NCBI RefSeq assembly: GCF_000315625.1 | Contig: NW_005434669.1 | Coordinates: forward strand, 469,238-533,237 | From: Guillardia theta CCMP2712 | Taxonomy: Eukaryota; Protista; Cryptophyta | Length of the DNA stretch: 64,000 bases | Reading direction: 5' to 3' | Part shown: positions 1 through 64,000 of the stretch, piece after piece | How positions within the stretch are numbered: the stretch's first letter is position 1 | Layout of the letters: each line of letters starts with the position of its first letter | Program-made: the position numbers and the translations under genes | The notes under the pieces: model-generated | Database searches by the model: none | Seen by the model: only the letters and a program-made list of their open reading frames with translations | What the model was told of the DNA's origin: nothing

Positions 1-1553
1 GGAGGAGGAGGAGGAGGAGTATCGCTGGCTTCTGAGAACTTCTGTTCGAACAAAGGCTGAATATGAAGTCAACAAGCTTCTTCCCATCAGTGACATCCCA
101 CCGGCATCCACAGTCGAGTTCTCATTGACAAACTCCTGGAGGCGCTTGTTGCCCTTGTGCTTGTCTGTGCGCAGTCTCAGGTCCCTTCAGCACAACGGAG
201 GGTCACGTTACCCAGCAGCTGGCTCGTCAGATCGCGTACGAACGCTATGATCTTCTTTCCGGAGAAGTACTCCATCACAAGAATGCTCTTGGTGCACAGG
301 TGGGGATAAACCCTAGGGATGCGGGCGATCGAGGGATGGAATCTGAGAGACCAGTCAGCTCTATCTTGAGATTGCAGAAAAATAGAGAACAAACACGTAT
401 CATCAAGATTACATGAAGGGTCTTTCGCAACCTCAACATGAGCTCTACAGAGCAGGACTCGCACAGTACCAATTCTTGCACTGCATGCAACGTGCCCTTA
501 CCTCTTCTCCAGATTTTCTCGCATCTCTGTTGATTTGTGCGAAGTTCAATTCAAGAAGCAACAACATGCTTCAGGGGATAGCAGCCGTAAAAGCAGCAGG
601 GGCAGCACCTTGAAGGTTCCTCGCCTCTTTCGTGTAGTCAAACTCGCTGAGGAACTGCTTCTCGATCTCGTCTATGACTCCGTTCCATTCCTGCACGCTC
701 CCCGTCATCCTCCCCGTTACTTTCTCCTCCGCCTTCCCTCCCTCCTGCCCTCTCTCAGCTCACTTCGTACACCCACCATCGCACCATCGTCACTCACCGG
801 CATGGCAAAACGGCAGAACAACTTGGCGGAAAACAGATCGGACCTGAAGAAGCTTTCGGCATCTGGATTCATCACCTTCACACAGACTTGCTCCCCTGTC
901 CTCAACTTCGCTGCATGACACTGTCCGATGCTCGCAGATCCTACCGGACGGAAGTCGAAGCTTTCAAACACATCCTCCAACCCCGTCCTGAGCTCTGACC
1001 GCAGCAGCCTCCTGACCTGCTCCTCTCCCATGCTGTGGACCTCGTCCTGCAGCGCGCTGCAGATCTCAACGAACTGGTGAGGAAGGTCACCCTTGGATGA
1101 GACAACTTGCCCGAGTTTGATGTAGTACCCTTTGAGGAACTGTACAGAGTTGAACGCTTTCGGGGCAAACTCGTCGTGGAGGTTGTTCCATCGCCTCTCC
1201 CTCTCCTCCTTGTCCTGGACAAATCGCATCCTCCACTCCTCGAAGCGATAGCGAAGTAGAAAAGGAATGGATTCCTTGAAGAAGTACAGCATCCTCGGAA
1301 TGTTTTTCATGGACGAGATCACCCCTATTAGAGGACTTGCCGGGTCCGCGTGCTCAACAACGGGCGTCGTCATCTGCTGTGCCTTGTTTGGAGGGCTCAA
1401 AAAGTCGCTCATGCATTGCACAAAGTCCATTCTACCTTGAACACGATGCAAGAGGATCAGGAAGAGGATCGACTGTACTGAGAGCCTTGCGATCCTCGAC
1501 CTGTGTGCCGATCGGGGGCCTTCGATCCTCCCGGTTTCCTTTCCTCCCAGCAT
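1..1553 (-). CDS. ABC1/UbiB-family atypical kinase, multi-exon, 3' end beyond window start
   Basis: ORF 717-1553 has YIKLGQ, LQD and PVGSASIGQCHAAKL-x-VCVKV (ABC1 signature). A downstream exon reads RIPRVYPHLCTKSILVMEY. The N-terminus has a hydrophobic stretch. Confidence 0.9.
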
Positions 1554-1714
1554 TCTTCCTATCCCCGCTTCCCTCCCTCTGACAAGTCCGCCAACAGGTC
1601 ACTACTACTGCACAGTCTCTCCCTTCTCCTTATCTCGGTCTTTCCCCTCTGCTATCTCCTTCCCCTTCTCCTCAGCTCTGCAAGTTGCTTCCTCACCATG
1701 TACAATCTGGGAAG

Positions 1715-2070
1715 GGGGCCGCCAATCCGGCCCGGGTCAGGGCCTTGAACCGAGACTGAGCGGCCCGGCCGGGCCTGTCGCACTGCACTGCAGTACGGTC
1801 ACTGTGACTCAGTCCAACTGAGTCGGCTAGTCTCCGAGGCTCCGTCGGAGGCCCGGCCGCACTGCACTACTAAGCCTCTTGATAGTACGCACAGCGGTCC
1901 TGCGGCCCGTAACGGCTTTAGCCTTGAACGGCGCCGGGCATAGCGTTGCCAGCTCAAGCCCGGCCCCCGGCCCGGCGGCCGCGGCGGCGCGGCCGCCGAC
2001 TCATTTCGCCGGATTCAAGGCGCTGTGGGTCTCTGCCGCCGTTGACCTACCTTCCTCGGGCGCCGGCGTC
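1715..2070. repeat. GC-rich quasi-palindromic island in divergent intergenic region
   Basis: Dense CCGG/GGCC/GAGTC/CACTG words, perfect hairpin GACTCAGT-cca-ACTGAGTC (1806-1824), and local duplications (CGCACTGCACT, GCCTTGAAC). Confidence 0.75.
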
Positions 2071-2442
2071 AAGATTCCAGACTACCCCTACCCTTCAGAT
2101 CTTTATTCATCACTACCCCCCTTTCTGTTGATCACTACCCCCTTTTCTGTTCATTTCTACCCCTGGAGGGGGGGGGGGGGGGGGGGTGCTATGGTACTTT
2201 TGTACCAACCCTGATATTTCCCATGTTCTCACCCCCTCGCTCACTACTCTCTTCCTCCCCCTCTCCTTTCCTCCATTCCCTTATCCGTGCCCCTTTCTCT
2301 CTCGCCTCCTCCATCTAGTCCCTGCTAGTTCTCGTTTCCTTGCAGCTAGCTTCGCCTTTTTTCACCGCCCCCGCTGTCTCCCTGGTTTGGGTCCGCATCA
2401 CAAAACAGTCCTGTTTGTGGAGACTTTGTGAACACCGAATCA

Positions 2443-3845
2443 ATGCATTCGCTGTATGCGGTACGAAAGCATGAGATGGATGCAGCGACTCCATCGGTAT
2501 GTATCATGACAGCTGTTCATCGTTCTCCTGAGCTGTCACTGCCATCGTCTTATTTTGTCTGTCAAGTTGCCATAAGCTCGTGTTCCTCAACTCGTGTCTC
2601 TGTGCCCTACGTCCCGTTAATAATGCATTCTTTGGACAGGAGGAAGATAGATTTGCAAGGACCAAGTTGAAGAATGACGTAAAAACTCTTATTGACGACA
2701 GCACAGACGATGATTGCTGATGATTCGTGAATCAGATTCTTGCCAAGAATTATCGCATACGGGAGCGGGACAGATCTCAAATGCAGGATTTCATGAGCCC
2801 TATTGATCGACTGGATGTAGATAGAGACATTATCGTCCATGAACCTTTAAAGCTTCATCCCAGTCAGCATAAATTCCGAAGCAGAGACAAGCGGTGAGTG
2901 TAATTGAAAGCGACTTCTACTCTTAAGTATATGTTACAGAAAGGAGTTGTCGCATTGCAATATATCGCCTGGAAAGTATATAGTGGAGCGAGAGCGCATC
3001 CGAATGAGCTCCGAATTCGAAAAATTCGACGGTGTATACTATGCCTCCGTGTGGGATGAACATAGGTTGGAAGAATTCTCCCTAACGTTCCTTTGTGTGA
3101 CTTGCATCCAGAGGTGGAAAGGAAGTTTTGCTCGCAAATTCGGACAGAAAACCTCTTAAAGAGATTCAGGCAAGAATAATCTCCAACATCCAAACTCCCT
3201 AACTTTTTTTCCGAAGCCTCCCATGCGCTTCACACCAAGGACCCAAGCGGAAAGAATATATAATTCACTCATCTCAAACAGGTTAGTTTTCAAATAAGAG
3301 GCTTGTGAGCCTGTTCTGTTCTGCAGCTTATCCTTGTTCAGTCCTAGCACGCTAAAACTCTCCTTGTCTCCGCCTTCATCTCCTTTGGTACCGTAAGCTT
3401 GTCAATCACGAAGAAGGAACTGAACTTGTTGCAGCAAAATCTCCGGCCCTCGTCACAGCCCTCGTCACCGTCGCATATACTTTCTTTCTCGTCTACCTCT
3501 CCCAAGAGAATCTCTACGGGATCTATGTCTCCAACCCTTGTTCCACGTATGATCCCCTTGCCTACCAAGCCATGGCAGAAGGTAAGAAACAGATGTACCT
3601 CCTTTGAACCCTGTGATGCCCTTTCAGAGGTATGTGAATCAGGATCAAGATCTTTTCCGACGGAAGCTAGGGAGGTAATAGAATTCTTGGATCTTAAACT
3701 ATTTACTGACTCTCGACAGCCCGGCTGCTAGTCGGCAGCCCAGAACTTCGTGATTTTCAGGACCCTTTGATCAGCAAGACCCTATAAAAGGGAGCTGCAA
3801 TCGTTTCAGACGATGATTTCCCCGATTCCTTGAACTCACGTTAAA
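2443..3845 (+). CDS. Hypothetical multi-exon protein (Ser/Pro-rich)
   Basis: A series of short GT..AG introns on + (gtgagt..tacag, gttagt..tgcag, gtaagc..tgcag, gtaaga..ttcag) links open exons such as ILAKNYRIRERDRSQMQDF and QNLRPSSQPSSPS. Start and stop are approximate. Confidence 0.55.
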
Positions 3846-3966
3846 ATGTATTTGGAATCTGTCCATATCCCTGTATAGTAAGTAGTTCCACTAGCCACTA
3901 TTCCTCATTACAACTCGGTCAACATTCTGTTATCGATTGCGAAGGCTAGAAACACACAGCAATTAG

Positions 3967-4955
3967 CTATTGTTTCTTTGAGATGAGAACCTGCCAAGTC
4001 GCCAGAATAAATCAGAGAGCAGGTAAAGCAAGCAGCAAGCGATACCTCAAAAGTCAAAAGTACAATTTTTGTTAGCTCCACCAGTCCGCTGGGTAAGGAA
4101 GCATTGTCCCCTTCTTTGATCAAATCTTCTTCGAAAGACTGAGATACATCGACCATTAGCAGTCAAAGATGCTTCAAGACCACAGAAACCTGTAGAGTGC
4201 CACCGTTCTTCCTCAAGACCACAAGGTTGCGAACAAAATTGCTGTAGGATGAACGGAAGTCGTCAGGAATTCCAAGCTCTGCTTGTTGCTTCCTCGGATA
4301 TCTGAAGACATGCAGGCTCATCATTGAAAGTCTCCGCAGCAAACCAGCAATACCCTGCTGTTTCCGAGGCAAGGTATATGATGCTTAGCAACCTGCTTCT
4401 CAACTCTTGCCGCTTACCCTTTCGAGCAAATCTCAACGTTGATGATGCCTGCTTGTTCACCCTACCTGCACTTCCTGATTTGACGCATGCTCTTGCAGAT
4501 TGGTTTCAAGATTTGACAAACTGCCGAGCGATGGTTGTGAGATTCAGATTCTATCATTGCACTTCGGATACCTCGTCCCTATTTCGTACATGTCTGCCAC
4601 GTTCGAAACGAAACCAGAGAGAGAATCCTGAGATGCATGCTGTCTTTGAGCATCTCGCCGCGCCCCTTGTCCTCACCTGAATCGACTTGCCATCCTCCAG
4701 CATCTTCAGGCCCTGCATGAACGAGAGGTTGATCTTCTCAACTTGCTCGTCCTTGATCGGCACAGCCTCTGCGGACATCACCATCGGAACGGGTCGAGCC
4801 CGGCAAGACCTCTGCAGGTGCACTGGAGAGACTGGGCATGTGGATGCAGAGGGTCGAGGTCGCGTCAGGTGCAGGTGAGGAGCAGCCATGAAGGCCTCGC
4901 TCGGGGACAGGTAAGCCATGCCGACCGCAATCGAGATGAGGCGCAAGACCTGCAT
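3967..4955 (-). CDS. Plastid-targeted protein of unknown function, multi-exon
   Basis: MQVLRLISIAVGMAYLSPSEA|FMAAP is a signal peptide with a +1 Phe, followed by an Arg/Ser-rich transit peptide. Spliced exons continue to ...TKIVLLTFE-VLISKKQ*. Confidence 0.7.
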
Positions 4956-5081
4956 TTTCAGGGTATTCAACTTTGCAAACCCGCCTCGGCGAATTGACAC
5001 TTTGAGTAAAGAAGACACTAGTAAGTTTGATGGGCTGTGCGATGAGATCAGGGAGCGGTTGAAGGCGGCGAGGGATGGGCC

Positions 5082-8000
5082 ATGGCGAGCGTGTTGTTGT
5101 TCCTTGCCGTCACGGCTGGGACAGTTCTCACATGTTGCAACGCGCTTGTCTGCTCGAACTTGACGTTGATCTCCTCGCAAGACCAGAGGGTTGTGGTTCA
5201 GTTCCAGAAGACCTCGGAGGAGGTTTTCATCCTCCAGACTCTACCAGAGATGGGGGACTTATACGAGCAAGTGTACATGCAGAGTAAGGGTTTGCTACAA
5301 GGCACCAAGGTTGCTTCCGTGCCTTACACAGTGAATGCGTATAACGCCCTCTACTACCGCCCATACCCGAAGCAGGCTTCTGCGGATGGGCCGCTATCAA
5401 CCTTCTACTACAGGTCCTTTATTCTTCCTTCAAGCGGGCCTGCTCAAGTTTCAGACCCTTGCTGGGTGAAGGTAGTGGTCCAGGCAAGCAACAACTTGCC
5501 CTTCAGCGGTGGCGCCGGCCAATGTCTGAAGTTTGACGGCGCCGACGACCATGTTTATACTCCGATACAAGACTTCCCTGAGTCAGCCATAACAGTGAGC
5601 ATGTGGATCAAGACGCTGGGAGCCCGCAAGGAGGGGGAGGTGCCGCTCTCTTTCATATCCTTCGCGGGCATTGAGTTTGAGATCCGCGATCTGAATGATG
5701 TGCGGGTTGTGCGCGGGAACAACGTGACGCAGGGAGCAGGCTTCAGCGTGAATGACGGTAAATGGCATCAGCTCGGGGTCACGTGGAACATCAGCGGGAC
5801 TGTCCAGCTGTTCATCGATGGCAGGTTAGTACACAGGACGACGTTGCCAGTTGGCCCTCCAATCGCCTTTTCTGGCGACCTCATCCTTGGACAGAGCGGG
5901 TCGGTGAACTACACAAGCGCCAGGCAGCTCTGGAGGGCAAGCGCACAGTCCGCGTCCACCTTCTCCGCCTACTCGAGCAGCTATGAGCAACTGCTCATCG
6001 TCAACAGGATGGAAGCGCTCGAGGAGATCGTGACGTCCTCCGGCGAATACCGGCAGCGACAACCGACGTTCCTCCAAGGAATCCCCAAGGTAGGTGCAGG
6101 CTGGATGATAACGTCGCTCACGCGGGGTGGCAGGGATGCAGCTGCAGAGGAGGCGCGTTCGATCACACGAGATCCTTCGAGGGACTGATGGACGAACTCA
6201 GAATCTATAAGTCTGTGCGGTCAGAGATCGAGATGCAGCTTGACTCACACACGGTGCTGTCCTACCCCTCGATCCTTTCAGTGAGCAACCTCAGCCTCTG
6301 GCTCTACTACACCATGGACGACGTCGACCGCTGGTCTTCTCAGGTGCCGAACGACTTCAATCGCATCATGACTAGTGCGCTCCTTGGGGGCGGCTCGCAG
6401 GCTGCCTCTCCCATGCGAATCCCCAGCGACGCTCCCCTGGTGGGAGCCAAGGTGGAGGACGTGGTTGTCCCTCTGGGGTCCTGGCAGCTCATTGACCTGA
6501 AGATGATGGACTTCGAGACAAACAAGAGCAAGCTCTATGCTCGAGTTGAGACCCTCCCTACCCTTGGCAACCTCTGGCAGAGTGACGACTCTGAGAACCC
6601 CTCCACCATCATCGACAGGGGGGATGGCAGGACGAAGCCGCTCATCCTCAGCCCAAAGATGCAAGTGTGGTACGAGCCAGTGGACCTCGGGCAGCCCAAC
6701 GTGATGCGATGGAACGACCAGGGAGAGCTCGTGAAGATCGACACAAGAGCAGACACCTTCATGATCCGCATCTCCGACGTTCAGTTCATCCCTGAAGCTA
6801 TGATCGACCCCGACAACCCTCCTCCTTGGATCACTACACAGTATGTTGTCCGCCCTATGACACTCCCCATCCCGGTCAACCAGAGCATCTCCATCCAGCA
6901 GGGCATCGTTGCTCCCGTTCAGCTCTCCTGGATCGACTACGAACGAAAGGACCTGGACTTCCTCTTCCTCTCCATGCTCGAGTTCCCGAGCTACTTCCTC
7001 ACCTGGGGCGCTTGTACGGATCCTCTTGCGTGCTGCTCTTCCAACTGTGCCGCGACGAATCTCTGCATCAACTGCACCGACACCTGCAGGAGGCAGGAGC
7101 TCGAGGACGCTCTCAAGTACTCGTCCTCAGCGAACTGTTCTCTTGGCTCTGTTTCCACAATACCCTCCCGCCTTGCCACGGCCATCGGAGACACAGGCAC
7201 CACCTGCGCGTCCCTTCCACTCAACTCGGATGTGTTCTACTCCCTCCCCGGCCCGCCGGTCTGCTCCTTCAAGGGACCTCCACTCTCAGACGGACTGCAG
7301 GACGAGCTCTTCCTTGTCAAAGTCCAGTCGCAGGCCGCGTTCGTCCCCTTCACCTCCAACTTCTCCTTCAAGATCGAGAGGCCGGGGAGGGCCAAGAGCT
7401 CCGACCATTTCAACGTCTCTTCATTCTCCCGCAGCGCCTTCGTCTCTGTGCAAGGGACCCCGATCAATCGAGCTCCCTTCCCGTCACAGCTGGGGATGGA
7501 GCCGGGAGGCGGCGAGGACAGGACGATGACCATCTCTTACAGCTCCAGCGACCCCGACGGGGACGCGCTCTTCTTCCGCATCAGCGCATTTCCTCGTGGA
7601 GGGAAGGTTTTCAACCCCTCCAAGAGGAACAGCTCGAGGATGGGAGGCCTGGTAGAGGAAGTGGCGGGGCTCGAGCGGTCGATTCCCCTCACTCAGACCT
7701 ACATGCTAGGAACAGCAGCTGTTCCTCAAGGAGCAAGGGTGATCAGGAGGAGGAACCGAGATCCAAGTGAGCTGTTCTACATTGAGGAGGGAAATATAGG
7801 AAAAGAGGAGGGAGGGCGAGGAGGGCAGGGGAATGGTTTCAGATGGGGGAGATAACCGTGAATAGAGGAGAAGAAGAGAGGAAAGAAGTGCTGATATGGT
7901 TTTACAGCTCTGTCGTTGGAGGAGCAATGCGGGACATCAGGAGTGGAAGGGCTGGTATATCACTCTTGCTCTCCTCCTCCTCCTCCTCCTCCTCCTCCTC

Positions 8001-11000
8001 CTCCTCCTCCTCCTGAAGTCCGTTTGCAGGAGATCAGGTTGCAGAGGGTCACCTACGTCTCTGAGCTCGAGCTTCATGCTCTGCTTCCGCTCTCCTCTCC
8101 CATCAGGCTCTTTGTGAGGAGCGAGGACGTGGACTGGGACGTCATCCACGACCTTCGGCATAAGGATCGCACCTCTGTGCTGTACAGCAGAGGCTCCTCC
8201 TCGCCCCCTACTCGCTTCGACCTCACTGCTTCCCACGAGAGGCAGAGAGAGATGGAGGAGACGTGGAGTGTCGTGCCCAACAGCAGCGAGTGGGTGCAAG
8301 TCTGGGTGGGGGTGGCAGAGGAGGTCATGCAGCTTCCCGAAGTGTTCCGCATCCTCCTCCCTCCACTCGAGCTGCCGGCTACCTCCCTGCGGCTCGTAAC
8401 GTGCGGCGCGTGGTCGCTCAGTGCTGTCGGAGAGGTTCCATCCTACCTCAGGGCCTCATCGCAAGTCTTCGTCAGTGGCTTCCATGGCAGCATTCCGCAG
8501 CAGCTACGGGGAGGGAAGGTCTTTTATGTACCGGAGGAGAACTTTCAGGGAGGGGAAGGCCTGTCGATCATTGTGTCTGACGGGCAGCTCGATGCTGAGT
8601 CCTCCTCCTCCTCCTCCTTTCCAATCCCACCTTACGTACGCCAGGTGAAGCTGCCAGACCTTGTGGTGGATGTGGAGGAAGGAGGGAGGGTCTCTGTGGA
8701 CCTTCGGGGACTGGCAGCACAGCTCAACAGTTCTTCTCTCCTCCTCCTCCAGAGCACCAGGGTTGGAGTCCTGACGGGCTCGGCTGGTGACCAGTTGACA
8801 GCCAACACACTTCTCCTTGATCCCCAGCTCTTTTTTTTCTCCTCCTACGGCCTTGCCGCTGGCCCCAACGTCGACAGCTTCCGCTATCGCTTCACCGACA
8901 CGCAGCAAGATCGCTTCCTCGACGGCCTCGTCCTCTTCAACGTCTTCTGCCAACCGGGCAGGATGATTCCCCTCGGAGGCAGCGTCTGCCGGGACTGTGA
9001 GAGAGGAACGTACCAGGTAGGAAGTGGCTTGCAAGCTGTATGCGTTTCCTGCCCGCAAGGCACGTTTCAACCCTCAGCCAAGAGTGCATCCTGCGCCCCC
9101 TGCCCTCCAGGAATGTTCTCCTCTCGCCTCTCCTCCTCCTCCTGCTCTCCCTGCCCTCCTGGCACTTTCTCCGATCAACCGGGAGCCTGGAGGTGTAAGG
9201 AGTGCGGGTATGGGAGGATGATGCCAGTAGATCGCGCGACGTCCTGCTTCTCTTGTGGGTCAGTCTCCTTTAACCAGGCACAGGGCAGAACCTCCTGCTC
9301 TTCCTGCCCCGTCAGGACCAAGACGATGAGTCTCACCGCTGCAAATGCAACTGATTGTCAGTGTACCATTGGATCTTTCAACGTCGGAGGGTGTACAGGT
9401 GCTGCTCATTTCTCCACTGTCATCGAATTCATCCTGAATCTGCTACACACAACGTCTCCATCTTCAACATCCTCTTTCTTGTCCTCCTCTTCTTTAGCCT
9501 TTCAAAGTTTCTCTCCTCCTGACGCCTCCTCAGGTCAGCCTTGCCTTCCCTGTCCTCGCGGGATGTTCTGTGGAGGAGGAAGGAACGCTCCGCTAAGTCG
9601 CGCAGGCTTCTGGTCAGACACCAAGTTGTGGATCAACGGAACAGCAGCAGACATCACCGAGTGCAACTACAGGGCCTTGAGAGACAACTGCGCCGGTCTG
9701 GAACGATACGCTGACTCAGGTGGGAGGAGGGAGGAGGGTAAGTAGAGAACATCTGAGTCTGTTCCTTCACCAGACTTGGGCTACCGAACGTTGCCAGGGC
9801 TGATGCAGGGAGGAGACTGCAGACTCGCTTCGAGGAACTACTCGCACGTGATGATGGACAACTCGCAGTGCAAGGAAGGATACCAGGGAAGGTTCTGTAC
9901 AGCCTGCGCCGATGGAGCTTTTAGAAGTTTCGATGAGAGCTGTGAAATATGCACGGGAGAGCCAGCGGCTCTCTTCTTCTTCGCCGTCATTTTTGTCTTC
10001 ACTGTCTTTGCTCAGCTTGTCAAACTTTTCATCAAGAGACGAACTGAGCATCTCCTGGTACTCGAATGGGGACAGGTGAGTGCAGCCGATTCTTGTACCT
10101 GTTGCTTGCCGTCCCTCTGACGCACTTGGTGAACGTGTTGATGATTTCATGACTGAAAGCTTCCGTTGACTTGCTTGCAGTGTTTCAACATGCTCACCTA
10201 CTTCGCTTGGCCGATGCCTGCCGTCACCAAGTTCCTGGCGAGCTCGCTCTCCCTCTTCAATCTCAACTTCAACTTCCTTCCGTGGGCATGTTACGGCTTG
10301 CAGCTGTCCTCTGTCGCACAGAGGTGCTTGCTTGCTCCGCTGCCTCCTATGCTCGTTACTCTCCTCCTCTTCTCCTTTGAGATCCAACGTCGGTGGGTAC
10401 TGCGCAAGCTGCAGCAGGGAGCAGAGCTGGAGGGCATCTGGCCGATCTCCTGGCACTCGATCATGCTCATCAGCGCGTCCCGTGACGCGCGGGCCACGTA
10501 CAAGGAAGGAGAGGAAGTGGAGGAGACAGCGAACGAAGGCGGAGCCCTTGGGAGCGAGAAGCCAGCAGGATCGAAGGAACACGACAAGACAGGGACAGGG
10601 GGGCAGCGGAAGGACTTGAACGTCACATACACCAAGTGGAGGAGCTCAGTCAGCGGGCAGCACCTCCGGCTTGGGCTCGTTCTCTACGACATGCTGCTCG
10701 TCGTCTCGCTCGCCAACAGCCTGCAGCTCTTCAGGTGCCGAAAGCTCACGGACCAGCGCTCGAGCCTGGAGGCCATCCCCGACGTGCAATGTTGGACGCC
10801 GCAGCACGTAGGCCTGCTCGCCATCGGCTCGCTCACAGCCCTGTGCCATGCCGTCCTCTTCCCATCCTTCATCATGCGCTCTCTCAGTTACTCCTTTCTC
10901 GAAGCTGAGCTCCAGGATCCAGACGTCTTGCTGCGGTTCTCCGATTTCTATCTCGCGTATGAGGACAAGTACTGGTGGTGGTACTTCACTGTCCTCCTCC

Positions 11001-12394
11001 GCCGCATCGGCTACGTCTCGGCAGCGGTCTTTCTGACTAGCTACGGATATCTGCAGGTGAATGATCGTCTTTCAGTGACTTTCTTCCTCCTATCCTTCTT
11101 GTTTGTTCACTCCTGTCTCTGCATTGGCGCAGGTCACGGTCGCCCTCGTGATCAGCGCAATCTCCATGTTTGCATCCAACTATTTCCGTCCCTTCAAGGA
11201 CAACAGATACAACATCCTGGAGTCGTGCCTCCATGCCGTCACCGCTCTCTGCATTCTGACTTCTTCAGCGACTTCAATGCAGATGTCAACAGCTCGATCA
11301 GTCGATCACTCCCAACAAGGTACAGCCTTCACCGGTAAATCCCCTTGTGATTGCTTGCTCAGGCCCCGTTCTCCTCGTCGTAGCGAGCTTGTCCTCTGCT
11401 GCCTTCATAGCAGTGTCGTTTTCTCACAACAATCAGCTGTTTGTCCTCCCTCAGGAGGTTTACTCACTCTCTAACAAGATCAAGGAACTTGCGATGAAAC
11501 GGCTTGACCCCAGGTTTGCAGCTTCCCGCCTCTCGATCCAACTGACTGCCTTCGGAAGATTCATCGCTGTCGTCATCGTCATGGTGCGATGGATTTCGAG
11601 ACTGAGGCAGCGCGTGCAAGCCTCGGCTCTCTTCACGTACCATGAGTTCCCTTTTGAATCTGGCCACGTCGTCATGGGCGAAGAAATGCCGAGGGAGCGA
11701 CGGGAAGCACTGGGAGCTGAAAACGTGATCCCCTGCTATTGTCGAATGTGTTTGTTCTGTTGATCAGGGTGAGCAGCAGATCAAAGGAGAGAAGGGGTTG
11801 ATGGGGGATCAGCCTCAATCACAGCCCCTTGAACACGAATCGAGCATCCCAACTGAGCAAGACCTCAAGCTCTTCAAGCCGATTCGATCGGCCTGGGAGA
11901 CTGACGGCGAGCAGAAGTCTTCCTTCCAAGCACTCCGAGCAGAGGAGAAGGATTTGCTCGCAGACATCCTTCACCATCGTGGCCTCCACAGTCTCCATCC
12001 TCACGCGCATCTGCTCGAGCGACGAGTGAATGTCAAACTGAAGCAGCAGGTCGCGTCCTTGAACGACTCCTTCCACGACCTGTTTGCTCAGGCCTATGAC
12101 GCGTCTGGGAGGGTTGAGGTCACGCTGAACTATCTCAACTCGCTCAAGATGAAGATCCTCAATGCTCAAGTTGACATCCGAGCTGAGCGGCAGAAGAACG
12201 AGTACATGCGGCGTCGACTGGCGGTCGAGGACGAGTTGATCCCCAATGAGCCCATACTTGCCATGGAGCAAGAGAATCTTGCGATGAGAGCTGCGGCCAT
12301 GACAGCTGAAAAGGAGGCTTGCCAGAAAGAGATTCAAAAGTTGGCAAAAGCCATAGAGGAAGAGTTGGAAGATTCAAGCTCGGACAGCGATTGA
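5082..12394 (+). CDS. Large receptor-like membrane protein: signal peptide, LamG/pentraxin domain, cadherin/Ig-like repeats, Cys-rich (ephrin-receptor-like/GCC2-GCC3) repeats, multi-TM region, C-terminal coiled coil
   Basis: CLKFDGADDHV..ITVSMWIK..NDGKWHQLGVTW..LFIDG..MDELRIY (LamG); SDPDGDAL; repeated CPxGTF/YQ..C..C; TM block with CWTPQH, YEDKYWWW and RPFK; consecutive ORFs joined by short introns. Confidence 0.8.
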
Positions 12395-12520
12395 ATGTAA
12401 TCAATGTTTTCACTTGTTTTTAATGTAATCAATGTTGAAACGTGTTGGCAAAAGCATCGAGCATGCATCGTATCAGACCCTTATTAAGCTCACTTGGTAT
12501 TCGAAGTAAGGTCGGGAATA

Positions 12521-13058
12521 TCATTCTTTTTCTAGTGCCTTCACCGCTTCCTTCACTTGCTCTGAAACACAACAATGAGGACTCAAGGTACTTGAAACTG
12601 GTCCTCGCTTACCCGCCAGAGAAATGGCCAGTTTCCATTGTTCTTGACTCAATGCAATACCTTTGCTCGACTTCAGCGGATAGTCTCATACCATATTTGA
12701 ACTCGTTCCCACCGGCTTTCCCAGGAAGAAAATCCCCGTCTTTCTCATAATATTCCCTCAGGTGGATATTTACATTCCCCTAAAAAGCAAAAATCATCAT
12801 GATTGTGGTGAATTGATTCGAGGACCTTAAATTTGTTGACAGTTATCCTCTTTTGGGTCTTCCCTCCTCTCTTTTCTTTGGGGTCGGACAGCTAGATTCA
12901 CAGGTTAACCGAAGGCTGATTCTTGTTGTGAAGTGCCATACCTCTGCCCAGAAATTTCCAGCTGAGTCCTTCCTCAACTTCAAACCTTCCGGATTCGCTT
13001 CCGTTTCATCTTCTCCGGCGACTTCCTCCTCAGTTTTCTTCCTCTTCTCCTGTGGCAT
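12521..13058 (-). CDS. SUB1: Transcriptional coactivator PC4/Sub1 (5 exons)
   Basis: Manual splicing gives [41 protein letters not shown], the PC4 ssDNA-binding domain. Confidence 0.9.
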
Positions 13059-13997
13059 TGCTTGCATGGGGTCAGTCAAATCGTCAACTTTCCTTGCTAA
13101 ATTTGTTCCCACATTCGATATGACAATGATCAAATGGTTACAACCAAACCTAAAGACTTTCATGTCGTCTTGTTGTCCCTTTTCGACACTTTAACTCTCC
13201 TTTGCCACGTTCTCTCCTTCTTGCTCGTCTTCCCCGCTCTCTGTTCCCTTCCATGAACTACCACCACAAACTCACATTGGCGGGAAACCTTGCCCTACAA
13301 AGCAAGTGCGGTGCGCCTCAGGAACAAGCTAGAGATTGTGCGAAGGACAGCAGCGCAACAAACAACGAGACAACTTGCGTCATGGTGAAGGAGCTGCCTT
13401 TCTCTAATTTAACGCTCGGGCGGGCTTGTTTTCAGGCGTCGTAGATTTTTTTTTCAAGTAACCCCACCCCCACCTGTTAGAAACTCCATGGCCACCTACC
13501 CTACGATGAAAGTTTTGAAGCAAGATTTTTACCCCTCGATTTAAAACATTTGTGTGAAAAATCAAGGTAGGGGTAGTACCCTACCCACCAGATTTTTCAA
13601 CCCTACCCTGCCATAGTCTCCGCGGCGCCTACAAGGTAATGTCCGAAATGGATGAAGACGCGACAGTGCTGCTTGTTGATGGCTTCTTGTGCTGTTCTTG
13701 CTGTGCATACAGTTGATAGCATAAAGTTCATGTTTAATTATCATCACTTAAAATTCAAGTAATGTGAACAATCGGTCACGGCACTTGTGCATTGCTGATT
13801 GCACGTTGCTCACATTCCCCAGCAATTAATCGTGACAAATAGTGATCCTTGCAACTTTTGTTGAAACTGATCGATCTTGCATTGTTTTCCTGTAGCAGAT
13901 TTGATATAATGACTCTGTCATGGTGGTGGTTCATTTTCTTGTCTTCGACTTTAACTTACTGTTTGAGCCTAACACGCTTTTTTTCATAGAAAGGTTC

Positions 13998-14847
13998 ATG
14001 GGGGACAAGAAAGCAGGTATTTGATCCAGTATTGTCTCTGAAGTCAGCATTATTGTGCCCATTCTTGTGCAGTTTTGTATCTTTCCGGATAGTTGCATCT
14101 CGAAGTGTTGTTGTAACCTTCCACCTAAATCCGATGTGGCAGCTTTTGCCCGCAAGAGGGAAGCATTGATTTGCGTGATTGGCGACGAGGATACTGTGAC
14201 AGGTATTTTTCACGAAATGATTGTGTTGATTACGTCTTAAGACACTTGCTATCGTAGGATTCTTGCTTGCGGGAGTAGGGGAGGTCGGTAAATATGTCTT
14301 TTTGGCAAACCATCTGAATGGACGAACAGATTGATTCTAAGAAGAACTCGAACTTCCTCGTCGTGAACAACAGTAATATCTTTCATCTCTTTAGATTGGA
14401 ATCTTGATGTCGCATCTGTCATGCGGAGTGTTGTTCACGATACATATTTTCTGATTGGGTGTCGGCACAGAAACTCCTGTCAATCAGATCGAGGAAGCTT
14501 TCAAGGCCTTCACTGCGCGTGATGATGTTGCCGTGATCCTCATCACCCAATCGGTATTCAATGGATACCTTCAGCTTCTGTAGCGCGTGTTCACATCGTT
14601 GCTGCTAGGCTGCCGACAGTATCCGCTACCTGCTGGACGATTATGAAAGCATGATACCGACGGTGATTTCTCAAGTTTCATTCGTGCTCTGATCTTTAGC
14701 TTCAAGGTCTTGGAGATCCCTTCGAAAGATAATCCCTACGATCCTTCAAAGGTAATCTGTGCTCAAGTTTTTCCATTCAACTTACAAAGAATGAAGGACT
14801 CAGTCATGCAGAGAATTATGAAGAAAATGTCCGTAGGAACAGATTAG
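13998..14847 (+). CDS. ATP6V1F: V-type H+-ATPase subunit F, multi-exon
   Basis: Spliced MGDKKAAFARKREALICVIGDEDTVTGFLLAGVG..IEEAFKAFTARDDVAVILITQ..PTVLEIPSKDNPYDPSKDSV. Confidence 0.95.
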
Positions 14848-14975
14848 TAACGGGATCAAATTTACGTTTCACAAAGACTTTATTATTGATACTTCCTGTA
14901 AAGATTTAGAATCTCGTTTAAACACAATCGATGGTTTTAACTGGTCCACCGGAACTCTCATCTACAGTTTTGCTC

Positions 14976-15667
14976 TTAGCATCTGCTAACCACTTGTAGG
15001 AGTTGAAGGCGGAGGTGTGTAAAAACTATCGAGAGATGGCCTGCGACCGCGCTTATAAAAATCTGCTGCAAGCAAGCAAAACTCACCCTGATCCTGATTG
15101 TGAAAGCAAATAGAACAACCAAATTCCAAGACCCACGGGTAGACAAATCGTGAAAGCCTATCACAAAAGCAATGCATTAGCAAATGGCTGTACAGTAACT
15201 CGTCCACCTGACAACAAATATTTCGAATGCGCTGTCGTATTCCGGCATCAGATGAGGCCACGTAAGACTCCTCATCCCATACGCATGACAGCATTCCGAT
15301 GCTTATGAGTTGTACTGTAGAGGAAAATCAATTCGTTTTCGACCCGTTTTTGATCATCCCACATGCACATATGACGATTCGAACCTTATCAAACAGAGAG
15401 CATATGACGAAAAAGATCTGAAATGAAAGGTAAATGGGAAATTAAAAGCTTCAGAAATATACTAGAATAAAGACGATCACGACCCTGGCCCATTTCATAA
15501 CACGCTTTTGCTCTTCAGTCCTAAAACGTTGATTAGAAGTCAACAAGGTTGAATCTGAGCCCAACATTTCAGCCCCTTGATTGAAGGAAGACTCACTTCC
15601 CTTGAATGAACCACTTCGCTGTATTCCAGTCCCATCAGCCGCTGCCCCAGTTGGATCTGCAGACATC
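14976..15667 (-). CDS. Small hypothetical membrane protein, multi-exon
   Basis: MSADPTGAAA..KWARVVIVFIL followed by hydrophobic exons (VQLISIGML, AFTICLPVGLGIWLFYLL). The 3' end is uncertain. Confidence 0.5.
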
Positions 15668-16089
15668 TGAAAAATTCTAATCAAATCTCGAAAATGTCGA
15701 TTGATTGCATTCTGCATTCAGTACAGGTTGAGCGTTTCAAGTGCCTCAACATCGAATGAATCTTTTGGTCAGTTTTGCCAGCCTGCCTTGTTGGTATGAC
15801 TGGCAAAACTACAATGCAAAGCTCGGGCCAGTCTACCGGCAAAACGCAAAGAAGCCATGTTTTTTCTGTTTGCGAGAGTTCAACATACAGACAGCATGAT
15901 GGATGCTAAGATGAACTTGTTCCAAAGGGCGATAAGGTGTGATTAGGTTCAACATCATCAACGTAGTACAAGGTGTTCTAGTATCCCTCCTTGCTTTGCT
16001 CTCAGTTTCCTGTTGCCCAAACCACCTCCATCTCGGTGGTCTATCACCCATCACCCCCTCATCCCCCCGTATCTTCACCCCTACGATTT

Positions 16090-16650
16090 GACCTGGGCCT
16101 CCTCACCGTGACCGTAAGGAAGCTCTCCCGGCGTAATGATACCATCGCCGGGACCCGGCGGCCCGGCCCGCCGGGCCCGCCAGTGACTCCCACTGAGCCG
16201 CCGGCGCCCGGCGGCGTGCCGCCACGTTGACACTGTGCCGGCCGGCTCGTCGGGAGTCCGCCCGGGCCACTGCTACCGGCGGCCGGGGGGGCGGGAACGG
16301 CCGCCCGGTCCGCCGGCAGCGGCCCCCCGGCCCTATCATATGACTCAGTGAGCTCGGAGCCTGGCACCGGAACTGAGCCAGGCGGCTGGCGCCACCGTGA
16401 CTGAGCGGCCCGGCGCCGCACCCGTCCGGACCCCGGTGACCGTACCGTCGGACGCCGCGGTCGTGGCACCCCCTCTGACAACGGCTACCGCTGACTCACA
16501 TCGGAGGCTCGGAAAGTTCGGCCGGGCCGACTCGGGGGTGACTTCGCCGGACTCGACTCCCGGCACAGCCGCCGCTGCCCGGCGGCGAATGAGAGTCATG
16601 ACAAATGAAGTTCCCGGCAGCGGCGGCCCCATGATTCACTTAAGCTCAGT
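16090..16650. repeat. GC-rich quasi-palindromic island upstream of the minus-strand gene
   Basis: Runs of CCGG/GGCCC/GACTC/CTGAG/GTGAC words with no consistent coding signal. Confidence 0.75.
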
Positions 16651-16694
16651 GATGCACAATTTGAGATTCTGTTTGATTGAGTACATCAACAAAA

Positions 16695-18418
16695 TTACTT
16701 GGAGCTAACCCGAATCCTTTCTGGTGTTGGCTTGCCCTGTCTCTGTATGACAACCTGATAAAGAAGGGAAGAATTAATGTCACATAATTGAATTTAGCGT
16801 ATCACAACTGACAGACCTCAGCAGACAGTTCGCCGGTCGAATGGATTTTCGACATGGCGGTCCTTCGGATTGATCAGAATCTAGACGGATCAGGTTGCAG
16901 AGCATTTACCTCAAATCGGCATAGCTTTGGACTTCAGCACCATTGACTTCCAAGAGGGCATCGCCAACTTGCACTCCTGCCATTCCCATGCTTCCAGGAG
17001 CGTCCACCTTACATCCGCATTAGCTTCAAGCATTGCTGCACGAGTAGAAATGTACAGAGGTAAACACAAGAACTCCCCGCTCGTTGCCGTTGGAATCGAC
17101 CCCTTTCTCCTCGACCTATTCACCACCATCACCTTCTTTTTCGTATCACACAATGTCTTACGAGCATGCTATCAAGCGTGAACTTTCTTGCAGAAACGCT
17201 ATCCAGCATTGCACTTGAACCTCCCTTCACCGAATTGAGTTGGTCAATGTAACGATCCGAGACAACGGCTCCTGCCAGCTCCCCTCTTTTTGAACGCTCT
17301 CTGAAAAAGCAACAGGTGATCTCTATGTCGATGCCAGCAACTCAAGCGCACTCACGCTTTCCACTCGAAGATCGCAGCGTTCAAAGCATCCATGTAGTCC
17401 TGAGGTGTCGGATAAGACTTGGCATTTGCTTGCACCAGTCTGATCTTTGCAAATCCATCAATTTCTCCTGCCCCTGCACAGGAGAACGTGAGCACAACGG
17501 AGCATAGTCAGGAGCGCAAGTACTTGGAGGTGGCCTTGGGGTCTCATCATCAATGAGGGGATCAAGATTTGGTTTGCTTCCGAAGGTCTTGACATACTCC
17601 TTTGTCCATTCATCATCATCGACAACTGACTCTGCAAGAAATAGTGCATGATCAGGTCATATGATAAATAAGATTCGGGCTCACTGACCGTCAGTTGCAG
17701 TCTTAACGTTGTCAATAGGCTTAATGTCAAGGTACTTAGACCTGCTTCCTGAAGTTGCTTCGGTGGACCCGGCGCGTTTGACAGGAGTAGGTGTTGAAGC
17801 TGCTGGTGCTGGTGGTGGTGATGGTGCTGCTTGAGTTTTCGGCAGACTAGCTTGCGTGGGCCTTGCGGCCCTTCTGATCGCAAAAATGAGGATGAGTTTC
17901 AAGTTCTGCTGCTCACAAGTGAATACCGTTGTTCCAAGGTTGGAAGACTATCTTCCAAATCCTTTGAAGAAGATTCTCCGATTCCATAGTACTTGTCACT
18001 ATCTTCATCACTGTCGAAGATCTGCGTCTGGGTTGCTGCAGTAGCAGTTGCTGAAGACTTGGATCCTGTTCTCAATGTTGCCACTTTCGCAGCAACCTTT
18101 GCGCAAACTGTCTGCAACTACACGCAGAGTTAAATGTGCGGAGTGCCCAGTTTGACAAGAACCAAGACATACCCGAATGAGTTCGGTCTCTGGAAGCTCT
18201 CCCAAGGTCTTTTCGACACGCTTCAACATCTCAATGGTCATGTCGCTCATGTCGCTCATCCGAGGAGCACAGAATGTGCTTCTTCTCCCCACTGCCGTGA
18301 CCATCGGAGATCTGAGCAGAGCGTTGGACTTGAGGGAGGATCCACTCAAAACCACTGGCGCATGGAAGCAAGAGGCTGCAGAGATCGCGCACGCCAGCAC
18401 TGCCGCTCTCACCGCCAT
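16695..18418 (-). CDS. Plastid-targeted protein with C-terminal PDZ domain, multi-exon
   Basis: Leader MAVRAAVLACAISAASC|FHAP. The spliced C-terminus reads GVLVFTSVDAPGSMGMAGVQVGDALLEVNGAEVQSYADLRTAMSK..AEVVIQRQG (PDZ-type GD-x-L-x-VNG). Confidence 0.75.
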
Positions 18419-18508
18419 AATTGGAGGCCGTGTGGAAAACAATCGAAGGCAGGGGTGCAACACCCCCCTTTTTCTCGGGAGGAAGACGGGTACTGGTTCA
18501 CGCGGGTC

Positions 18509-18742
18509 TTGTCCTCGTACTGATTTTTAACTTAACTTTGAGTAAACTTTTCTGGGACTCAGTTGGAAGCCGCATTGAACGCCGTCCGACGGTCGAGACC
18601 GGAGTACGGTCCACGTTTCACCACTCCGAGGTGGCAGGCTGCCGGTGCGGGCTAACCGTCCGGAAGTTGGGGCCGCGCTGAGTCACAGGGTCTCTCATTT
18701 ACTCAAAGTTAAGTTAAAAATCAGTACGAGGACAATCAGGAG
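18509..18742. repeat. Two inverted copies of the dispersed fixed-end micro-repeat inside a GC island
   Basis: TTGTCCTCGTACTGATTTTTAACTTAACTTTGAGTAAA (18509-18546) and its exact reverse complement (18698-18735, consensus match extends to 18742). Confidence 0.9.
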
Positions 18743-18989
18743 TACTGTCCGCTGCCGCTCAGAGGCCAGGGGCATTCAGGGGGGCTGCCTCGTGGGGGCC
18801 TCAGCCTCGGACTGCGGCCTGGCGCGGCCGTCGAGCGGCAGGCGGCCCGGGCCCGGCGGGCGCCGGACCTACGGATCACTGCACCGATAGTATTGCCTCG
18901 CCTTGAGACGGTGAGCAGGACCAGGTTGTCCCGCATCCCCTTCATTCTCCCACGCAGCCGTTAGACGTCGCCGCCTGACGCCCGACCGC

Positions 18990-21584
18990 ATGGCAGGAGC
19001 TTGTAAGTCGCTGTGCCCTCGAAACCCGCGAGTGTAACAGAATCTCATCACCTCTAACTTGTTACTCTGCAAGCAAAGCTTCTATCACTGAAGAGACTCA
19101 AGCACTGAGATCCTTGCGAGGGCCTCCTCAACAGCCTGGTGAATCACCAGATTCGTAACTCCGACAAGCATGAGCAGCTCTCGAGGCCAAATTTCGAGTT
19201 CCTCACATGCAAACTTGAGCTTTATCGCGACCAATGCGCAAGTCCCATTCTTGCCAGGAAATACCTTGAACTTCAACTTGCCGGTGAGTGGGAATTGTCT
19301 TGATTGAAGTCTTTTTCTTTTGAATTGAGTTGTGTTTGATGTGTCAGAATCAGAGATTTTCAAGGGGGTCGACGCTCTCCTACACCAATGGCTTTTCCAT
19401 CGATAGGAAGGACCCAGTCGTCGCGAACAAGAGAGACTCCGGAGCCACCAGACGTGGCCTCAAACCTGGTTGGTCTAGTTCATCTGGAATGCGAGCGTGG
19501 ACAGCGCCATGCACCTTCATCGATTCTTCCATGAGCTCGAGGCTGACACACTCCCAACGAAACATGATATCTTACCTCAACAAACCTCCAAAGCTGCCAA
19601 ACTATGTTGTCTTGGATAAAACCATACTGCGATTTCGAGCTTGGTTCAAGGATGAGATGTCCCTTTTGACAGGGCCGGATCGCTTGATAGTACACAAGTG
19701 TATTCTTCTTTATTATCTCATAGACGACTCGTTCATGATCATGGAGCCCAGACAAGAGAACAGCGGCTTGAATCAAGGCTGTATCATGCGAAGACAACAA
19801 GTCTCAAAGGAAGATGGATCAGAAAATTATTCTTGGAAAGATCTTTTCATTGGAGCTGAAATCACGATGAGAGCGAAGCATATCCATTTGATAGATTGCG
19901 ATGAATTTACAAGGTCATGGTATATAGAGCAAGGAATTGAAATGGACCCTCCTCTTCAAGCTCCTGAGGACCCATATGAAATCCGGGAAATGGCCGAGAT
20001 GAAAAAGCGAAGAGATTACGAGATGGCGAAACAGAGAAGAATTCAAAAGGATTTGATGCAAGTCGAAGAAGTGAAGCATAGATTCCTCACGTATGATCGA
20101 CAAGTTTTGCGATTCTATGCAATTTGGGATGATCGCTACAACTTGTTTGGGTTGAGACACTTTCTCGCTGTGAGATTCTACTTGTCCGATTTTACCATCG
20201 ACATTCAAGAGTTTGAGGGTTCAGCTAGCGGCAAAAAGTCCAGATTCCTTGCCCGACAGAGAGTTCCTAGAGAACCAACAAACCTCGATGCGATGAAGTC
20301 GCTGAAGATTGAAGATTGCCTTGCTGTAAACGACCTTTTTGTAGGCGCCAAAGTGAACATTCTTGGGAAAGACATTCTTATATACGATTGCGACAAGTTC
20401 ACAAGGGACTTCTATCAAGAGCAGTTCGGGGAGGTCATGACCTCAATCGATATTTCTGAGCAGACTGTTCCCCTGCCTCGCCTCCCAACTCCTCCCTCCA
20501 ACGGCATTGGAGCTGAGGAGGATTCCATGCAGAACTGCAGGATGCTGCGGCCTAAGCCGATCCACAAAGACATGGCCAAGTACAAGAAATATGCCGGAAA
20601 AGTTCTCCGGTTCGAAGCCAAGTGGGTATCGGACAGACCAGAGGAGAAGATAAGGACTTTCATCATTTCCTTCTACCTTGCCGACGACACCATCTCTATA
20701 TGGGAGACGAGTGGGGATGGAAGAAATACAGGCATGTTCTCTGGAAAGTTCTTGGAAAGGATGAAGCTAAAGAAGCCAGGAACCTTTGGAACCAAGACCA
20801 AGTACTACTCCAAGTCAGACTTCTACGTTGGAGCTGTCGTTGAAGCACAGACGAGAAAGTTTGAACTCATCTCCATGGACAAATTCACAGAAAGGCTCAT
20901 GGATACCGACGATCAGGCAACAGGTAAGCAGAAATGACTCGAGATGGTCTTGATCGTCTGAATGTTTCCGTGTAGCTGCCATGTTTCAGAAGGAGCCTGT
21001 CGCTGTGAGGTTCCTGAGAAGAGTCTCGGAGCATGAACTGCAGGAATACAGGGAGAAATGCGTAGAGGCAGACAAAGACAGCGAGGGAGTGATCAGTCTC
21101 GAGGAGTTCATGGAGATAATATCTCCCAAGCTCACTGGATTCTCGGAGAACGACATCATGGAGTTGGTCAAGCTCACAAAAGTACAAGACAGGTGCACCT
21201 TGCTTGGTACATTCATGCGTGACTGTATTGCCAGGGAATTCAGAGGGGGTGTGAACTACGTTAGGTTCTTTGACGCTTTAGTGCGCGAAGGTGGGCGTAT
21301 CTATAGTTGTATTCTACTCAACTGATCGCATGCTTGCAGCTTCGAAACAGGGGAAGTCAAAGCATCCACAAGGAGAGCACCTTGCGTTTTCGAGTCAAAG
21401 TGCCTCCTTCAAAGCCCCTCACGAGAACTTCTCGCAAGACAAAGATGGAATTCAATGGGCTGATGGAGGAATCGAACTGTCCTCCGAGATTGAGGAAGGC
21501 AACTCCAGCTTAGAGGTATGTGAAAGATTTGGTGAAAAGAGCCCTTGTTTGATGATCTACTTACAGGACAGTCGTGAAGCATGA
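18990..21584 (+). CDS. EFHC1: EFHC1/EFHC2 (Rib72) axonemal protein with three DM10 domains and EF-hand
   Basis: N-terminal PFLPGN; three DM10 repeats (ILRFRAW..LYYLIDDS; VLRFYAIWDD..FYLSD; VLRFEAK..FYLADDTISIWE); EF-hand DKDSEGVISLEEF. EFHC1 versus EFHC2 is not resolved. Confidence 0.9.
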
Positions 21585-21658
21585 AAGTGGAATTGTCCTC
21601 TAGCTTATGTTTGTTACTAAATCACAAAGAAATGTACATGTCTTCACGTTCCTCCCCC

Positions 21659-24292
21659 TCAAGTTGCTTCTCCGTCATTTGCTTTTGGTGAATTTTCCTC
21701 ACCCGCTGGTTCCACAGCAGGCGCGGCTCTGAATGGTGGCAACTTGGCGATCCTGACTTCATTCTCCGCCTTTATCGTTACCAAAAATTCTCCGACATAG
21801 CCGACTTCAAAGGTTGCCACGGCCAGGGTGTAGCTGCCCTCAGCAATCTGATACTCCCGCCATATGCACTCCGAGCGATACTGGGTCTCTCCATCGAGAC
21901 TCGTCATCTCCTGAGCCTCACTCCGACGCACGCGGTCTCCAGATACAAACAAGTGCATCCCGACGTGCACCGATGAGTTTCCTGACGGGCGGATCTTGAT
22001 GAAGATGCGCTGGGTGTGCTGACTGTCGATCCGAAACATGGGGTTCATGTCGAACTTGTCGGTGTTGATGCTGCCGCCTGCCGATTCCTCAGCCCAGTTA
22101 TGTCTGAAGACCTTGGAGAAACTGCTTCTCTTGACTTCTATCTTAGGGCAGTCCAGCACCGGAGTGATGGCCGAGGGGTCTGCCGAGTATGACGTGAGCG
22201 TGAAATTCATCTTGGCCCCCTCGTCGTACATGGAGACCACAAGGACGAACGTGTTCTCTCCCTGGCGGCAGTTGAGCCGGATGAGGAAGTGTGGGTTGTT
22301 GTTGTACACGGAGTGAATGAGAGGATTGACAGGATAGTACACCCTCCTGTTTCCTTGATAGACGTGCAACGCGATGTGGGGCTCGTCGTTGGTGTCCAAG
22401 TAATGCCTGTCAAGCAGGACCCAGACCATGGTATCGGTGGACGCTCTGACATGCAGCAGGTATTGAGGATTGTCATCCAAACATCTCCGCTGATTCTTCA
22501 CGTTCTGATAGCTTCCATGTACATTCCTTCGATACTTGAATCGAGCTGGACTCCAGCTGCAGTGAATTGAACTAAAGAAATTTTGGACCGCTTCCCACGA
22601 GATCCAGAAAACTCCGTTATCCTCAAGCAGTTCTGAGTCAAGATCGTATTTTAGTGCAGCTCGCAGTGCTGGCGTCCAGTTTGTTTCGTCGTGCGGCGAG
22701 AACTCTCCCCGCCATCTCATCCTCCTCCACGGGTTCATAAGCTTCACCAGTCTCCTTCCTCCGGCCATGACTACTTCCAGCACAGCATACGCATGCTGGC
22801 TTGCAAGTCCTGAACAAGGCAAAGGTAAGGAGAGCAAGAACTGCGTCGAGAAACTTGGATGTTGTGCAATACCTGATCGCTCCTCTTCGTCAGCCGAGAG
22901 TGACTTGGTCCCCATGGTGAAAAGTGCAGTCCCCTTCTTCTGCCCCTGCTCCAACCGCCGCCAGGCCTCTTCCGGATCGCTCCTGGACTTGCTGTCTTCT
23001 TTCAAATGGAATGTCTCAGGAATCCATCCGCAGAGGGCGTGCAGATCGATGCTGCTGGTCGAGCCTGGAAAGTCGTACCCTCCATGTAGTTTCATGTATG
23101 CCTTCTCGTATAAGGGTAGCCATGCTTCCTCGCCGATCCGTGAATAGCTGCACAATAGCTGAGGCGGCATGCTCTGAACCACTGGAAGATAATCGTCGAT
23201 GACAATTTTCCTCACAGCTCCATTCAAATACATCTTGATCATGTACTTTCCTGAAGGGCTTATGACAGGGACGTTGTTCTTCTGCGGATAGATGTTTCTG
23301 CTGATCAAGGTTCTTCCATACCTCCTTTCCCAGCTAGCACATACGGCAAGAGAAGACACAAACGAACAATCTCCTACCAAAGTCTGCGTGATATTCTCGT
23401 ACGTGAATTGCTTGATCACCACGGGATTCGAGTAGATTTGAGAAATTCTTGCCCAGACAGCACCTTCCTTCTTCTGCTTCTGTGAAAGAGGTGGCAAACC
23501 AGCTGGATCCTTAAAGATGTCACCTGAGAAGTTTGAGTAATCTGTATCATTCACGTACATCGGCTCATAAATTTTGCCATTTATCTTGCTCCCCTGCCGA
23601 ATGACAAGCTCCTCCTCTTTGGTTTTGTTCGACCTTCCTTGAACGAAAGAAGAAGTAAGGCTCTCAGGCACACCAGCAGTGGCCGCCGGATTTTCATAGA
23701 GATTCGGTTGTTTTGCCTCTTCCGGAGTTGTATCAGCTTTCCCAGGTACGTGAGGTAATCCCAGGACACAATCATCTTCACTGGCCCGTCGGGGAACGTT
23801 TGACATGGCAGCCTTCGCATTCGTCGTGTACTTTTCGGCTTTTTCTATCATCGCAATGGCTTGTCGTCCTGCCCATTCTTTCAATTGTCCGCTGGACTTC
23901 AGTCGCAGCTGTTTAAATGCAGCTGCAGCATCGGCAAAGCACTTGGCTGCCTGCGAGAACCTCAAATTCTTCTCGGCTTCTTTGGCAGCATTCTCGAGCC
24001 TGACAGCTTCTTTCTTGGCATGAGCTGCGCGCTCACTCGGCAGCTCTTTGAGCTGCTGCGCCTTATCCATCAACCTGACAGGAAAATCATTCTCAACCAG
24101 ATGGAACAAAACCCACCGCGAACAATGCTTCTTGATGAGGTTAGCTATATCGTCACTCCGTTCACTCTGAAGCAGCCTTAGCATGGCATCCACTGCCTGC
24201 AGATACTCTTGTGCTGCTTCCTCTGCCTTCCTCTCTTTCTCCAGGTCTTCAGCATGAGCGATCAACCGCAGCGCCCCATCGTATCGCTCCAT
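21659..24292 (-). CDS. CAPN7: Calpain-7/PalB: MIT domains, CysPc catalytic domain, calpain-III domains
   Basis: QTLVGDCSFVSSL (Cys), EKAYMKLHGGYDFPGS, HAYAVL (His), MNPW (Asn), and N-terminal MIT-like helices. The ORF reads through two probable stop-free introns. Confidence 0.92.
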   Translation of the reverse strand: MERYDGALRLIAHAEDLEKERKAEEAAQEYLQAVDAMLRLLQSERSDDIANLIKKHCSRWVLFHLVENDFPVRLMDKAQQLKELPSERAAHAKKEAVRLENAAKEAEKNLRFSQAAKCFADAAAAFKQLRLKSSGQLKEWAGRQAIAMIEKAEKYTTNAKAAMSNVPRRASEDDCVLGLPHVPGKADTTPEEAKQPNLYENPAATAGVPESLTSSFVQGRSNKTKEEELVIRQGSKINGKIYEPMYVNDTDYSNFSGDIFKDPAGLPPLSQKQKKEGAVWARISQIYSNPVVIKQFTYENITQTLVGDCSFVSSLAVCASWERRYGRTLISRNIYPQKNNVPVISPSGKYMIKMYLNGAVRKIVIDDYLPVVQSMPPQLLCSYSRIGEEAWLPLYEKAYMKLHGGYDFPGSTSSIDLHALCGWIPETFHLKEDSKSRSDPEEAWRRLEQGQKKGTALFTMGTKSLSADEEERSGIAQHPSFSTQFLLSLPLPCSGLASQHAYAVLEVVMAGGRRLVKLMNPWRRMRWRGEFSPHDETNWTPALRAALKYDLDSELLEDNGVFWISWEAVQNFFSSIHCSWSPARFKYRRNVHGSYQNVKNQRRCLDDNPQYLLHVRASTDTMVWVLLDRHYLDTNDEPHIALHVYQGNRRVYYPVNPLIHSVYNNNPHFLIRLNCRQGENTFVLVVSMYDEGAKMNFTLTSYSADPSAITPVLDCPKIEVKRSSFSKVFRHNWAEESAGGSINTDKFDMNPMFRIDSQHTQRIFIKIRPSGNSSVHVGMHLFVSGDRVRRSEAQEMTSLDGETQYRSECIWREYQIAEGSYTLAVATFEVGYVGEFLVTIKAENEVRIAKLPPFRAAPAVEPAGEENSPKANDGEAT

Positions 24293-24516
24293 TGCGCTGG
24301 GCTCGACCCCAGCGGAACAAAGCCCTCATCCCATCTCGTGAAACCCCCCTCATCCCCGACTTGATTCTCAGTTCGATGCGGCCGACGGGAACATGGTGTG
24401 AGGAGGGTTGAGGAGAAGACAAGAGACAGCAAGAAGGAGGCAGGCAGGCTGCTGATCATCAGGAAGACAAGGTAGAGAAAGACCAAGGACGGCGAAGAAA
24501 CCTCGTCCCTTGCACG

Positions 24517-27500
24517 ATGAGAACCTCTGGTGTATTCACGCCTTCACTGTCGCTCTTGATCCTGTGTTTCCTGCAGCAAAGTCAGCAGAACAGAGCTGGA
24601 GGATTCTTACTGACAGGGATGAGCCTCCCTTTGAGACTTCGAGGAGGATCTGAATCGTCATTCTCGATGGAGTACAGCTCCTCAGAAGGCAATCTGGATG
24701 ACATGCTGTTCCAGAGGCGCTCCATGAATGAGACAGAGCTGGCAGAAATCGACAAGAAAGAGGAGTCCGAGCGGTTTTTCAATGATCTTGAGAAGAACAT
24801 CTCGATGGCTGGAACGACAAGTGTCTTTAGCAACCCAATCCTGCAAGCAGAAGACACAAAGATGTCATTAGAGCACGACCGTCAAATTCAATTGTTTGAA
24901 GAATACATCAAGAAGGCTGGTGAAACGAACGACGAAGCTAAACGTTACAGACTATTCACTGATTACATGACAAGTAAGAATCGGGCTCCTACTTTGGATA
25001 AATTCGAGTTGTTTGGCCGTTTGATCAAATACCAGCAGCGTTTGGAGGATCCGACAGAGCATAAAGCAGAAAAATACAGGAAGATTGTCAACAAGTTGCA
25101 CGAAGAATTCCTAGGATATCTTCCTGCAGATCCGCCTGAGGATCCTCCGGAGAAAGGCTTCAGGTTGAAGGTTCCATTCCTCATAGCAAATCACCTCTGG
25201 TATCACTGATCGAGTTGTTGTTCAGACCACGGACTCGACGGACAGCGACGACCTGAGCAACTACACAGTCAGCAAGCCTGAACCTGAAAGGTAGATCCCT
25301 TGACTGCTTGCTTGTTCGCTAATTGTTCTTATTTAGAGTCATTTACGAGAGGTGTGGTATTTTTGAAATACCCGTCCCAGAGCAGGCAGACTTTGACCGC
25401 TTCGGTAGCATCGAATGTTTCTGCGCAGTCGTCGTTTGAGCTGATTTGTTAGATGCCGACATGATGCAAGCGTCTGAGACTGCATTCGATTCTTGGGACA
25501 TGTTTAAAGTCAGTTTGTCTCCCTAAAGATTACGAAATGATTGTTTTTAGGGGAAAAATCCTCTTGGATACGATACAATTTGTCTGCGCCACAGGAGGTT
25601 AGAGGCAGAAGAAGAGGAAACTACAGTTGAAAATGTGATGCTTGCGATAGGTGGGAGACAGAAATTGAAATATTTATTGGATCTTGTGGTCGTTACAATG
25701 TGCGACCTACGCCTCGACATCAGGTCCATGATCATCTTCTCAGTAGTTGTGATTGCATCTCAAATCCTCTCAGGTCACCGAGATCATGGAAGATGGAGGC
25801 TTGTTCGAGTAAGATCGCATGATTTTATCTGCTCCGACTTACACTTTGTCTTCGATACGCTTGGTCTAAATAGAACTGCTCCACTTATTGTTAGCATGGA
25901 ATGTGAAGATATTTTCTCTTACATGAGGAACAACACAGGTGTAATGACAACTTTTGGTACCTTCCTAATCATCAGCGTTTAGGTTTGGGATGGATAGAGG
26001 CGATGGGTGGAGCAGATCACTATCTTCTTGGCGACGCGGTTTGGATCGATTCGTGTGGTCGTGTGCCTTGACCGAGATGTCCTCCGATAGAAGCCATGCG
26101 TGCCTACGGGAGCTGTTCCGTTGTCCAAAGAAATCTTCTATTCGGAGGTTGGTTTTGTCTTTCCTTGTTTGGATGTTGTTCACATTCCCTGGCTCAGGTT
26201 GGATGGATACCAAAGCAGGACCGCATGAATGACGGAGACCTCTTCAACACAACCTACATCAGGCCATCGTACATCACACTGTTCATGTGCAGCATTCTGA
26301 CGAGGGTCAAGGCAATATGGCACGCCGATTTATTCTGACGAGATTCCTGATAAAGAAGGATACTGGAGAGTTCGGTGAATACAGCTGGAGATCTTGCTCA
26401 GACTCGAATAATCGTTTGAACGCTTCAGAGCGATGGGGCCTTACGTGGTATTCAGTAACATTTACAACCTTTGCGAGGTTTCTTTGATGATTCGGGCTTC
26501 GATTCAATCTTATGAAATGTTTTAGATCTTCCTCACGCCCCAAGGATTCTTCATGCTCGGTGGTTTGCTCCGGTGTAGCCTATGAGACTTTGATCCTTAA
26601 CCTTCGCCTTCTGACGGGAAACGCAGATATTCAAGGGGCCCACAGGCACTCCGGGTTGAATATGGATTAGCTGGTGACCTTGAAGCTTGTATAATCTGAG
26701 TTTCATGTGTTCATTTTGTAGGCTGTGTGTCTGGGTACAACAAGTTCTTCTGTCTGTCAAACACAGAAGCAAGGAAGGTCGGCTGTGTTCATTCGAGACG
26801 AGCAGCGCTCATTGTTTGTTCCCAAGATACTCGGCCTACCTTGCCCGCAACAAGTGATCGGTGAAGCGTCCAGCATCCAAGCGCTACGAAAGGTTCTCCT
26901 CCTGCGAGCGAACCCTGGAGGCACTGAAACCCCCCTGTTCAGTGGACAGAGGTGTGCGGGTGGCACGACCTTGAACGGAGGCTCTTCAAACGTGGCAAGA
27001 CGGAGCAGGATGTAACCCAGGCTGGTGGAAGCGAGTTCCAGAGGTTGAGACAGTGATGCCAGGCCCTCAACGAGATCATTCGGGAGATCAAATGGAGGGA
27101 AGAGATCCAGGCGTTCATTGACCCTGAGGCCCCAAGTAAGAGACGAGTGACACGATGGGAGGTGCTGACCAAACCTTGCAGTGCAGAGAGAGTTCTTCGA
27201 GGTGAAAGCTGTCCGTCTCCGCCATTGTTCGTTCACACCTGCTACCTGACAGTACAAGGATGGTTATGTACAATTGAAAGGGTTCGTTGATGTGAGTAGA
27301 AGTCTACCATCGCAAGGGCAGTGTTGACGTGTCGTAGGGTTGGCCAGAAGAGATCGTGGACACCAAGACCAAACAAGTTCCAACTGCTGCGTCCAGTTGA
27401 CTTGGAGGCTGACGAGAGGCAGGTGCTCTGGCGGATGGGACAAGGATTCCAGCTCGACTACCCTTGGGCGAGGTGAGTAGACGATAGAAATCATCATGCT

Positions 27501-27987
27501 CTGAACTGTTGGTAGCGAAAACTTTGTGTTGAAATTCGTTGTCGCGGGAGGGAAAAAGCGTGTTATCATTACATCAAAGCAAGACGGCAAAGCGGTCGCC
27601 GAATATGATGGTATGACAAACTTTGTACTTCCCAACGATCTCATTTGATCGCAGATGAAATCAGTAAATGAAAATTTTTATCTGGTGGCATTCAAGACAA
27701 AAAAACGAGACCATGAGCAATAACAGCTACATCAGTAGACATTTATTCATCGAATTTGAACAATCATTTAGTTCTTGCCGGAGGCAAGATCCATTCCCTC
27801 ATGGTCCACCGCCCAGTTGCCTGGTTTCTGCATTCTGGTAAGCGCCGCCGGAGGCCAAGTTGTCAGGTTACCGGTGCCTCCTTCTTCTCGCGAAGAGCAG
27901 CGTTCCACAAAAGCTCAAACATATCTGAGTTGGAAAAGTCAATGGAACAACGTTGTTAAAAATGTTAAGATGAAAACTGAGGCTTGA
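24517..27987 (+). CDS. Large hypothetical protein with signal peptide and LRLRGG motif, many short exons
   Basis: MRTSGVFTPSLSLLILCFL..LRLRGG in a 230-aa first exon, then a continuous array of short GT-AG introns to ~27.9 kb. No domain recognised; could be more than one gene. Confidence 0.55.
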
Positions 27988-28598
27988 ACAGCCAGGAACA
28001 TAACATTGCGAGGTATACTAGGTACATGGCCTGACCATCACTCTCACAACATAAAAGGCCTGTCCATACCGTCTCATATCGAATTCATAGCACATCTGTT
28101 CTAGGTCAACCTCTCACTTAACTTCTATCACATCATCTCTTCTCTTTATGCTGTCGAGCCCCTCCTGCATTCTTCCTCGCTTGAACGCCATTTTCCTTCA
28201 CCCGTTTTAGATCATCAGAGACGTCGTTCACAAGTATGGGGTGGGTGGGTCCACAAAGGTGGGGGTACTATAACATATTTACGGGGGTACCAAGAAGGTT
28301 CAGCAGGTCTCCATGAGGGTGGGGGTACAGTTCGGAATTTGCAATCGATCGCATAAGGTACCCCACCCCCGATTATCTCCAATTCCATTATGCCATGACC
28401 CCTGCTTGACCCAATCGGTACTAGTACCCACCCTTGAAGCAACAAAAAGCTAGATTATAGGGTGGTAGTCGAAAGCCATCTCTCATGTATCCTTCTGGAT
28501 ACGTACGCCTTTACTCAAAGTATGCCTGAGTGACATATAACGAGGGTTTCACCCTTTATATGGCAGTCACCGGTACCGGTGCGACTCTCGTCCTCCCA

Positions 28599-29285
28599 AT
28601 GCAGTCTGCAGTCCTCCTGGCTCTGGCATGTGCCGGAACCGCCAGCGCTTTTGCTCCCAGCTCTTCCCTCCCCAACAGCATTGCCTCTGCACGACCCTCT
28701 TCTTTGTGCAGCTTGAGAATGCAGTCAAGGGAGGTAGATCTGCTTGAACGAGGTTGGATGCAACCTTCTCGTCGATCGCTGCGGTTCTAACGCAATCCTT
28801 CTGTACAGTTGAGACGCTGAAGGTGCTGAGTGCTGTGAGCAAAGCCGGGGTTCTCAGCAAGGTTGAAAAATCTGGACTCCTAAGCAAGTTGGAAAAATCT
28901 GTAATCTATAAGAACCGCATGTGCTTGCAATACATTAACTTCGTTCCGTACGCAGGGAGCGCTGTCGAAGGCCGAGGAATTGCTTCCGCTTTTGGATGAT
29001 TATCGCGTGATCTCACTGACAAAGAAGATTGTCAGCGTGTCACCGGGAACGCTTTACTTCTATGCGGTACTCCAAGTCGTTCATGAGATTTGTCACTGAC
29101 TCGATTGCTAGATGCTTGCCTTGGGCGCCGACGCTGCTGTAATCGCTGGCGTACCTGACAACAGTGGCGCGCTCATTGCTGCTCAAGTAGCAACGACCGT
29201 TGCAATCCTTCCCCTTGTTGGAGCTCTCATCGTCGGAGGAAAGATCAACTCAATCATCCAGGGGAATGAGCCACTCAAGCTTTGA
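28599..29285 (+). CDS. DUF1118 (RIQ1/RIQ2-like) thylakoid protein, plastid-targeted
   Basis: Leader ..GTASA|FAP; repeated VLSKVEKSGLLSKLEK..ALSKAEEL; VPDNSGALIAAQV between two TM helices. Confidence 0.8.
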
Positions 29286-29345
29286 AAGATTTCGTTGTTT
29301 CAATAGTAATACAGTAAAGAATCGTTTTCTCGACCTCGATGCCCC

Positions 29346-31944
29346 CTAGGACCGGAATTCGACAGGGCCCGTACATTTTACATCTTCGTGTGGTGGTACC
29401 ATGTGCTTGTGTAATCGAGTGAAGGCACAACTCGGATCCTCTGCAAACAATTTCATGTTCAAGACAAGCAGAAGAAACCTCAGAACAGTACTCACTGTAA
29501 TCAGGATTATCCTGCACCAATTCTGGATCCGCCCCGAAGCTCTTAAAATAGTCCAATCGATTCCTGAACAAGTACTTAATGGATTACAACTGTTGTTCCG
29601 TGCGGAATACCTGTTCAAATTCCTCATGTGGAAATTTTGTGGATCTTTGATTGTCGGTATCTTTGGGCGAACCTGGACAAATGCTCGTGTCAGAGTGACA
29701 CAAAATCAACATATTCTTCACCAGCGAAGCATTTGCCGGAACCATGGGAACTGTGAAGCTGGATGAAAAATTCCTGAATGTTCCTGGATATTTCTCCCCG
29801 TCGAATGCTGGAGCATCAACCTGCGCGGCAGCTCAATAGAATGTCCCAGGGCACAACAAGCCTCATGATGCCTTGCAAGACTCTAGAGATAGTTTCGCGT
29901 TACGTCCATCATCTATGTCCTGATCTTTTGCCATACACTGCTCGACGGTTAAAAAGCTAAAGATGCATTTGTTATTCCATACCTTCGTTCCGTGGTCCCA
30001 CATTGTCCTAAGACAAAACGCGGAAACCGTGTCCCAGATCTTGCATCGTTTCATTTTCACCTTGCGTAAAGGGTCAATCAAAAAGCCACGAGGAGTAAGA
30101 ACATCCGAGTGAGATTACATCGCAGAAGTTGCCAAACCAAAGGGCGTTTCCGTTGTGACGCAGATCGCAATCCTGGAACACAAAAGAATTGATGGGGGTA
30201 AACAAGTATGTATAGAACAACCAGCACTTCTGCCTGGCACCAGTCCACAACACCAATAGCTTGATGACAAAATTCGATGACAGTCTTTGTTACCGATAGA
30301 AATGCTTTTTCGCACACAACAACTCCCCAACCCGTAGGAACTCCTTCCTTGACCCCTCCCAGGGCACACTGCTTCCATTTTAGATCCCCTTCACCCATCT
30401 TGACTACAAACCTGTACAACTTTAAGCTTGACACGTGGAAACTTGACAAAACGAGGAGGCAACACAGGGGTGCCAGGAACTTTGGGTCGTTTCCTTTGGA
30501 GCAATCAGCTAAGGGAAAGGGCTAACACTCATGATTAAACCTTGCCAGTGGGAGACGACTTACCCCCTTGCAGTAAATCGCATCACCCGCTGGATGATCG
30601 GAGCGGATGCTACATTCCTGCCAACAACAAGTTTTGAGTTGGATGCATTCGATTGTTGAGCGAAAGCTTACCTCTACCTCCCACTCTCCAGCAAAAATAT
30701 ACAAGCAAGATGCTCGATGGGCAAACCAATCTATGCCCCTGATTCGAATTCATTACTCACATCACAACTGGACTGTAATCTGAACCTGATTGCGCATGCA
30801 CCGACTCTCTTCGTCGTACACAAAATACTCAGCGTTGCTTCCACCTTGGCTCCTGGTTCCCCAATAATGCTACAGGCATGCTGAAGCAAGACAGTAAGAC
30901 ACAGCTAGATTAAAATTTAATGCAGCACCTTCATGTGGATCAAATCTGGCCAGGTTCGGTTGTCGTCATCTTCTTCAGGGTAGTCATGGACAACCTGGAC
31001 ATACCAACATTGAATAGTGATTAAGTTGAAGCAAACAAAGTTATCACCATGTAAGGTCCATGAGAAACCGGCTTGCAAAAAGAATTCGTCAATCATACAT
31101 TGGTCAACCACCTTTAGAAAGACCTCCAGTATGAAGTTGTAACCTTCATTAGGGATCTCCAAGATAGCTTCCTTGAGAGTCTTGAACCGCTCCCCTGGAA
31201 TTTTGATGTTTGGGTCGGATGAAACATCAGTCATCATATCAGCTCTTTGAATATTTAACACGCCATCAATCAGGCGTGAATACTCTGACTGAAAATATGT
31301 CATTCTGTCGCACTGCATGGACAAATCACTGCATGCCTCATTCCCATCGCTGTCCGGCAACGCAGAATCTGTTATCAGAGCTCCGAGCTTTGACTCCGTT
31401 TCGTCGATATACCTGGTGGAGCTTTCAGGCTTTTGCATGAGATCAGAGAATAAAAACACTCGTACTTATCGCTGGAAAATTCTTTCTCACCAAATGCGGA
31501 TTCTAATTCCCATTTCGTTCTTTCCTGTTCCTCCCTTAACAATCGCTCATCGATCTGCAATGAGCGATTCAGGGGCCTTGAAGGGTAGGTGCTCCTGTTT
31601 TCAATCTCATGGAGCATTTGGATTGGAATTTCGTCTAGAACACTTGAAAAATCCAGCTCATTCGTTACGGAACCACCTCTGATACGAAGTTGGTTCAAAG
31701 CACGGTCGGTGTGGTAGTGTTTGATGCAAGAAAGCGAATGAACGCGAGGAAACGAGCTCTGAGTGACCGTCACCCCACTTGATGAGATACAGCAGAAAAG
31801 GAACACGAATACAAGATTGAGCACATTAGCACCACTTGACCGAAGTACATCCATGGTGTGACGTTCCCAAATATTCTCGCTCATGCAAGTCATGGGGGTA
31901 TCATTTGACATCTTGCTTTCTGCCCCACGTCTCTGGCGTTCCAT
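29346..31944 (-). CDS. Right-handed parallel beta-helix (pectin-lyase-like) protein with signal peptide and LRIRGG motif, multi-exon
   Basis: VLNLVFVFLFCC..LRIRGG; IKIPGERFKTLKEAI; repeats such as ECSIRS, QCALGG, DCDLRHNGNAL and RCKIWD. Confidence 0.6.
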
Positions 31945-31997
31945 TTATGGCGCTCGTCGCTCTTGTTGTTCCTTGCCATACCAACCTGATTTACACT

Positions 31998-32040
31998 GCC
32001 ATCAGCGGGCCATCAGCGGGCCATCAGCGGGCCATCAGCC
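31998..32040. repeat. Short tandem repeat (GCCATCAGCGG) x ~4
   Basis: Directly visible 11-bp unit just upstream of the minus-strand gene start. Confidence 0.85.
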
Positions 32041-32114
32041 GCATTTTCTAGCCAAGTCTTCAAGTTTTACTCAATGTTTTTGAGAAGGCAAACTAGTACC
32101 GCGTACTGAATTTT

Positions 32115-32390
32115 ACTCGGCGGCCGGGCCCCGGGCCCGGCGCCGCTTCAATGTCGGACTCGAGTCGCTCCGAGTCGGAAGGTCCATCAACCCGGCGTGG
32201 CTCAGTGGCCCCCGGTGGCAGTGCTGGACTACTGCTGGAGTCACGGAGACGGTCCGGCGGCCGGGCCCGGCCGCCGGGGCCGCGGCGACTCGAAACTTGC
32301 TTCCGGGAAATCCGGGAAACACAGTCCTTTCTTTACTCAAAGTTAAGTTAAAAATCAGTACGAGGACAACAGTCCGGTCATGAGTCAAGT
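32115..32390. repeat. GC-rich island containing a 38-nt copy of the fixed-end micro-repeat (32332-32369)
   Basis: CCGGGCCCCGGGCCCGG-type palindromes and TTTACTCAAAGTTAAGTTAAAAATCAGTACGAGGACAA. Confidence 0.85.
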
Positions 32391-33517
32391 TGAATGATGC
32401 TGACAATCAGGCTCAGTACAAATATTTTAAACAAATAATAAAGATCGTGCTAATTACTCAGTGACTCTAGTAGTACTAGTGGCTGCCCGAAATAAAAATA
32501 AACTTTATTTTTTGTGCCCATGGCTGGAGGACGCTGGTGGCATGGCTGCAGCCCGGACGAATCCAAACTTTAGTCAACAATATCCGAAGGAACCAGTGAT
32601 GCTGGTGGACCCGAGTACTGTCAGCAACCCATTTTACCGGTCTGATTAGAGCCGTTAGCACGGTGGGTGGTCAACAAAAATCAAAACGTCGGGGTCATTT
32701 GAAGTGGAAAGGAGGGGTGGTGATGGTTGTCGTGAGTGGGATTTGCCCACCAGAGGTGGTCAGAATATGCCGCAGAGCGCTGTTGTGCAAAGGCAGGCTA
32801 AGGTAGATCATTTCATGAGTAAGTCAATAGTAAATATTGCAATACCACGAGGCAGTGAGCTTTTCCCTGGCGAGTCGAAAGGCAGTGGTCTCACGACAAG
32901 GCTTGCTGACTCGGCCACCCCACCCCGAGATGTTGTTAAGATACCATAGCCTTGAAGAATGAATATTCTATAGGTGAAGCAATAGGTTACCAAGGCTAAG
33001 TGCATAGCATTTGCCACCCTACCCCCCTTGTATCGGCCTTCTGCGGTACTGCTGATGATGAGACAGAACATTGTAAGGTAGTATTTTACCACTTCAAAAA
33101 TACCGTCAGCATATCTGAAAATAAGTGAGATAAAACATTGTTAAGCAAATCTGAGCCTTCGAGATGTCGGATGTGGGTTGTATGTTTGACGAAAAAGCAT
33201 CTTTTTGAATCTTAAAGGGTGCCAACAGTCAGCAAATCTCGTTCCCCCTCCTGTGACTCCTAGTCACAGCGTACTTCTTTGTCGAGCCGAGTAAGCAAAC
33301 AAAGCAACAGCAAACAAAGCAACAGCAACCAAAACCAACAACCCTTCCAAAATCCCGCTGCTTCCCTCTCCCAAACTCTTTCACTCTCGTCCCTCCTTTG
33401 CTTTCGTCCCATATCTCTGTCTCTCCCTCAAACTTCCTTTCTATCCTAACCGACAAGAGCTGTCAGAAAGGTTCCTCATTTCCTGTGCAGCACAGCAAAC
33501 TCTATCTCAGAAACGTC

Positions 33518-34903
33518 ATGGTGGACTCCATCAGAGTTGCTCCTTGGCAAATGCCAGTGATGCCATCTTCCAAGAAATCCTACCAATTCGAAGCAGACAC
33601 AACCAGTGACGACGGCGATTTCATGGAACAGATCAAGGATCTGATGTTTGAAGAAGAATGCCAAGTAGCAATTTCTCTGGAATCGCCTTTGAAGATCTTG
33701 CGGACTAACGACGAATGGCTCAAGAAATTTGGATACTCCCGATCAACCATTACCAGCCGAACACTGCGAATTGTGCAAGGACCATACACGCATACAGCTA
33801 ATTTGCATCAATTGTTAATGAAGGCCTCGACGGAGAAATCAGCCGAAGCTCACTTGACGCTGTATTCCAGCGATGGAACACCAATGCTGTTGAGGACAGT
33901 GGCACGGGTTCATAATTTTCGGTCGCAACAAGTGTGCGTTCTCGAGATGTTTAACTCGGAGGCCATGACGATATCAGAAGCGATGAAAGATGAAAACGTT
34001 GCGAAAGGGCTGATGTGCACATCAAGACCAAGGAGGTTCACTTTTGCAAGCTCACAATTCTCGAGGCTGTTTGGCTTCACGGAGCAGCAGTCACAGAACT
34101 GTGCCCCAAGAATGATTGAAGGACCGCAAACGGATGTCCACACGTTCCAGTCGATGATTACCAACTGCAAGAGAGGAGTCGTACAAGACGGCCACATCGT
34201 CTTTTACTCTAGTCAGTGTGTGCCGATTTCTTGCAATCTGACCATGTTTCCCATCTCTGATTGCGGTGGAAACATTTCGCATGTTCTCGTCAAGTACTAC
34301 CCTGAAGCCCTTCAAACCCTACCTATGGAAGCCTGTGCAATGGCTACCAGCACCGACATGTGTATGCCTGCTCCAGTGAAGTTTCCAATCAAGAGAAACA
34401 AGCACTGGATGCTGACTTCGCAGGACAATGGGCGTGCAAGAACAAATCGCGCCATCGGTTTGGATCTCCAAACAGAAGTGGAAGACATGAAAAGGATGAA
34501 TGAGCATGGACCGTATCAGCAGCCTCAAGCGCCTGGTCGACCCTCACATACTTTCCGTGCCGAGAGCGTTGCAACCACCGAAGCCGAAGCAGAGATCGAA
34601 GAAGATGTCGCGATGGGTGCATACGATACCAAGTCACGATCTCTGAGCGAATCGCCACGTTGTCGGCGAAATTCACTGGATGCAACTCTGTACAAGAACA
34701 TCTCCCACCTATGGTCCTTTGTCATGGTCTTTTGCTGTTACTTTGCTGCATTGCCATTGGCGGCGAAGAAGGCCTATTCTAATAACACACTTGAGCACAA
34801 GCTCAGAGGGCGCAACTGTATGATCAGCTCCGATTTTTCAAAATCGTTCAAAATGAGTGGAAAGGAAAGGAGGGTAATGGACTCCTGGATTCATCTCGAC
34901 TGA
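33518..34903 (+). CDS. Intronless tandem PAS (LOV-like) domain protein
   Basis: Two repeats: ILRTNDEWLKKFGYS..RTLRIVQGPYT..LYSSDG and FASSQFSRLFGFT..CAPRMIEGPQTD..FYSSQ. Hydrophobic segment near the C-terminus. Confidence 0.8.
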   Translation: MVDSIRVAPWQMPVMPSSKKSYQFEADTTSDDGDFMEQIKDLMFEEECQVAISLESPLKILRTNDEWLKKFGYSRSTITSRTLRIVQGPYTHTANLHQLLMKASTEKSAEAHLTLYSSDGTPMLLRTVARVHNFRSQQVCVLEMFNSEAMTISEAMKDENVAKGLMCTSRPRRFTFASSQFSRLFGFTEQQSQNCAPRMIEGPQTDVHTFQSMITNCKRGVVQDGHIVFYSSQCVPISCNLTMFPISDCGGNISHVLVKYYPEALQTLPMEACAMATSTDMCMPAPVKFPIKRNKHWMLTSQDNGRARTNRAIGLDLQTEVEDMKRMNEHGPYQQPQAPGRPSHTFRAESVATTEAEAEIEEDVAMGAYDTKSRSLSESPRCRRNSLDATLYKNISHLWSFVMVFCCYFAALPLAAKKAYSNNTLEHKLRGRNCMISSDFSKSFKMSGKERRVMDSWIHLD

Positions 34904-34991
34904 ATCTTGGATCAATGTAATCGTTTTTCATGTTTTCGATGTTTATAGTTTTCTTCAATAAATGTGAATTTGCAGTTCAAGAAAGCCTGAG

Positions 34992-36009
34992 TCAGATCGC
35001 CATGTTGTTGCAGGCCTGATTAAGCTGTTGCAAGTTTATGATTCAGCATGAGATCTCAAATTGGTTTCACCTTGCCAATGGAAGAAAGAAGCAATTCAAA
35101 TTCTGTCTCATCCAGCTCCATCACGACTTCCTCTAATTGCCCGGCTCCATCGCTAAGGAATAAAATGACCTGTGCATTCGATTAAGGCTATAATCTTCCC
35201 CCTTTCATGCCTCGAAACAACCTGAAGATGAGGGATCCGCAATCCAGAAAAGCAGCTGAAAGAAAAATCAGTGACTACAGACGCAACACTAATATCCTTC
35301 TTACTTGCTTTCAAGGGAAAGGTTTAATCTCCAGTCAAAGTCAACCAAGTATTTTCCTGTAAAGCGAAGTCTTCAGCAGGACCTGGGGTTTTACTTTCGA
35401 ACAAAGGAGGTGCCTGAAAGCTGACTTGATTGCAAAATGCAAGCTTTTCTGAAACATCGAGATAAACGACAAATTCAAAAAACATCTACATTCAAACCTT
35501 AGCTCAGGAAGCCTCTTGCTAAAAGCAGACGATGCTGCCTGAGCCTAAGCGCACATCAGTTTCGAAACATCTTGCCCGTTGAGATACAATGATACCCGAG
35601 AATCTTGTACGCCTGCATCTTTCAACTGAAATAACATCAACTTAAATCATGAAAGACGTACGGTTACCAGAGCGACAATTTCTTTTTCCGGATTGCCGGT
35701 TTGCATCGCCCTCCGAACGAACATGCCGTACGCCTAGGAAACCATCATACAAGTAGTTGAATGTCATGCCAAACCTCTACAGCTGCAAGTTCTCCATTAA
35801 CAGCAACTTCATCTCTCCTGCCTTTTCTGGACTCAGCGAGAAAGGTCTGAAACGCACATGATCTCACTCGTGTTTTGGCAGAAAAGATCAATAGCACTGT
35901 TCATCAAAATTTCATGATGATTCCCACTGGCATCCGAAAGAGAAAGCACGTCTTGAATCATGACAGTATGTCAGAACGTGTCGAACAGGTCCGGATCTGA
36001 GCTTTCCAT
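34992..36009 (-). CDS. COMMD8: COMM-domain protein (COMMD8-like), ~10 micro-exons, absent from the ORF track
   Basis: Spliced C-terminus ILVDFDWRLNLSLES..FSGLRIPHLQVILFLSDGAGQLEEVVMELDETEFELLLSSIGKLNQAC matches the COMM domain (DFDW, P-x-L, E-L/M). Confidence 0.75.
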
Positions 36010-36224
36010 CCAATATTTCCTCAGTCCTAAACCAAAATGTCGAATTTCTTTCGACCTCCATCATTCAACGGTCTCAAGGTGTATACCTGCGTTCGTTTCT
36101 ACACTGTTTATCCCCATTCCAACTTCTCTTCTCCTTCCCATGCCTCTACCCATGCTTCTGTCCCTTCCCTGCACCCCTGTGTACCTGCCATCGACGAGCT
36201 GTTGTGACACGAACACAATCCTGA

Positions 36225-36297
36225 GCTTGACCCTTTACTCAAAGTTAAGTTAAAATCAGTACGAGGACAATCAGGAGAGTCGAGGAGGCTTGACCCT
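36225..36297. repeat. 53-nt micro-insertion flanked by 10-bp direct repeat GCTTGACCCT
   Basis: GCTTGACCCT (36225-36234) + TTACTCAAAGTTAAGTTAAAATCAGTACGAGGACAATCAGGAGAGTCGAGGAG + GCTTGACCCT (36288-36297). Confidence 0.85.
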
Positions 36298-38100
36298 GAC
36301 ACTGTCGCACAGGCCAAACGGCGAGAAGAGAAAGACAGCGAGAACCAAACCTAAACCTGCCGACTGCTGTCCCCCAAACTTAACTGATACCTTCACTTAA
36401 CGGCGCGCAGGACAAGTCCCCCGCGCGGCCATGCCAGCGATGTCGCGGTGGCCGCCGCCGAAGGAATGAGACGCATACCGGGATGCACCCGCGATGATGG
36501 CAGCGTAGGACAGGGAGGCCTTGAGCTGACGGAAGATCCTGGACCGAATGCGTTTGCAAGTCGGATCACCTGAGACGTCTTGCGAGGCCGAGAGACCATC
36601 CAGCGCTGCCGTTTCCTTGTTCGCCGAGCGATCCGCCAGCCACCACAGAAAGCGCAACGCATCGTCCTGCAAGAGGCCATCAGTGCTGGCGATGATGGGA
36701 AGAAAGGCCTTTGGCGGGACGTGCTGAGCATATGCATTACGATGCCCTCGGATCTTCCGCTGTGCTGCCGCTTGCAGTTTGCTCCGAGCGAGGTCCGGTA
36801 TTCCATCATTGTCAAAAACATGTGACATGCTGAAGTCCAGGATTAACCCATGCCATCCGCCGCCAGTAGCCATCAGTTGTGGAAGTTCAAAGTCCCCTAC
36901 ATGATGATCTTCAGGGCCATGTTGGGAAACGTTCTGCCTGGTGCCGGGTACGCCTTGCACGTGGACGCGGCATCTCACTCCGGAATCTTTGATGAGGGTA
37001 CTGAGGACGGCATTGCACTTCTCATGCGCATCAGTCCATAACTGGCTGCGGTGCCTGCAGGTTGCCATGTGTGTGGTCCCCCCAGGATGACGAAGAAGAT
37101 GATGGCATCGATCGCAGTGCGGCGGGAGGTCAACCGGCAATCCATGAAGAAACTTGTCAGCGGCAGCCACCAAGCTGATGGGCTGCTGCTCAAAGATCCC
37201 AAGGTTTGTACTTTCCATAGTCGAGTGCCAAATCGTGCGCTGAGGGGTAAACTGAGACAGAAGTTCATCAACCGGGTGGCCTGGTACTCGAAGGGGAGTA
37301 GAGAAGCTGGAGTGGTGTGCCAACAAAGATCTCTGGCGCTCTGAAAGGTGAGCCCGAATACTGCGGAACCGGGGAAACTCCGAGAGGAACTGAGCCGTGA
37401 GCTCCCGCTGGGCGGGGATGAAAAGCGCACTGCCCGACGTCCCAAATAATTCAGGCGAGGGGATCCAGCCATTGTCGCACGCCTGAGGAAGCTCCGCCAA
37501 GGAGGTGTACGCCGAGATGCCCTGCTCCATCAAGTGCCTGTGAGTGTCCAAGAAGGCAGCAAGCATGGGGACAACATCCCCAGCGTCCGCTTGCTGCGGT
37601 TGGCGGATTCGAAGCTCAGTGTCAGAAATGATCCGGTGGAAGAGTGGCGGTGTAGGGAAAGTCCAATGCTGGAAGATGGCAATTTCACCCGCCCATTTGA
37701 GAAACTTGGCAGTCGCCGACCAGAATGCGGTGTAGGCCACGCCCTCCTGCGGGGTGAACCCATCTCCTCCAGCACTATAAGGCAACTGACGTTTGAAGTA
37801 GGCGAACTGAAGGTCAGATGGAGGGGTGCCAGGGGCAGGTTGCAGGACACTGAGATGAACCCTCCTGTGCCTGGTTCTGTGGCCACTGAAACACCTTCGC
37901 CAGGAGACGGAGATTCGCGACGTCAAAGCACTTGCACTGGGCAGCGGTCAAGGCCGGGGAGATTCCACGCAAGAAATATTGGAGGGTGGGAACGTGGGTC
38001 GTTTTCAAGAGCTGCTTGAGACCCAACGCAATGGGAAATTGTTCCAACTGGGTCAATTCAGCATTGAGGGCATTCACCTTGGCAGTGATAAACTCTGAGC
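36298..38100 (-). mobile_element. 5'-truncated non-LTR retrotransposon, CRE-like clade with restriction-like endonuclease; one frameshift near 37830-37880
   Basis: Intronless ORF: post-RT region (PTLQYFLRG..CFD; QLPYSAGGDG), CCHC knuckle CDRC-x11-H-x3-C, AHEKC (RH-like), VGDF..LILDFSMSH..KIRGH..FLPIIASTDG (PD-(D/E)xK-type RLE). The RT core is missing. Confidence 0.82.
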
Positions 38101-38163
38101 AGTCCGGCAGTCCGGACTACCGGACCCCGGGCCCGGGGCCCTCGACCTCACAGAGTCACCTAA

Positions 38164-38196
38164 TGAACCGTTTTACTCAAAGTTAAGTGAACCGTT
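38164..38196. repeat. 15-nt micro-insertion flanked by 9-bp direct repeat TGAACCGTT
   Basis: TGAACCGTT + TTACTCAAAGTTAAG + TGAACCGTT. Confidence 0.8.
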
Positions 38197-38935
38197 CAGA
38201 TTCGTCACGGCGCCAACCGTTGAATTGGTCCACCGTCAAGTCAACAGTTCGAAGTCATCAGAGTGGTGCGTGCCTTTTGCCGCCTGGCCGTGATGATTCT
38301 ACACCGGCCGCAACATCAACGTCAGGCTGGCGCCAAACTTCAACCTTGAGCAAAATCACTTAAGGTCTCGCTATCAGAATCACTGACCTGCATGGTTGCC
38401 ACTCCACCCTTTAGTAGGCTTCCGGCGTAGGAGATAGGTACTATAGTTTTAAACGACGTTTCGAAGCAACGGCCGTCCTTGTTCACAAGACCCGGTCATG
38501 TATTCCACCCCACCCCCTCCTGGGCCGGGAGCAAAGTGGTGCCGGAACTCCGAACTCAGGGGCTATTGCAAGCGTCTACAGACAGCTTTTAGCCCTATCT
38601 CAACGTACGTTGGAGGATGATGTTCGAAATAAAAGGTTTTCGGAATCTGGAAGGAGCTCCGATATTGCTAAAAATAATCTTTTCAAAGAATGAGGGAAAA
38701 CTGCTGACATCCGAATCCCATAAAAAACAGAGGAAGCATTTGTGCACATCCCAGTCCACGAAACCGAAAGGCAAAAAGTACACAAAGAAGGACAAGAGCA
38801 GAGGAAAGGAGACTCGTCAAGAACAATCTGAAAGCAAAGACTCATTCTCAAGCAGGAATACAAATCAATCTCTACTGTACATTACAGCTTCAATCTCAAA
38901 TTCATACTACTAAAAAACTCTCATTCGTAATCGAA

Positions 38936-39271
38936 ATGCAAGCCATCACAGACCCGAGCCAACTTTTCGAATGGGTCGGGAATTTGTTCCAGCAAAATCA
39001 AAATGGAGGCACTGCTCAACAAGCTAACGCTCTTCAGACATCACAACAGCGAGTATGTGCTCCCCGCTCTGTACTAAGACGAAACCGTGCTCGGAATGTC
39101 CCCAAAAGAGTAACGTTTTCTGTGGAAATCGCAAATAGTGTTACGATTCCGGTCAGCTGCATCTCTCCCAGCTTCAAATCAAGCAGAAATGTAAGATTGT
39201 CAAGACCCTGCCACCATCCGACATCACCGTCAGCATCTACCTCTCACAAACAAACTTTCTTGATGATGTAG
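38936..39271 (+). CDS. Small intronless protein, WVxxLF / SILK-like / RVxF family, paralog 1
   Basis: LFEWVGNLF, PRSVLRR, KRVTF; aligns by eye with the two neighbouring paralogs. Confidence 0.75.
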   Translation: MQAITDPSQLFEWVGNLFQQNQNGGTAQQANALQTSQQRVCAPRSVLRRNRARNVPKRVTFSVEIANSVTIPVSCISPSFKSSRNVRLSRPCHHPTSPSASTSHKQTFLMM

Positions 39272-39867
39272 TCGGCTATAAGTCACTCTAAGAATGTTAA
39301 ATTCCTTCATAGATTGTACATATCAATAAATTGCAGTTTGGCTCTATGCTTCTTGATATGAAATGAAATGCAAGTTTGGCATTGATCTGCATGATAAAAC
39401 TCATCTGTGGCTGGGAGAACCGATCGCTACAGATTAATTGCTTTTGATGCACCTTGTTGTTTTGAGAGAGTGCTCGTGCATTTGTGAAAGTGGATCTTAG
39501 TTCAATTTACAAATCATACATGAATCTTGTAAACAACTTCGTGCAAACATTTGAGACAGGTAAGACACAGAGTATAATGTTCATAGCGATGTAGAAACAA
39601 GGTGGTCTGTTTGAAAACATTGGAAAGATCTGGGCAATTGGATTCGTCGATTTGTGGCATATGCCATTTATGCGTCTTGATTTGAGAAAATGATTGAGTT
39701 TATCAGAACCAATGAGTTTGAACGATTGGGAGACTTACTCAAATTTACCACTTTACTTCAATTCATTGAATATTACTCTACAGTTCAATTATTTAGGTTA
39801 TTGAGTTTCAAGATTATAGTTATTGATCACAAAACAATTGCCTTGAATGAGCATACGATCATCCTTA

Positions 39868-40164
39868 TCAAGGCAAAATCGAACGTTCGATTGATGCACA
39901 AGCAGCTGATCGCCGTCTGGTGCAAGCTGACAACTTCACACTCTTTCTCCTTCTTCCGTCAGAGCATGTCCTTGTGCCATTTGTAATTTCGACGCAGAAT
40001 GTCACCCTCTTCTCTTGTTTACATTTGGAATATCCTCGACGAAGTGCCGATCTCAACTCCTTCAAAGGTTCGCTGGGCTCATCTTTCACGATAAACTGAT
40101 GTTCTGGTCCAAACAGTTGTTCGACCCATGCTAAAAGGGCGTTCGAATCTGCAATTGCTTGCAT
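39868..40164 (-). CDS. Small intronless protein, WVxxLF / SILK-like / RVxF family, paralog 2
   Basis: MQAIAD, LLAWVEQLF, LRSALRR, KRVTFCVEI. Confidence 0.75.
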   Translation of the reverse strand: MQAIADSNALLAWVEQLFGPEHQFIVKDEPSEPLKELRSALRRGYSKCKQEKRVTFCVEITNGTRTCSDGRRRKSVKLSACTRRRSAACASIERSILP

Positions 40165-40439
40165 GTGCAATATCGATTAATGCTTGGAAGCTTGTATGTT
40201 ACTTGTCTGCAAAAGAGTATATCTAAACGATCTTCTCTGCACAAAGGCGATTGTTTGTTGAAATCGAAGGGGATTGCAAAGTTTTCCCCTCGCTTCTTCC
40301 CATTTACCTTGCTTCACTCACCCACAGGGACGACCCGGTAGGGGGTCGGAATCTATACAGGGAATAATCAAGGTATGGTCATGGGATATGGGTGGGTAGG
40401 GGTAGTTTCAAGGGGAAAGATCCGTATGGTCCTGACTGT

Positions 40440-41090
40440 GAGTTTTTAACCTGACACGAATTGGGAGTTGCTGACTCCGATCGGCGTCTGGTCAGAACAG
40501 AACGTCAGCCGGAGCTCCGATTTATTTAACTCCAGCGGCCAGCCGGGGAACTTTCCGTGACCGTCTGACGGACGTGACCGGTACCGAACTTCGAGTTGAA
40601 CTCGCCGACTTGTACTGACGGTCCTACTGATCTTTAACTTTTTTAACTTTGAGTGAAGATCCGGACGGAGGCTCAGAGCCGGCGGAGTCCCGGAGTCCGG
40701 GACCACGGGTCGGCGCCGGACCGGCGGCAGCGGCCGCTCGCCGGGCCGGGCCGGGCCGGTCCGTTGCCGCGGCCAGACGCCGCGGCGTGACGCCTGGCTA
40801 GTACCGGGACGGCCCGTGACGGTCCGATCGGGCCCCGGTCCGAGCGCCGCGGGCGGCGGCCGCCGCTCAGTCCGGCCGCCCGATGATCATTGAATGGGGC
40901 CGCCGCTAGTACCGGGGCCCGGACCACGTCTCAGGCCAGAGTCACTGGCGGCCGGGCCGGGCCGGGCCCGGGGGGCAGGGGCGGCCGCCGCGTGACGGAC
41001 AGTGACGGTCCGAGTCAGGCCGGGCCGCGGCCGGGCCCGTTGGCCAGTGGGCCGCCCGGGCCCCCGGGGCCGGAAGGTGGGGGGTCATAG
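40440..41090. repeat. GC-rich quasi-palindromic island with a degenerate micro-repeat copy (40621-40654)
   Basis: Long CCGGG/GGCC arrays; GTCCTACTGATCTTTAACTTTTTTAACTTTGAGT. Confidence 0.75.
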
Positions 41091-42491
41091 CGTTGTCACT
41101 CCAATTTCGGAATGGTTTCAAGTTGCCTGTCTCTCTCATTGTTGAACTTGAACAACGATATTTACACCAAACATTTGGAAAATCTGTTCGCACGCCATGA
41201 AAATTGAACACCCTACCCCCTTCCACGGATCCCTACCGGCTTCCATGTCCCTGAATCGTTGAATTCAATTCAATTTTCAGACCTACTGATTTAAGGGAAC
41301 CCCACCCTTCCCCCATCATGCAAGTCTCCGAGACAGCAACCTGTCGAGGAGGAAGGCTCCCCTTCGAGCCGCCCTTTTCCTTGGGTCTGCTCCTATTCAA
41401 ACTCGGTCGGGCTCTGCATGGCACGGGGCTCAAGTCAAGGGGTTCCCAGCACTCCCTTTTAAAACACATGTTACACGTTGGTATTGAAGTTTCCGCACCC
41501 CCTTGGGACGGTACCCCTGCGACTGTTATTATTATTATGCTCCTGCTGCCTACACCCCTCCCGAGTCAAGGGGCACGACCCCTACCCCCGTCACGTCCTC
41601 CAACGTATTATTGGCCCACCAGACCCAGAAGGACACACCGGTGCGAATTTTTCCCGTTCCGCCACACAATCTAAACCCACACCCACCCTTCGAAGCTATA
41701 CCATTTCTGTCGTACCCCCACCCCTTCTCATGAAGTTTACCCCTATTTTATGTCATCCAACGTTTCTACCCCTACCCCGCAATTTTAGGACCCCCTACAG
41801 ATAAGGCCACCCCATGTCTATAGCTCCATATCTCAATACGGGCCCAGACCATCCCTCCTCCACGTTTCCTCCATTGTACAACAATCCCTTGCTCTCCCTT
41901 CCCCGCTCCCTTGCCCTTCTCTTCTAGTTGATCTGAAGTTTTCTATCCGCAACCCCGTTACCTTTCTTTTGCTGCCTTCGATCTTTTGCTCCATATTTCC
42001 AAAATTCCATGTTCTTATCGACTTGCAGGCAATGTACCGTTTCTGTCTGAGACTGCAATGTCCTGAAAGCTACTCTCCGGCACCTTTTCTACCCGCTTTG
42101 TTTCAGTTACTCGCCTCTGTTGTGCTGAAACACAATATTGTGTTTGTGCTTCAAGCGTAAAACATGATATTTGTTTGTGTTGCAAAACATTGTTGAGAAA
42201 TTTGTTGGGGGGACGTCTCAGGAAATGTTGTAGATTGCAGAGATGTCTAAAACAGCTTCTGATCACCTGTCCCACACACTTCAGATTTCAAAAAACATTC
42301 CCTATATCTCGCATGAGATCATGAGAATATGGAACTCAAAATCGATTATATGATTCTCGAAGCCTGTAGTCGTGTGATGTCGAAACTTGTGTTAAAATTG
42401 GGACATGTTTTCCTGTGGATTGTTTTTGTGTCAGGGATTGACCTTTGTTCTTGTCAGATCCCCAACGTGCTACTGCTTGCGGTAGGCAACC

Positions 42492-42992
42492 ATGGCAGCA
42501 GAGTCCGACCACAAATCAGAGAACAAATCACCCGGTCCGAACACAGTCAATGCGGGAAAGATCTTCGAATGGGTTGGGTCCTTATTTTTCAATCAGACAG
42601 AAATAGGACCTGCTGGGACGACCTTTGAACATGATCCAGCTGCTCCTGCGATACACCATGGCCCAGGATCAACTTGCAACGTTGATTTGCATCAAGTTCA
42701 AGCTCATCAGAAGACCATGAGCGTTTCTGCAGTCGACATGGTGAAACCCCGTTCTGCCATGCGAACTACATTTCGATCTCGCAAACAGCAAAAACGAGTT
42801 CGTTTCTGTACAGCAATTGAAAACCTGCAAACTTCAGGATCGAAGGAAAAACTTAGTGAGCAACACCACCATTACACAAGGTCTAGGAGTTGCTATCCAG
42901 AAACTCTTGCTCACGACAGTGAACAACTCATGTCAAGCATCAAGTCGAATCGTTGCCGATCAATGAGTGTGAGAGAATTCGTGATATTCTGA
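42492..42992 (+). CDS. Small intronless protein, WVxxLF / SILK-like / RVxF family, paralog 3
   Basis: IFEWVGSLF, PRSAMR, KRVRF. Confidence 0.75.
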   Translation: MAAESDHKSENKSPGPNTVNAGKIFEWVGSLFFNQTEIGPAGTTFEHDPAAPAIHHGPGSTCNVDLHQVQAHQKTMSVSAVDMVKPRSAMRTTFRSRKQQKRVRFCTAIENLQTSGSKEKLSEQHHHYTRSRSCYPETLAHDSEQLMSSIKSNRCRSMSVREFVIF

Positions 42993-43229
42993 ATGCTTGT
43001 ATATTGATTAAACTTCAATTTAAACGTGAATATGTGTTTCAGATGATTGTCAGACGTTTTATTGAATAGGTCTATTTCCAAATGGAGTCTTCTGATAATT
43101 GGATCTGTTTTTGGTAGGTGAAAATTTCTCGGGATAGAAACAAACTTTGCATCTTAATGCTATCCATCTTTTTCTATTGGGAGGGATGTAAAGAAGGCTG
43201 AAAGAATAAGGCTGGGTTCAAGTTCTGCT

Positions 43230-44775
43230 TTAGTCCTCAGAGAACGTTGACTTGAAGAGCTCGAAAAGCATTAAGCTTATCGCCATCTGCTCATTACATC
43301 AGAACATCACGTACATTGAGAATCAAAACGAGATGATACCTGCGGGGCAAGACGTCCTACACGTCCTTGTACACCCTAGGCGATAGGAAATAATGAGAGA
43401 ACGTACACGTGAATTGGAGGAAATTTACCCTGTAGAATGCAGCTAAACGATCTTCTCTCCAAAGCTCGATGGCTGCTTGTCTGATTCCAACTATTCCAGA
43501 TCAGGAACATCTACTAAACGTTTTTAAAGATGCAACCTGAAATTCGTCGTGACTGTATTCTTGTCTTGATTGTATCCAATGGCGTCGTGATACTGGAGGC
43601 AGCAACACCCTAAAAGCATGAACGTCGAAAGAAAGAAAAATGGGGAAACAAATCATTTTACAGCAAAGAGTCCAGCCAACAAGTCATCAAGTGGAGAAAG
43701 CTTCAAACTTGCATCTTTGTTTGCTTTGGCCCGAAACTGTACGACTGATTTTCTAATCTATTAGAGACGGACTGTGTCAACACCTAAGCCTAGTGAATAA
43801 GATTACCTGTGAATATGTTGTGAAATAAATTGCTCCAAAGGGAATATCCCTCATCCAACAAGCGCGCGAACCCTTTGATTGGCAAAAGAACCCATTTCAA
43901 AAACAAGACCTTGATCATCAGATGAAATGGACCTGATATAAACCTCCGAATCCTATCTGGCTCACCAGTTTCCTAACTGAGCCAGCATTGCTGCCCTCGA
44001 TCTGCAACGGGACATTTTTTAGAATCCGAATATGTTGCCTTGCTTTCTCTGAGTCACCTGTTGCAAAATCTTGACTCTTTCCATGGGATTGGTCACTATG
44101 ATCTGGGTGAACCCTGCAAACGCTCCTGCAAAGATCTCTGCTGGGAGTGGGAGGTCCTACACCCTCAAGGTGTCACTTTCGATCAACCGGGCGTAAATGT
44201 GCAATAGAGTACCTTCTGCGGGCATTTCAAAACCTTGCTCAAAATGTTTTTTGAAGCATCATTCATACCAATGCAAAATGCACCTGAACAAACATTACAA
44301 GGTGCTTTGTTGAGGAAACGGCAAAACCTTCAGGGACGGAGCCGAGAAGAACTGGAGTACAACCGTTGAAGAGAGACAAAAGTCCTTCCTCTCGAGCAAC
44401 CTTGGTGATTGTTCTGAAAATTCCAGTGTATTGCTTGCCATTGATGTTTGCGAGACTTCCTTGAATTCTCGTTTTTGCCAGGTCAATAGGGAACACGGCT
44501 GTCGAAGCTATTCCACTTGCTATGCCACTCATCATGAAATCCTTCCACCTCGCACCTGCCGCAGGCATTTCGAAAGAGAGCTTTGCCTTCATAAGCATTT
44601 CGGCAGGTTTTGAGAAATCTAAGAGAGTAGATGGAGGGGTGGCAAACCAGGGAATGTTGTTTTTCCGTGCATTCATCGAATTAACGTCAAGCATCGCTGT
44701 GGATGATGCCGAAATTTCCAAGACGAGAAGGAAAATGAATGCGCCGAGCGCAGATTGAGATGTAGTTCCTAGCAT
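43230..44775 (-). CDS. Mitochondrial carrier family (SLC25) protein with N-terminal signal-like extension, multi-exon
   Basis: Three PxD/ExxK motifs ([22 protein letters not shown]), [10 protein letters not shown] and QYTGIF..REEG; ends [12 protein letters not shown]. Confidence 0.9.
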
Positions 44776-45445
44776 TTTCTTGGAAAGAAATAATTGTCAG
44801 CAATCCAAGTTTTGCTTGAAATGTCTACGTAATCCCGACCTTATATACCCTGCAAATTGTTTCGTAATCTCTACGTTCGAGATATTCTAAGCCATTGTTG
44901 ACTTTGATGTTTTCTGGAAACAGCTACAAGAACAGAGGAAAAATTGAAACCCATTGTAAATTGCGAGATTACTCCTGTAAAGGTTTTTTCTTCCTTAGGT
45001 CCAGCATATTTCAAAGATTCCTCAATTCAAACAGCCCTTCTGTTGTACTGCCTAAATTTCGAAAGACATGATAACCAAGCGTCTTACATTCTCAACGGAT
45101 ATTTCTTATCCTACTTTGAGCTACCTCTTTGCTGCTTGTTTCTCCCAACCCCTCTCTCATCCTGTGACTTCCTCGCCCTTCCCGTCCCCTTCCGTCCTAC
45201 GCATGCCACCAAGTTTGTGGGGGAAACTCTATTCCCCAACTTCATGTCCCCTACCCCCGCTGGCTATGGCGAAAAGAACCCGTACCGTAAAGGTGGTCAC
45301 GATCCCTGGCACACTTTCAAGGCAGAACTAAACTGAGACTTGACTAAACCTAAACCGACCCTCCCTAAAGCGATGCCGTACTGTTGTCACAGTTGAGTAA
45401 ACTTGTTGAGCTCATACCGGATCTGCCGCGAACGATTGAGCAACA

Positions 45446-47224
45446 ATGACCAAGCGGCGAAACAGCGACCGCGAAGAGGGGGAGGAGGGGGAAGAAGGAG
45501 GAAGCAGCAGCGCCTCACACTCAGCTGTACATCTTCCTCGAAAACGTCACGCTGCTCTCAATAGAGTGGACTGTGACAAAGGGATGGATCGAGCAGATGC
45601 TGGCCCACAGCACGAGCCTCCGCATCCACAACCTGACGCAGGCGTGACACGGGAAGGATGCGAAAGGAATTCAGATTCATGCACATACTGTCATCAATCA
45701 CCTCAGAATTCTATTGCTCACACTTTCAATGATGAAGGACAAGAAATAACTGAAATTCGAAGCCCAATTTTGACACATACATTTAACACTCGACAGAACG
45801 ACTGTCCTGAGCGTTTAGACAGGACATGCTCCTCGTCAAGAAGTACGGACCTTGAGTTTTCACAAGAAGAGATTTCAAACCATGACAGCTTGCGCACAGA
45901 GCCTCCGGCTCGCCTTAGACGGAGGCGCAGAGCAGGTGCGGGGTCATCCAGGTCTCCGACGAACAGGACGAGAAGCAGAAATCAACCAATTTATGCCACA
46001 AACCTGTTTAGTGATATCACAGGAGATACGTGGGAAGATGATGCATGGCTACAAGAGAGCCTTCGATTGACGAATGGCCCTATCGGCGCCTGGCTGGACA
46101 ATTTGATGATATTTTTCGTTTTGCTGCTATTTGCATTTATTTGCAAGTTTTTGATTTCGTTCCTTTTCTTTGTCTTCCTGTATTATCGTCTTGTTCAAGT
46201 CAACCGATCTTTGACAATGTCAGTGGATACAAAAAGTAGAATCTGGAGTGGATTGCAAGCTGTTCTCAACATTCTGTGTATTCTTGCCGTTCTCATAGTT
46301 GCGAGCCAGGAGAACGAGGTTGGAAAGCAATTTGGTCTGTCTAAGCTTACCATCTCAAGAAACGTACGCAAAGTGGAGCTCTCTAAATATCTATCATTTG
46401 AACCAATCAACCAAGACCTGAATTTTATAGAAATGATCAGCATGATTGCGATTTGTGATATCTTGTTATGTAACATTGGAATTTGTTTCAAGTCTTTATC
46501 ACTACAAGCAGCGAGCTGTTTCTTGCACAAAAAGAGGCAGGGTATATCATCATGCTGGAAGATACGATAATTGCAATGTAGATTTAATCCTGTTGTTTGT
46601 TTTTGTCTAACCGCTTCACTCAGATATCGACAAATGTTGCCTGCCATTCCATGGCTCACTGCGATCAAGTCTTGGTCTCAATTTCCTGCCCTTTCTTTGT
46701 TTTTTGCCAGCGTGTATCTCTTCATCAAAGTCAAGGTTGCGCTTTATACTGCACGATTTGCACCTTTTAATGTTTGCTTTCAGGGTGGTATAATGACTGC
46801 CCAATTCGCCAACACAGCTTGCAATGCCTTGTTCCGCAACAAGCTTCCTTATGGCCAGCTCCTGAAAGATGATGAGGTACATGCGGCCGAGCATTTCTTC
46901 TCAAGGGTTTATGTCTGGTTGACGTCATCGAACCAGGCAAACAATTCACCTGGAGATGGTGAGTGTGCCATTTGTCAGAGTGATCTGCACGCGCCGGTCA
47001 AGCTTGTTTGCGGGCACATCTTCTGCGATGATTGCGTCATGCAGTGGCTTGAGGTGATGAGACTCCGGCATCAGCGCATGTTTGATTTCTCACTCCCTGT
47101 CTTCCTGCAGCGCTCTCTCATTGATGGTACCTGCCCGCTCTGCCGCCAGGTGGTTCAACCGGCCGCCTATGTACATATCTCGATGAAGTCCGGTGAAGTT
47201 GGACTCCTTCCCCATCTGTTCTAA
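45446..47224 (+). CDS. RING finger and transmembrane domain protein (RNFT1/2-like E3 ligase)
   Basis: Multiple TM segments, YRQMLPAIPW, and C3HC4 RING CAICQ..CGHIFCDDC..W..TCPLCR. Confidence 0.85.
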
Positions 47225-47309
47225 AGCAGTGATATGTTTACAATTGTCTGATTACATTCTTCCAAATGGTAGTAAAACTGAAGTTCAACTCGGAGCTTGC
47301 CACTGGCGA

Positions 47310-47525
47310 CTACCAGTGCTTGAGTGTCAGCCACGGTGAAAAAGCGGCCGGGCGCGGCCCGTGCAGAAGCGGACTCGGCTCGGCATCGCCCGGCGCCCGG
47401 CGGGCCCTGGCCGCGGCCGGGTAGTGACTAGGAGTCCGGCGGACCGTCGTGACTCAGACGCGGCCCGGCCCGGGCGGCTGTGACCGGCGGTGCGGGCCCG
47501 TTTGGAGTTTGCCGTGCTCGCCGGG
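47310..47525. repeat. GC-rich quasi-palindromic island immediately upstream of Sec5
   Basis: CGGCCGGGC/GACTC/GTGAC words. Confidence 0.7.
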
Positions 47526-47528
47526 ACA

Positions 47529-50500
47529 ATGGAGGGAGAAGACGTGGGGGAGCCGACGACATGGGCGGCACCAGAGAGCGACAGTGAGGGAGAGTATGGC
47601 ATGGAGGCAGCGAGAAGGACACTAAGATCAGACGTCCTAGCGCAAGTGAGTCCTGCGCTGCTGTTCTTTATCACCAGTCGATGAAAGGAGGTCAGGACGA
47701 GCTTGAAGATCCGTTACTTGGGCCAGTCAAGAAGAACAGCGACATCAGCAGGTAGCCCGTTGCTTCCTCGTTCATACAGCCAAGCCCATTCCATTCATTC
47801 GAAGCCCACCAGGACGCTGGGACAGGCCCGTCGAGAAAATGAGAGCCTTGTAAATATCCGGAGGTGGTTTCCACAAACAGTTCCTGATGCCAAATGACTC
47901 GTGCCATGGCAGCGAGTCCTTTAATGCGATACACTATCTTTCTACAGTGCATGAGCATACAGATTTGAGCAGGATAGAGCAAGGTAAAGCGTCAGCATCG
48001 GACACATGGCAGCTCTGACAGGTAAACAGGGTTGAAGAGGCTGAAAGGAAGGCAAAAGGTACGCGGGGCAACATTCCCTCCCCGTCGGACCTCGTGAGTT
48101 CTGATATCATGATCGCATTCTGCTTGGAACCAGCTGGAGAAAGTCGGGCAGGACTCGAAGCAGCTCATCCATGCCAATTTCAGCAGATTCGTAGCAGCCC
48201 AGGTCGAGAGAAGGGTTGTTGTGCTTCAAACTCGCCATGACACACTCTCAGGATAAGATCTTAGAGCTACAGGAGATTCTTAAGTCTGAAAATGGCCCTG
48301 AGGAACTGCCTCTACCATCTTCGACGCGTGACTGAAGTCTTCTCGCAGGACCAACTCCTTGCCCTCAAGGAGCTGCTCTCCGAGCTGGATGAGCAGGCAG
48401 GGGTGGACTTGATCGCAACACGCTTCTGACAGATGCACAGGCAAAGAGTGTCTTCCAACCGATCTTAGAGTTGTCTCTTGCCATGGTGTGCGCGTATCAT
48501 GACTCCCTTCATCTCTCCCAGTATGCAAGAAAGAAGCACCAGGATCAGGAACTCTCTGGCGATTATAGGTGACCTTCCTTCCTCTCCCTTTCTGAATCTT
48601 CTGATGCTGCTTGTAAAATGTCAGATCGTCATCAAATGCTCCTTTTGTTACCCAAGAAGATCAAAGTGGATGCAGCAGAGTCGAACTACGATGAGGTCGC
48701 CCTGCTTTTTTCGACTCCATTCGCCAACCTTTTTCCTGAAGGTTGTCTCCGCATATTCAAGAGCGAAAGTTCAACTTGCAGGCTTCACCAGTGGGCTCTT
48801 TCGACAATTGGCAGATGAAATAGAAGCGCAGATAGATATTGTCAAGAGAGCTCTCACTAAGAAACTGGGAGACTTGTATTGTACAGTCAACGAGCTTCCA
48901 AGAGTTATCATGCACTTGAGCAAGCTCGACACGATTTCTCGAACGAATGGCAAGAGGCTCGAAGACTTTTCAGAAATTCGCAGCAATGCAAAGTGACGTG
49001 CTGCTAATCCTGTGCTTTAGCGCTGACGACTTTCCTTCAGAAAGTGCATCCGAATGCAGACAGAAGCGATTCTATCCGTGATGTCAAAAGCTGTCTCAAG
49101 CTTTCTGGACCAGGTAAGACACTTGCAAAACATCATAGCCTACAGGTGCCTGACATCATGTTGTAGGGTTTTGAATTTGATAAATTGTCTTCCAACTTGA
49201 AAGTAATTCACGAGTTGTTTTCTTTCTCATCCCAGGATCACACGTCGCAGGATGAGGACTGGGAGTTTGGATTCAGTCTGTCAGACTCTGACGGTCGAAA
49301 GTGCTTTTTTTATCTTGCAGTCGTTGATCCTTCTCACTCAGCTCTGAATGAAACCAAACGAGCATCCGATGGTGACATCTCGGACAATCAGATTCGGCAA
49401 AGGATTCAGCACACGTTTGACGGCCTGGTCACTGCTCTTGTGTAGGGATATGACACAAAATTTAGACATGCACTGATGATTATCTTGCAGAAATACGCTC
49501 ACGAGTACTCTCGAGATCAACACCAAACGGCTGATCAATCTCGATGACATGTGCTTGTCTTTGTTTCGCAATTACGACAAGTCCTCGACCCCTTCAAACG
49601 GTCTAGACCCCTTGTGACAGCAGCGACTGCTCACTGATCCCGTCAGATTCCTCTGGGCCGCCAGTGCAGCCAAGAAAGCTCGCAAGACAAGGAACCTTCG
49701 ACACTCACGGGAAAGGGAAGAACACAAACATCCTGATGAGCTCCCTTCATGATATCGTCGAGTTCTACGACTCCTCCTTGAAGCCAATCTTCCAGCGGTC
49801 CTCCCTGCCTCCTGTCACCTTCTTCTGTTCTAAACAGGTTATCAGAGGCTGTCTGGTCAACGGAACAAGAATCTGGACCTCGCAGTTTGTGACCTTGCAA
49901 TGCCTGGACACTGTCTGCGCATGTCGGAGCTCTATCTCGAAGGTGATTGTTGGCAAGGGGATGCAGCCAGGAAACTCTGACCCTCATGCAGGTTCAGAAT
50001 TGTCCACAGGAGCTGCTGGTCAAGGTTGGAGCGGTCATTGAAGGGTTCAGCGGGTCGACAATGAGAGATGTACCGATCACACTCGTATGCTGCGGCCTGA
50101 GATGCTCGTGGTGATCTTGTAGATGTTCGCGCACCTGAAGATGCTGTTGCAAAACGAAGTCATCCAGCGTGAAAAATTCAGCCCAGACATCATGTTTGCA
50201 GTTCTGAACCCTCCTGCATCGGACCTCACTTGCCCGCAGAGACATCGAGACCGGGAACTCCTCCATCCCCATCATCTTCCGGTGAACTTGAACTTGACAG
50301 CAAGGATGAGGCTGACTTGTCAATTCAAACCAGAAAATCGATAGCCGATGCCCTCGAGCAGGTCAAGTCGCATCCGATCCGCCTTGCGGTGTGACGTCAG
50401 GCAGGTCCGAGGCATCGTGCTGGTCTCCGAGGGCCTCCGATCCTTGGCTGTCAAACTTTGCGTGCAGGTGCGGTGAGACCTCCGGTGCTTGCATGCGGGT

Positions 50501-52203
50501 AACGTCACCACCCAGTCCATCGAGCTCTTATTGGATGCTCTTCATCGAATCGCCTTCGGGGATTCATCAACAGAGGTGAGAGGGAAACAGCTTGCGCTCG
50601 TTCGGAATCACATCATGACGCAGGATGCTTTCCTCAAGTACTGGTCTTATCAGGACTTCAAGAAGATCGAGGGAAATGTGGAGGTGGCAGAGAAGAATCA
50701 GAATGGAACTCCGTCGAAACCTTCCTCGAGCTTGAACGGGGAGATGTTCAGTCACTTCCAGCTGTACGAAGTAGATTGGAATTCCGTGGAGTTTCGACAG
50801 AACAGCATGAGGGTGATAGCGCAATCTCTGACGAGAAGGAGAAGGAACACAAACTCTAAGGTGAAACGCAAAGTTCTGTCTGTCCCGAGTTGAAGTGTTG
50901 GGTATTTCAGCACATGAGTGACGACACCCTTGCGTCAAGAGCCACTCAATACAATCTAGTTCAGAACCTCCTTTCCGTCTTAGCAGATGTAGAATACGTC
51001 AGGAAGAACGTCAGAGACATTCTGCAGGTGAGCTCTTTGCAGGATCTTGTCGCAAATGACACGAAACAGGAATGTGGGGAGATTCTTTTCGAGGATGAAA
51101 AGGTTGCTTCTCTCTTGCTAGCTGAATGCGACAATCATGGCCACGTGAAGTTTCAGGACGATGAGATCGAGCATGAAGTCAGCGACGTGGAGAACTTGTG
51201 TGAAATGCTGCAAGAACTCCTCGGTGCTCAAATTTGAAAGCTCAAGGGTGCACGGGAGAGAGATCGCTGTGTGCACGATGGGAGGAGGGAGCCGAGGGAA
51301 GGGGGAAGAGGGGGAGCGGAGGGAGTGATGGGAGATGCTGACAGAGTCGCAGAGGAGAAGTACATCCGAGGGATGTCGGTCGCGCTCAAGGATGTGACTG
51401 CTGCAGGCATCAAGGATTGGGACACGACAAAAGCTAGTGACGTCGGGGAGAGCGAGGCAGGGAGCAACGCCGCCCTCGAGCCTGACAGTGAGGGACGAGG
51501 GGAGGAAAGGGATCTGAACTCAAACACCTCGACCAGGAGTGCGCGAGTACGCCGACGAGACCCTGGCGATCGTGTGCCGTGCCATGGATCACTTCCGGTG
51601 GTGGCAGAGGCCTTGGTGGCGGGCAAGTGACATTGCGGGGTGAAGGTGCCTCGGAAGTAGAATCCAGGAGAAGGTGCTGGTCTATGTCGTCGACGCCCTA
51701 TGGGTCAACATGTTTGAAGTGATTCGGTAGCTCTTGCGTGCTCCAGGCTGCGGCCGGTCGCCTGAGGGATGAGAATCAGATCTGAGAGGGAAAGATTCGA
51801 AATCCAGCAAGGTGGAAAGAAGTCAGCAGCGGCCGCGCTTCAAGTATCTGCAAGTCTGTTTGCCGAATGCCCTGGATTTGATGCTTTCTGCGTGCAGTTG
51901 GACTCCGAGGTGCAGTTCCTGAAGCTAGCCCTGATGAAATATTCTGAACAAGACAGCCGGTGATCCATCTCCTCGTCCTGCTGGCCTGAGTCTCTCTCAG
52001 CGGGCGGGTTGAGAGGAGAGTCGCGCTGCTGTCCGAGTTCATGGAGGCCTGGCTCCGCTCCTGCGATGTCTCCATGGAGGAGGCCAAGGTCAAGCCGATC
52101 GAAACCGATGAAGTAACCTCAAAATTTCCTGCAGGTCATTCGCAAGGCGGCGATTCGTGAAGCCATGTTTCGATCGCGCATCCTTGTGTCTTGTTTCTCT
52201 TAG
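47529..52203 (+). CDS. EXOC2: Exocyst complex component 2 (Sec5), many exons
   Basis: DPL motif, KQLIHANFSRFVAAQDTL, RIRNSLAII..LLLPKKI..NYDEVVSAYSRAK, and a helical C-terminus ending ..LVSCFS*. Confidence 0.72.
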
Positions 52204-52609
52204 TGGCAGATGATGAGGGGAGGGGGAGAGCAGGATTCATTCAATGTAAGATGTTTGTGTACACCAACTCACTTGCCGGTGAGCGCGGCTTCAAGTGTGC
52301 TTGAACTCACTTGCTGGGGGTCTTGTGCTTGCCAGCCGGCTCCGAGCGCCGGCGGATAAATAATTGAACTCACTAGGAGTGATCGGACTGAACGGACTAG
52401 TAAGAATGACGGATTGCATGCCAGCCGTGCCAGAACCAAAAGAAGACCCTGACGTGTTGCAGAGGCGGCAGCAATATGTAACATAGGGACGAAGAGGAGG
52501 GACCTAAGGCTCCTCTCATGTCTGGATGCTTGGGGATCACATACTAGCATACTGCCACGGTCTATCTCTCATGTGCTCCTCCGACAACCCCTGTTTCGTG
52601 TGCATCAGA

Positions 52610-52790
52610 CTCAGTCTTGAGCAAAACCTGTTACGCCAAGTTGCCTCCAGCACTGAGTCTGAGTCAGAGAGCTTGGCATCTGACGCCGTGACCCCCGGGC
52701 CCTACTCAGTTCACTCTAACTCAGTTGGCCCGGCGACTCAGTGAGCCTGACGGGGCCCGGCCCCGGGCCGCTGGCCGCAGTCCAATCTAA
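52610..52790. repeat. GC/GAGTC-rich island upstream of the 916-aa gene
   Basis: Repeated ACTCAG/CTGAGT and GGGCCCGGCCCCGGGCC. Confidence 0.65.
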
Positions 52791-53061
52791 CATTTTCGAC
52801 CGTTACAGATGTGTAACCATCAACGGAAGGGCAAGATGGGCGGTGATCGAAACAGCTCGACCACCCCCACTACATAGGTTTGAATTGGCACGACCCAGAC
52901 GTCTGCATGTACCCCTGAAGTAGAAGGATCTCTCAATTGCCTTTCGACTTAAAACTTCAGAGCTCGTACCCTGTCACGTTCCATCACCCTAATTTCGGTT
53001 TATTCACCACCCCCACCGGTTTTGAAGGAGCACCCGGACCTCCTGGCGATCGTTGCCGCTC

Positions 53062-55812
53062 ATGCTGGTGTCTGCTCAACGTTTCGGAGCAGTGAGGAGG
53101 GACGACGACGAGGATGAGGAGGAGGACGAGAACGTCGGGCTCGATGAAAGTGGAGACGATGGACCGCATCTTCCTGGGAGGATGGGATATTCTGGAGTGC
53201 ATGCAAGGGCAAGTGCTGGTCTGATGCAGGTGAAAGAGGAGGAGCAGCCGGAGATCGAAAGCAAAGTAGGGAAGTACGTCAGATCGGAAAGGGGAAGTAT
53301 TGTACAGCAGGGAAGCGTGGAAGATGATTGGCAGGAATTTGATGATATCAGATGGAGTGAAAACCATGCAAAACTGCTCTATATGGTATCTAAGTACGCA
53401 TATCCAGCAAAGACAGGCAATGAGAAGGAAACATGGATCCGAGAGATTCCTCTTCTTGTCATGATATATGAGGGAATCATAGCAGGTGTCCTCGACTTTG
53501 ACTACGCTCCTGTCTCAGTGTTAGTATCTCAGAACGGAGTATCAAAGAGATGCTTCATGAATGTCACGCAGGAGGGTAAAAGTGCGATCGATGATTTGCG
53601 TGAGAGAAGGCTGATGAACGGCCTCAAGCTCTCATCTGAAGATTTTCAGCCCGTGTCTTGCTATCAAGTTTCGTTCCATGGCCTAGATTTTCTCGAACGA
53701 ATCCCGCAGAAACTCAGATCCGATGTCGACGCATTCATTTATGCGCCGAAACCTTACCAGAACAAATTGTTGAATGTTATCATGAAACGAGAGATTCTCG
53801 ATGAGGAAATCGAAGAAGTTCAAAACTTCTACCTAATTGCAGAAGGAGGATATGAAAGAATATCCGGAGTCACAGAAATCGAGGACGTATCGTATGTATC
53901 TAGCCCATATCTTCCGCTGATTGTGCGCACCGGGGAAAAGGCATTGAAAAACAATTCTCACCGTGCATCGGAGGCGGCGTCAGGGGAGAGCAACATCAAA
54001 GATGAGCTTTCAGAGGCGATTCACTTAGCAAACGTCAAGATCCTCGTCGGAGAGTGGATACCCTTCGGCCCCAATCAAATCGTCGCTCTGAATGAAAGGC
54101 TGGGGGCAATGGACAGATGTCAAGGGGGATTGTTCACCTCCAAAATAGACAAAGATCCCACCTCAACTCAGTTTCAAGTTCCTACTGGGCTGACGCAAGT
54201 CCGAATCTTAGATTATGATCTTACACATTGCATCAACTTTGAAGCCGAAATCAACTATCCTGAAGCAGAAGGAATAGTACAGATTGAGAATTTCGGGATG
54301 CACTTGAATGTAGATGGAACTATTATTTATGGTATGGGCATCGAAGCGATCATGGAGAGAAAGGCTGATGACATATCTTTAGACATGCTTAGCAGACTGC
54401 TGGTGGACGTGCAAAAAGATTCGTCAACTATCATCAATGATTTGCTCTCAGCTTACCAACGATCACTGCTATCCATGGTATTCTGCAATGATGAAATGAA
54501 TCGTTGCAAATACAACCTGGTGCTCTGCGAGTCGATCGACCCCAAATTGCAGTGCGAGGAATACATAGATCGCGGTGACAACGAGAACGAGCTCAAGCAA
54601 GTGATTGGAGACATTCAAAGCGCTCACAACGTGGGGGCTGATGATATTTTGATTCTGGGTCGAGATGGGCTGATTCTTGCTGGACCCAACGGAAGGCGAT
54701 ATGAGAAGCTGATACTGCTGCACCTGTCGCTGCTTGTCAGGGAGATGTTTGTGAGAGTCTTCTTCATTCGCACCTACGTGCTGGATGACAGCCTGAAACG
54801 AATCAGAAAGATGATCCTAGAGCATGAGAAAGACCCCAACAACGTCCCCAAGCTGAGGATCCAGCTGAACGACACTTCTCGAGATATCATCTTGCTGGAA
54901 GAAATCATCTCCTACCTCCTTGAATCCTTGAATAGCATGGAGGTTCCTGCGATGCCAGAGGACGAGGCGAGCGCCACTCTGTACAAAGCTCTCAATCTTG
55001 CGAGTATGAAGAGAGATGTAACGCATCGAGTGGAGGACTTGAGAAAGTTGGTCCATGGTGCGCAAAACGAATTGCAGAACCTCTCGTCAATGACAGAAAT
55101 GATCAACACGAAACAACTGGAAGAAATCTTCAGGAACGTCGAATCGAACACAAAGTATTTGGTTGATGGCTCTGGAACAAACGAAAGGGCGAGTGCAAGT
55201 CTTGAAGTCATGCAGATGATGCTGGCAGGAATATTTGCCTTCGACGTGATTGATCACATCTCGGGGGGGACTTTAGGTCTCTCGACTCCCTGGTGGGTTG
55301 AGCAATGGATCAATCAGCCTATCGTCGCAAGATTTCCTTTCCTCTGGTTCGCTCTCAACCTGCTCTGGATGGTTATCTTTGTGTATGGCGTGACCAGGTT
55401 CATGCGCTATCTTTCTGACCTTTCCAGCGGGTTTCTCACCCTACACGTTCGCATTAATGCAAAGATAAATGTGGAGAAGATGGAGATGTTCTTGTCGGAC
55501 AAGCGCATCGACGTCACTGATACCATTGAAGAACCAGCAATGTCGATCAAGAAAGTTTCATGGCAGGAAAGCGACAGGATTCTTTGGGCTGGCGGATCAC
55601 CCCCGAAGATTGAAGTAGCTTATGACGCTCAGAATGGATTCCTGCTGACGGTTCTCTTCAACCTCGACAAGAAGAAGTCATCTCTCGACGAGGACGGGCT
55701 AATGAGAATCTTCACTGCGGTATTGGCCGAGTACGGAGTGTTAGAAGATTATGAGCCTCCAAGAACAGCTCTGTACGATATGGAGGACCGGGATGACGAC
55801 AAGGAGGATTAG
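53062..55812 (+). CDS. Intronless conserved-looking hypothetical protein (~916 aa) with C-terminal coiled coil + 2 TM helices
   Basis: Long uninterrupted ORF with globular composition (LLVMIYEGII..FDYAP), a long amphipathic helix, then two hydrophobic segments. Confidence 0.85.
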   Translation: MLVSAQRFGAVRRDDDEDEEEDENVGLDESGDDGPHLPGRMGYSGVHARASAGLMQVKEEEQPEIESKVGKYVRSERGSIVQQGSVEDDWQEFDDIRWSENHAKLLYMVSKYAYPAKTGNEKETWIREIPLLVMIYEGIIAGVLDFDYAPVSVLVSQNGVSKRCFMNVTQEGKSAIDDLRERRLMNGLKLSSEDFQPVSCYQVSFHGLDFLERIPQKLRSDVDAFIYAPKPYQNKLLNVIMKREILDEEIEEVQNFYLIAEGGYERISGVTEIEDVSYVSSPYLPLIVRTGEKALKNNSHRASEAASGESNIKDELSEAIHLANVKILVGEWIPFGPNQIVALNERLGAMDRCQGGLFTSKIDKDPTSTQFQVPTGLTQVRILDYDLTHCINFEAEINYPEAEGIVQIENFGMHLNVDGTIIYGMGIEAIMERKADDISLDMLSRLLVDVQKDSSTIINDLLSAYQRSLLSMVFCNDEMNRCKYNLVLCESIDPKLQCEEYIDRGDNENELKQVIGDIQSAHNVGADDILILGRDGLILAGPNGRRYEKLILLHLSLLVREMFVRVFFIRTYVLDDSLKRIRKMILEHEKDPNNVPKLRIQLNDTSRDIILLEEIISYLLESLNSMEVPAMPEDEASATLYKALNLASMKRDVTHRVEDLRKLVHGAQNELQNLSSMTEMINTKQLEEIFRNVESNTKYLVDGSGTNERASASLEVMQMMLAGIFAFDVIDHISGGTLGLSTPWWVEQWINQPIVARFPFLWFALNLLWMVIFVYGVTRFMRYLSDLSSGFLTLHVRINAKINVEKMEMFLSDKRIDVTDTIEEPAMSIKKVSWQESDRILWAGGSPPKIEVAYDAQNGFLLTVLFNLDKKKSSLDEDGLMRIFTAVLAEYGVLEDYEPPRTALYDMEDRDDDKED

Positions 55813-55892
55813 AGGAGGAGGGAGTCCCGTCTCAATCAAGTAGCTTTAATTGTCTAGGATAATATTACAAGGTGAAAGTCTCCTCAAGTCTG

Positions 55893-58800
55893 TTACTGAA
55901 GGGCCTGGTTGAAGGGAGCGAGCGCGGATCTCTTCAAAGGTTTCTGAGCTTGAGATTTCCCTGAACTTTTAGACTCCTGGAGGTTTTCCTTATCAACTGG
56001 GAGGGACAACTGGCCCTCAAGCTCCTTGATCCTGTCCTGCAGGTCCTCTATTTTCTTGTCCCTCCTCTGAACCCTTCCTGTGTACTCTGCCTTCATCACA
56101 GTCATCTTGTGAAAGGCCTCGTTCCTCACTTTCTCGGCCACTCTGAGCTGCTGCTCGAAGGAGTCTCTTTCCTCACACGAGAGCCCTCCACCATTCTTGC
56201 TCAACTCTTCCTCTTTGTGCTCTAGCTCGAACTTCAGCTCTTGGATCAGCCTCTCCGCCTCTGCCAGCTTCTCCTCCAGTCCTCTTCTCAGGTTTCTCTC
56301 CCGATCCGAGTCTTCCTCAAGCTGCAGCAGTTTCTCGTACTGCTCGTTGATCTGCCTCTCCGCCTCCATCCGCATGTCTTCCTCCGCCTGCTGCTTCTGC
56401 CCTTCCAAACTCTCCAGCTCCTCTTCCAGCCTGCTGATCCTTCCCAGGGCCTCCTCCAGCTCCCCAAGTTTGGCATCGAGCTGACCTTGCAGGGTCAAGT
56501 TCTGCTGCTTGAGCTCCTGGCTGCTCACTCGTGCCTCCTGAAGCTCGTCCGACAACTTGCTCACTGTCGACATCACCTGCGCCCCCGAGCTGTCTTTCGC
56601 TTCCAACATGCGCTGCAGGGTCTCGCGCTCCTGGCAAACAACCGCGAGGTTTGCTTTCCCAGTGCTCACCTCCAACTCCAGCTTCTGGCCCCTCAGTTCC
56701 AGCTCGTTGACCTTCTCCTGCAGCCTCGGGATCTCCTTGACGCGCTCAGCCTCGCTCTCCATCCTTTCAACCTTCGCCCGGAGGCTGTCCAGCTGCTTCT
56801 CGAGGTTCAAGCATTCTTCTCTAGAGCGCTCCAGATCATTCTTCACCCTCGACATGCTGCTCAAATATTCTGCGGCCTCCTCGGATTTGCCACTGATCGA
56901 GGACTCCAGCTGCCACATCCTCTTCTCAGCTGCCGCGAGCTTCTCAGCAAGTTCATTCTTCTCCAACTTGAGGTCTCTGCAGGAGTCTGACAACTTGGTG
57001 GCCTCGTGCTCGGCTTTCTCGCACTTCTCGCTGATGTCTCTGATCCTCTCTCTCATCTGCTCCTCGGCCATGTCTCGATCAGCCACCAGCCTGTCCAGCT
57101 CCTTCTGAGTCGCGTTGGATCCTACCTTGAGCTGAGAAATCTCTTGGAAGAGGATCTTCGCCTCCTCCTGGTACCGCACTAGCTCAGCCTTGAGGAAGTT
57201 GGTCTCCTCGTTGCTCTTGGTAGTCGAAGCTTCAAGATTGCAAGAGAGCCGGATGATCTCAGCCTCTTTGCTCTTCACGCTCTCTGTCATCTCAGCGTTG
57301 GCATGCTTCAACCCGTGCAAGTCTTTCTTCAGAGCCTCCAACTCCTGCGCCCTCTCCATGTAGGTCATCAGGTCATCCGACACCCTGTGGTACTCCTCCT
57401 CCACTTGTCGCTTCTCCTCAAGGAGCGAACTCATCTCAGCTTGCAGCTTCTCCATCTTCTTCGCCATCTCCTCCGAGGCGGCAAGGATATCTTTGGTATC
57501 CGAGAACTCAGCGAACTGAATTCTCAGCTTGCTCTTTTCCTCCTCGGCAGCGGCAAGAGTAGCCTTCACCTCCTCCAGTTCCCCGAGCAGCTGGGCTCTG
57601 TTCGAGCTGCTGTCCTCCGCAAGGGCTTGATTCTCAGCTCGGAGCTGCTGGATCTCAAAGTTGGCATCAGTGAGGCTGCTCAATGTCTCGTTGTGCTCAG
57701 CTCGCATGGACTTGATCTGCTCCTGGAGGTCGGTCGACATCTCCTCGAATCTGCTCAGTCGCGTCAAGTCGGACTTCTGTGTCTCGACTCTCTTGCTCAA
57801 GGTATCGATCTGCTTCTCAGCTTCATCGAGATCGTTCTGCAGGATGTCGGAAGCCTTCTTGTTCTGCGACAGCAGCTCCTCTTTCGCTTTCACCTGCGCT
57901 CTTTCTCACAAACAACTCTCAAGGTTGGCAGCTCAAACCTGCTCTCGTAGTTTTTCTGCTTCATGCTGGAGAGATTCTAGCTCCTCTGACATCATCTTTT
58001 CTCGCAAGTCAACTCCTCCACCTTGCCTTCCAGCCTCTTCCGCTGACTGTCAATGTCTTCGCACAATTTTTCTAGTTCGCTCTGTTGATATTGCAGGTCC
58101 TGCAACTCGATCGACGTCTGGGCATGTGCGGCTACGAGACTTTCGTGCTGTTGCTTCAAGGAGTCTCGCTCGTCAGCAAGTGAGAGAACATCCTGCTGCA
58201 GGACTTGCAGCTCCTCCTCCTGTGACTATGCTCAATCTTTGTTTCTTCGCTGAGCTGCTTTCTCACCTTCTCACGCATCTCGGCTGTAACCTTCTCGAGC
58301 TCGCTAGATGCCCATGCAGCTTTCTTCTCTGCTAAGTTGAGCGCGTTGGTTGTCTCTTTCATCTTGAGATTGGCTGTTTTGAGCTTCTCGTTTTCTTTTT
58401 CGATCATCTCGAGTTTGCTTGAGTTGATTCGATTTTCCTGCAGTCGACTATCATGACAGCTGAGGGGATTGCCAAATCACCTTCTCAGCATTCCCTTTGT
58501 CTGCGAGGACCTGCGATTTCTCCGTGTGCAAGGATTTCACCTTGCAACTCCTTCAGTCATGTCTCTACAGCAGGATTCATCACCTTCTCTTCCGATGTGC
58601 TCAGCTTGTTCTTGATCTTCTCCAGCTCTTTCTCCAGCTCTTCCTTGCTCCTCTCGAGAGATGCACTCTTCTGCGCTTTGGATCTGTTCGCATGCTCAGC
58701 TGCCTCGGGTCATCGATGACTTTCTCACCTCAGCTCCTTCTTCGTCACCGAGACCTCCTCCTTGAGAGCTGCAATCTCCGACTTGAGCTGCTCGCACTGC

Positions 58801-61800
58801 CTCTCGCTCTTCTCCTTTGCTTTCTCAAGGTCTTGGCATCGCTGCTCCTTACCGCCCAGCTCCCTTCTCAGCGCTGCTGCGTCCGAAGAGCTGCCAGACG
58901 TGTACACACTCTCCCTGCAGACAGTCAGCTGGGAAATTTCGCAAGCAACGGCAGAACCTCCTGGAGCCAAATGAAGATTCCTGCTGGACCCCTGCTCGAT
59001 GATAAACGGACATCCTCTTCCCTGAAGCACTCGACGCTTTTGAGCTGGTACATCTCGCCTGCTCTTGAAGCTCTTCGTTGGCATCTCGAAGTTCTTGCAC
59101 TGTCAACTGCAGATCCTGTGCAAAATTTGAGGCTGGGAAAAACCACCCGACCATGTAGGGGGAATAGGAGGTAGTTGGGGAAAGGGAGGAATACCTGTCT
59201 TTCGTTCTTGACCGAGTCCAAGCTCTCTTCCAAATCAACGATTCTACAGAACAGGTCAAGATTTTGCATCGAGGAAGACGGATATGCTGACCTTGACATG
59301 AGTTCTTCTTGTTCGGCCTGCAGTCGCTTGATGCTTCCAGTAGCACTCTCCATGTCTTCCTCCCACTTGACCTTCTCTCTCTCCCTCTGAAACTCTGACT
59401 CTTGGCTGTAACATTGAAATTTGAGCATAATGCAATTGAACAATTTCAAATCAACCTCGCATCTTTCGCTTCCTGCAGCTGAAGCTGAATGCCGGCCATC
59501 TCCTCCATCTTCTTGTTCAGCTCCTCTTGCAAGCTATGGTAGTCGACTTCATTCTGAGCAATCATAGCATGGGATGCCTCAGCCTCAGCCTATCATTTGC
59601 ATTAGAAAGCAAAGATTGCTTGATCGAGGAACATTGACCTTATAGCTCATGACACGGTCGACAGCAACATCATGGCCTTCCTTCAACTTCTCTGCAAGAG
59701 ATGTACTTGTGCCCTCAAGACTGAGCAGCGAGCTGGTAAGCGACTGCAAGAACTGATCTAGTTCGCCAAGTTGTTTGTGCAATTTTCCACGCTCAGCCGC
59801 TTCAAGCTTTTGATGTTGAACAAGCTGATCGTGAAGGTCTTGAACCTTTAGCTTGTTTTCATCGAGCTGCTGCTGCAAACGATCGCATTCTGCCTTCCAG
59901 TAAGCACAATCTTGAACAAGGGTCTCCATTTTTCGCTCGAGGTCTTCCTTCTTCACGCCTTCAGATTGAATGGTGTCACGAAGCTCAATAAGCATCTGAT
60001 CCTTCTTCTCAGCTTCTGACTTCAATTGCTCCACTTCTTCTCTGTAGACTTTGCATTGATTCTCAACCTCAGAAAGATCGGCCTGCAATTGTGACACGAT
60101 GGAACCTCCTTGCTCTTTCTCCTCCAACTTCACCATAAGCTTCTCTGCCTCACCCTTCCACTTCTCAACTTCCTGGCTTAGGGTCTCGATGGCAGCTTCT
60201 CCTACTTGCTGCAGCTCATCCTGCCGCTGAGTCGCAATCTGCTGGATATGATTCTTCTCGTTCTTCACCTCCTCCAACTGGATGCGGAGACTGTCTACAA
60301 GTGAAGAGAGCTCCTGGAATCTGTGACCCTCTCCCTCTTCCGAAGGAGAGGGACTCAACATGCGATTAACACTAGTAGAGCTCTTGGCATCAAAGTCAAG
60401 GTCTGACTCGTCGTTGCACAATGACATGTCATCATCCTGGCGAGTTGAACCATTCTTAGCGACAGTTCCTTCCCATTCCGCACTTTCATCTTCTTCTTCG
60501 ATGGCACCAGGTCTGATAGTCGATTTGTTGAACCCGAAGGAGTGCTCAGAGCTAGAAAATGAAGGGCACCAAGACTGCCTGTGGTTCGGCTTCGACTTCT
60601 TGCTTGTATCAGATGACATGCTGGCACCGCTGAGAATGACCAAGTCTTGCAACTTGGCGATCTTTTTTTCCTTCTCTTGCTGCGCTGCAATGAGCTCTTG
60701 CTTCTCTGACTCCAACGCAGCATTCTCATCCTGCAAGCTCTGGAGCTGATTGATCATCTGGCAGATCTCCATGTCTTTCTCCCCGCCAGCACTTGTGTAC
60801 CTCAGCTTCTTTTTCAAGCTTTCGATCTCCTTCTTGTATCTTCGGAGCAGCGCCTGATCATCGAGGACCTCGTTCACAGTCACTGTGTTCTTGATGGTCT
60901 TGGCTCTGGTGGCAAACTTGAGGGTGCTCAGCGTCTCCTCGGTGTGGACTGCTGCTGGTGTGATGGTACAGATAATCGACGTGCGTGAATTTCCTCCAAG
61001 AGCTCTTTCAAGGATTCGGGTCAACTTGCTATCGCGGTATGGTACGTGAGACTGTTCGCCTTCTGACAATTTGGCGATAACATTTCCAAGAGTCAACAAG
61101 CTCTTGTTGATGTTTGCTCCCTCCTTGAGCCTCGCTCCAGTAGCCTGTGTCTGAGATTGACGCTCGGAGCCTGCCAGATCGACCATGTTCAATTCTCCAA
61201 CCATAACAGCGCCTGAGGAATCAGATTTGTTCCTGCATTCGATCACCATACGGAAAATGGAATGTGATCTGCTCGATGCTTCGTTCATTTTGGTTTCGCC
61301 AACCTGTCTGTTCGCTGCTCCCTTGCTGATCAGCTCCATAGCTTGTTGTGCGTTTGCAATAACAGGCTCAGTGACATTGCCGACATAAACTCCTCCTTTC
61401 GGATTTGTGTGAAGTTTCAGATTTGAATTCTTAGGATTCAGCAAATCCGTGATGTTTTCATTGTAAATCTCAATGTATGAACACCGAACCAAAAATTCTT
61501 GGGAGTTGGCTCTCTGTAGCAAAAGTTGTAAGAGAGGAAAATAAGGAGAGGGTGACTTACATGCTTGATTTCATTGAAAATAAAAGATATGCCATGAGGC
61601 ACGATTCCGGGTTGCGACTCAGATCCTTGCATGGTATGTGTCTTACCACTGCTTGTTTGACCATAAACAAAGATGGTTCCTGTTTCCCTGAATCAGAGCA
61701 CGTCGTTGATCTTCAAACTTACCATTCTGGCCTTCGAGAGCTGAGAGTATGATTCCCCTCGCACACTTGTCATAAACATCCTCAGAGGTTGAGACATTGT

Positions 61801-62022
61801 CGAACACATTATCTGTTATTTTTTGCTGAGATCAGACACGAGGGTTTTAAGTTTTTGTGTCATACCGAAAGCAAATGAATATCCTTGGCCGTTTCGTGGA
61901 TTGTGTTCTGTTGGAACGACACTTTTGCCGTCTACCACTCGCCACGCTTCTCTCTGAGAACACTCCTCTTCCCTCTTATTCAAGGGTCGGACACGTACGG
62001 AGACACAGATATTTTCAGCCAT
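55893..62022 (-). CDS. CENPE: Kinesin-7/CENP-E-like motor with long coiled-coil tail, multi-exon
   Basis: [67 protein letters not shown], then extensive heptad repeats. Confidence 0.88.
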
Positions 62023-62207
62023 CCGATCTGTATACGTGCCTGATCAAACCAAATTAAGTGAGCCATTCTCTGAGATCTTGATTTATGTACAACTGCTTGC
62101 TGTCCTGTCCGTCGATCTCCTCTCTTCCCTCACTGTCTCTCTCTGTGACTCTGTCTCTGTGCTTGTGTCTCTGTCTATCTCTGTTCTCCTGTTTGTTTGC
62201 ATAGTGT

Positions 62208-62252
62208 CCTCCCTCCCTCCCTCCCTCCCTCCCTCCCTCCCTCCCTCCCTCC
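62208..62252. repeat. (CCTC)n microsatellite in the pyrimidine-rich region upstream of the kinesin
   Basis: Directly visible. Confidence 0.9.
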
Positions 62253-62469
62253 TATCTCTTCCCCCTTGCTTGCCATGCCCAACTTTGAAACGATCCCACA
62301 TTTCCCCGCCGATTCAAACTCTCTGTCCGTTGACCCCCTCTACTGTACTACCCCACCCTGTAAAAAGTCTGGAGTTTGCCTATCGAAGGACCCCTTCCCA
62401 GGGCCTATCGGCGGCGACATCGTCCACCCCACCGAGTCGACGGTTGAACACTCCGCCTCAGAACTATTG

Positions 62470-63230
62470 AGCCTTGAGCCGGGTCCGGCGGCGGGTGCCG
62501 CCGGGGGCCCGGGGCGCCGGATCGGTGACCGTCGGACGGTGGCATGATCACTACAGTACGGTACTGACTCAGTCTCGGTCAAGTTCGCGAGCCCCGGTCC
62601 GGCCTCGGAGCTGCTCAGTCATGATGCCGGACGGCACTCCGCGACCTGGGGCCGCCGGCATAGCCTGGCGGCGGAACAGTTCAACGGTTGAGTACTGCAG
62701 ACATCAAGTCGACGCCTCAGGCTTGCGGCCTAGTTGTAACAAGCGTGACAATTTTTACTCGGTTGAAGACTGAGTTTAATGCGGCACACAGCATCATGAT
62801 CCGACCAGACAGTCACGGTGACTGCTGAGAGGACCTTGGCAAGACGGCGCGGCCGCGTACGGTACTAGGCTACATGGCCGCCTTGAAGCGCGAAAGAGTT
62901 GTCTTGGTTTACGGGAGAAGTTTGTTAACTCGGAGGTATCATTGACTGGCCGCACTGCGCAGTGCGCCACTGCCGCGGCATCATCTGTAGTACGGCGGTA
63001 GGCGCGGCCCCCGGGGCCCGGCCCGCGGGCCCGCCCGAACGATCCGACGGATACCGAGTGACTCACAGAGTCACCGTACGTTGAGTCGCCAAGTGTGGCC
63101 GGCCGCCGGGCCGCGCTCCGAGGCTCTGAGTCTGCCCGGCCCGGGGCCGGGCCCGGGCAGCGGCGGGCGGCCGGGCGGGCGGCCCTCAGGCCGGAGTCCG
63201 ACGGTCCAGATTGCCAAGTTGACTCGATCC
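62470..63230. repeat. GC-rich quasi-palindromic island in the divergent kinesin/kdsB intergenic region
   Basis: CAGTACGGTACTG and GACTCAGTC hairpins, GGCCCCCGGGGCC and GAGTGACTCACAGAGTCAC. Confidence 0.75.
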
Positions 63231-63254
63231 GCCCAGTCATCTTCCTCAGCCTCC

Positions 63255-64000
63255 ATGAAGCTCCTGCTACTCTGATACGGAGACTTGCAGCCTGTTGTCT
63301 TGTCTTGCTTGTCCCTACTTCATCCTCATCCTCATCCTCATCCTCATCCTCATCCTCATCCTCAGCATCCCGTCGCTCTCATTCTGTCCTCCTTCCCATG
63401 TGTTCTTCGCTGAATTAGAGCTTGTTCCTGTCTCTATCATCTTCTCATCTTTACTTGGGGACTACGTATGGAATGCGTCCCATCACTCTCTTGCCAACGA
63501 GAGCACTTTCAACCCTCGGAGCACATGCTGCCGTCATTATTCCTGCTAGAATGGCGTCTAAACGGTATCATGCTATCAATTTCTTTCATTTTTCGTGGGA
63601 TTTTGTTCCCATCCATCAATTCGAAATGATGCTACCCTGCTAAGGTTTCCCGGCAAACCGCTTGCGTTGATAGGAGGGAAACCGCTTGTTCAGAGGACAC
63701 TGGAGTACAGCAACACCTGTGGGGTTTTGAGCTTGTGATGAACACTGCAGGAGAGTGAAGAGGGCTAGACATGTTGATGAAGTGTTTGTTGCCACCGACG
63801 ATCAGCGGATTGCAAATTTGATTGAAGGGATAGGTGCAAAATGTGTAACCAAGTGATGAAGTATGCAAGTTCACAGGCTGAATGATTCAACGCCAGGTAT
63901 CATGACAAGCCATGAGTGTGAGTCGGGGACTGAGAGAGTCAGGGAAGCTTCGCAGCAGCTGAGGTAAGAACCCGATGCTTTCTCGATCTGATTGACAAGG
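63255..64000 (+). CDS. kdsB: CMP-Kdo synthetase (3-deoxy-manno-octulosonate cytidylyltransferase), intron-containing, runs off the window end; start uncertain
   Basis: Spliced AVIIPARMASKR|FPGKPLALIGGKPLVQRTL..VDEVFVATDDQRIA..VIMTSHECESGTERVRE. Confidence 0.85.

Follow-up and report, generated by a model that had tools for sequence, protein, structure and literature searches.

Short dispersed motifs in the Guillardia theta genome are very probably 3'-terminal stubs of an R2-like LINE left by abortive target-primed reverse transcription

A short motif with a fixed TTACTC end recurs throughout the Guillardia theta genome, and it very probably represents the 3' terminus of an R2-like LINE that is dispersed, was active recently and leaves stubs behind through abortive target-primed reverse transcription (TPRT). 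The short copies are genuine insertions; they take the usual 5' truncation of LINEs to an extreme. The window analyzed here is a stretch of 64,000 nucleotides (contig NW_005434669.1, positions 469,238 to 533,237). A first-pass annotation of this window had proposed a new, unannotated system working on some other RNA. The motif is not the product of such a system: what serves as template is the end of the 3' UTR of an R2-like LINE that encodes a reverse transcriptase (RT), and a long copy of this LINE lies inside the very interval covered by the proposal.

All motif copies that had been listed for the window were present. The 10-mer occurred 7 times exactly, and allowing one mismatch gave 12 matches compared with 4.2 expected. 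The genome-wide search that had been recommended returned 2151 matches to the first 15 bases of the motif and 6 to a control 15-mer, an abundance far above chance. LINE copies are dispersed over all large contigs at about 1 per 30-40 kb. A sample of 89 copies was taken from exact 15-mer matches on contigs C1-C4 only, which biases it toward younger copies. These sampled copies bore out both the fixed end of the motif, with T at -1 in 84 of 89 (94%) and commonly CT or TCT preceding the end, and the variable truncation at the opposite end. Loci picked by element positions 31-53 kept the fixed end in about 24 of 30 cases. Perfect identity to the element was found in 37 of 62 short copies, and real copies of 10-14 nt exist among the genome matches.

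Read on the opposite strand, the motif is the 3' end of the LINE (...CTTTGAGTAAAG). The element is a single-ORF non-LTR retrotransposon of 4368 bp, a length taken from two copies with a common 5' end, and one long frame spans it on the strand complementary to TTACTC. The ORF matched RVT_1 (Pfam, 4.7e-8), which was the only Pfam domain in the 1085-aa and 1138-aa frames; there was no N-terminal APE-type endonuclease. A Pfam search of the N-terminal 500 aa detected no zinc-finger or Myb domain of the kind that characterises the R2 clade. The family profile matched R2 proteins at 3e-15 and L1 ORF2p only at 4e-4. The best protein matches came from cryptophytes (Baffinella, 49%; a Guillardia theta RT, 29%). 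In the single RNA run analysed, LINE transcripts were hardly detectable.

The C-terminus contains the pattern C-x2-C...H-x3-C, followed by AH(D/E), GD and D-x-(T/S)-x-x-H...K, all conserved in homologs. An AlphaFold model of the last 289 aa (pLDDT 71) had R2Tg, R2 and R2Bm as its best Foldseek matches (E 4.7e-4, probability 1.0), and PD-(D/E)XK cap-snatching nucleases came after the R2 proteins. By these motifs and this model, the C-terminus is a CCHC motif plus a predicted PD-(D/E)XK restriction-like endonuclease (RLE) that is closest to that of R2. R2 proteins (R2Bm, 8gh6; R2Tg, 9dou and 9nl3) were the best PDB matches of the LINE in both sequence and fold; within the nuclease region the identity to R2 is no higher than about 13%. 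Judged against solved R2 and L1 structures, the element belongs to the RLE-bearing (R2-like) LINE group, and like R2 and other RLE elements it has a single ORF in which the RT is followed by the CCHC motif and the predicted endonuclease. The RLE group of non-LTR elements includes R2, R4, NeSL, CRE and Hero.

Extending the longest copies to a donor had also been recommended, and the copy at 36235 proved to be part of the 4368-bp LINE. This copy had been described as a 53-nt insert at 36234-36287 with a 10-bp duplication, which is wrong. The sequence runs on to 38096; the 53 nt are merely the first 53 bases of a 5'-truncated, 1862-bp LINE copy (36235..38096, sense on the minus strand, 3' end at 36235), and the supposed duplication is a misreading because GCTTGACCCT is the next stretch of the element. 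The long copy holds the 3' UTR (160 nt) and the last third of the ORF but no RT core. Its open frame of 509 aa (36397..37926, minus strand) covers the C-terminal LINE protein, with the post-RT linker, the CCHC motif and the predicted restriction-like endonuclease. It is 99.6% identical across 1859 nt to a copy at another locus (L043), and nine further genome copies match positions 1-1862 (some from 3 or 13) at 98-100% and extend past 1862. CTGAGC is found on both flanks of the long copy, and an 8-nt filler, TTGACCCT, lies at its 3' junction.

Flanking direct repeats had been reported in the window as well, and apart from the misread 10-bp case they are present at five of the eight copies, including the long one. 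A stub of 16 nt (38173..38188, sense minus, TTACTC on plus), located 77 nt past the truncated end of the 1862-bp copy, has an 8-9-bp flanking repeat, (T)GAACCGTT. The 37-nt stub at 32333..32369 (sense minus, TTACTC on plus) is 100% identical to the element and has the repeat ACAGTCC and a tail reading TTTCT on the plus strand, that is, AGAAA in sense; read depth there is about 270x single-copy, as expected of a repeat. At 28511..28521 (9-11 nt, sense minus, TTACTC on plus) the 8-bp flanking repeat is GTAYGCCT (GTACGCCT / GTATGCCT, one mismatch), and at 4999..5009 (8-11 nt, sense plus, TTACTC on minus) the repeat is AGTGTC and the tail AGAA. Direct reading of the flanks revealed no exact repeat at the three remaining copies. 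Two of these, 18509..18545 (37 nt, sense plus, TTACTC on minus) and 18699..18742 (44 nt, sense minus, TTACTC on plus), are both 100% identical to the element, and the 3' end of the former faces the latter 153 nt off. The third is a degenerate stub of about 36 nt (40621..40656, sense plus, TTACTC on minus) that begins TCACTCAAAG and has internal changes.

The proposal that synthesis ends after a few tens of nucleotides was upheld for most events. The median length of the 89 sampled copies was 33 nt, and 72 of them were under 50 nt, with lengths spread evenly across 15-49 nt and no peak at any one length. The copies were sampled as 600-bp and 210-bp pieces, and lengths above about 300 nt rest on k-mer counts and read depth. 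Counts of 15-mers with at most one mismatch were 2151, 930 and 416 at positions 1, 26 and 54 from the 3' end, 401 (control 21) at position 100, 47 at 600, 15 (control 5) at 1800 and 12 (control 2) at 4330; the corresponding copy numbers are about 380 at position 100, about 12 at 1800 and at most 10 at 4330. Between 10 and 50 nt about 55 end points fell on each nucleotide; the density dropped to about 0.8 at 54-114 nt and rose again to several at 115-230 nt, which defines two position-specific stop zones, one up to about 50 nt and the other at about 115-230 nt. Copies longer than 600 nt make up only about 2% of the total, and full-length ones about 0.2-0.5%. In independent ChIP DNA, read depth drops from about 115x to about 15x single-copy along 36250-38050.

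The copies bear the hallmarks of TPRT, namely a 3' end that stays fixed, 5' truncation of variable extent, enriched target-site duplications (TSDs) and junction microhomology. Flanking repeats no commoner than in controls had been named as an outcome that would speak against insertion by TPRT. Exact TSDs of at least 7 bp were found at 19 of 89 copies (21%) versus 0.75% of re-paired controls, an enrichment of about 28-fold; an exact flanking repeat of at least 6 bp was absent in about 60-70% of sampled copies. Microhomology of at least 2 nt occurred at 9 of 24 truncated junctions (p = 8e-6), and fillers at junctions and tandem or chimeric joins also occur. In one LINE copy a micro-insert is flanked by an 8-bp duplication, and three aligned paralogs are empty at that site. 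No empty sites or presence-absence polymorphism were seen in reads, which is uninformative with reads of 38 nt and contigs that break at the repeat.

A stop-free span of 240 nt was found around 19% of short-copy sites versus 54% of window positions (p = 5e-10). The claim that the copies are intergenic thus holds statistically, as an avoidance of coding-like DNA. Insertion at promoter breaks was not borne out; what the data contain is this avoidance together with a weak preference for nicking at AYY^AGT among 24 reconstructed targets, which have nothing more in common.

We propose that the predicted endonuclease would nick loosely defined sites, roughly AYY^AGT, and that the freed 3'-OH would pair with the predicted RNA end ...GAGUAAAG(A)(A) and prime cDNA synthesis. 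Synthesis or template would end within 50 nt in about 80% of surviving events, with a second stop zone at about 115-230 nt, around the ORF end. The short cDNA may then be joined across the staggered break by microhomology-assisted end joining, giving 6-12-bp duplications. Abortion by the enzyme and RNA templates that were already shortened give indistinguishable outcomes in these data, and part of the skew must come from long insertions being selected against in a compact genome. A more tentative suggestion, which we hold to be possible though doubtful, is that the two stop zones and the few stops at 54-114 nt are a natural footprint, replicated a thousand-fold, of an initiation-to-elongation barrier in TPRT, in which case the family would be a major source of small promoter-region indels in a cryptophyte alga. 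Such a barrier could come from the RT's own grip on the 3' UTR or from an aborting host factor.

The RT might instead copy short 3' fragments of LINE RNA to their end, whether these arise by degradation, by slicing or as small RNAs of at most 50 nt, in which case the spectrum of lengths would reflect where the RNA is cleaved or protected rather than processivity. The sharp drop near 50 nt, the plateau at 54-114 and the second drop at 115-230 do resemble the footprint of an exposed and protected 3' UTR. However, the even lengths over 15-49 nt show no run-off peak, the minimum free energy fold of the 3' UTR was no better than that of shuffles (z = -0.79) and an Rfam search with the 3' UTR matched no family, and we consider this explanation unlikely. 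On the same fold and Rfam results, 3' UTR structure was dropped as the reason for the stops. Somewhat less likely still is an ordinary insertion spectrum from which long insertions were purged in a gene-dense genome while tiny ones persist. The avoidance of coding-like sequence by short copies fits such a filter, as does the finding that long copies often lie within repeat nests (C111, C22, C43), but short stubs are also plentiful beside long copies inside these nests. Moreover, the end-point density is not monotonic, and a filter on length alone is insufficient because it cannot yield a trough at 54-114 nt and then a peak at 115-230 nt.

If repair of random double-strand breaks captured short pieces of LINE cDNA without any role for the endonuclease, this would account for the majority of copies that have no clean TSD, for the junction fillers and for the clustering of copies, of which two or more lie within 600 bp at 13 of 70 loci. 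L1 insertions made without the endonuclease typically have no TSDs and a truncated 3' end. Here nearly all copies keep an intact 3' end, TSDs are strongly enriched and a pyrimidine-rich nick site is preferred, all of which makes such capture improbable. Some copies form inverted pairs 150-190 bp apart, which would suit a DNA transposon seen through its terminal inverted repeats, footprints or MITEs, or else an artefact of adapters or assembly, yet one such pair (L061) is a palindromic duplication of the entire locus. The two element ends are unrelated and there are no terminal repeats; a DNA transposon or MITE was ruled out because the far end has no inverted repeat and an RT is encoded. The motif also came through the artefact check that had been suggested, since three independent data sets (2011, 2021 and 2026) all contain it at matching depth, and we give these last readings almost no credence. 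A SINE with a LINE tail was ruled out too, as the sequences past the truncation of 36-55-nt copies all differ and share no common body. A spliced-leader relic, suggested by the ...TTTGAG ending, was abandoned once the ORF was found. Abortive TPRT of the R2-like LINE remains the reading that we prefer.

Like R2, the LINE makes TPRT-type insertions with 5' truncation. Unlike R2, it is not site-specific but occupies thousands of unrelated, dispersed sites, and it has no single target of the kind used by site-specific RLE clades (28S rDNA, spliced-leader genes, microsatellites). L1 truncations average hundreds of bases, in contrast to the median of 33 nt and the two discrete stop zones found here. 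We know of no report of a spectrum dominated by 10-50-nt stubs for the EhLINEs of Entamoeba histolytica or the R2-like elements of the German cockroach. Both are non-site-specific RLE LINEs (PMC1635306, PMC7650587), and our LINE resembles them, as described there, in its many loci and loose sequence or structure preference. The premature cDNA ends and 5'-junction microhomology are like those of L1 truncation, in which microhomology or NHEJ operates at the 5' junction (PMC2666801), and the fillers and tandem or chimeric joins are like the template jumps of LINE reverse transcription (PMC2104539).

With this assignment, about 2000-3000 hitherto unexplained short motifs in the 87-Mb genome are open to masking and dating as LINE stubs; most of them are too short for standard repeat finders. 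What had appeared to be a new genome-wide system becomes an annotated LINE family with otherwise ordinary biology. The stop profile provides a cheap in vivo read-out of where R2-like TPRT fails; truncated insertions are the main practical problem of the R2-based gene-insertion tools under development (PMC13580325, PMC13586686).

The apparent placement of stubs 5' of genes, which had been noticed earlier, is consistent with the ORF layout of the window. At the stub 4999..5009, an ATG at 5082 sits 73 nt downstream.

Exact matching placed the 10-mer TTACTCAAAG seven times in the window, at the very positions reported by the first-pass annotation. We then extended the search to the whole cryptophyte-like eukaryotic assembly of which the window is part (87 Mb, 669 contigs), as that annotation had proposed, and the first 15 bases of the motif gave 2151 matches with at most one mismatch, compared with 6 for the reversed control. 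The exact 11-mer TTTACTCAAAG gave 2124 matches versus 34 in its control, and about half of those beyond the exact 15-mer list were true stubs of 10-14 nt, several of them with target-site duplications (TSDs).

To identify the sequence behind the motif, 30 loci were fetched by way of the distal part of the consensus. Almost all continued past base 53 as GCTTGACCCTGACAC..., and therefore the 53-nt insert described earlier, with its 10-bp duplication, is the beginning of a 5'-truncated copy of 1862 bp (36235-38096, minus strand). Nine other copies were 98-100% identical to it over an equal span and extended further, and two copies had both ends in common, which sets the full element at 4368 bp. 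Its single long frame is encoded antisense to TTACTC, so that the sense strand ends in ...CTTTGAGTAA-3' after a 3' UTR of 160 nt. A Pfam search of the frame detected RVT_1 (4.7e-8) and no other domain. A profile built from 17 homologs reached 3e-15 against solved R2 proteins and only 4e-4 against L1 ORF2p. Within the C-terminal 289 amino acids there is a CCHC-like motif together with conserved D...D..H...K motifs, and the best Foldseek matches of a structure model of this region (pLDDT 71) were R2Tg, turtle R2 and R2Bm (E 4.7e-4, probability 1.0), with PD-(D/E)XK cap-snatching nucleases next. The element is accordingly a LINE of the RLE type and R2-like. Its family is young, since long copies resemble one another at 97-100% and perfect sequences make up 37 of 62 short copies; LINE RNA was barely seen in the one RNA run analysed.

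BLAST against the element delimited the window copies at 4999-5009, 18509-18545, 18699-18742, 28511-28521, 32333-32369, 36235-38096 and 38173-38188, with a degenerate one at 40621-40656. Most of the short ones are 100% identical to the element, and the copy at 36235-38096 is without the RT core, consisting of the post-RT part only. At 36225-36234 an 8-nt filler, TTGACCCT, separates the repeat CTGAGC from the 3' end of this copy and accounts for the false 10-bp TSD. The filler is identical to element positions 56-63, and may have arisen when synthesis began briefly at an internal site by mistake and was then primed again at the RNA end. The two full-length copies (L044 and L046) have an identical AAGTTTTTT just 3' of the element in sense, followed by unrelated sequence; either the 3' end of the master reaches 8-9 nt past GAGTAA, or the two landing sites are similar. 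Many copies (L004, L013, L019, L026 near position 1523; L131, L132) have internal insertions of 4-13 nt missing from the consensus, many of them rich in GC, such as those following GAGGAG or AAAG, and a separate small-insertion process may act on the repeats of this genome.

We next asked whether the short copies are insertions, using 89 distinct copies at 70 loci (exact 15-mer matches on contigs C1-C4). The base before TTACTC was T in 84 of the 89, with CT in 55 and TCT in 34, suggesting that the template ends in ...GAGUAAAG(A)(A). Exact direct repeats around the copy plus a 0-12-nt tail reached at least 6, 7 and 8 bp in 27%, 21% and 15% of copies, as opposed to 2.5%, 0.75% and 0.23% when flanks were re-paired. 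Among 24 repeat-flanked cases, 9 have a repeat that shares 2-4 nt with the truncated end of the copy (p = 8e-6), which is microhomology-assisted joining; for LINEs, truncated junctions formed with microhomology or by NHEJ are already known (PMC2666801). The primer nick in reconstructed targets showed a weak AYY^AGT preference. In a comparison among paralogous LINE copies, one of them (L009) contained a stub of about 20 nt between duplicated CCCTGACA, and the same site was empty in three aligned copies. Several results therefore say that the short copies are insertions. The sequences beyond the truncation points of the sampled copies were all different, with no common body, which rules out a SINE body behind them.

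The sampled copies had a median length of 33 nt and 72 of the 89 were shorter than 50 nt; four ended at 50-115 nt and nine at 115-170 nt. Genome-wide counts of 15-mers (at most one mismatch) agreed with this spectrum, giving, by position from the 3' end, 2151 matches at position 1 (control 6), 930 at 26 (control 9), 416 at 54 (control 0), 401 at 100 (control 21), 47 at 600 (control 1), 15 at 1800 (control 5) and 12, 3 of them exact, at 4330 (control 2). End points are dense at 10-50 nt, sparse at 54-114 nt and dense once more at 115-230 nt, a non-monotonic pattern. A survival filter that depends on length cannot by itself explain a trough followed by a renewed high, and the stop zones are position-specific. 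The 3' UTR folded no better than shuffles and matched no Rfam family. An assembly artefact, which the first-pass annotation had raised, is contradicted by independent raw ChIP DNA reads, in which depth along 36250-38050 declines from roughly 115 times the single-copy level to roughly 15 times, indicating that assembly is not the source of the pattern; the repeat is present in the 2011, 2021 and 2026 data sets alike.

Taken together, these data indicate that the motif population consists of 5'-truncated tails of a retrotransposon family that is new but belongs to a known type. Abortive target-primed reverse transcription, as originally suggested, is essentially right as the mechanism, but the supposed very abundant, unannotated system is these LINE tails. 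Non-site-specific RLE LINEs are already known (PMC1635306, PMC7650587). What is unusual is the degree of truncation, with about 80% of copies below 50 nt and about 98% below 600 nt, and the two discrete stop zones.

The stubs are located in non-coding DNA, in keeping with their initial description as intergenic: a stop-free span of 240 nt contained the joined flanks for 19% of short copies, compared with 54% of window positions (p = 5e-10). Within the window the stubs occupy intergenic gaps, most of which lie 5' of ORFs, a placement that selection would equally produce. At 13 of the 70 loci at least two copies fell within 600 bp; some clustered copies are joined in tandem across a tail of 3-4 nt, and at L059 a '+ then -' pair is only 8 nt apart. 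Such joins would fit template jumps, or priming from both break ends. Nests of many fragments of this LINE, in both orientations and many lengths, lie side by side at G000:C111:162500-165000 and C22:292000-308000. Two inverted 20-nt stubs at L061 (G000:C2:123330-124135) are flanked on each arm by 30 nt of almost the same sequence; the locus as a whole is a palindromic duplication of about 190 bp rather than two insertions. The same 16-nt stub with identical flanks occurs three times about 2 kb apart (L112, L114 and L115; G000:C4:352599, 354626 and 356417), in a tandem repeat of about 2 kb formed later than the stub insertion.

GAGTCAC and words resembling ACTGAGTCAC recur with striking frequency in the intergenic flanks of stubs, both in the window (18660-18698, 38140-38160) and in many sampled flanks (L055, L079, L102), and may represent a promoter motif used in this genome. 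At 34984, where RNA reads terminate in untemplated A runs, lies the poly(A) site of the PAS-domain gene (33398-34903, plus strand), 81 nt past its stop codon.

Follow-up and report, generated by a model that had tools for sequence, protein, structure and literature searches.

A lineage-restricted family of small basic proteins in Guillardia theta with a conserved RVxF-type block: candidate PP1 partners

Organization of the locus

The window analyzed in this work is a 64,000-nucleotide stretch of the Guillardia theta CCMP2712 genome, in which the original prediction had placed three small open reading frames; all three are present, and their features are as follows.

38936..39271, + strand: ORF1 (paralog 1), 111 aa, pI 11.6
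38954..39004, + strand: predicted N-terminal amphipathic helix of ORF1, residues 7-23, including LFEWVGNLF; AlphaFold2 pLDDT 74-79
39065..39136, + strand: central basic block of ORF1, RSVLR-x8-KRVTF-SVEI-AN, residues 44-67; KRVTF at 39104-39118
39868..40164, - strand: ORF2 (paralog 2), 98 aa from the first ATG
39979..40053, - strand: central block of ORF2, RSALR-x9-KRVTF-CVEI-TN, residues 38-62; KRVTF at 39997-40011
40111..40146, - strand: putative N-terminal helix region of ORF2, residues 7-18, LLAWVEQLF, assigned by alignment to the ORF1 helix
41712..43030, + strand: mRNA contig carrying ORF3, unspliced and polyadenylated; JGI contig (L007), 1327 nt
42492..42992, + strand: ORF3 (paralog 3), 166 aa
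42552..42587, + strand: amphipathic helix of ORF3, residues 21-32, IFEWVGSLFF, predicted by AlphaFold2
42750..42824, + strand: central block of ORF3, RSAMR-x9-KRVRF-CTAI-EN, residues 87-111; KRVRF at 42792-42806

ORF1 and ORF2 are convergently oriented, and the mechanical start of the ORF2 reading frame is a TTG located 2 codons before the first ATG. ORF3 is extended by 17 residues at its N-terminus and has a longer linker than its paralogs. The encoded proteins are small (98-166 aa) and basic (pI 9.2-11.6, with 13-21 Lys+Arg), and a genome-wide search recovered just these three copies of the family in the 87-Mb genome. The spacer at 40340-41800 was considered as a dispersed repeat and rejected, as it has a single short partial second match in the genome.

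Paralogy and modular architecture

The same ordered motifs had been proposed for the three proteins, and the strings were found in equal order: LFEWVGNLF, LLAWVEQLF and IFEWVGSLF in ORF1, ORF2 and ORF3, respectively, followed by RSVLRR, RSALRR and RSAMR and, 8-9 residues after these, by KRVTF, KRVTF and KRVRF. The further similarities attributed to ORF1 and ORF2 (MQAI.D, VEI.N and V[RK]LS) are all there as well. Significant matches were obtained by BLASTP between ORF1 and ORF2 (E 6e-9) and between ORF1 and ORF3 over the N-terminal helix (E 2e-4), and profile-profile comparison of the ORF1/2 group with the ORF3 group independently matched the central block (hhalign, probability 94%, E 1.1e-7). 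By these matches the similarity among the three ORFs is beyond chance, and they are true paralogs, with identities of 31-35% and the motif order retained.

Each protein can be described as a succession of modules: (i) an N-terminal amphipathic helix of 12-17 residues (hydrophobic-hydrophobic-x-W-V-x-x-[LF]-F); (ii) a linker of variable length (25-60 residues); (iii) the conserved basic block, in which R-[SP]-[VA]-[LM]-R and K-[RK]-V-[TR]-F-x-x-x-I-x-N are separated by 8-9 residues; (iv) R-[RS]-x-S, located 28-30 residues after the motif Phe and confined to the ORF2 and ORF3 lineages; and (v) a short, hydrophobic C-terminal tail. The AlphaFold2 models display one N-terminal helix, the remainder being predicted as disordered, with a pLDDT bump over the RVxF block; in ORF1 this block reaches a pLDDT of 72-74 and is modeled without secondary structure. 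The amphipathic character proposed for the helix is supported by these models and by its hydrophobic moment, 0.51 in ORF1 and 0.45 in ORF3, values attained by 0.4% and 1.5% of the shuffles, respectively.

Transcription, orthologs and selection

At least ORF3 is transcribed and polyadenylated. The mRNA contig matches the window without a difference over 1319 nt and continues into a non-templated A run, which places the poly(A) site after 43030, 38 nt past the ORF3 stop, with an ATTAAA at 43007-43012. The genes had been described as intronless, which was established in part: it holds for ORF3, whose mRNA contig is colinear with the genome, and for ORF2 and ORF3 it agrees with the starts and ends of the Hanusia proteins. 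In this mRNA contig, the only one obtained, the leader preceding ORF3 is 780 nt long and contains 15 upstream ATGs, an unusual feature in an mRNA that is translated efficiently. Exact-protein look-ups among assembled contigs with ORF1, ORF2 and the two Hanusia proteins described below returned no contigs, and the exact ORF1 sequence was not found in the protein collection. The 194-aa form of P0001 was discarded as a gene-caller artefact, since two TGA stops interrupt the reading frame of its N-terminal 83 residues.

In the protein set of Hanusia phi, a sister of Guillardia, we identified an ortholog of ORF2 (P0005, 100 aa, 58% identical) and one of ORF3 (P0004, 161 aa, 68% identical), both full-length and with equal start and end; no ORF1 ortholog was found in Hanusia. 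For ORF1, a 929-nt Logan contig from a near relative (L004) is colinear with the window, and the comparison yielded 10 synonymous and 2 non-synonymous codon differences, with the coding sequence being ~96% identical and the whole contig 89%. The tandem gene cluster is thereby shown to be under purifying selection, the codon counts coming from ORF1.

These data bear directly on whether the ORFs could be non-coding, that is, frames that happen to be open within a non-coding RNA or within duplicated DNA of a non-coding kind. Their shortness, the lack of a Pfam domain, the long ATG-rich leader of ORF3 and the missing exact ORF1 entry in the protein collection would all fit such an origin; however, the 10:2 ratio with a coding sequence far better conserved than its flanks, orthologs keeping frame, start and stop at 58-68% identity, paralogs keeping their ordered motifs despite their divergence, and a poly(A) site so close behind the ORF3 stop are against it. 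We regard a non-coding origin as extremely improbable and close to refuted, and the three ORFs very probably constitute a real protein-coding family.

Distribution and database searches

An exhaustive profile search among 1.84 billion protein representatives returned nothing beyond Guillardia and Hanusia, in line with the lineage specificity that the original prediction had put forward, and word-index protein searches using profiles of 3 and 5 sequences recovered Guillardia and Hanusia sequences only. Among metagenome contigs, neither the back-translated motif nor an exact 31-nt word from ORF1 was matched. At the level detectable by these searches, the family is shown to be lineage-restricted, detectable only in Guillardia and Hanusia.

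Regarding known domains, a Pfam scan at E up to 1 assigned no family to ORF1 and ORF3 and gave two unrelated sub-threshold matches for ORF2; the Pfam families of known PP1 regulators (DARPP-32/inhibitor-1, IPP-2, PPI_Ypi1, PP1c_bdg and others) yielded no significant match, and a profile search of PDB chains at E up to 10 yielded none. In the ESM Atlas, ORF2 was related to bacterial HTH clusters (best feature scores 0.77-0.80), and structure matches to histidine-kinase helices arose from a model with a pLDDT of 0.43; both were discarded as noise. Across Pfam, PDB sequences, the ESM Atlas and the profile search, no link to a known PP1 regulator family was found.

The RVxF-type block

The RVxF docking consensus has been quoted as [KR][KR][VI]x[FW] (PMC11728760), and the 6 members of the family (paralogs and orthologs) all fit it at the same aligned position. 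At this position all six also fit the RVxF expression of Wakula and the stricter forms of Meiselbach and Hendrickx. The K, V and F of the motif are among the 12 invariant columns of the alignment, which upholds the predicted conservation of the RVxF motif across the family; the ORF2 ortholog of Hanusia carries KKVTF, which still fits the consensus, and the ORF3 block (AVDMVKPRSAMRTT.RSRKQ.KRVRFCTAIEN) is kept entire in Hanusia. Furthermore, the motif is preceded by basic residues and lies in a region predicted as disordered by AlphaFold2. A loose form of the RVxF string occurs in 13-18% of composition-matched shuffles and the strict form in 1-3%, and many proteins carrying RVxF-type strings do not bind PP1.

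A SILK-like motif upstream of RVxF had also been proposed, and this part did not stand: none of the 6 members matches [GS]IL[RK], the corresponding strings being SVLR, SALR, PALR and SAMR. The Ile position is occupied by Ala or Val (Ala in 4 of the 6), and Ser is replaced by Pro in the Hanusia ORF2 ortholog, so that what stays conserved at this site is R-x-x-[LM]-R. The MyPhoNE motif (R-x-x-Q-[VIL]-[KR]-x-[YW], N-terminal to RVxF) was likewise rejected in 6/6 members, the helix coinciding with it only at the aliphatic and Trp positions.

The presumed partner is encoded in the same genome by two PP1c genes (PF16891 at 88.7 and 50.7 bits; G000:C18 and C235), whose exons carry GDIHGQ, GDYVDRG, LRGNHE, SAPNYC and the LMCSFQV strand; the latter we take, from human PP1, to form the RVxF groove.

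Discussion

Taken together, conservation of the block shows that it matters, but PP1 as its partner does not follow from the alignment. Docking of the ORF1-3 proteins on PP1 is, in our judgment, plausible and tentatively held. In the mechanism we propose, the K[RK]VxF block would lie in extended-strand form in the RVxF groove of the PP1 catalytic subunit and the N-terminal helix would bind a second partner or a surface, which would make the proteins small subunits that target or regulate PP1. ORF2, ORF3 and their two orthologs carry R[RS]xS 28-30 residues behind the Phe, and ORF1 does not; tethered dephosphorylation by PP1 has been described as most efficient 20-30 residues from the motif (preprint, 10.64898/2026.09.09.750541). 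At such a distance the PP1 active site is within reach of a tethered site, so this serine could serve as a PP1-controlled phospho-switch in ORF2 and ORF3, the proteins being either tethered substrates or pseudosubstrates of the inhibitor-1 type.

The block may instead be unrelated to PP1, its RVxF match being coincidental, and act as a target or pseudosubstrate of a basophilic (PKA/AGC/CaMK-type) kinase, or as a nuclear-localisation or nucleic-acid-binding patch. K-R-V-T-F fits R/K-R/K-x-S/T-hydrophobic, a PKA/AGC-type phospho-acceptor consensus, ORF2 and its ortholog carry more sites of this sort (RRKS, RRRS), and the high pI and Lys+Arg content of the proteins, the chance frequency of the strict RVxF form among shuffles and the missing link to known PP1 regulators speak for this alternative. 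The ORF3 lineage, however, has KRVRF, without a phospho-acceptor, and yet K, V and F are kept; selection thus acts on Val and Phe and not on Thr, which is the signature of an RVxF motif more than of a kinase site, and a plain nuclear-localisation or nucleic-acid patch needs no invariant V-x-F-x3-I-x-N. We consider a block unrelated to PP1 somewhat doubtful. Quite unlikely, in our view, is that the proteins dock on PP1 as substrates and not as regulators, with RVxF tethering the phosphatase for removal of their own downstream phospho-serine while the real activity resides in the helix and the C-terminal tail. The R[RS]xS spacing in the ORF2 and ORF3 lineages, which we count within the reported optimum, speaks for such a role; ORF1, in contrast, lacks the site, no further functional domain is recognisable in these very small proteins, and PP1 partners do not divide sharply into substrates and regulators.

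Returning to a regulatory role through PP1 docking, its most far-reaching form would make these proteins independently evolved, cryptophyte-specific PP1 regulators, in which R-x-x-[LM]-R, 8-9 residues and K[RK]VxF-x3-I-x-N at fixed spacing would contact PP1 beyond the RVxF groove, an inhibitor-1-like phospho-serine switch would lie 28-30 residues downstream in two of the three lineages, and the WV..LF helix would direct PP1 to a structure peculiar to the lineage; as a whole, we hold this combination to be very unlikely.

PP1 owes its specificity to disordered partners that number in the hundreds, are unrelated to one another and evolve fast; to our knowledge, animals, fungi, plants and apicomplexans account for almost all those known. 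If verified as PP1 partners, these cryptophyte-specific proteins would illustrate how short motifs give rise to new PP1 regulators and would offer a first way into the phosphatase regulation of a secondary-endosymbiotic alga; if PP1 is not bound, they would still be annotated orphan genes under clear selection with a defined modular build. Either way, the impact is confined to a narrow lineage.

Among PP1 partners, the disordered RVxF-type proteins (such as NIPP1, PNUTS, spinophilin and KNL1) resemble the family in a conserved [KR][KR]VxF within a disordered basic stretch and in a modular build, in which the N-terminal helix of ORF1-3 could provide targeting; they differ in that no sequence or profile relationship exists and neither SILK nor MyPhoNE is matched in the ORF1-3 family, and most PP1 targeting subunits are much larger than the ORF1-3 proteins, whose PP1 binding is predicted. 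Inhibitor-2 (SILK, RVxF-like and HYNE motifs), with ~26 disordered residues between its SILK and RVxF-like motifs, is also a small disordered protein and resembles the proposed arrangement, a docking motif with another motif upstream of it, whereas our family has no SILK match, a spacing of 8-9 residues and no IPP-2 Pfam match. In Inhibitor-1 and DARPP-32 (PPP1R1), KIQF is followed some 20-30 residues on by RRRRPT with Thr34/35; they share with ORF2 and ORF3 a small, disordered build, and their order of docking motif and kinase site is resembled by K[RK]VxF with R[RS]xS, a candidate basophilic-kinase site, 28-30 residues behind it in ORF2 and ORF3. Unlike in these inhibitors, the docking motif of ORF1-3 is central and not N-terminal, the acceptor is a Ser outside an RRRRP context, ORF1 has no such site, and Pfam gave no match at E up to 1; the likeness of ORF2 and ORF3 to them is at most an analogy. 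The PPP1R15 family (GADD34, CReP and the viral ICP34.5 and DP71L) is set apart by the lack of a Pfam match at E up to 1 and of any further similarity; its motif context, [RK]V[RT]F-x3-V-x-[VE], would resemble K[RK]V[TR]F-x3-I-x-N in having an aliphatic residue at Phe +4.

Organization of the ORF1-ORF3 cluster

Within the 87.1-Mb assembly searched (669 contigs, the window corresponding to G000:C5:469238-533237), a whole-genome profile search recovered three copies of the family only, each lying exactly where the original prediction had placed it:

38936-39271, + strand: ORF1, 111 aa
39868-40164, - strand: ORF2, 98 aa counted from the first ATG, convergent with ORF1
42492-42992, + strand: ORF3, 166 aa, divergent from ORF2, with a 2.3-kb spacer between them

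Every motif quoted in that prediction was likewise found, in collinear order across the three ORFs. Overall identity between the paralogs is 31-35%, and sequence comparison indicates that their resemblance exceeds chance: ORF1 aligned with ORF2 at E 6e-9 and with ORF3 at E 2e-4, the latter alignment being confined to the N-terminal helix, while the central block was aligned independently when the ORF1/ORF2-group profile was compared with the ORF3-group profile (probability 94%, E 1.1e-7).

Regarding the neighbourhood, a 509-aa ORF located just upstream of the cluster (36397-37926, - strand) displayed no match in a Pfam scan, and an exon-like ORF at 44263-44775 (- strand) encodes a mitochondrial carrier repeat (PF00153, E 1.4e-17) and constitutes an ordinary neighbouring gene. 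Part of the ORF2-ORF3 spacer (40640-41090) is very G+C-rich, with GGGCCG-type runs; its identity as a dispersed repeat was rejected, as only one 85-nt match (78%) was found elsewhere in the genome.

Transcription and conservation of the family

The ORF1-ORF3 family is real, transcribed and selectively constrained, and comprises modular disordered proteins, with a transcript seen for ORF3. This transcript, JGI mRNA contig L007 (1327 nt), displays gap-free identity to window positions 41712-43030 and terminates in consecutive A residues, the genome having ATATGTG there; it is polyadenylated and unspliced, with poly(A) addition 38 nt past the ORF3 stop codon and an ATTAAA located 18 nt upstream of the poly(A) site. 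Its leader (41712-42491) comprises 780 unspliced nt with 15 upstream ATGs, and a 99-aa upstream ORF (42329-42628) extends across the start of ORF3 in a different frame. L007 is the sole transcript contig for ORF3, and its 5' end is not necessarily the true transcript start; either the latter lies further downstream and transcripts were merged by the assembler, or ORF3 translation is heavily controlled by upstream ORFs.

Orthologs of ORF3 (P0004, 161 aa, 68% identity) and ORF2 (P0005, 100 aa, 58% identity) were identified in Hanusia phi, and therefore the duplications are older than the Guillardia/Hanusia split; further, the first and last residues of both orthologs are the same as in their counterparts, so that the frames taken from the genomic sequence are complete. 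For ORF1, a 929-nt Logan contig (L004, run SRR23967302) is colinear with window positions 38607-39535, with 89% identity overall and about 96% within ORF1, where 10 of the 12 changed codons are synonymous. Its source organism is a far nearer relative of the genome analysed here than Hanusia phi, revealing a second Guillardia-like strain or species in public reads. The 194-aa protein called on L004 (P0001) reads through two TGA codons and was discarded as a gene-calling artefact, the true ORF1-type product being the 111-aa ORF.

No relatives outside Guillardia and Hanusia were detected in two word-index protein searches, in a profile search run exhaustively against 1.84 billion cluster representatives, or in metagenome contig searches. 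These collections may include other cryptophyte protein sets; if so, the family is either restricted to the Guillardia/Hanusia clade or too diverged for detection, both being possible because short disordered proteins diverge fast.

Protein architecture

AlphaFold2 models built from the family alignments predicted a single helix (residues 7-23 in ORF1 and 21-32 in ORF3) with the remainder unstructured; mean pLDDT was 52-58 and increased locally to 62-74 across the K[RK]VxF block. In ORF1 and ORF3 the helix is amphipathic (hydrophobic moment 0.45-0.51, matched by only 0.4-1.5% of shuffles), and in ORF2 it is less so. Among the six members (the three ORFs and their relatives), the invariant columns are M1, A3 and the W, V and F of the helix; both Arg of R-x-x-x-R and the K, V and F of K[RK]VxF in the block; and the I and N of the x3-I-x-N that follows. 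Helix and block are joined by a linker of variable length (25 to 60 residues), and R[SP]x[LM]R and K[RK]VxF are always separated by 8-9 residues. A short hydrophobic tail forms the C-terminus of every member; ORF3 and P0004 also have in common RSRSCYPE.LA.DSEQL and an identical C-terminal NRCRSMSVREFVIF.

Candidate PP1 docking motif and PP1 catalytic subunits

The ORFs had been proposed as a family of PP1 regulators carrying a helix, a SILK-like element and an RVxF motif. The lineage-restricted paralogs and their K[RK]VxF, conserved in 6/6 sequences, were borne out; the SILK reading was not, since [GS]IL[RK] occurs in no member, the corresponding strings being SVLR, SALR, PALR and SAMR, in which Ser varies and Ile is replaced mostly by Ala. 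The helix was also considered as a MyPhoNE motif and departs from that consensus. No relation to known PP1 regulator families was detected in Pfam or PDB sequences, nor in the ESM Atlas, where hits were noise-level only.

The RVxF expressions of Wakula (loose), Meiselbach (strict) and Hendrickx, in the forms generally used, are matched by all six sequences. They also satisfy the consensus [KR][KR][VI]x[FW] (PMC11728760). Among shuffles of matched composition, 1-3% contain the strict form and 13-18% the loose one, and therefore a single occurrence means little; what counts is the retention of K, V and F at one position across paralogs otherwise about 70% diverged. In the ORF3 lineage the x position is Arg in place of Thr, thus pointing to selection on Val and Phe rather than on a phospho-acceptor, and this favors a docking motif rather than a kinase site. 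Docking of PP1 by the block is the best single hypothesis, although a tentative one; if confirmed, it would add a member to the RVxF-bearing disordered PP1 partners, which are well known, and no new type of system. Its main rival, in which the basic block of these proteins, themselves basic (pI 9.2-11.6), has a role unrelated to PP1, appears somewhat unlikely.

An R[RS]xS site is located 28-30 residues past the motif Phe in ORF2, ORF3 and their orthologs and is absent from ORF1. A PP1 docking motif is reported to aid dephosphorylation best at sites 20-30 residues off (preprint 10.64898/2026.09.09.750541), and the spacing in ORF2 and ORF3 would fit either a tethered substrate or a switch like that of inhibitor-1. 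A variant of the docking reading, which casts the proteins as substrates tethered to PP1 and not as regulators, seems improbable.

As for the partner that PP1 docking would involve, the genome harbors at least two genes for PP1-type catalytic subunits, with PF16891 scores of 88.7 and 50.7 bits:

G000:C18:470566-473709: PP1-type catalytic subunit gene L005, intron-containing
G000:C235:40969-44064: PP1-type catalytic subunit gene L006, intron-containing

Their exons encode GDIHGQ, GDYVDRG, LRGNHE, SAPNYC and LMCSFQV, the last of which corresponds in human PP1 to the strand with the RVxF-groove residues Cys291 and Phe293. Beyond the 'RAHQV' exon, the L005 frame enters a proline-rich stretch of low complexity that is presumably intronic.
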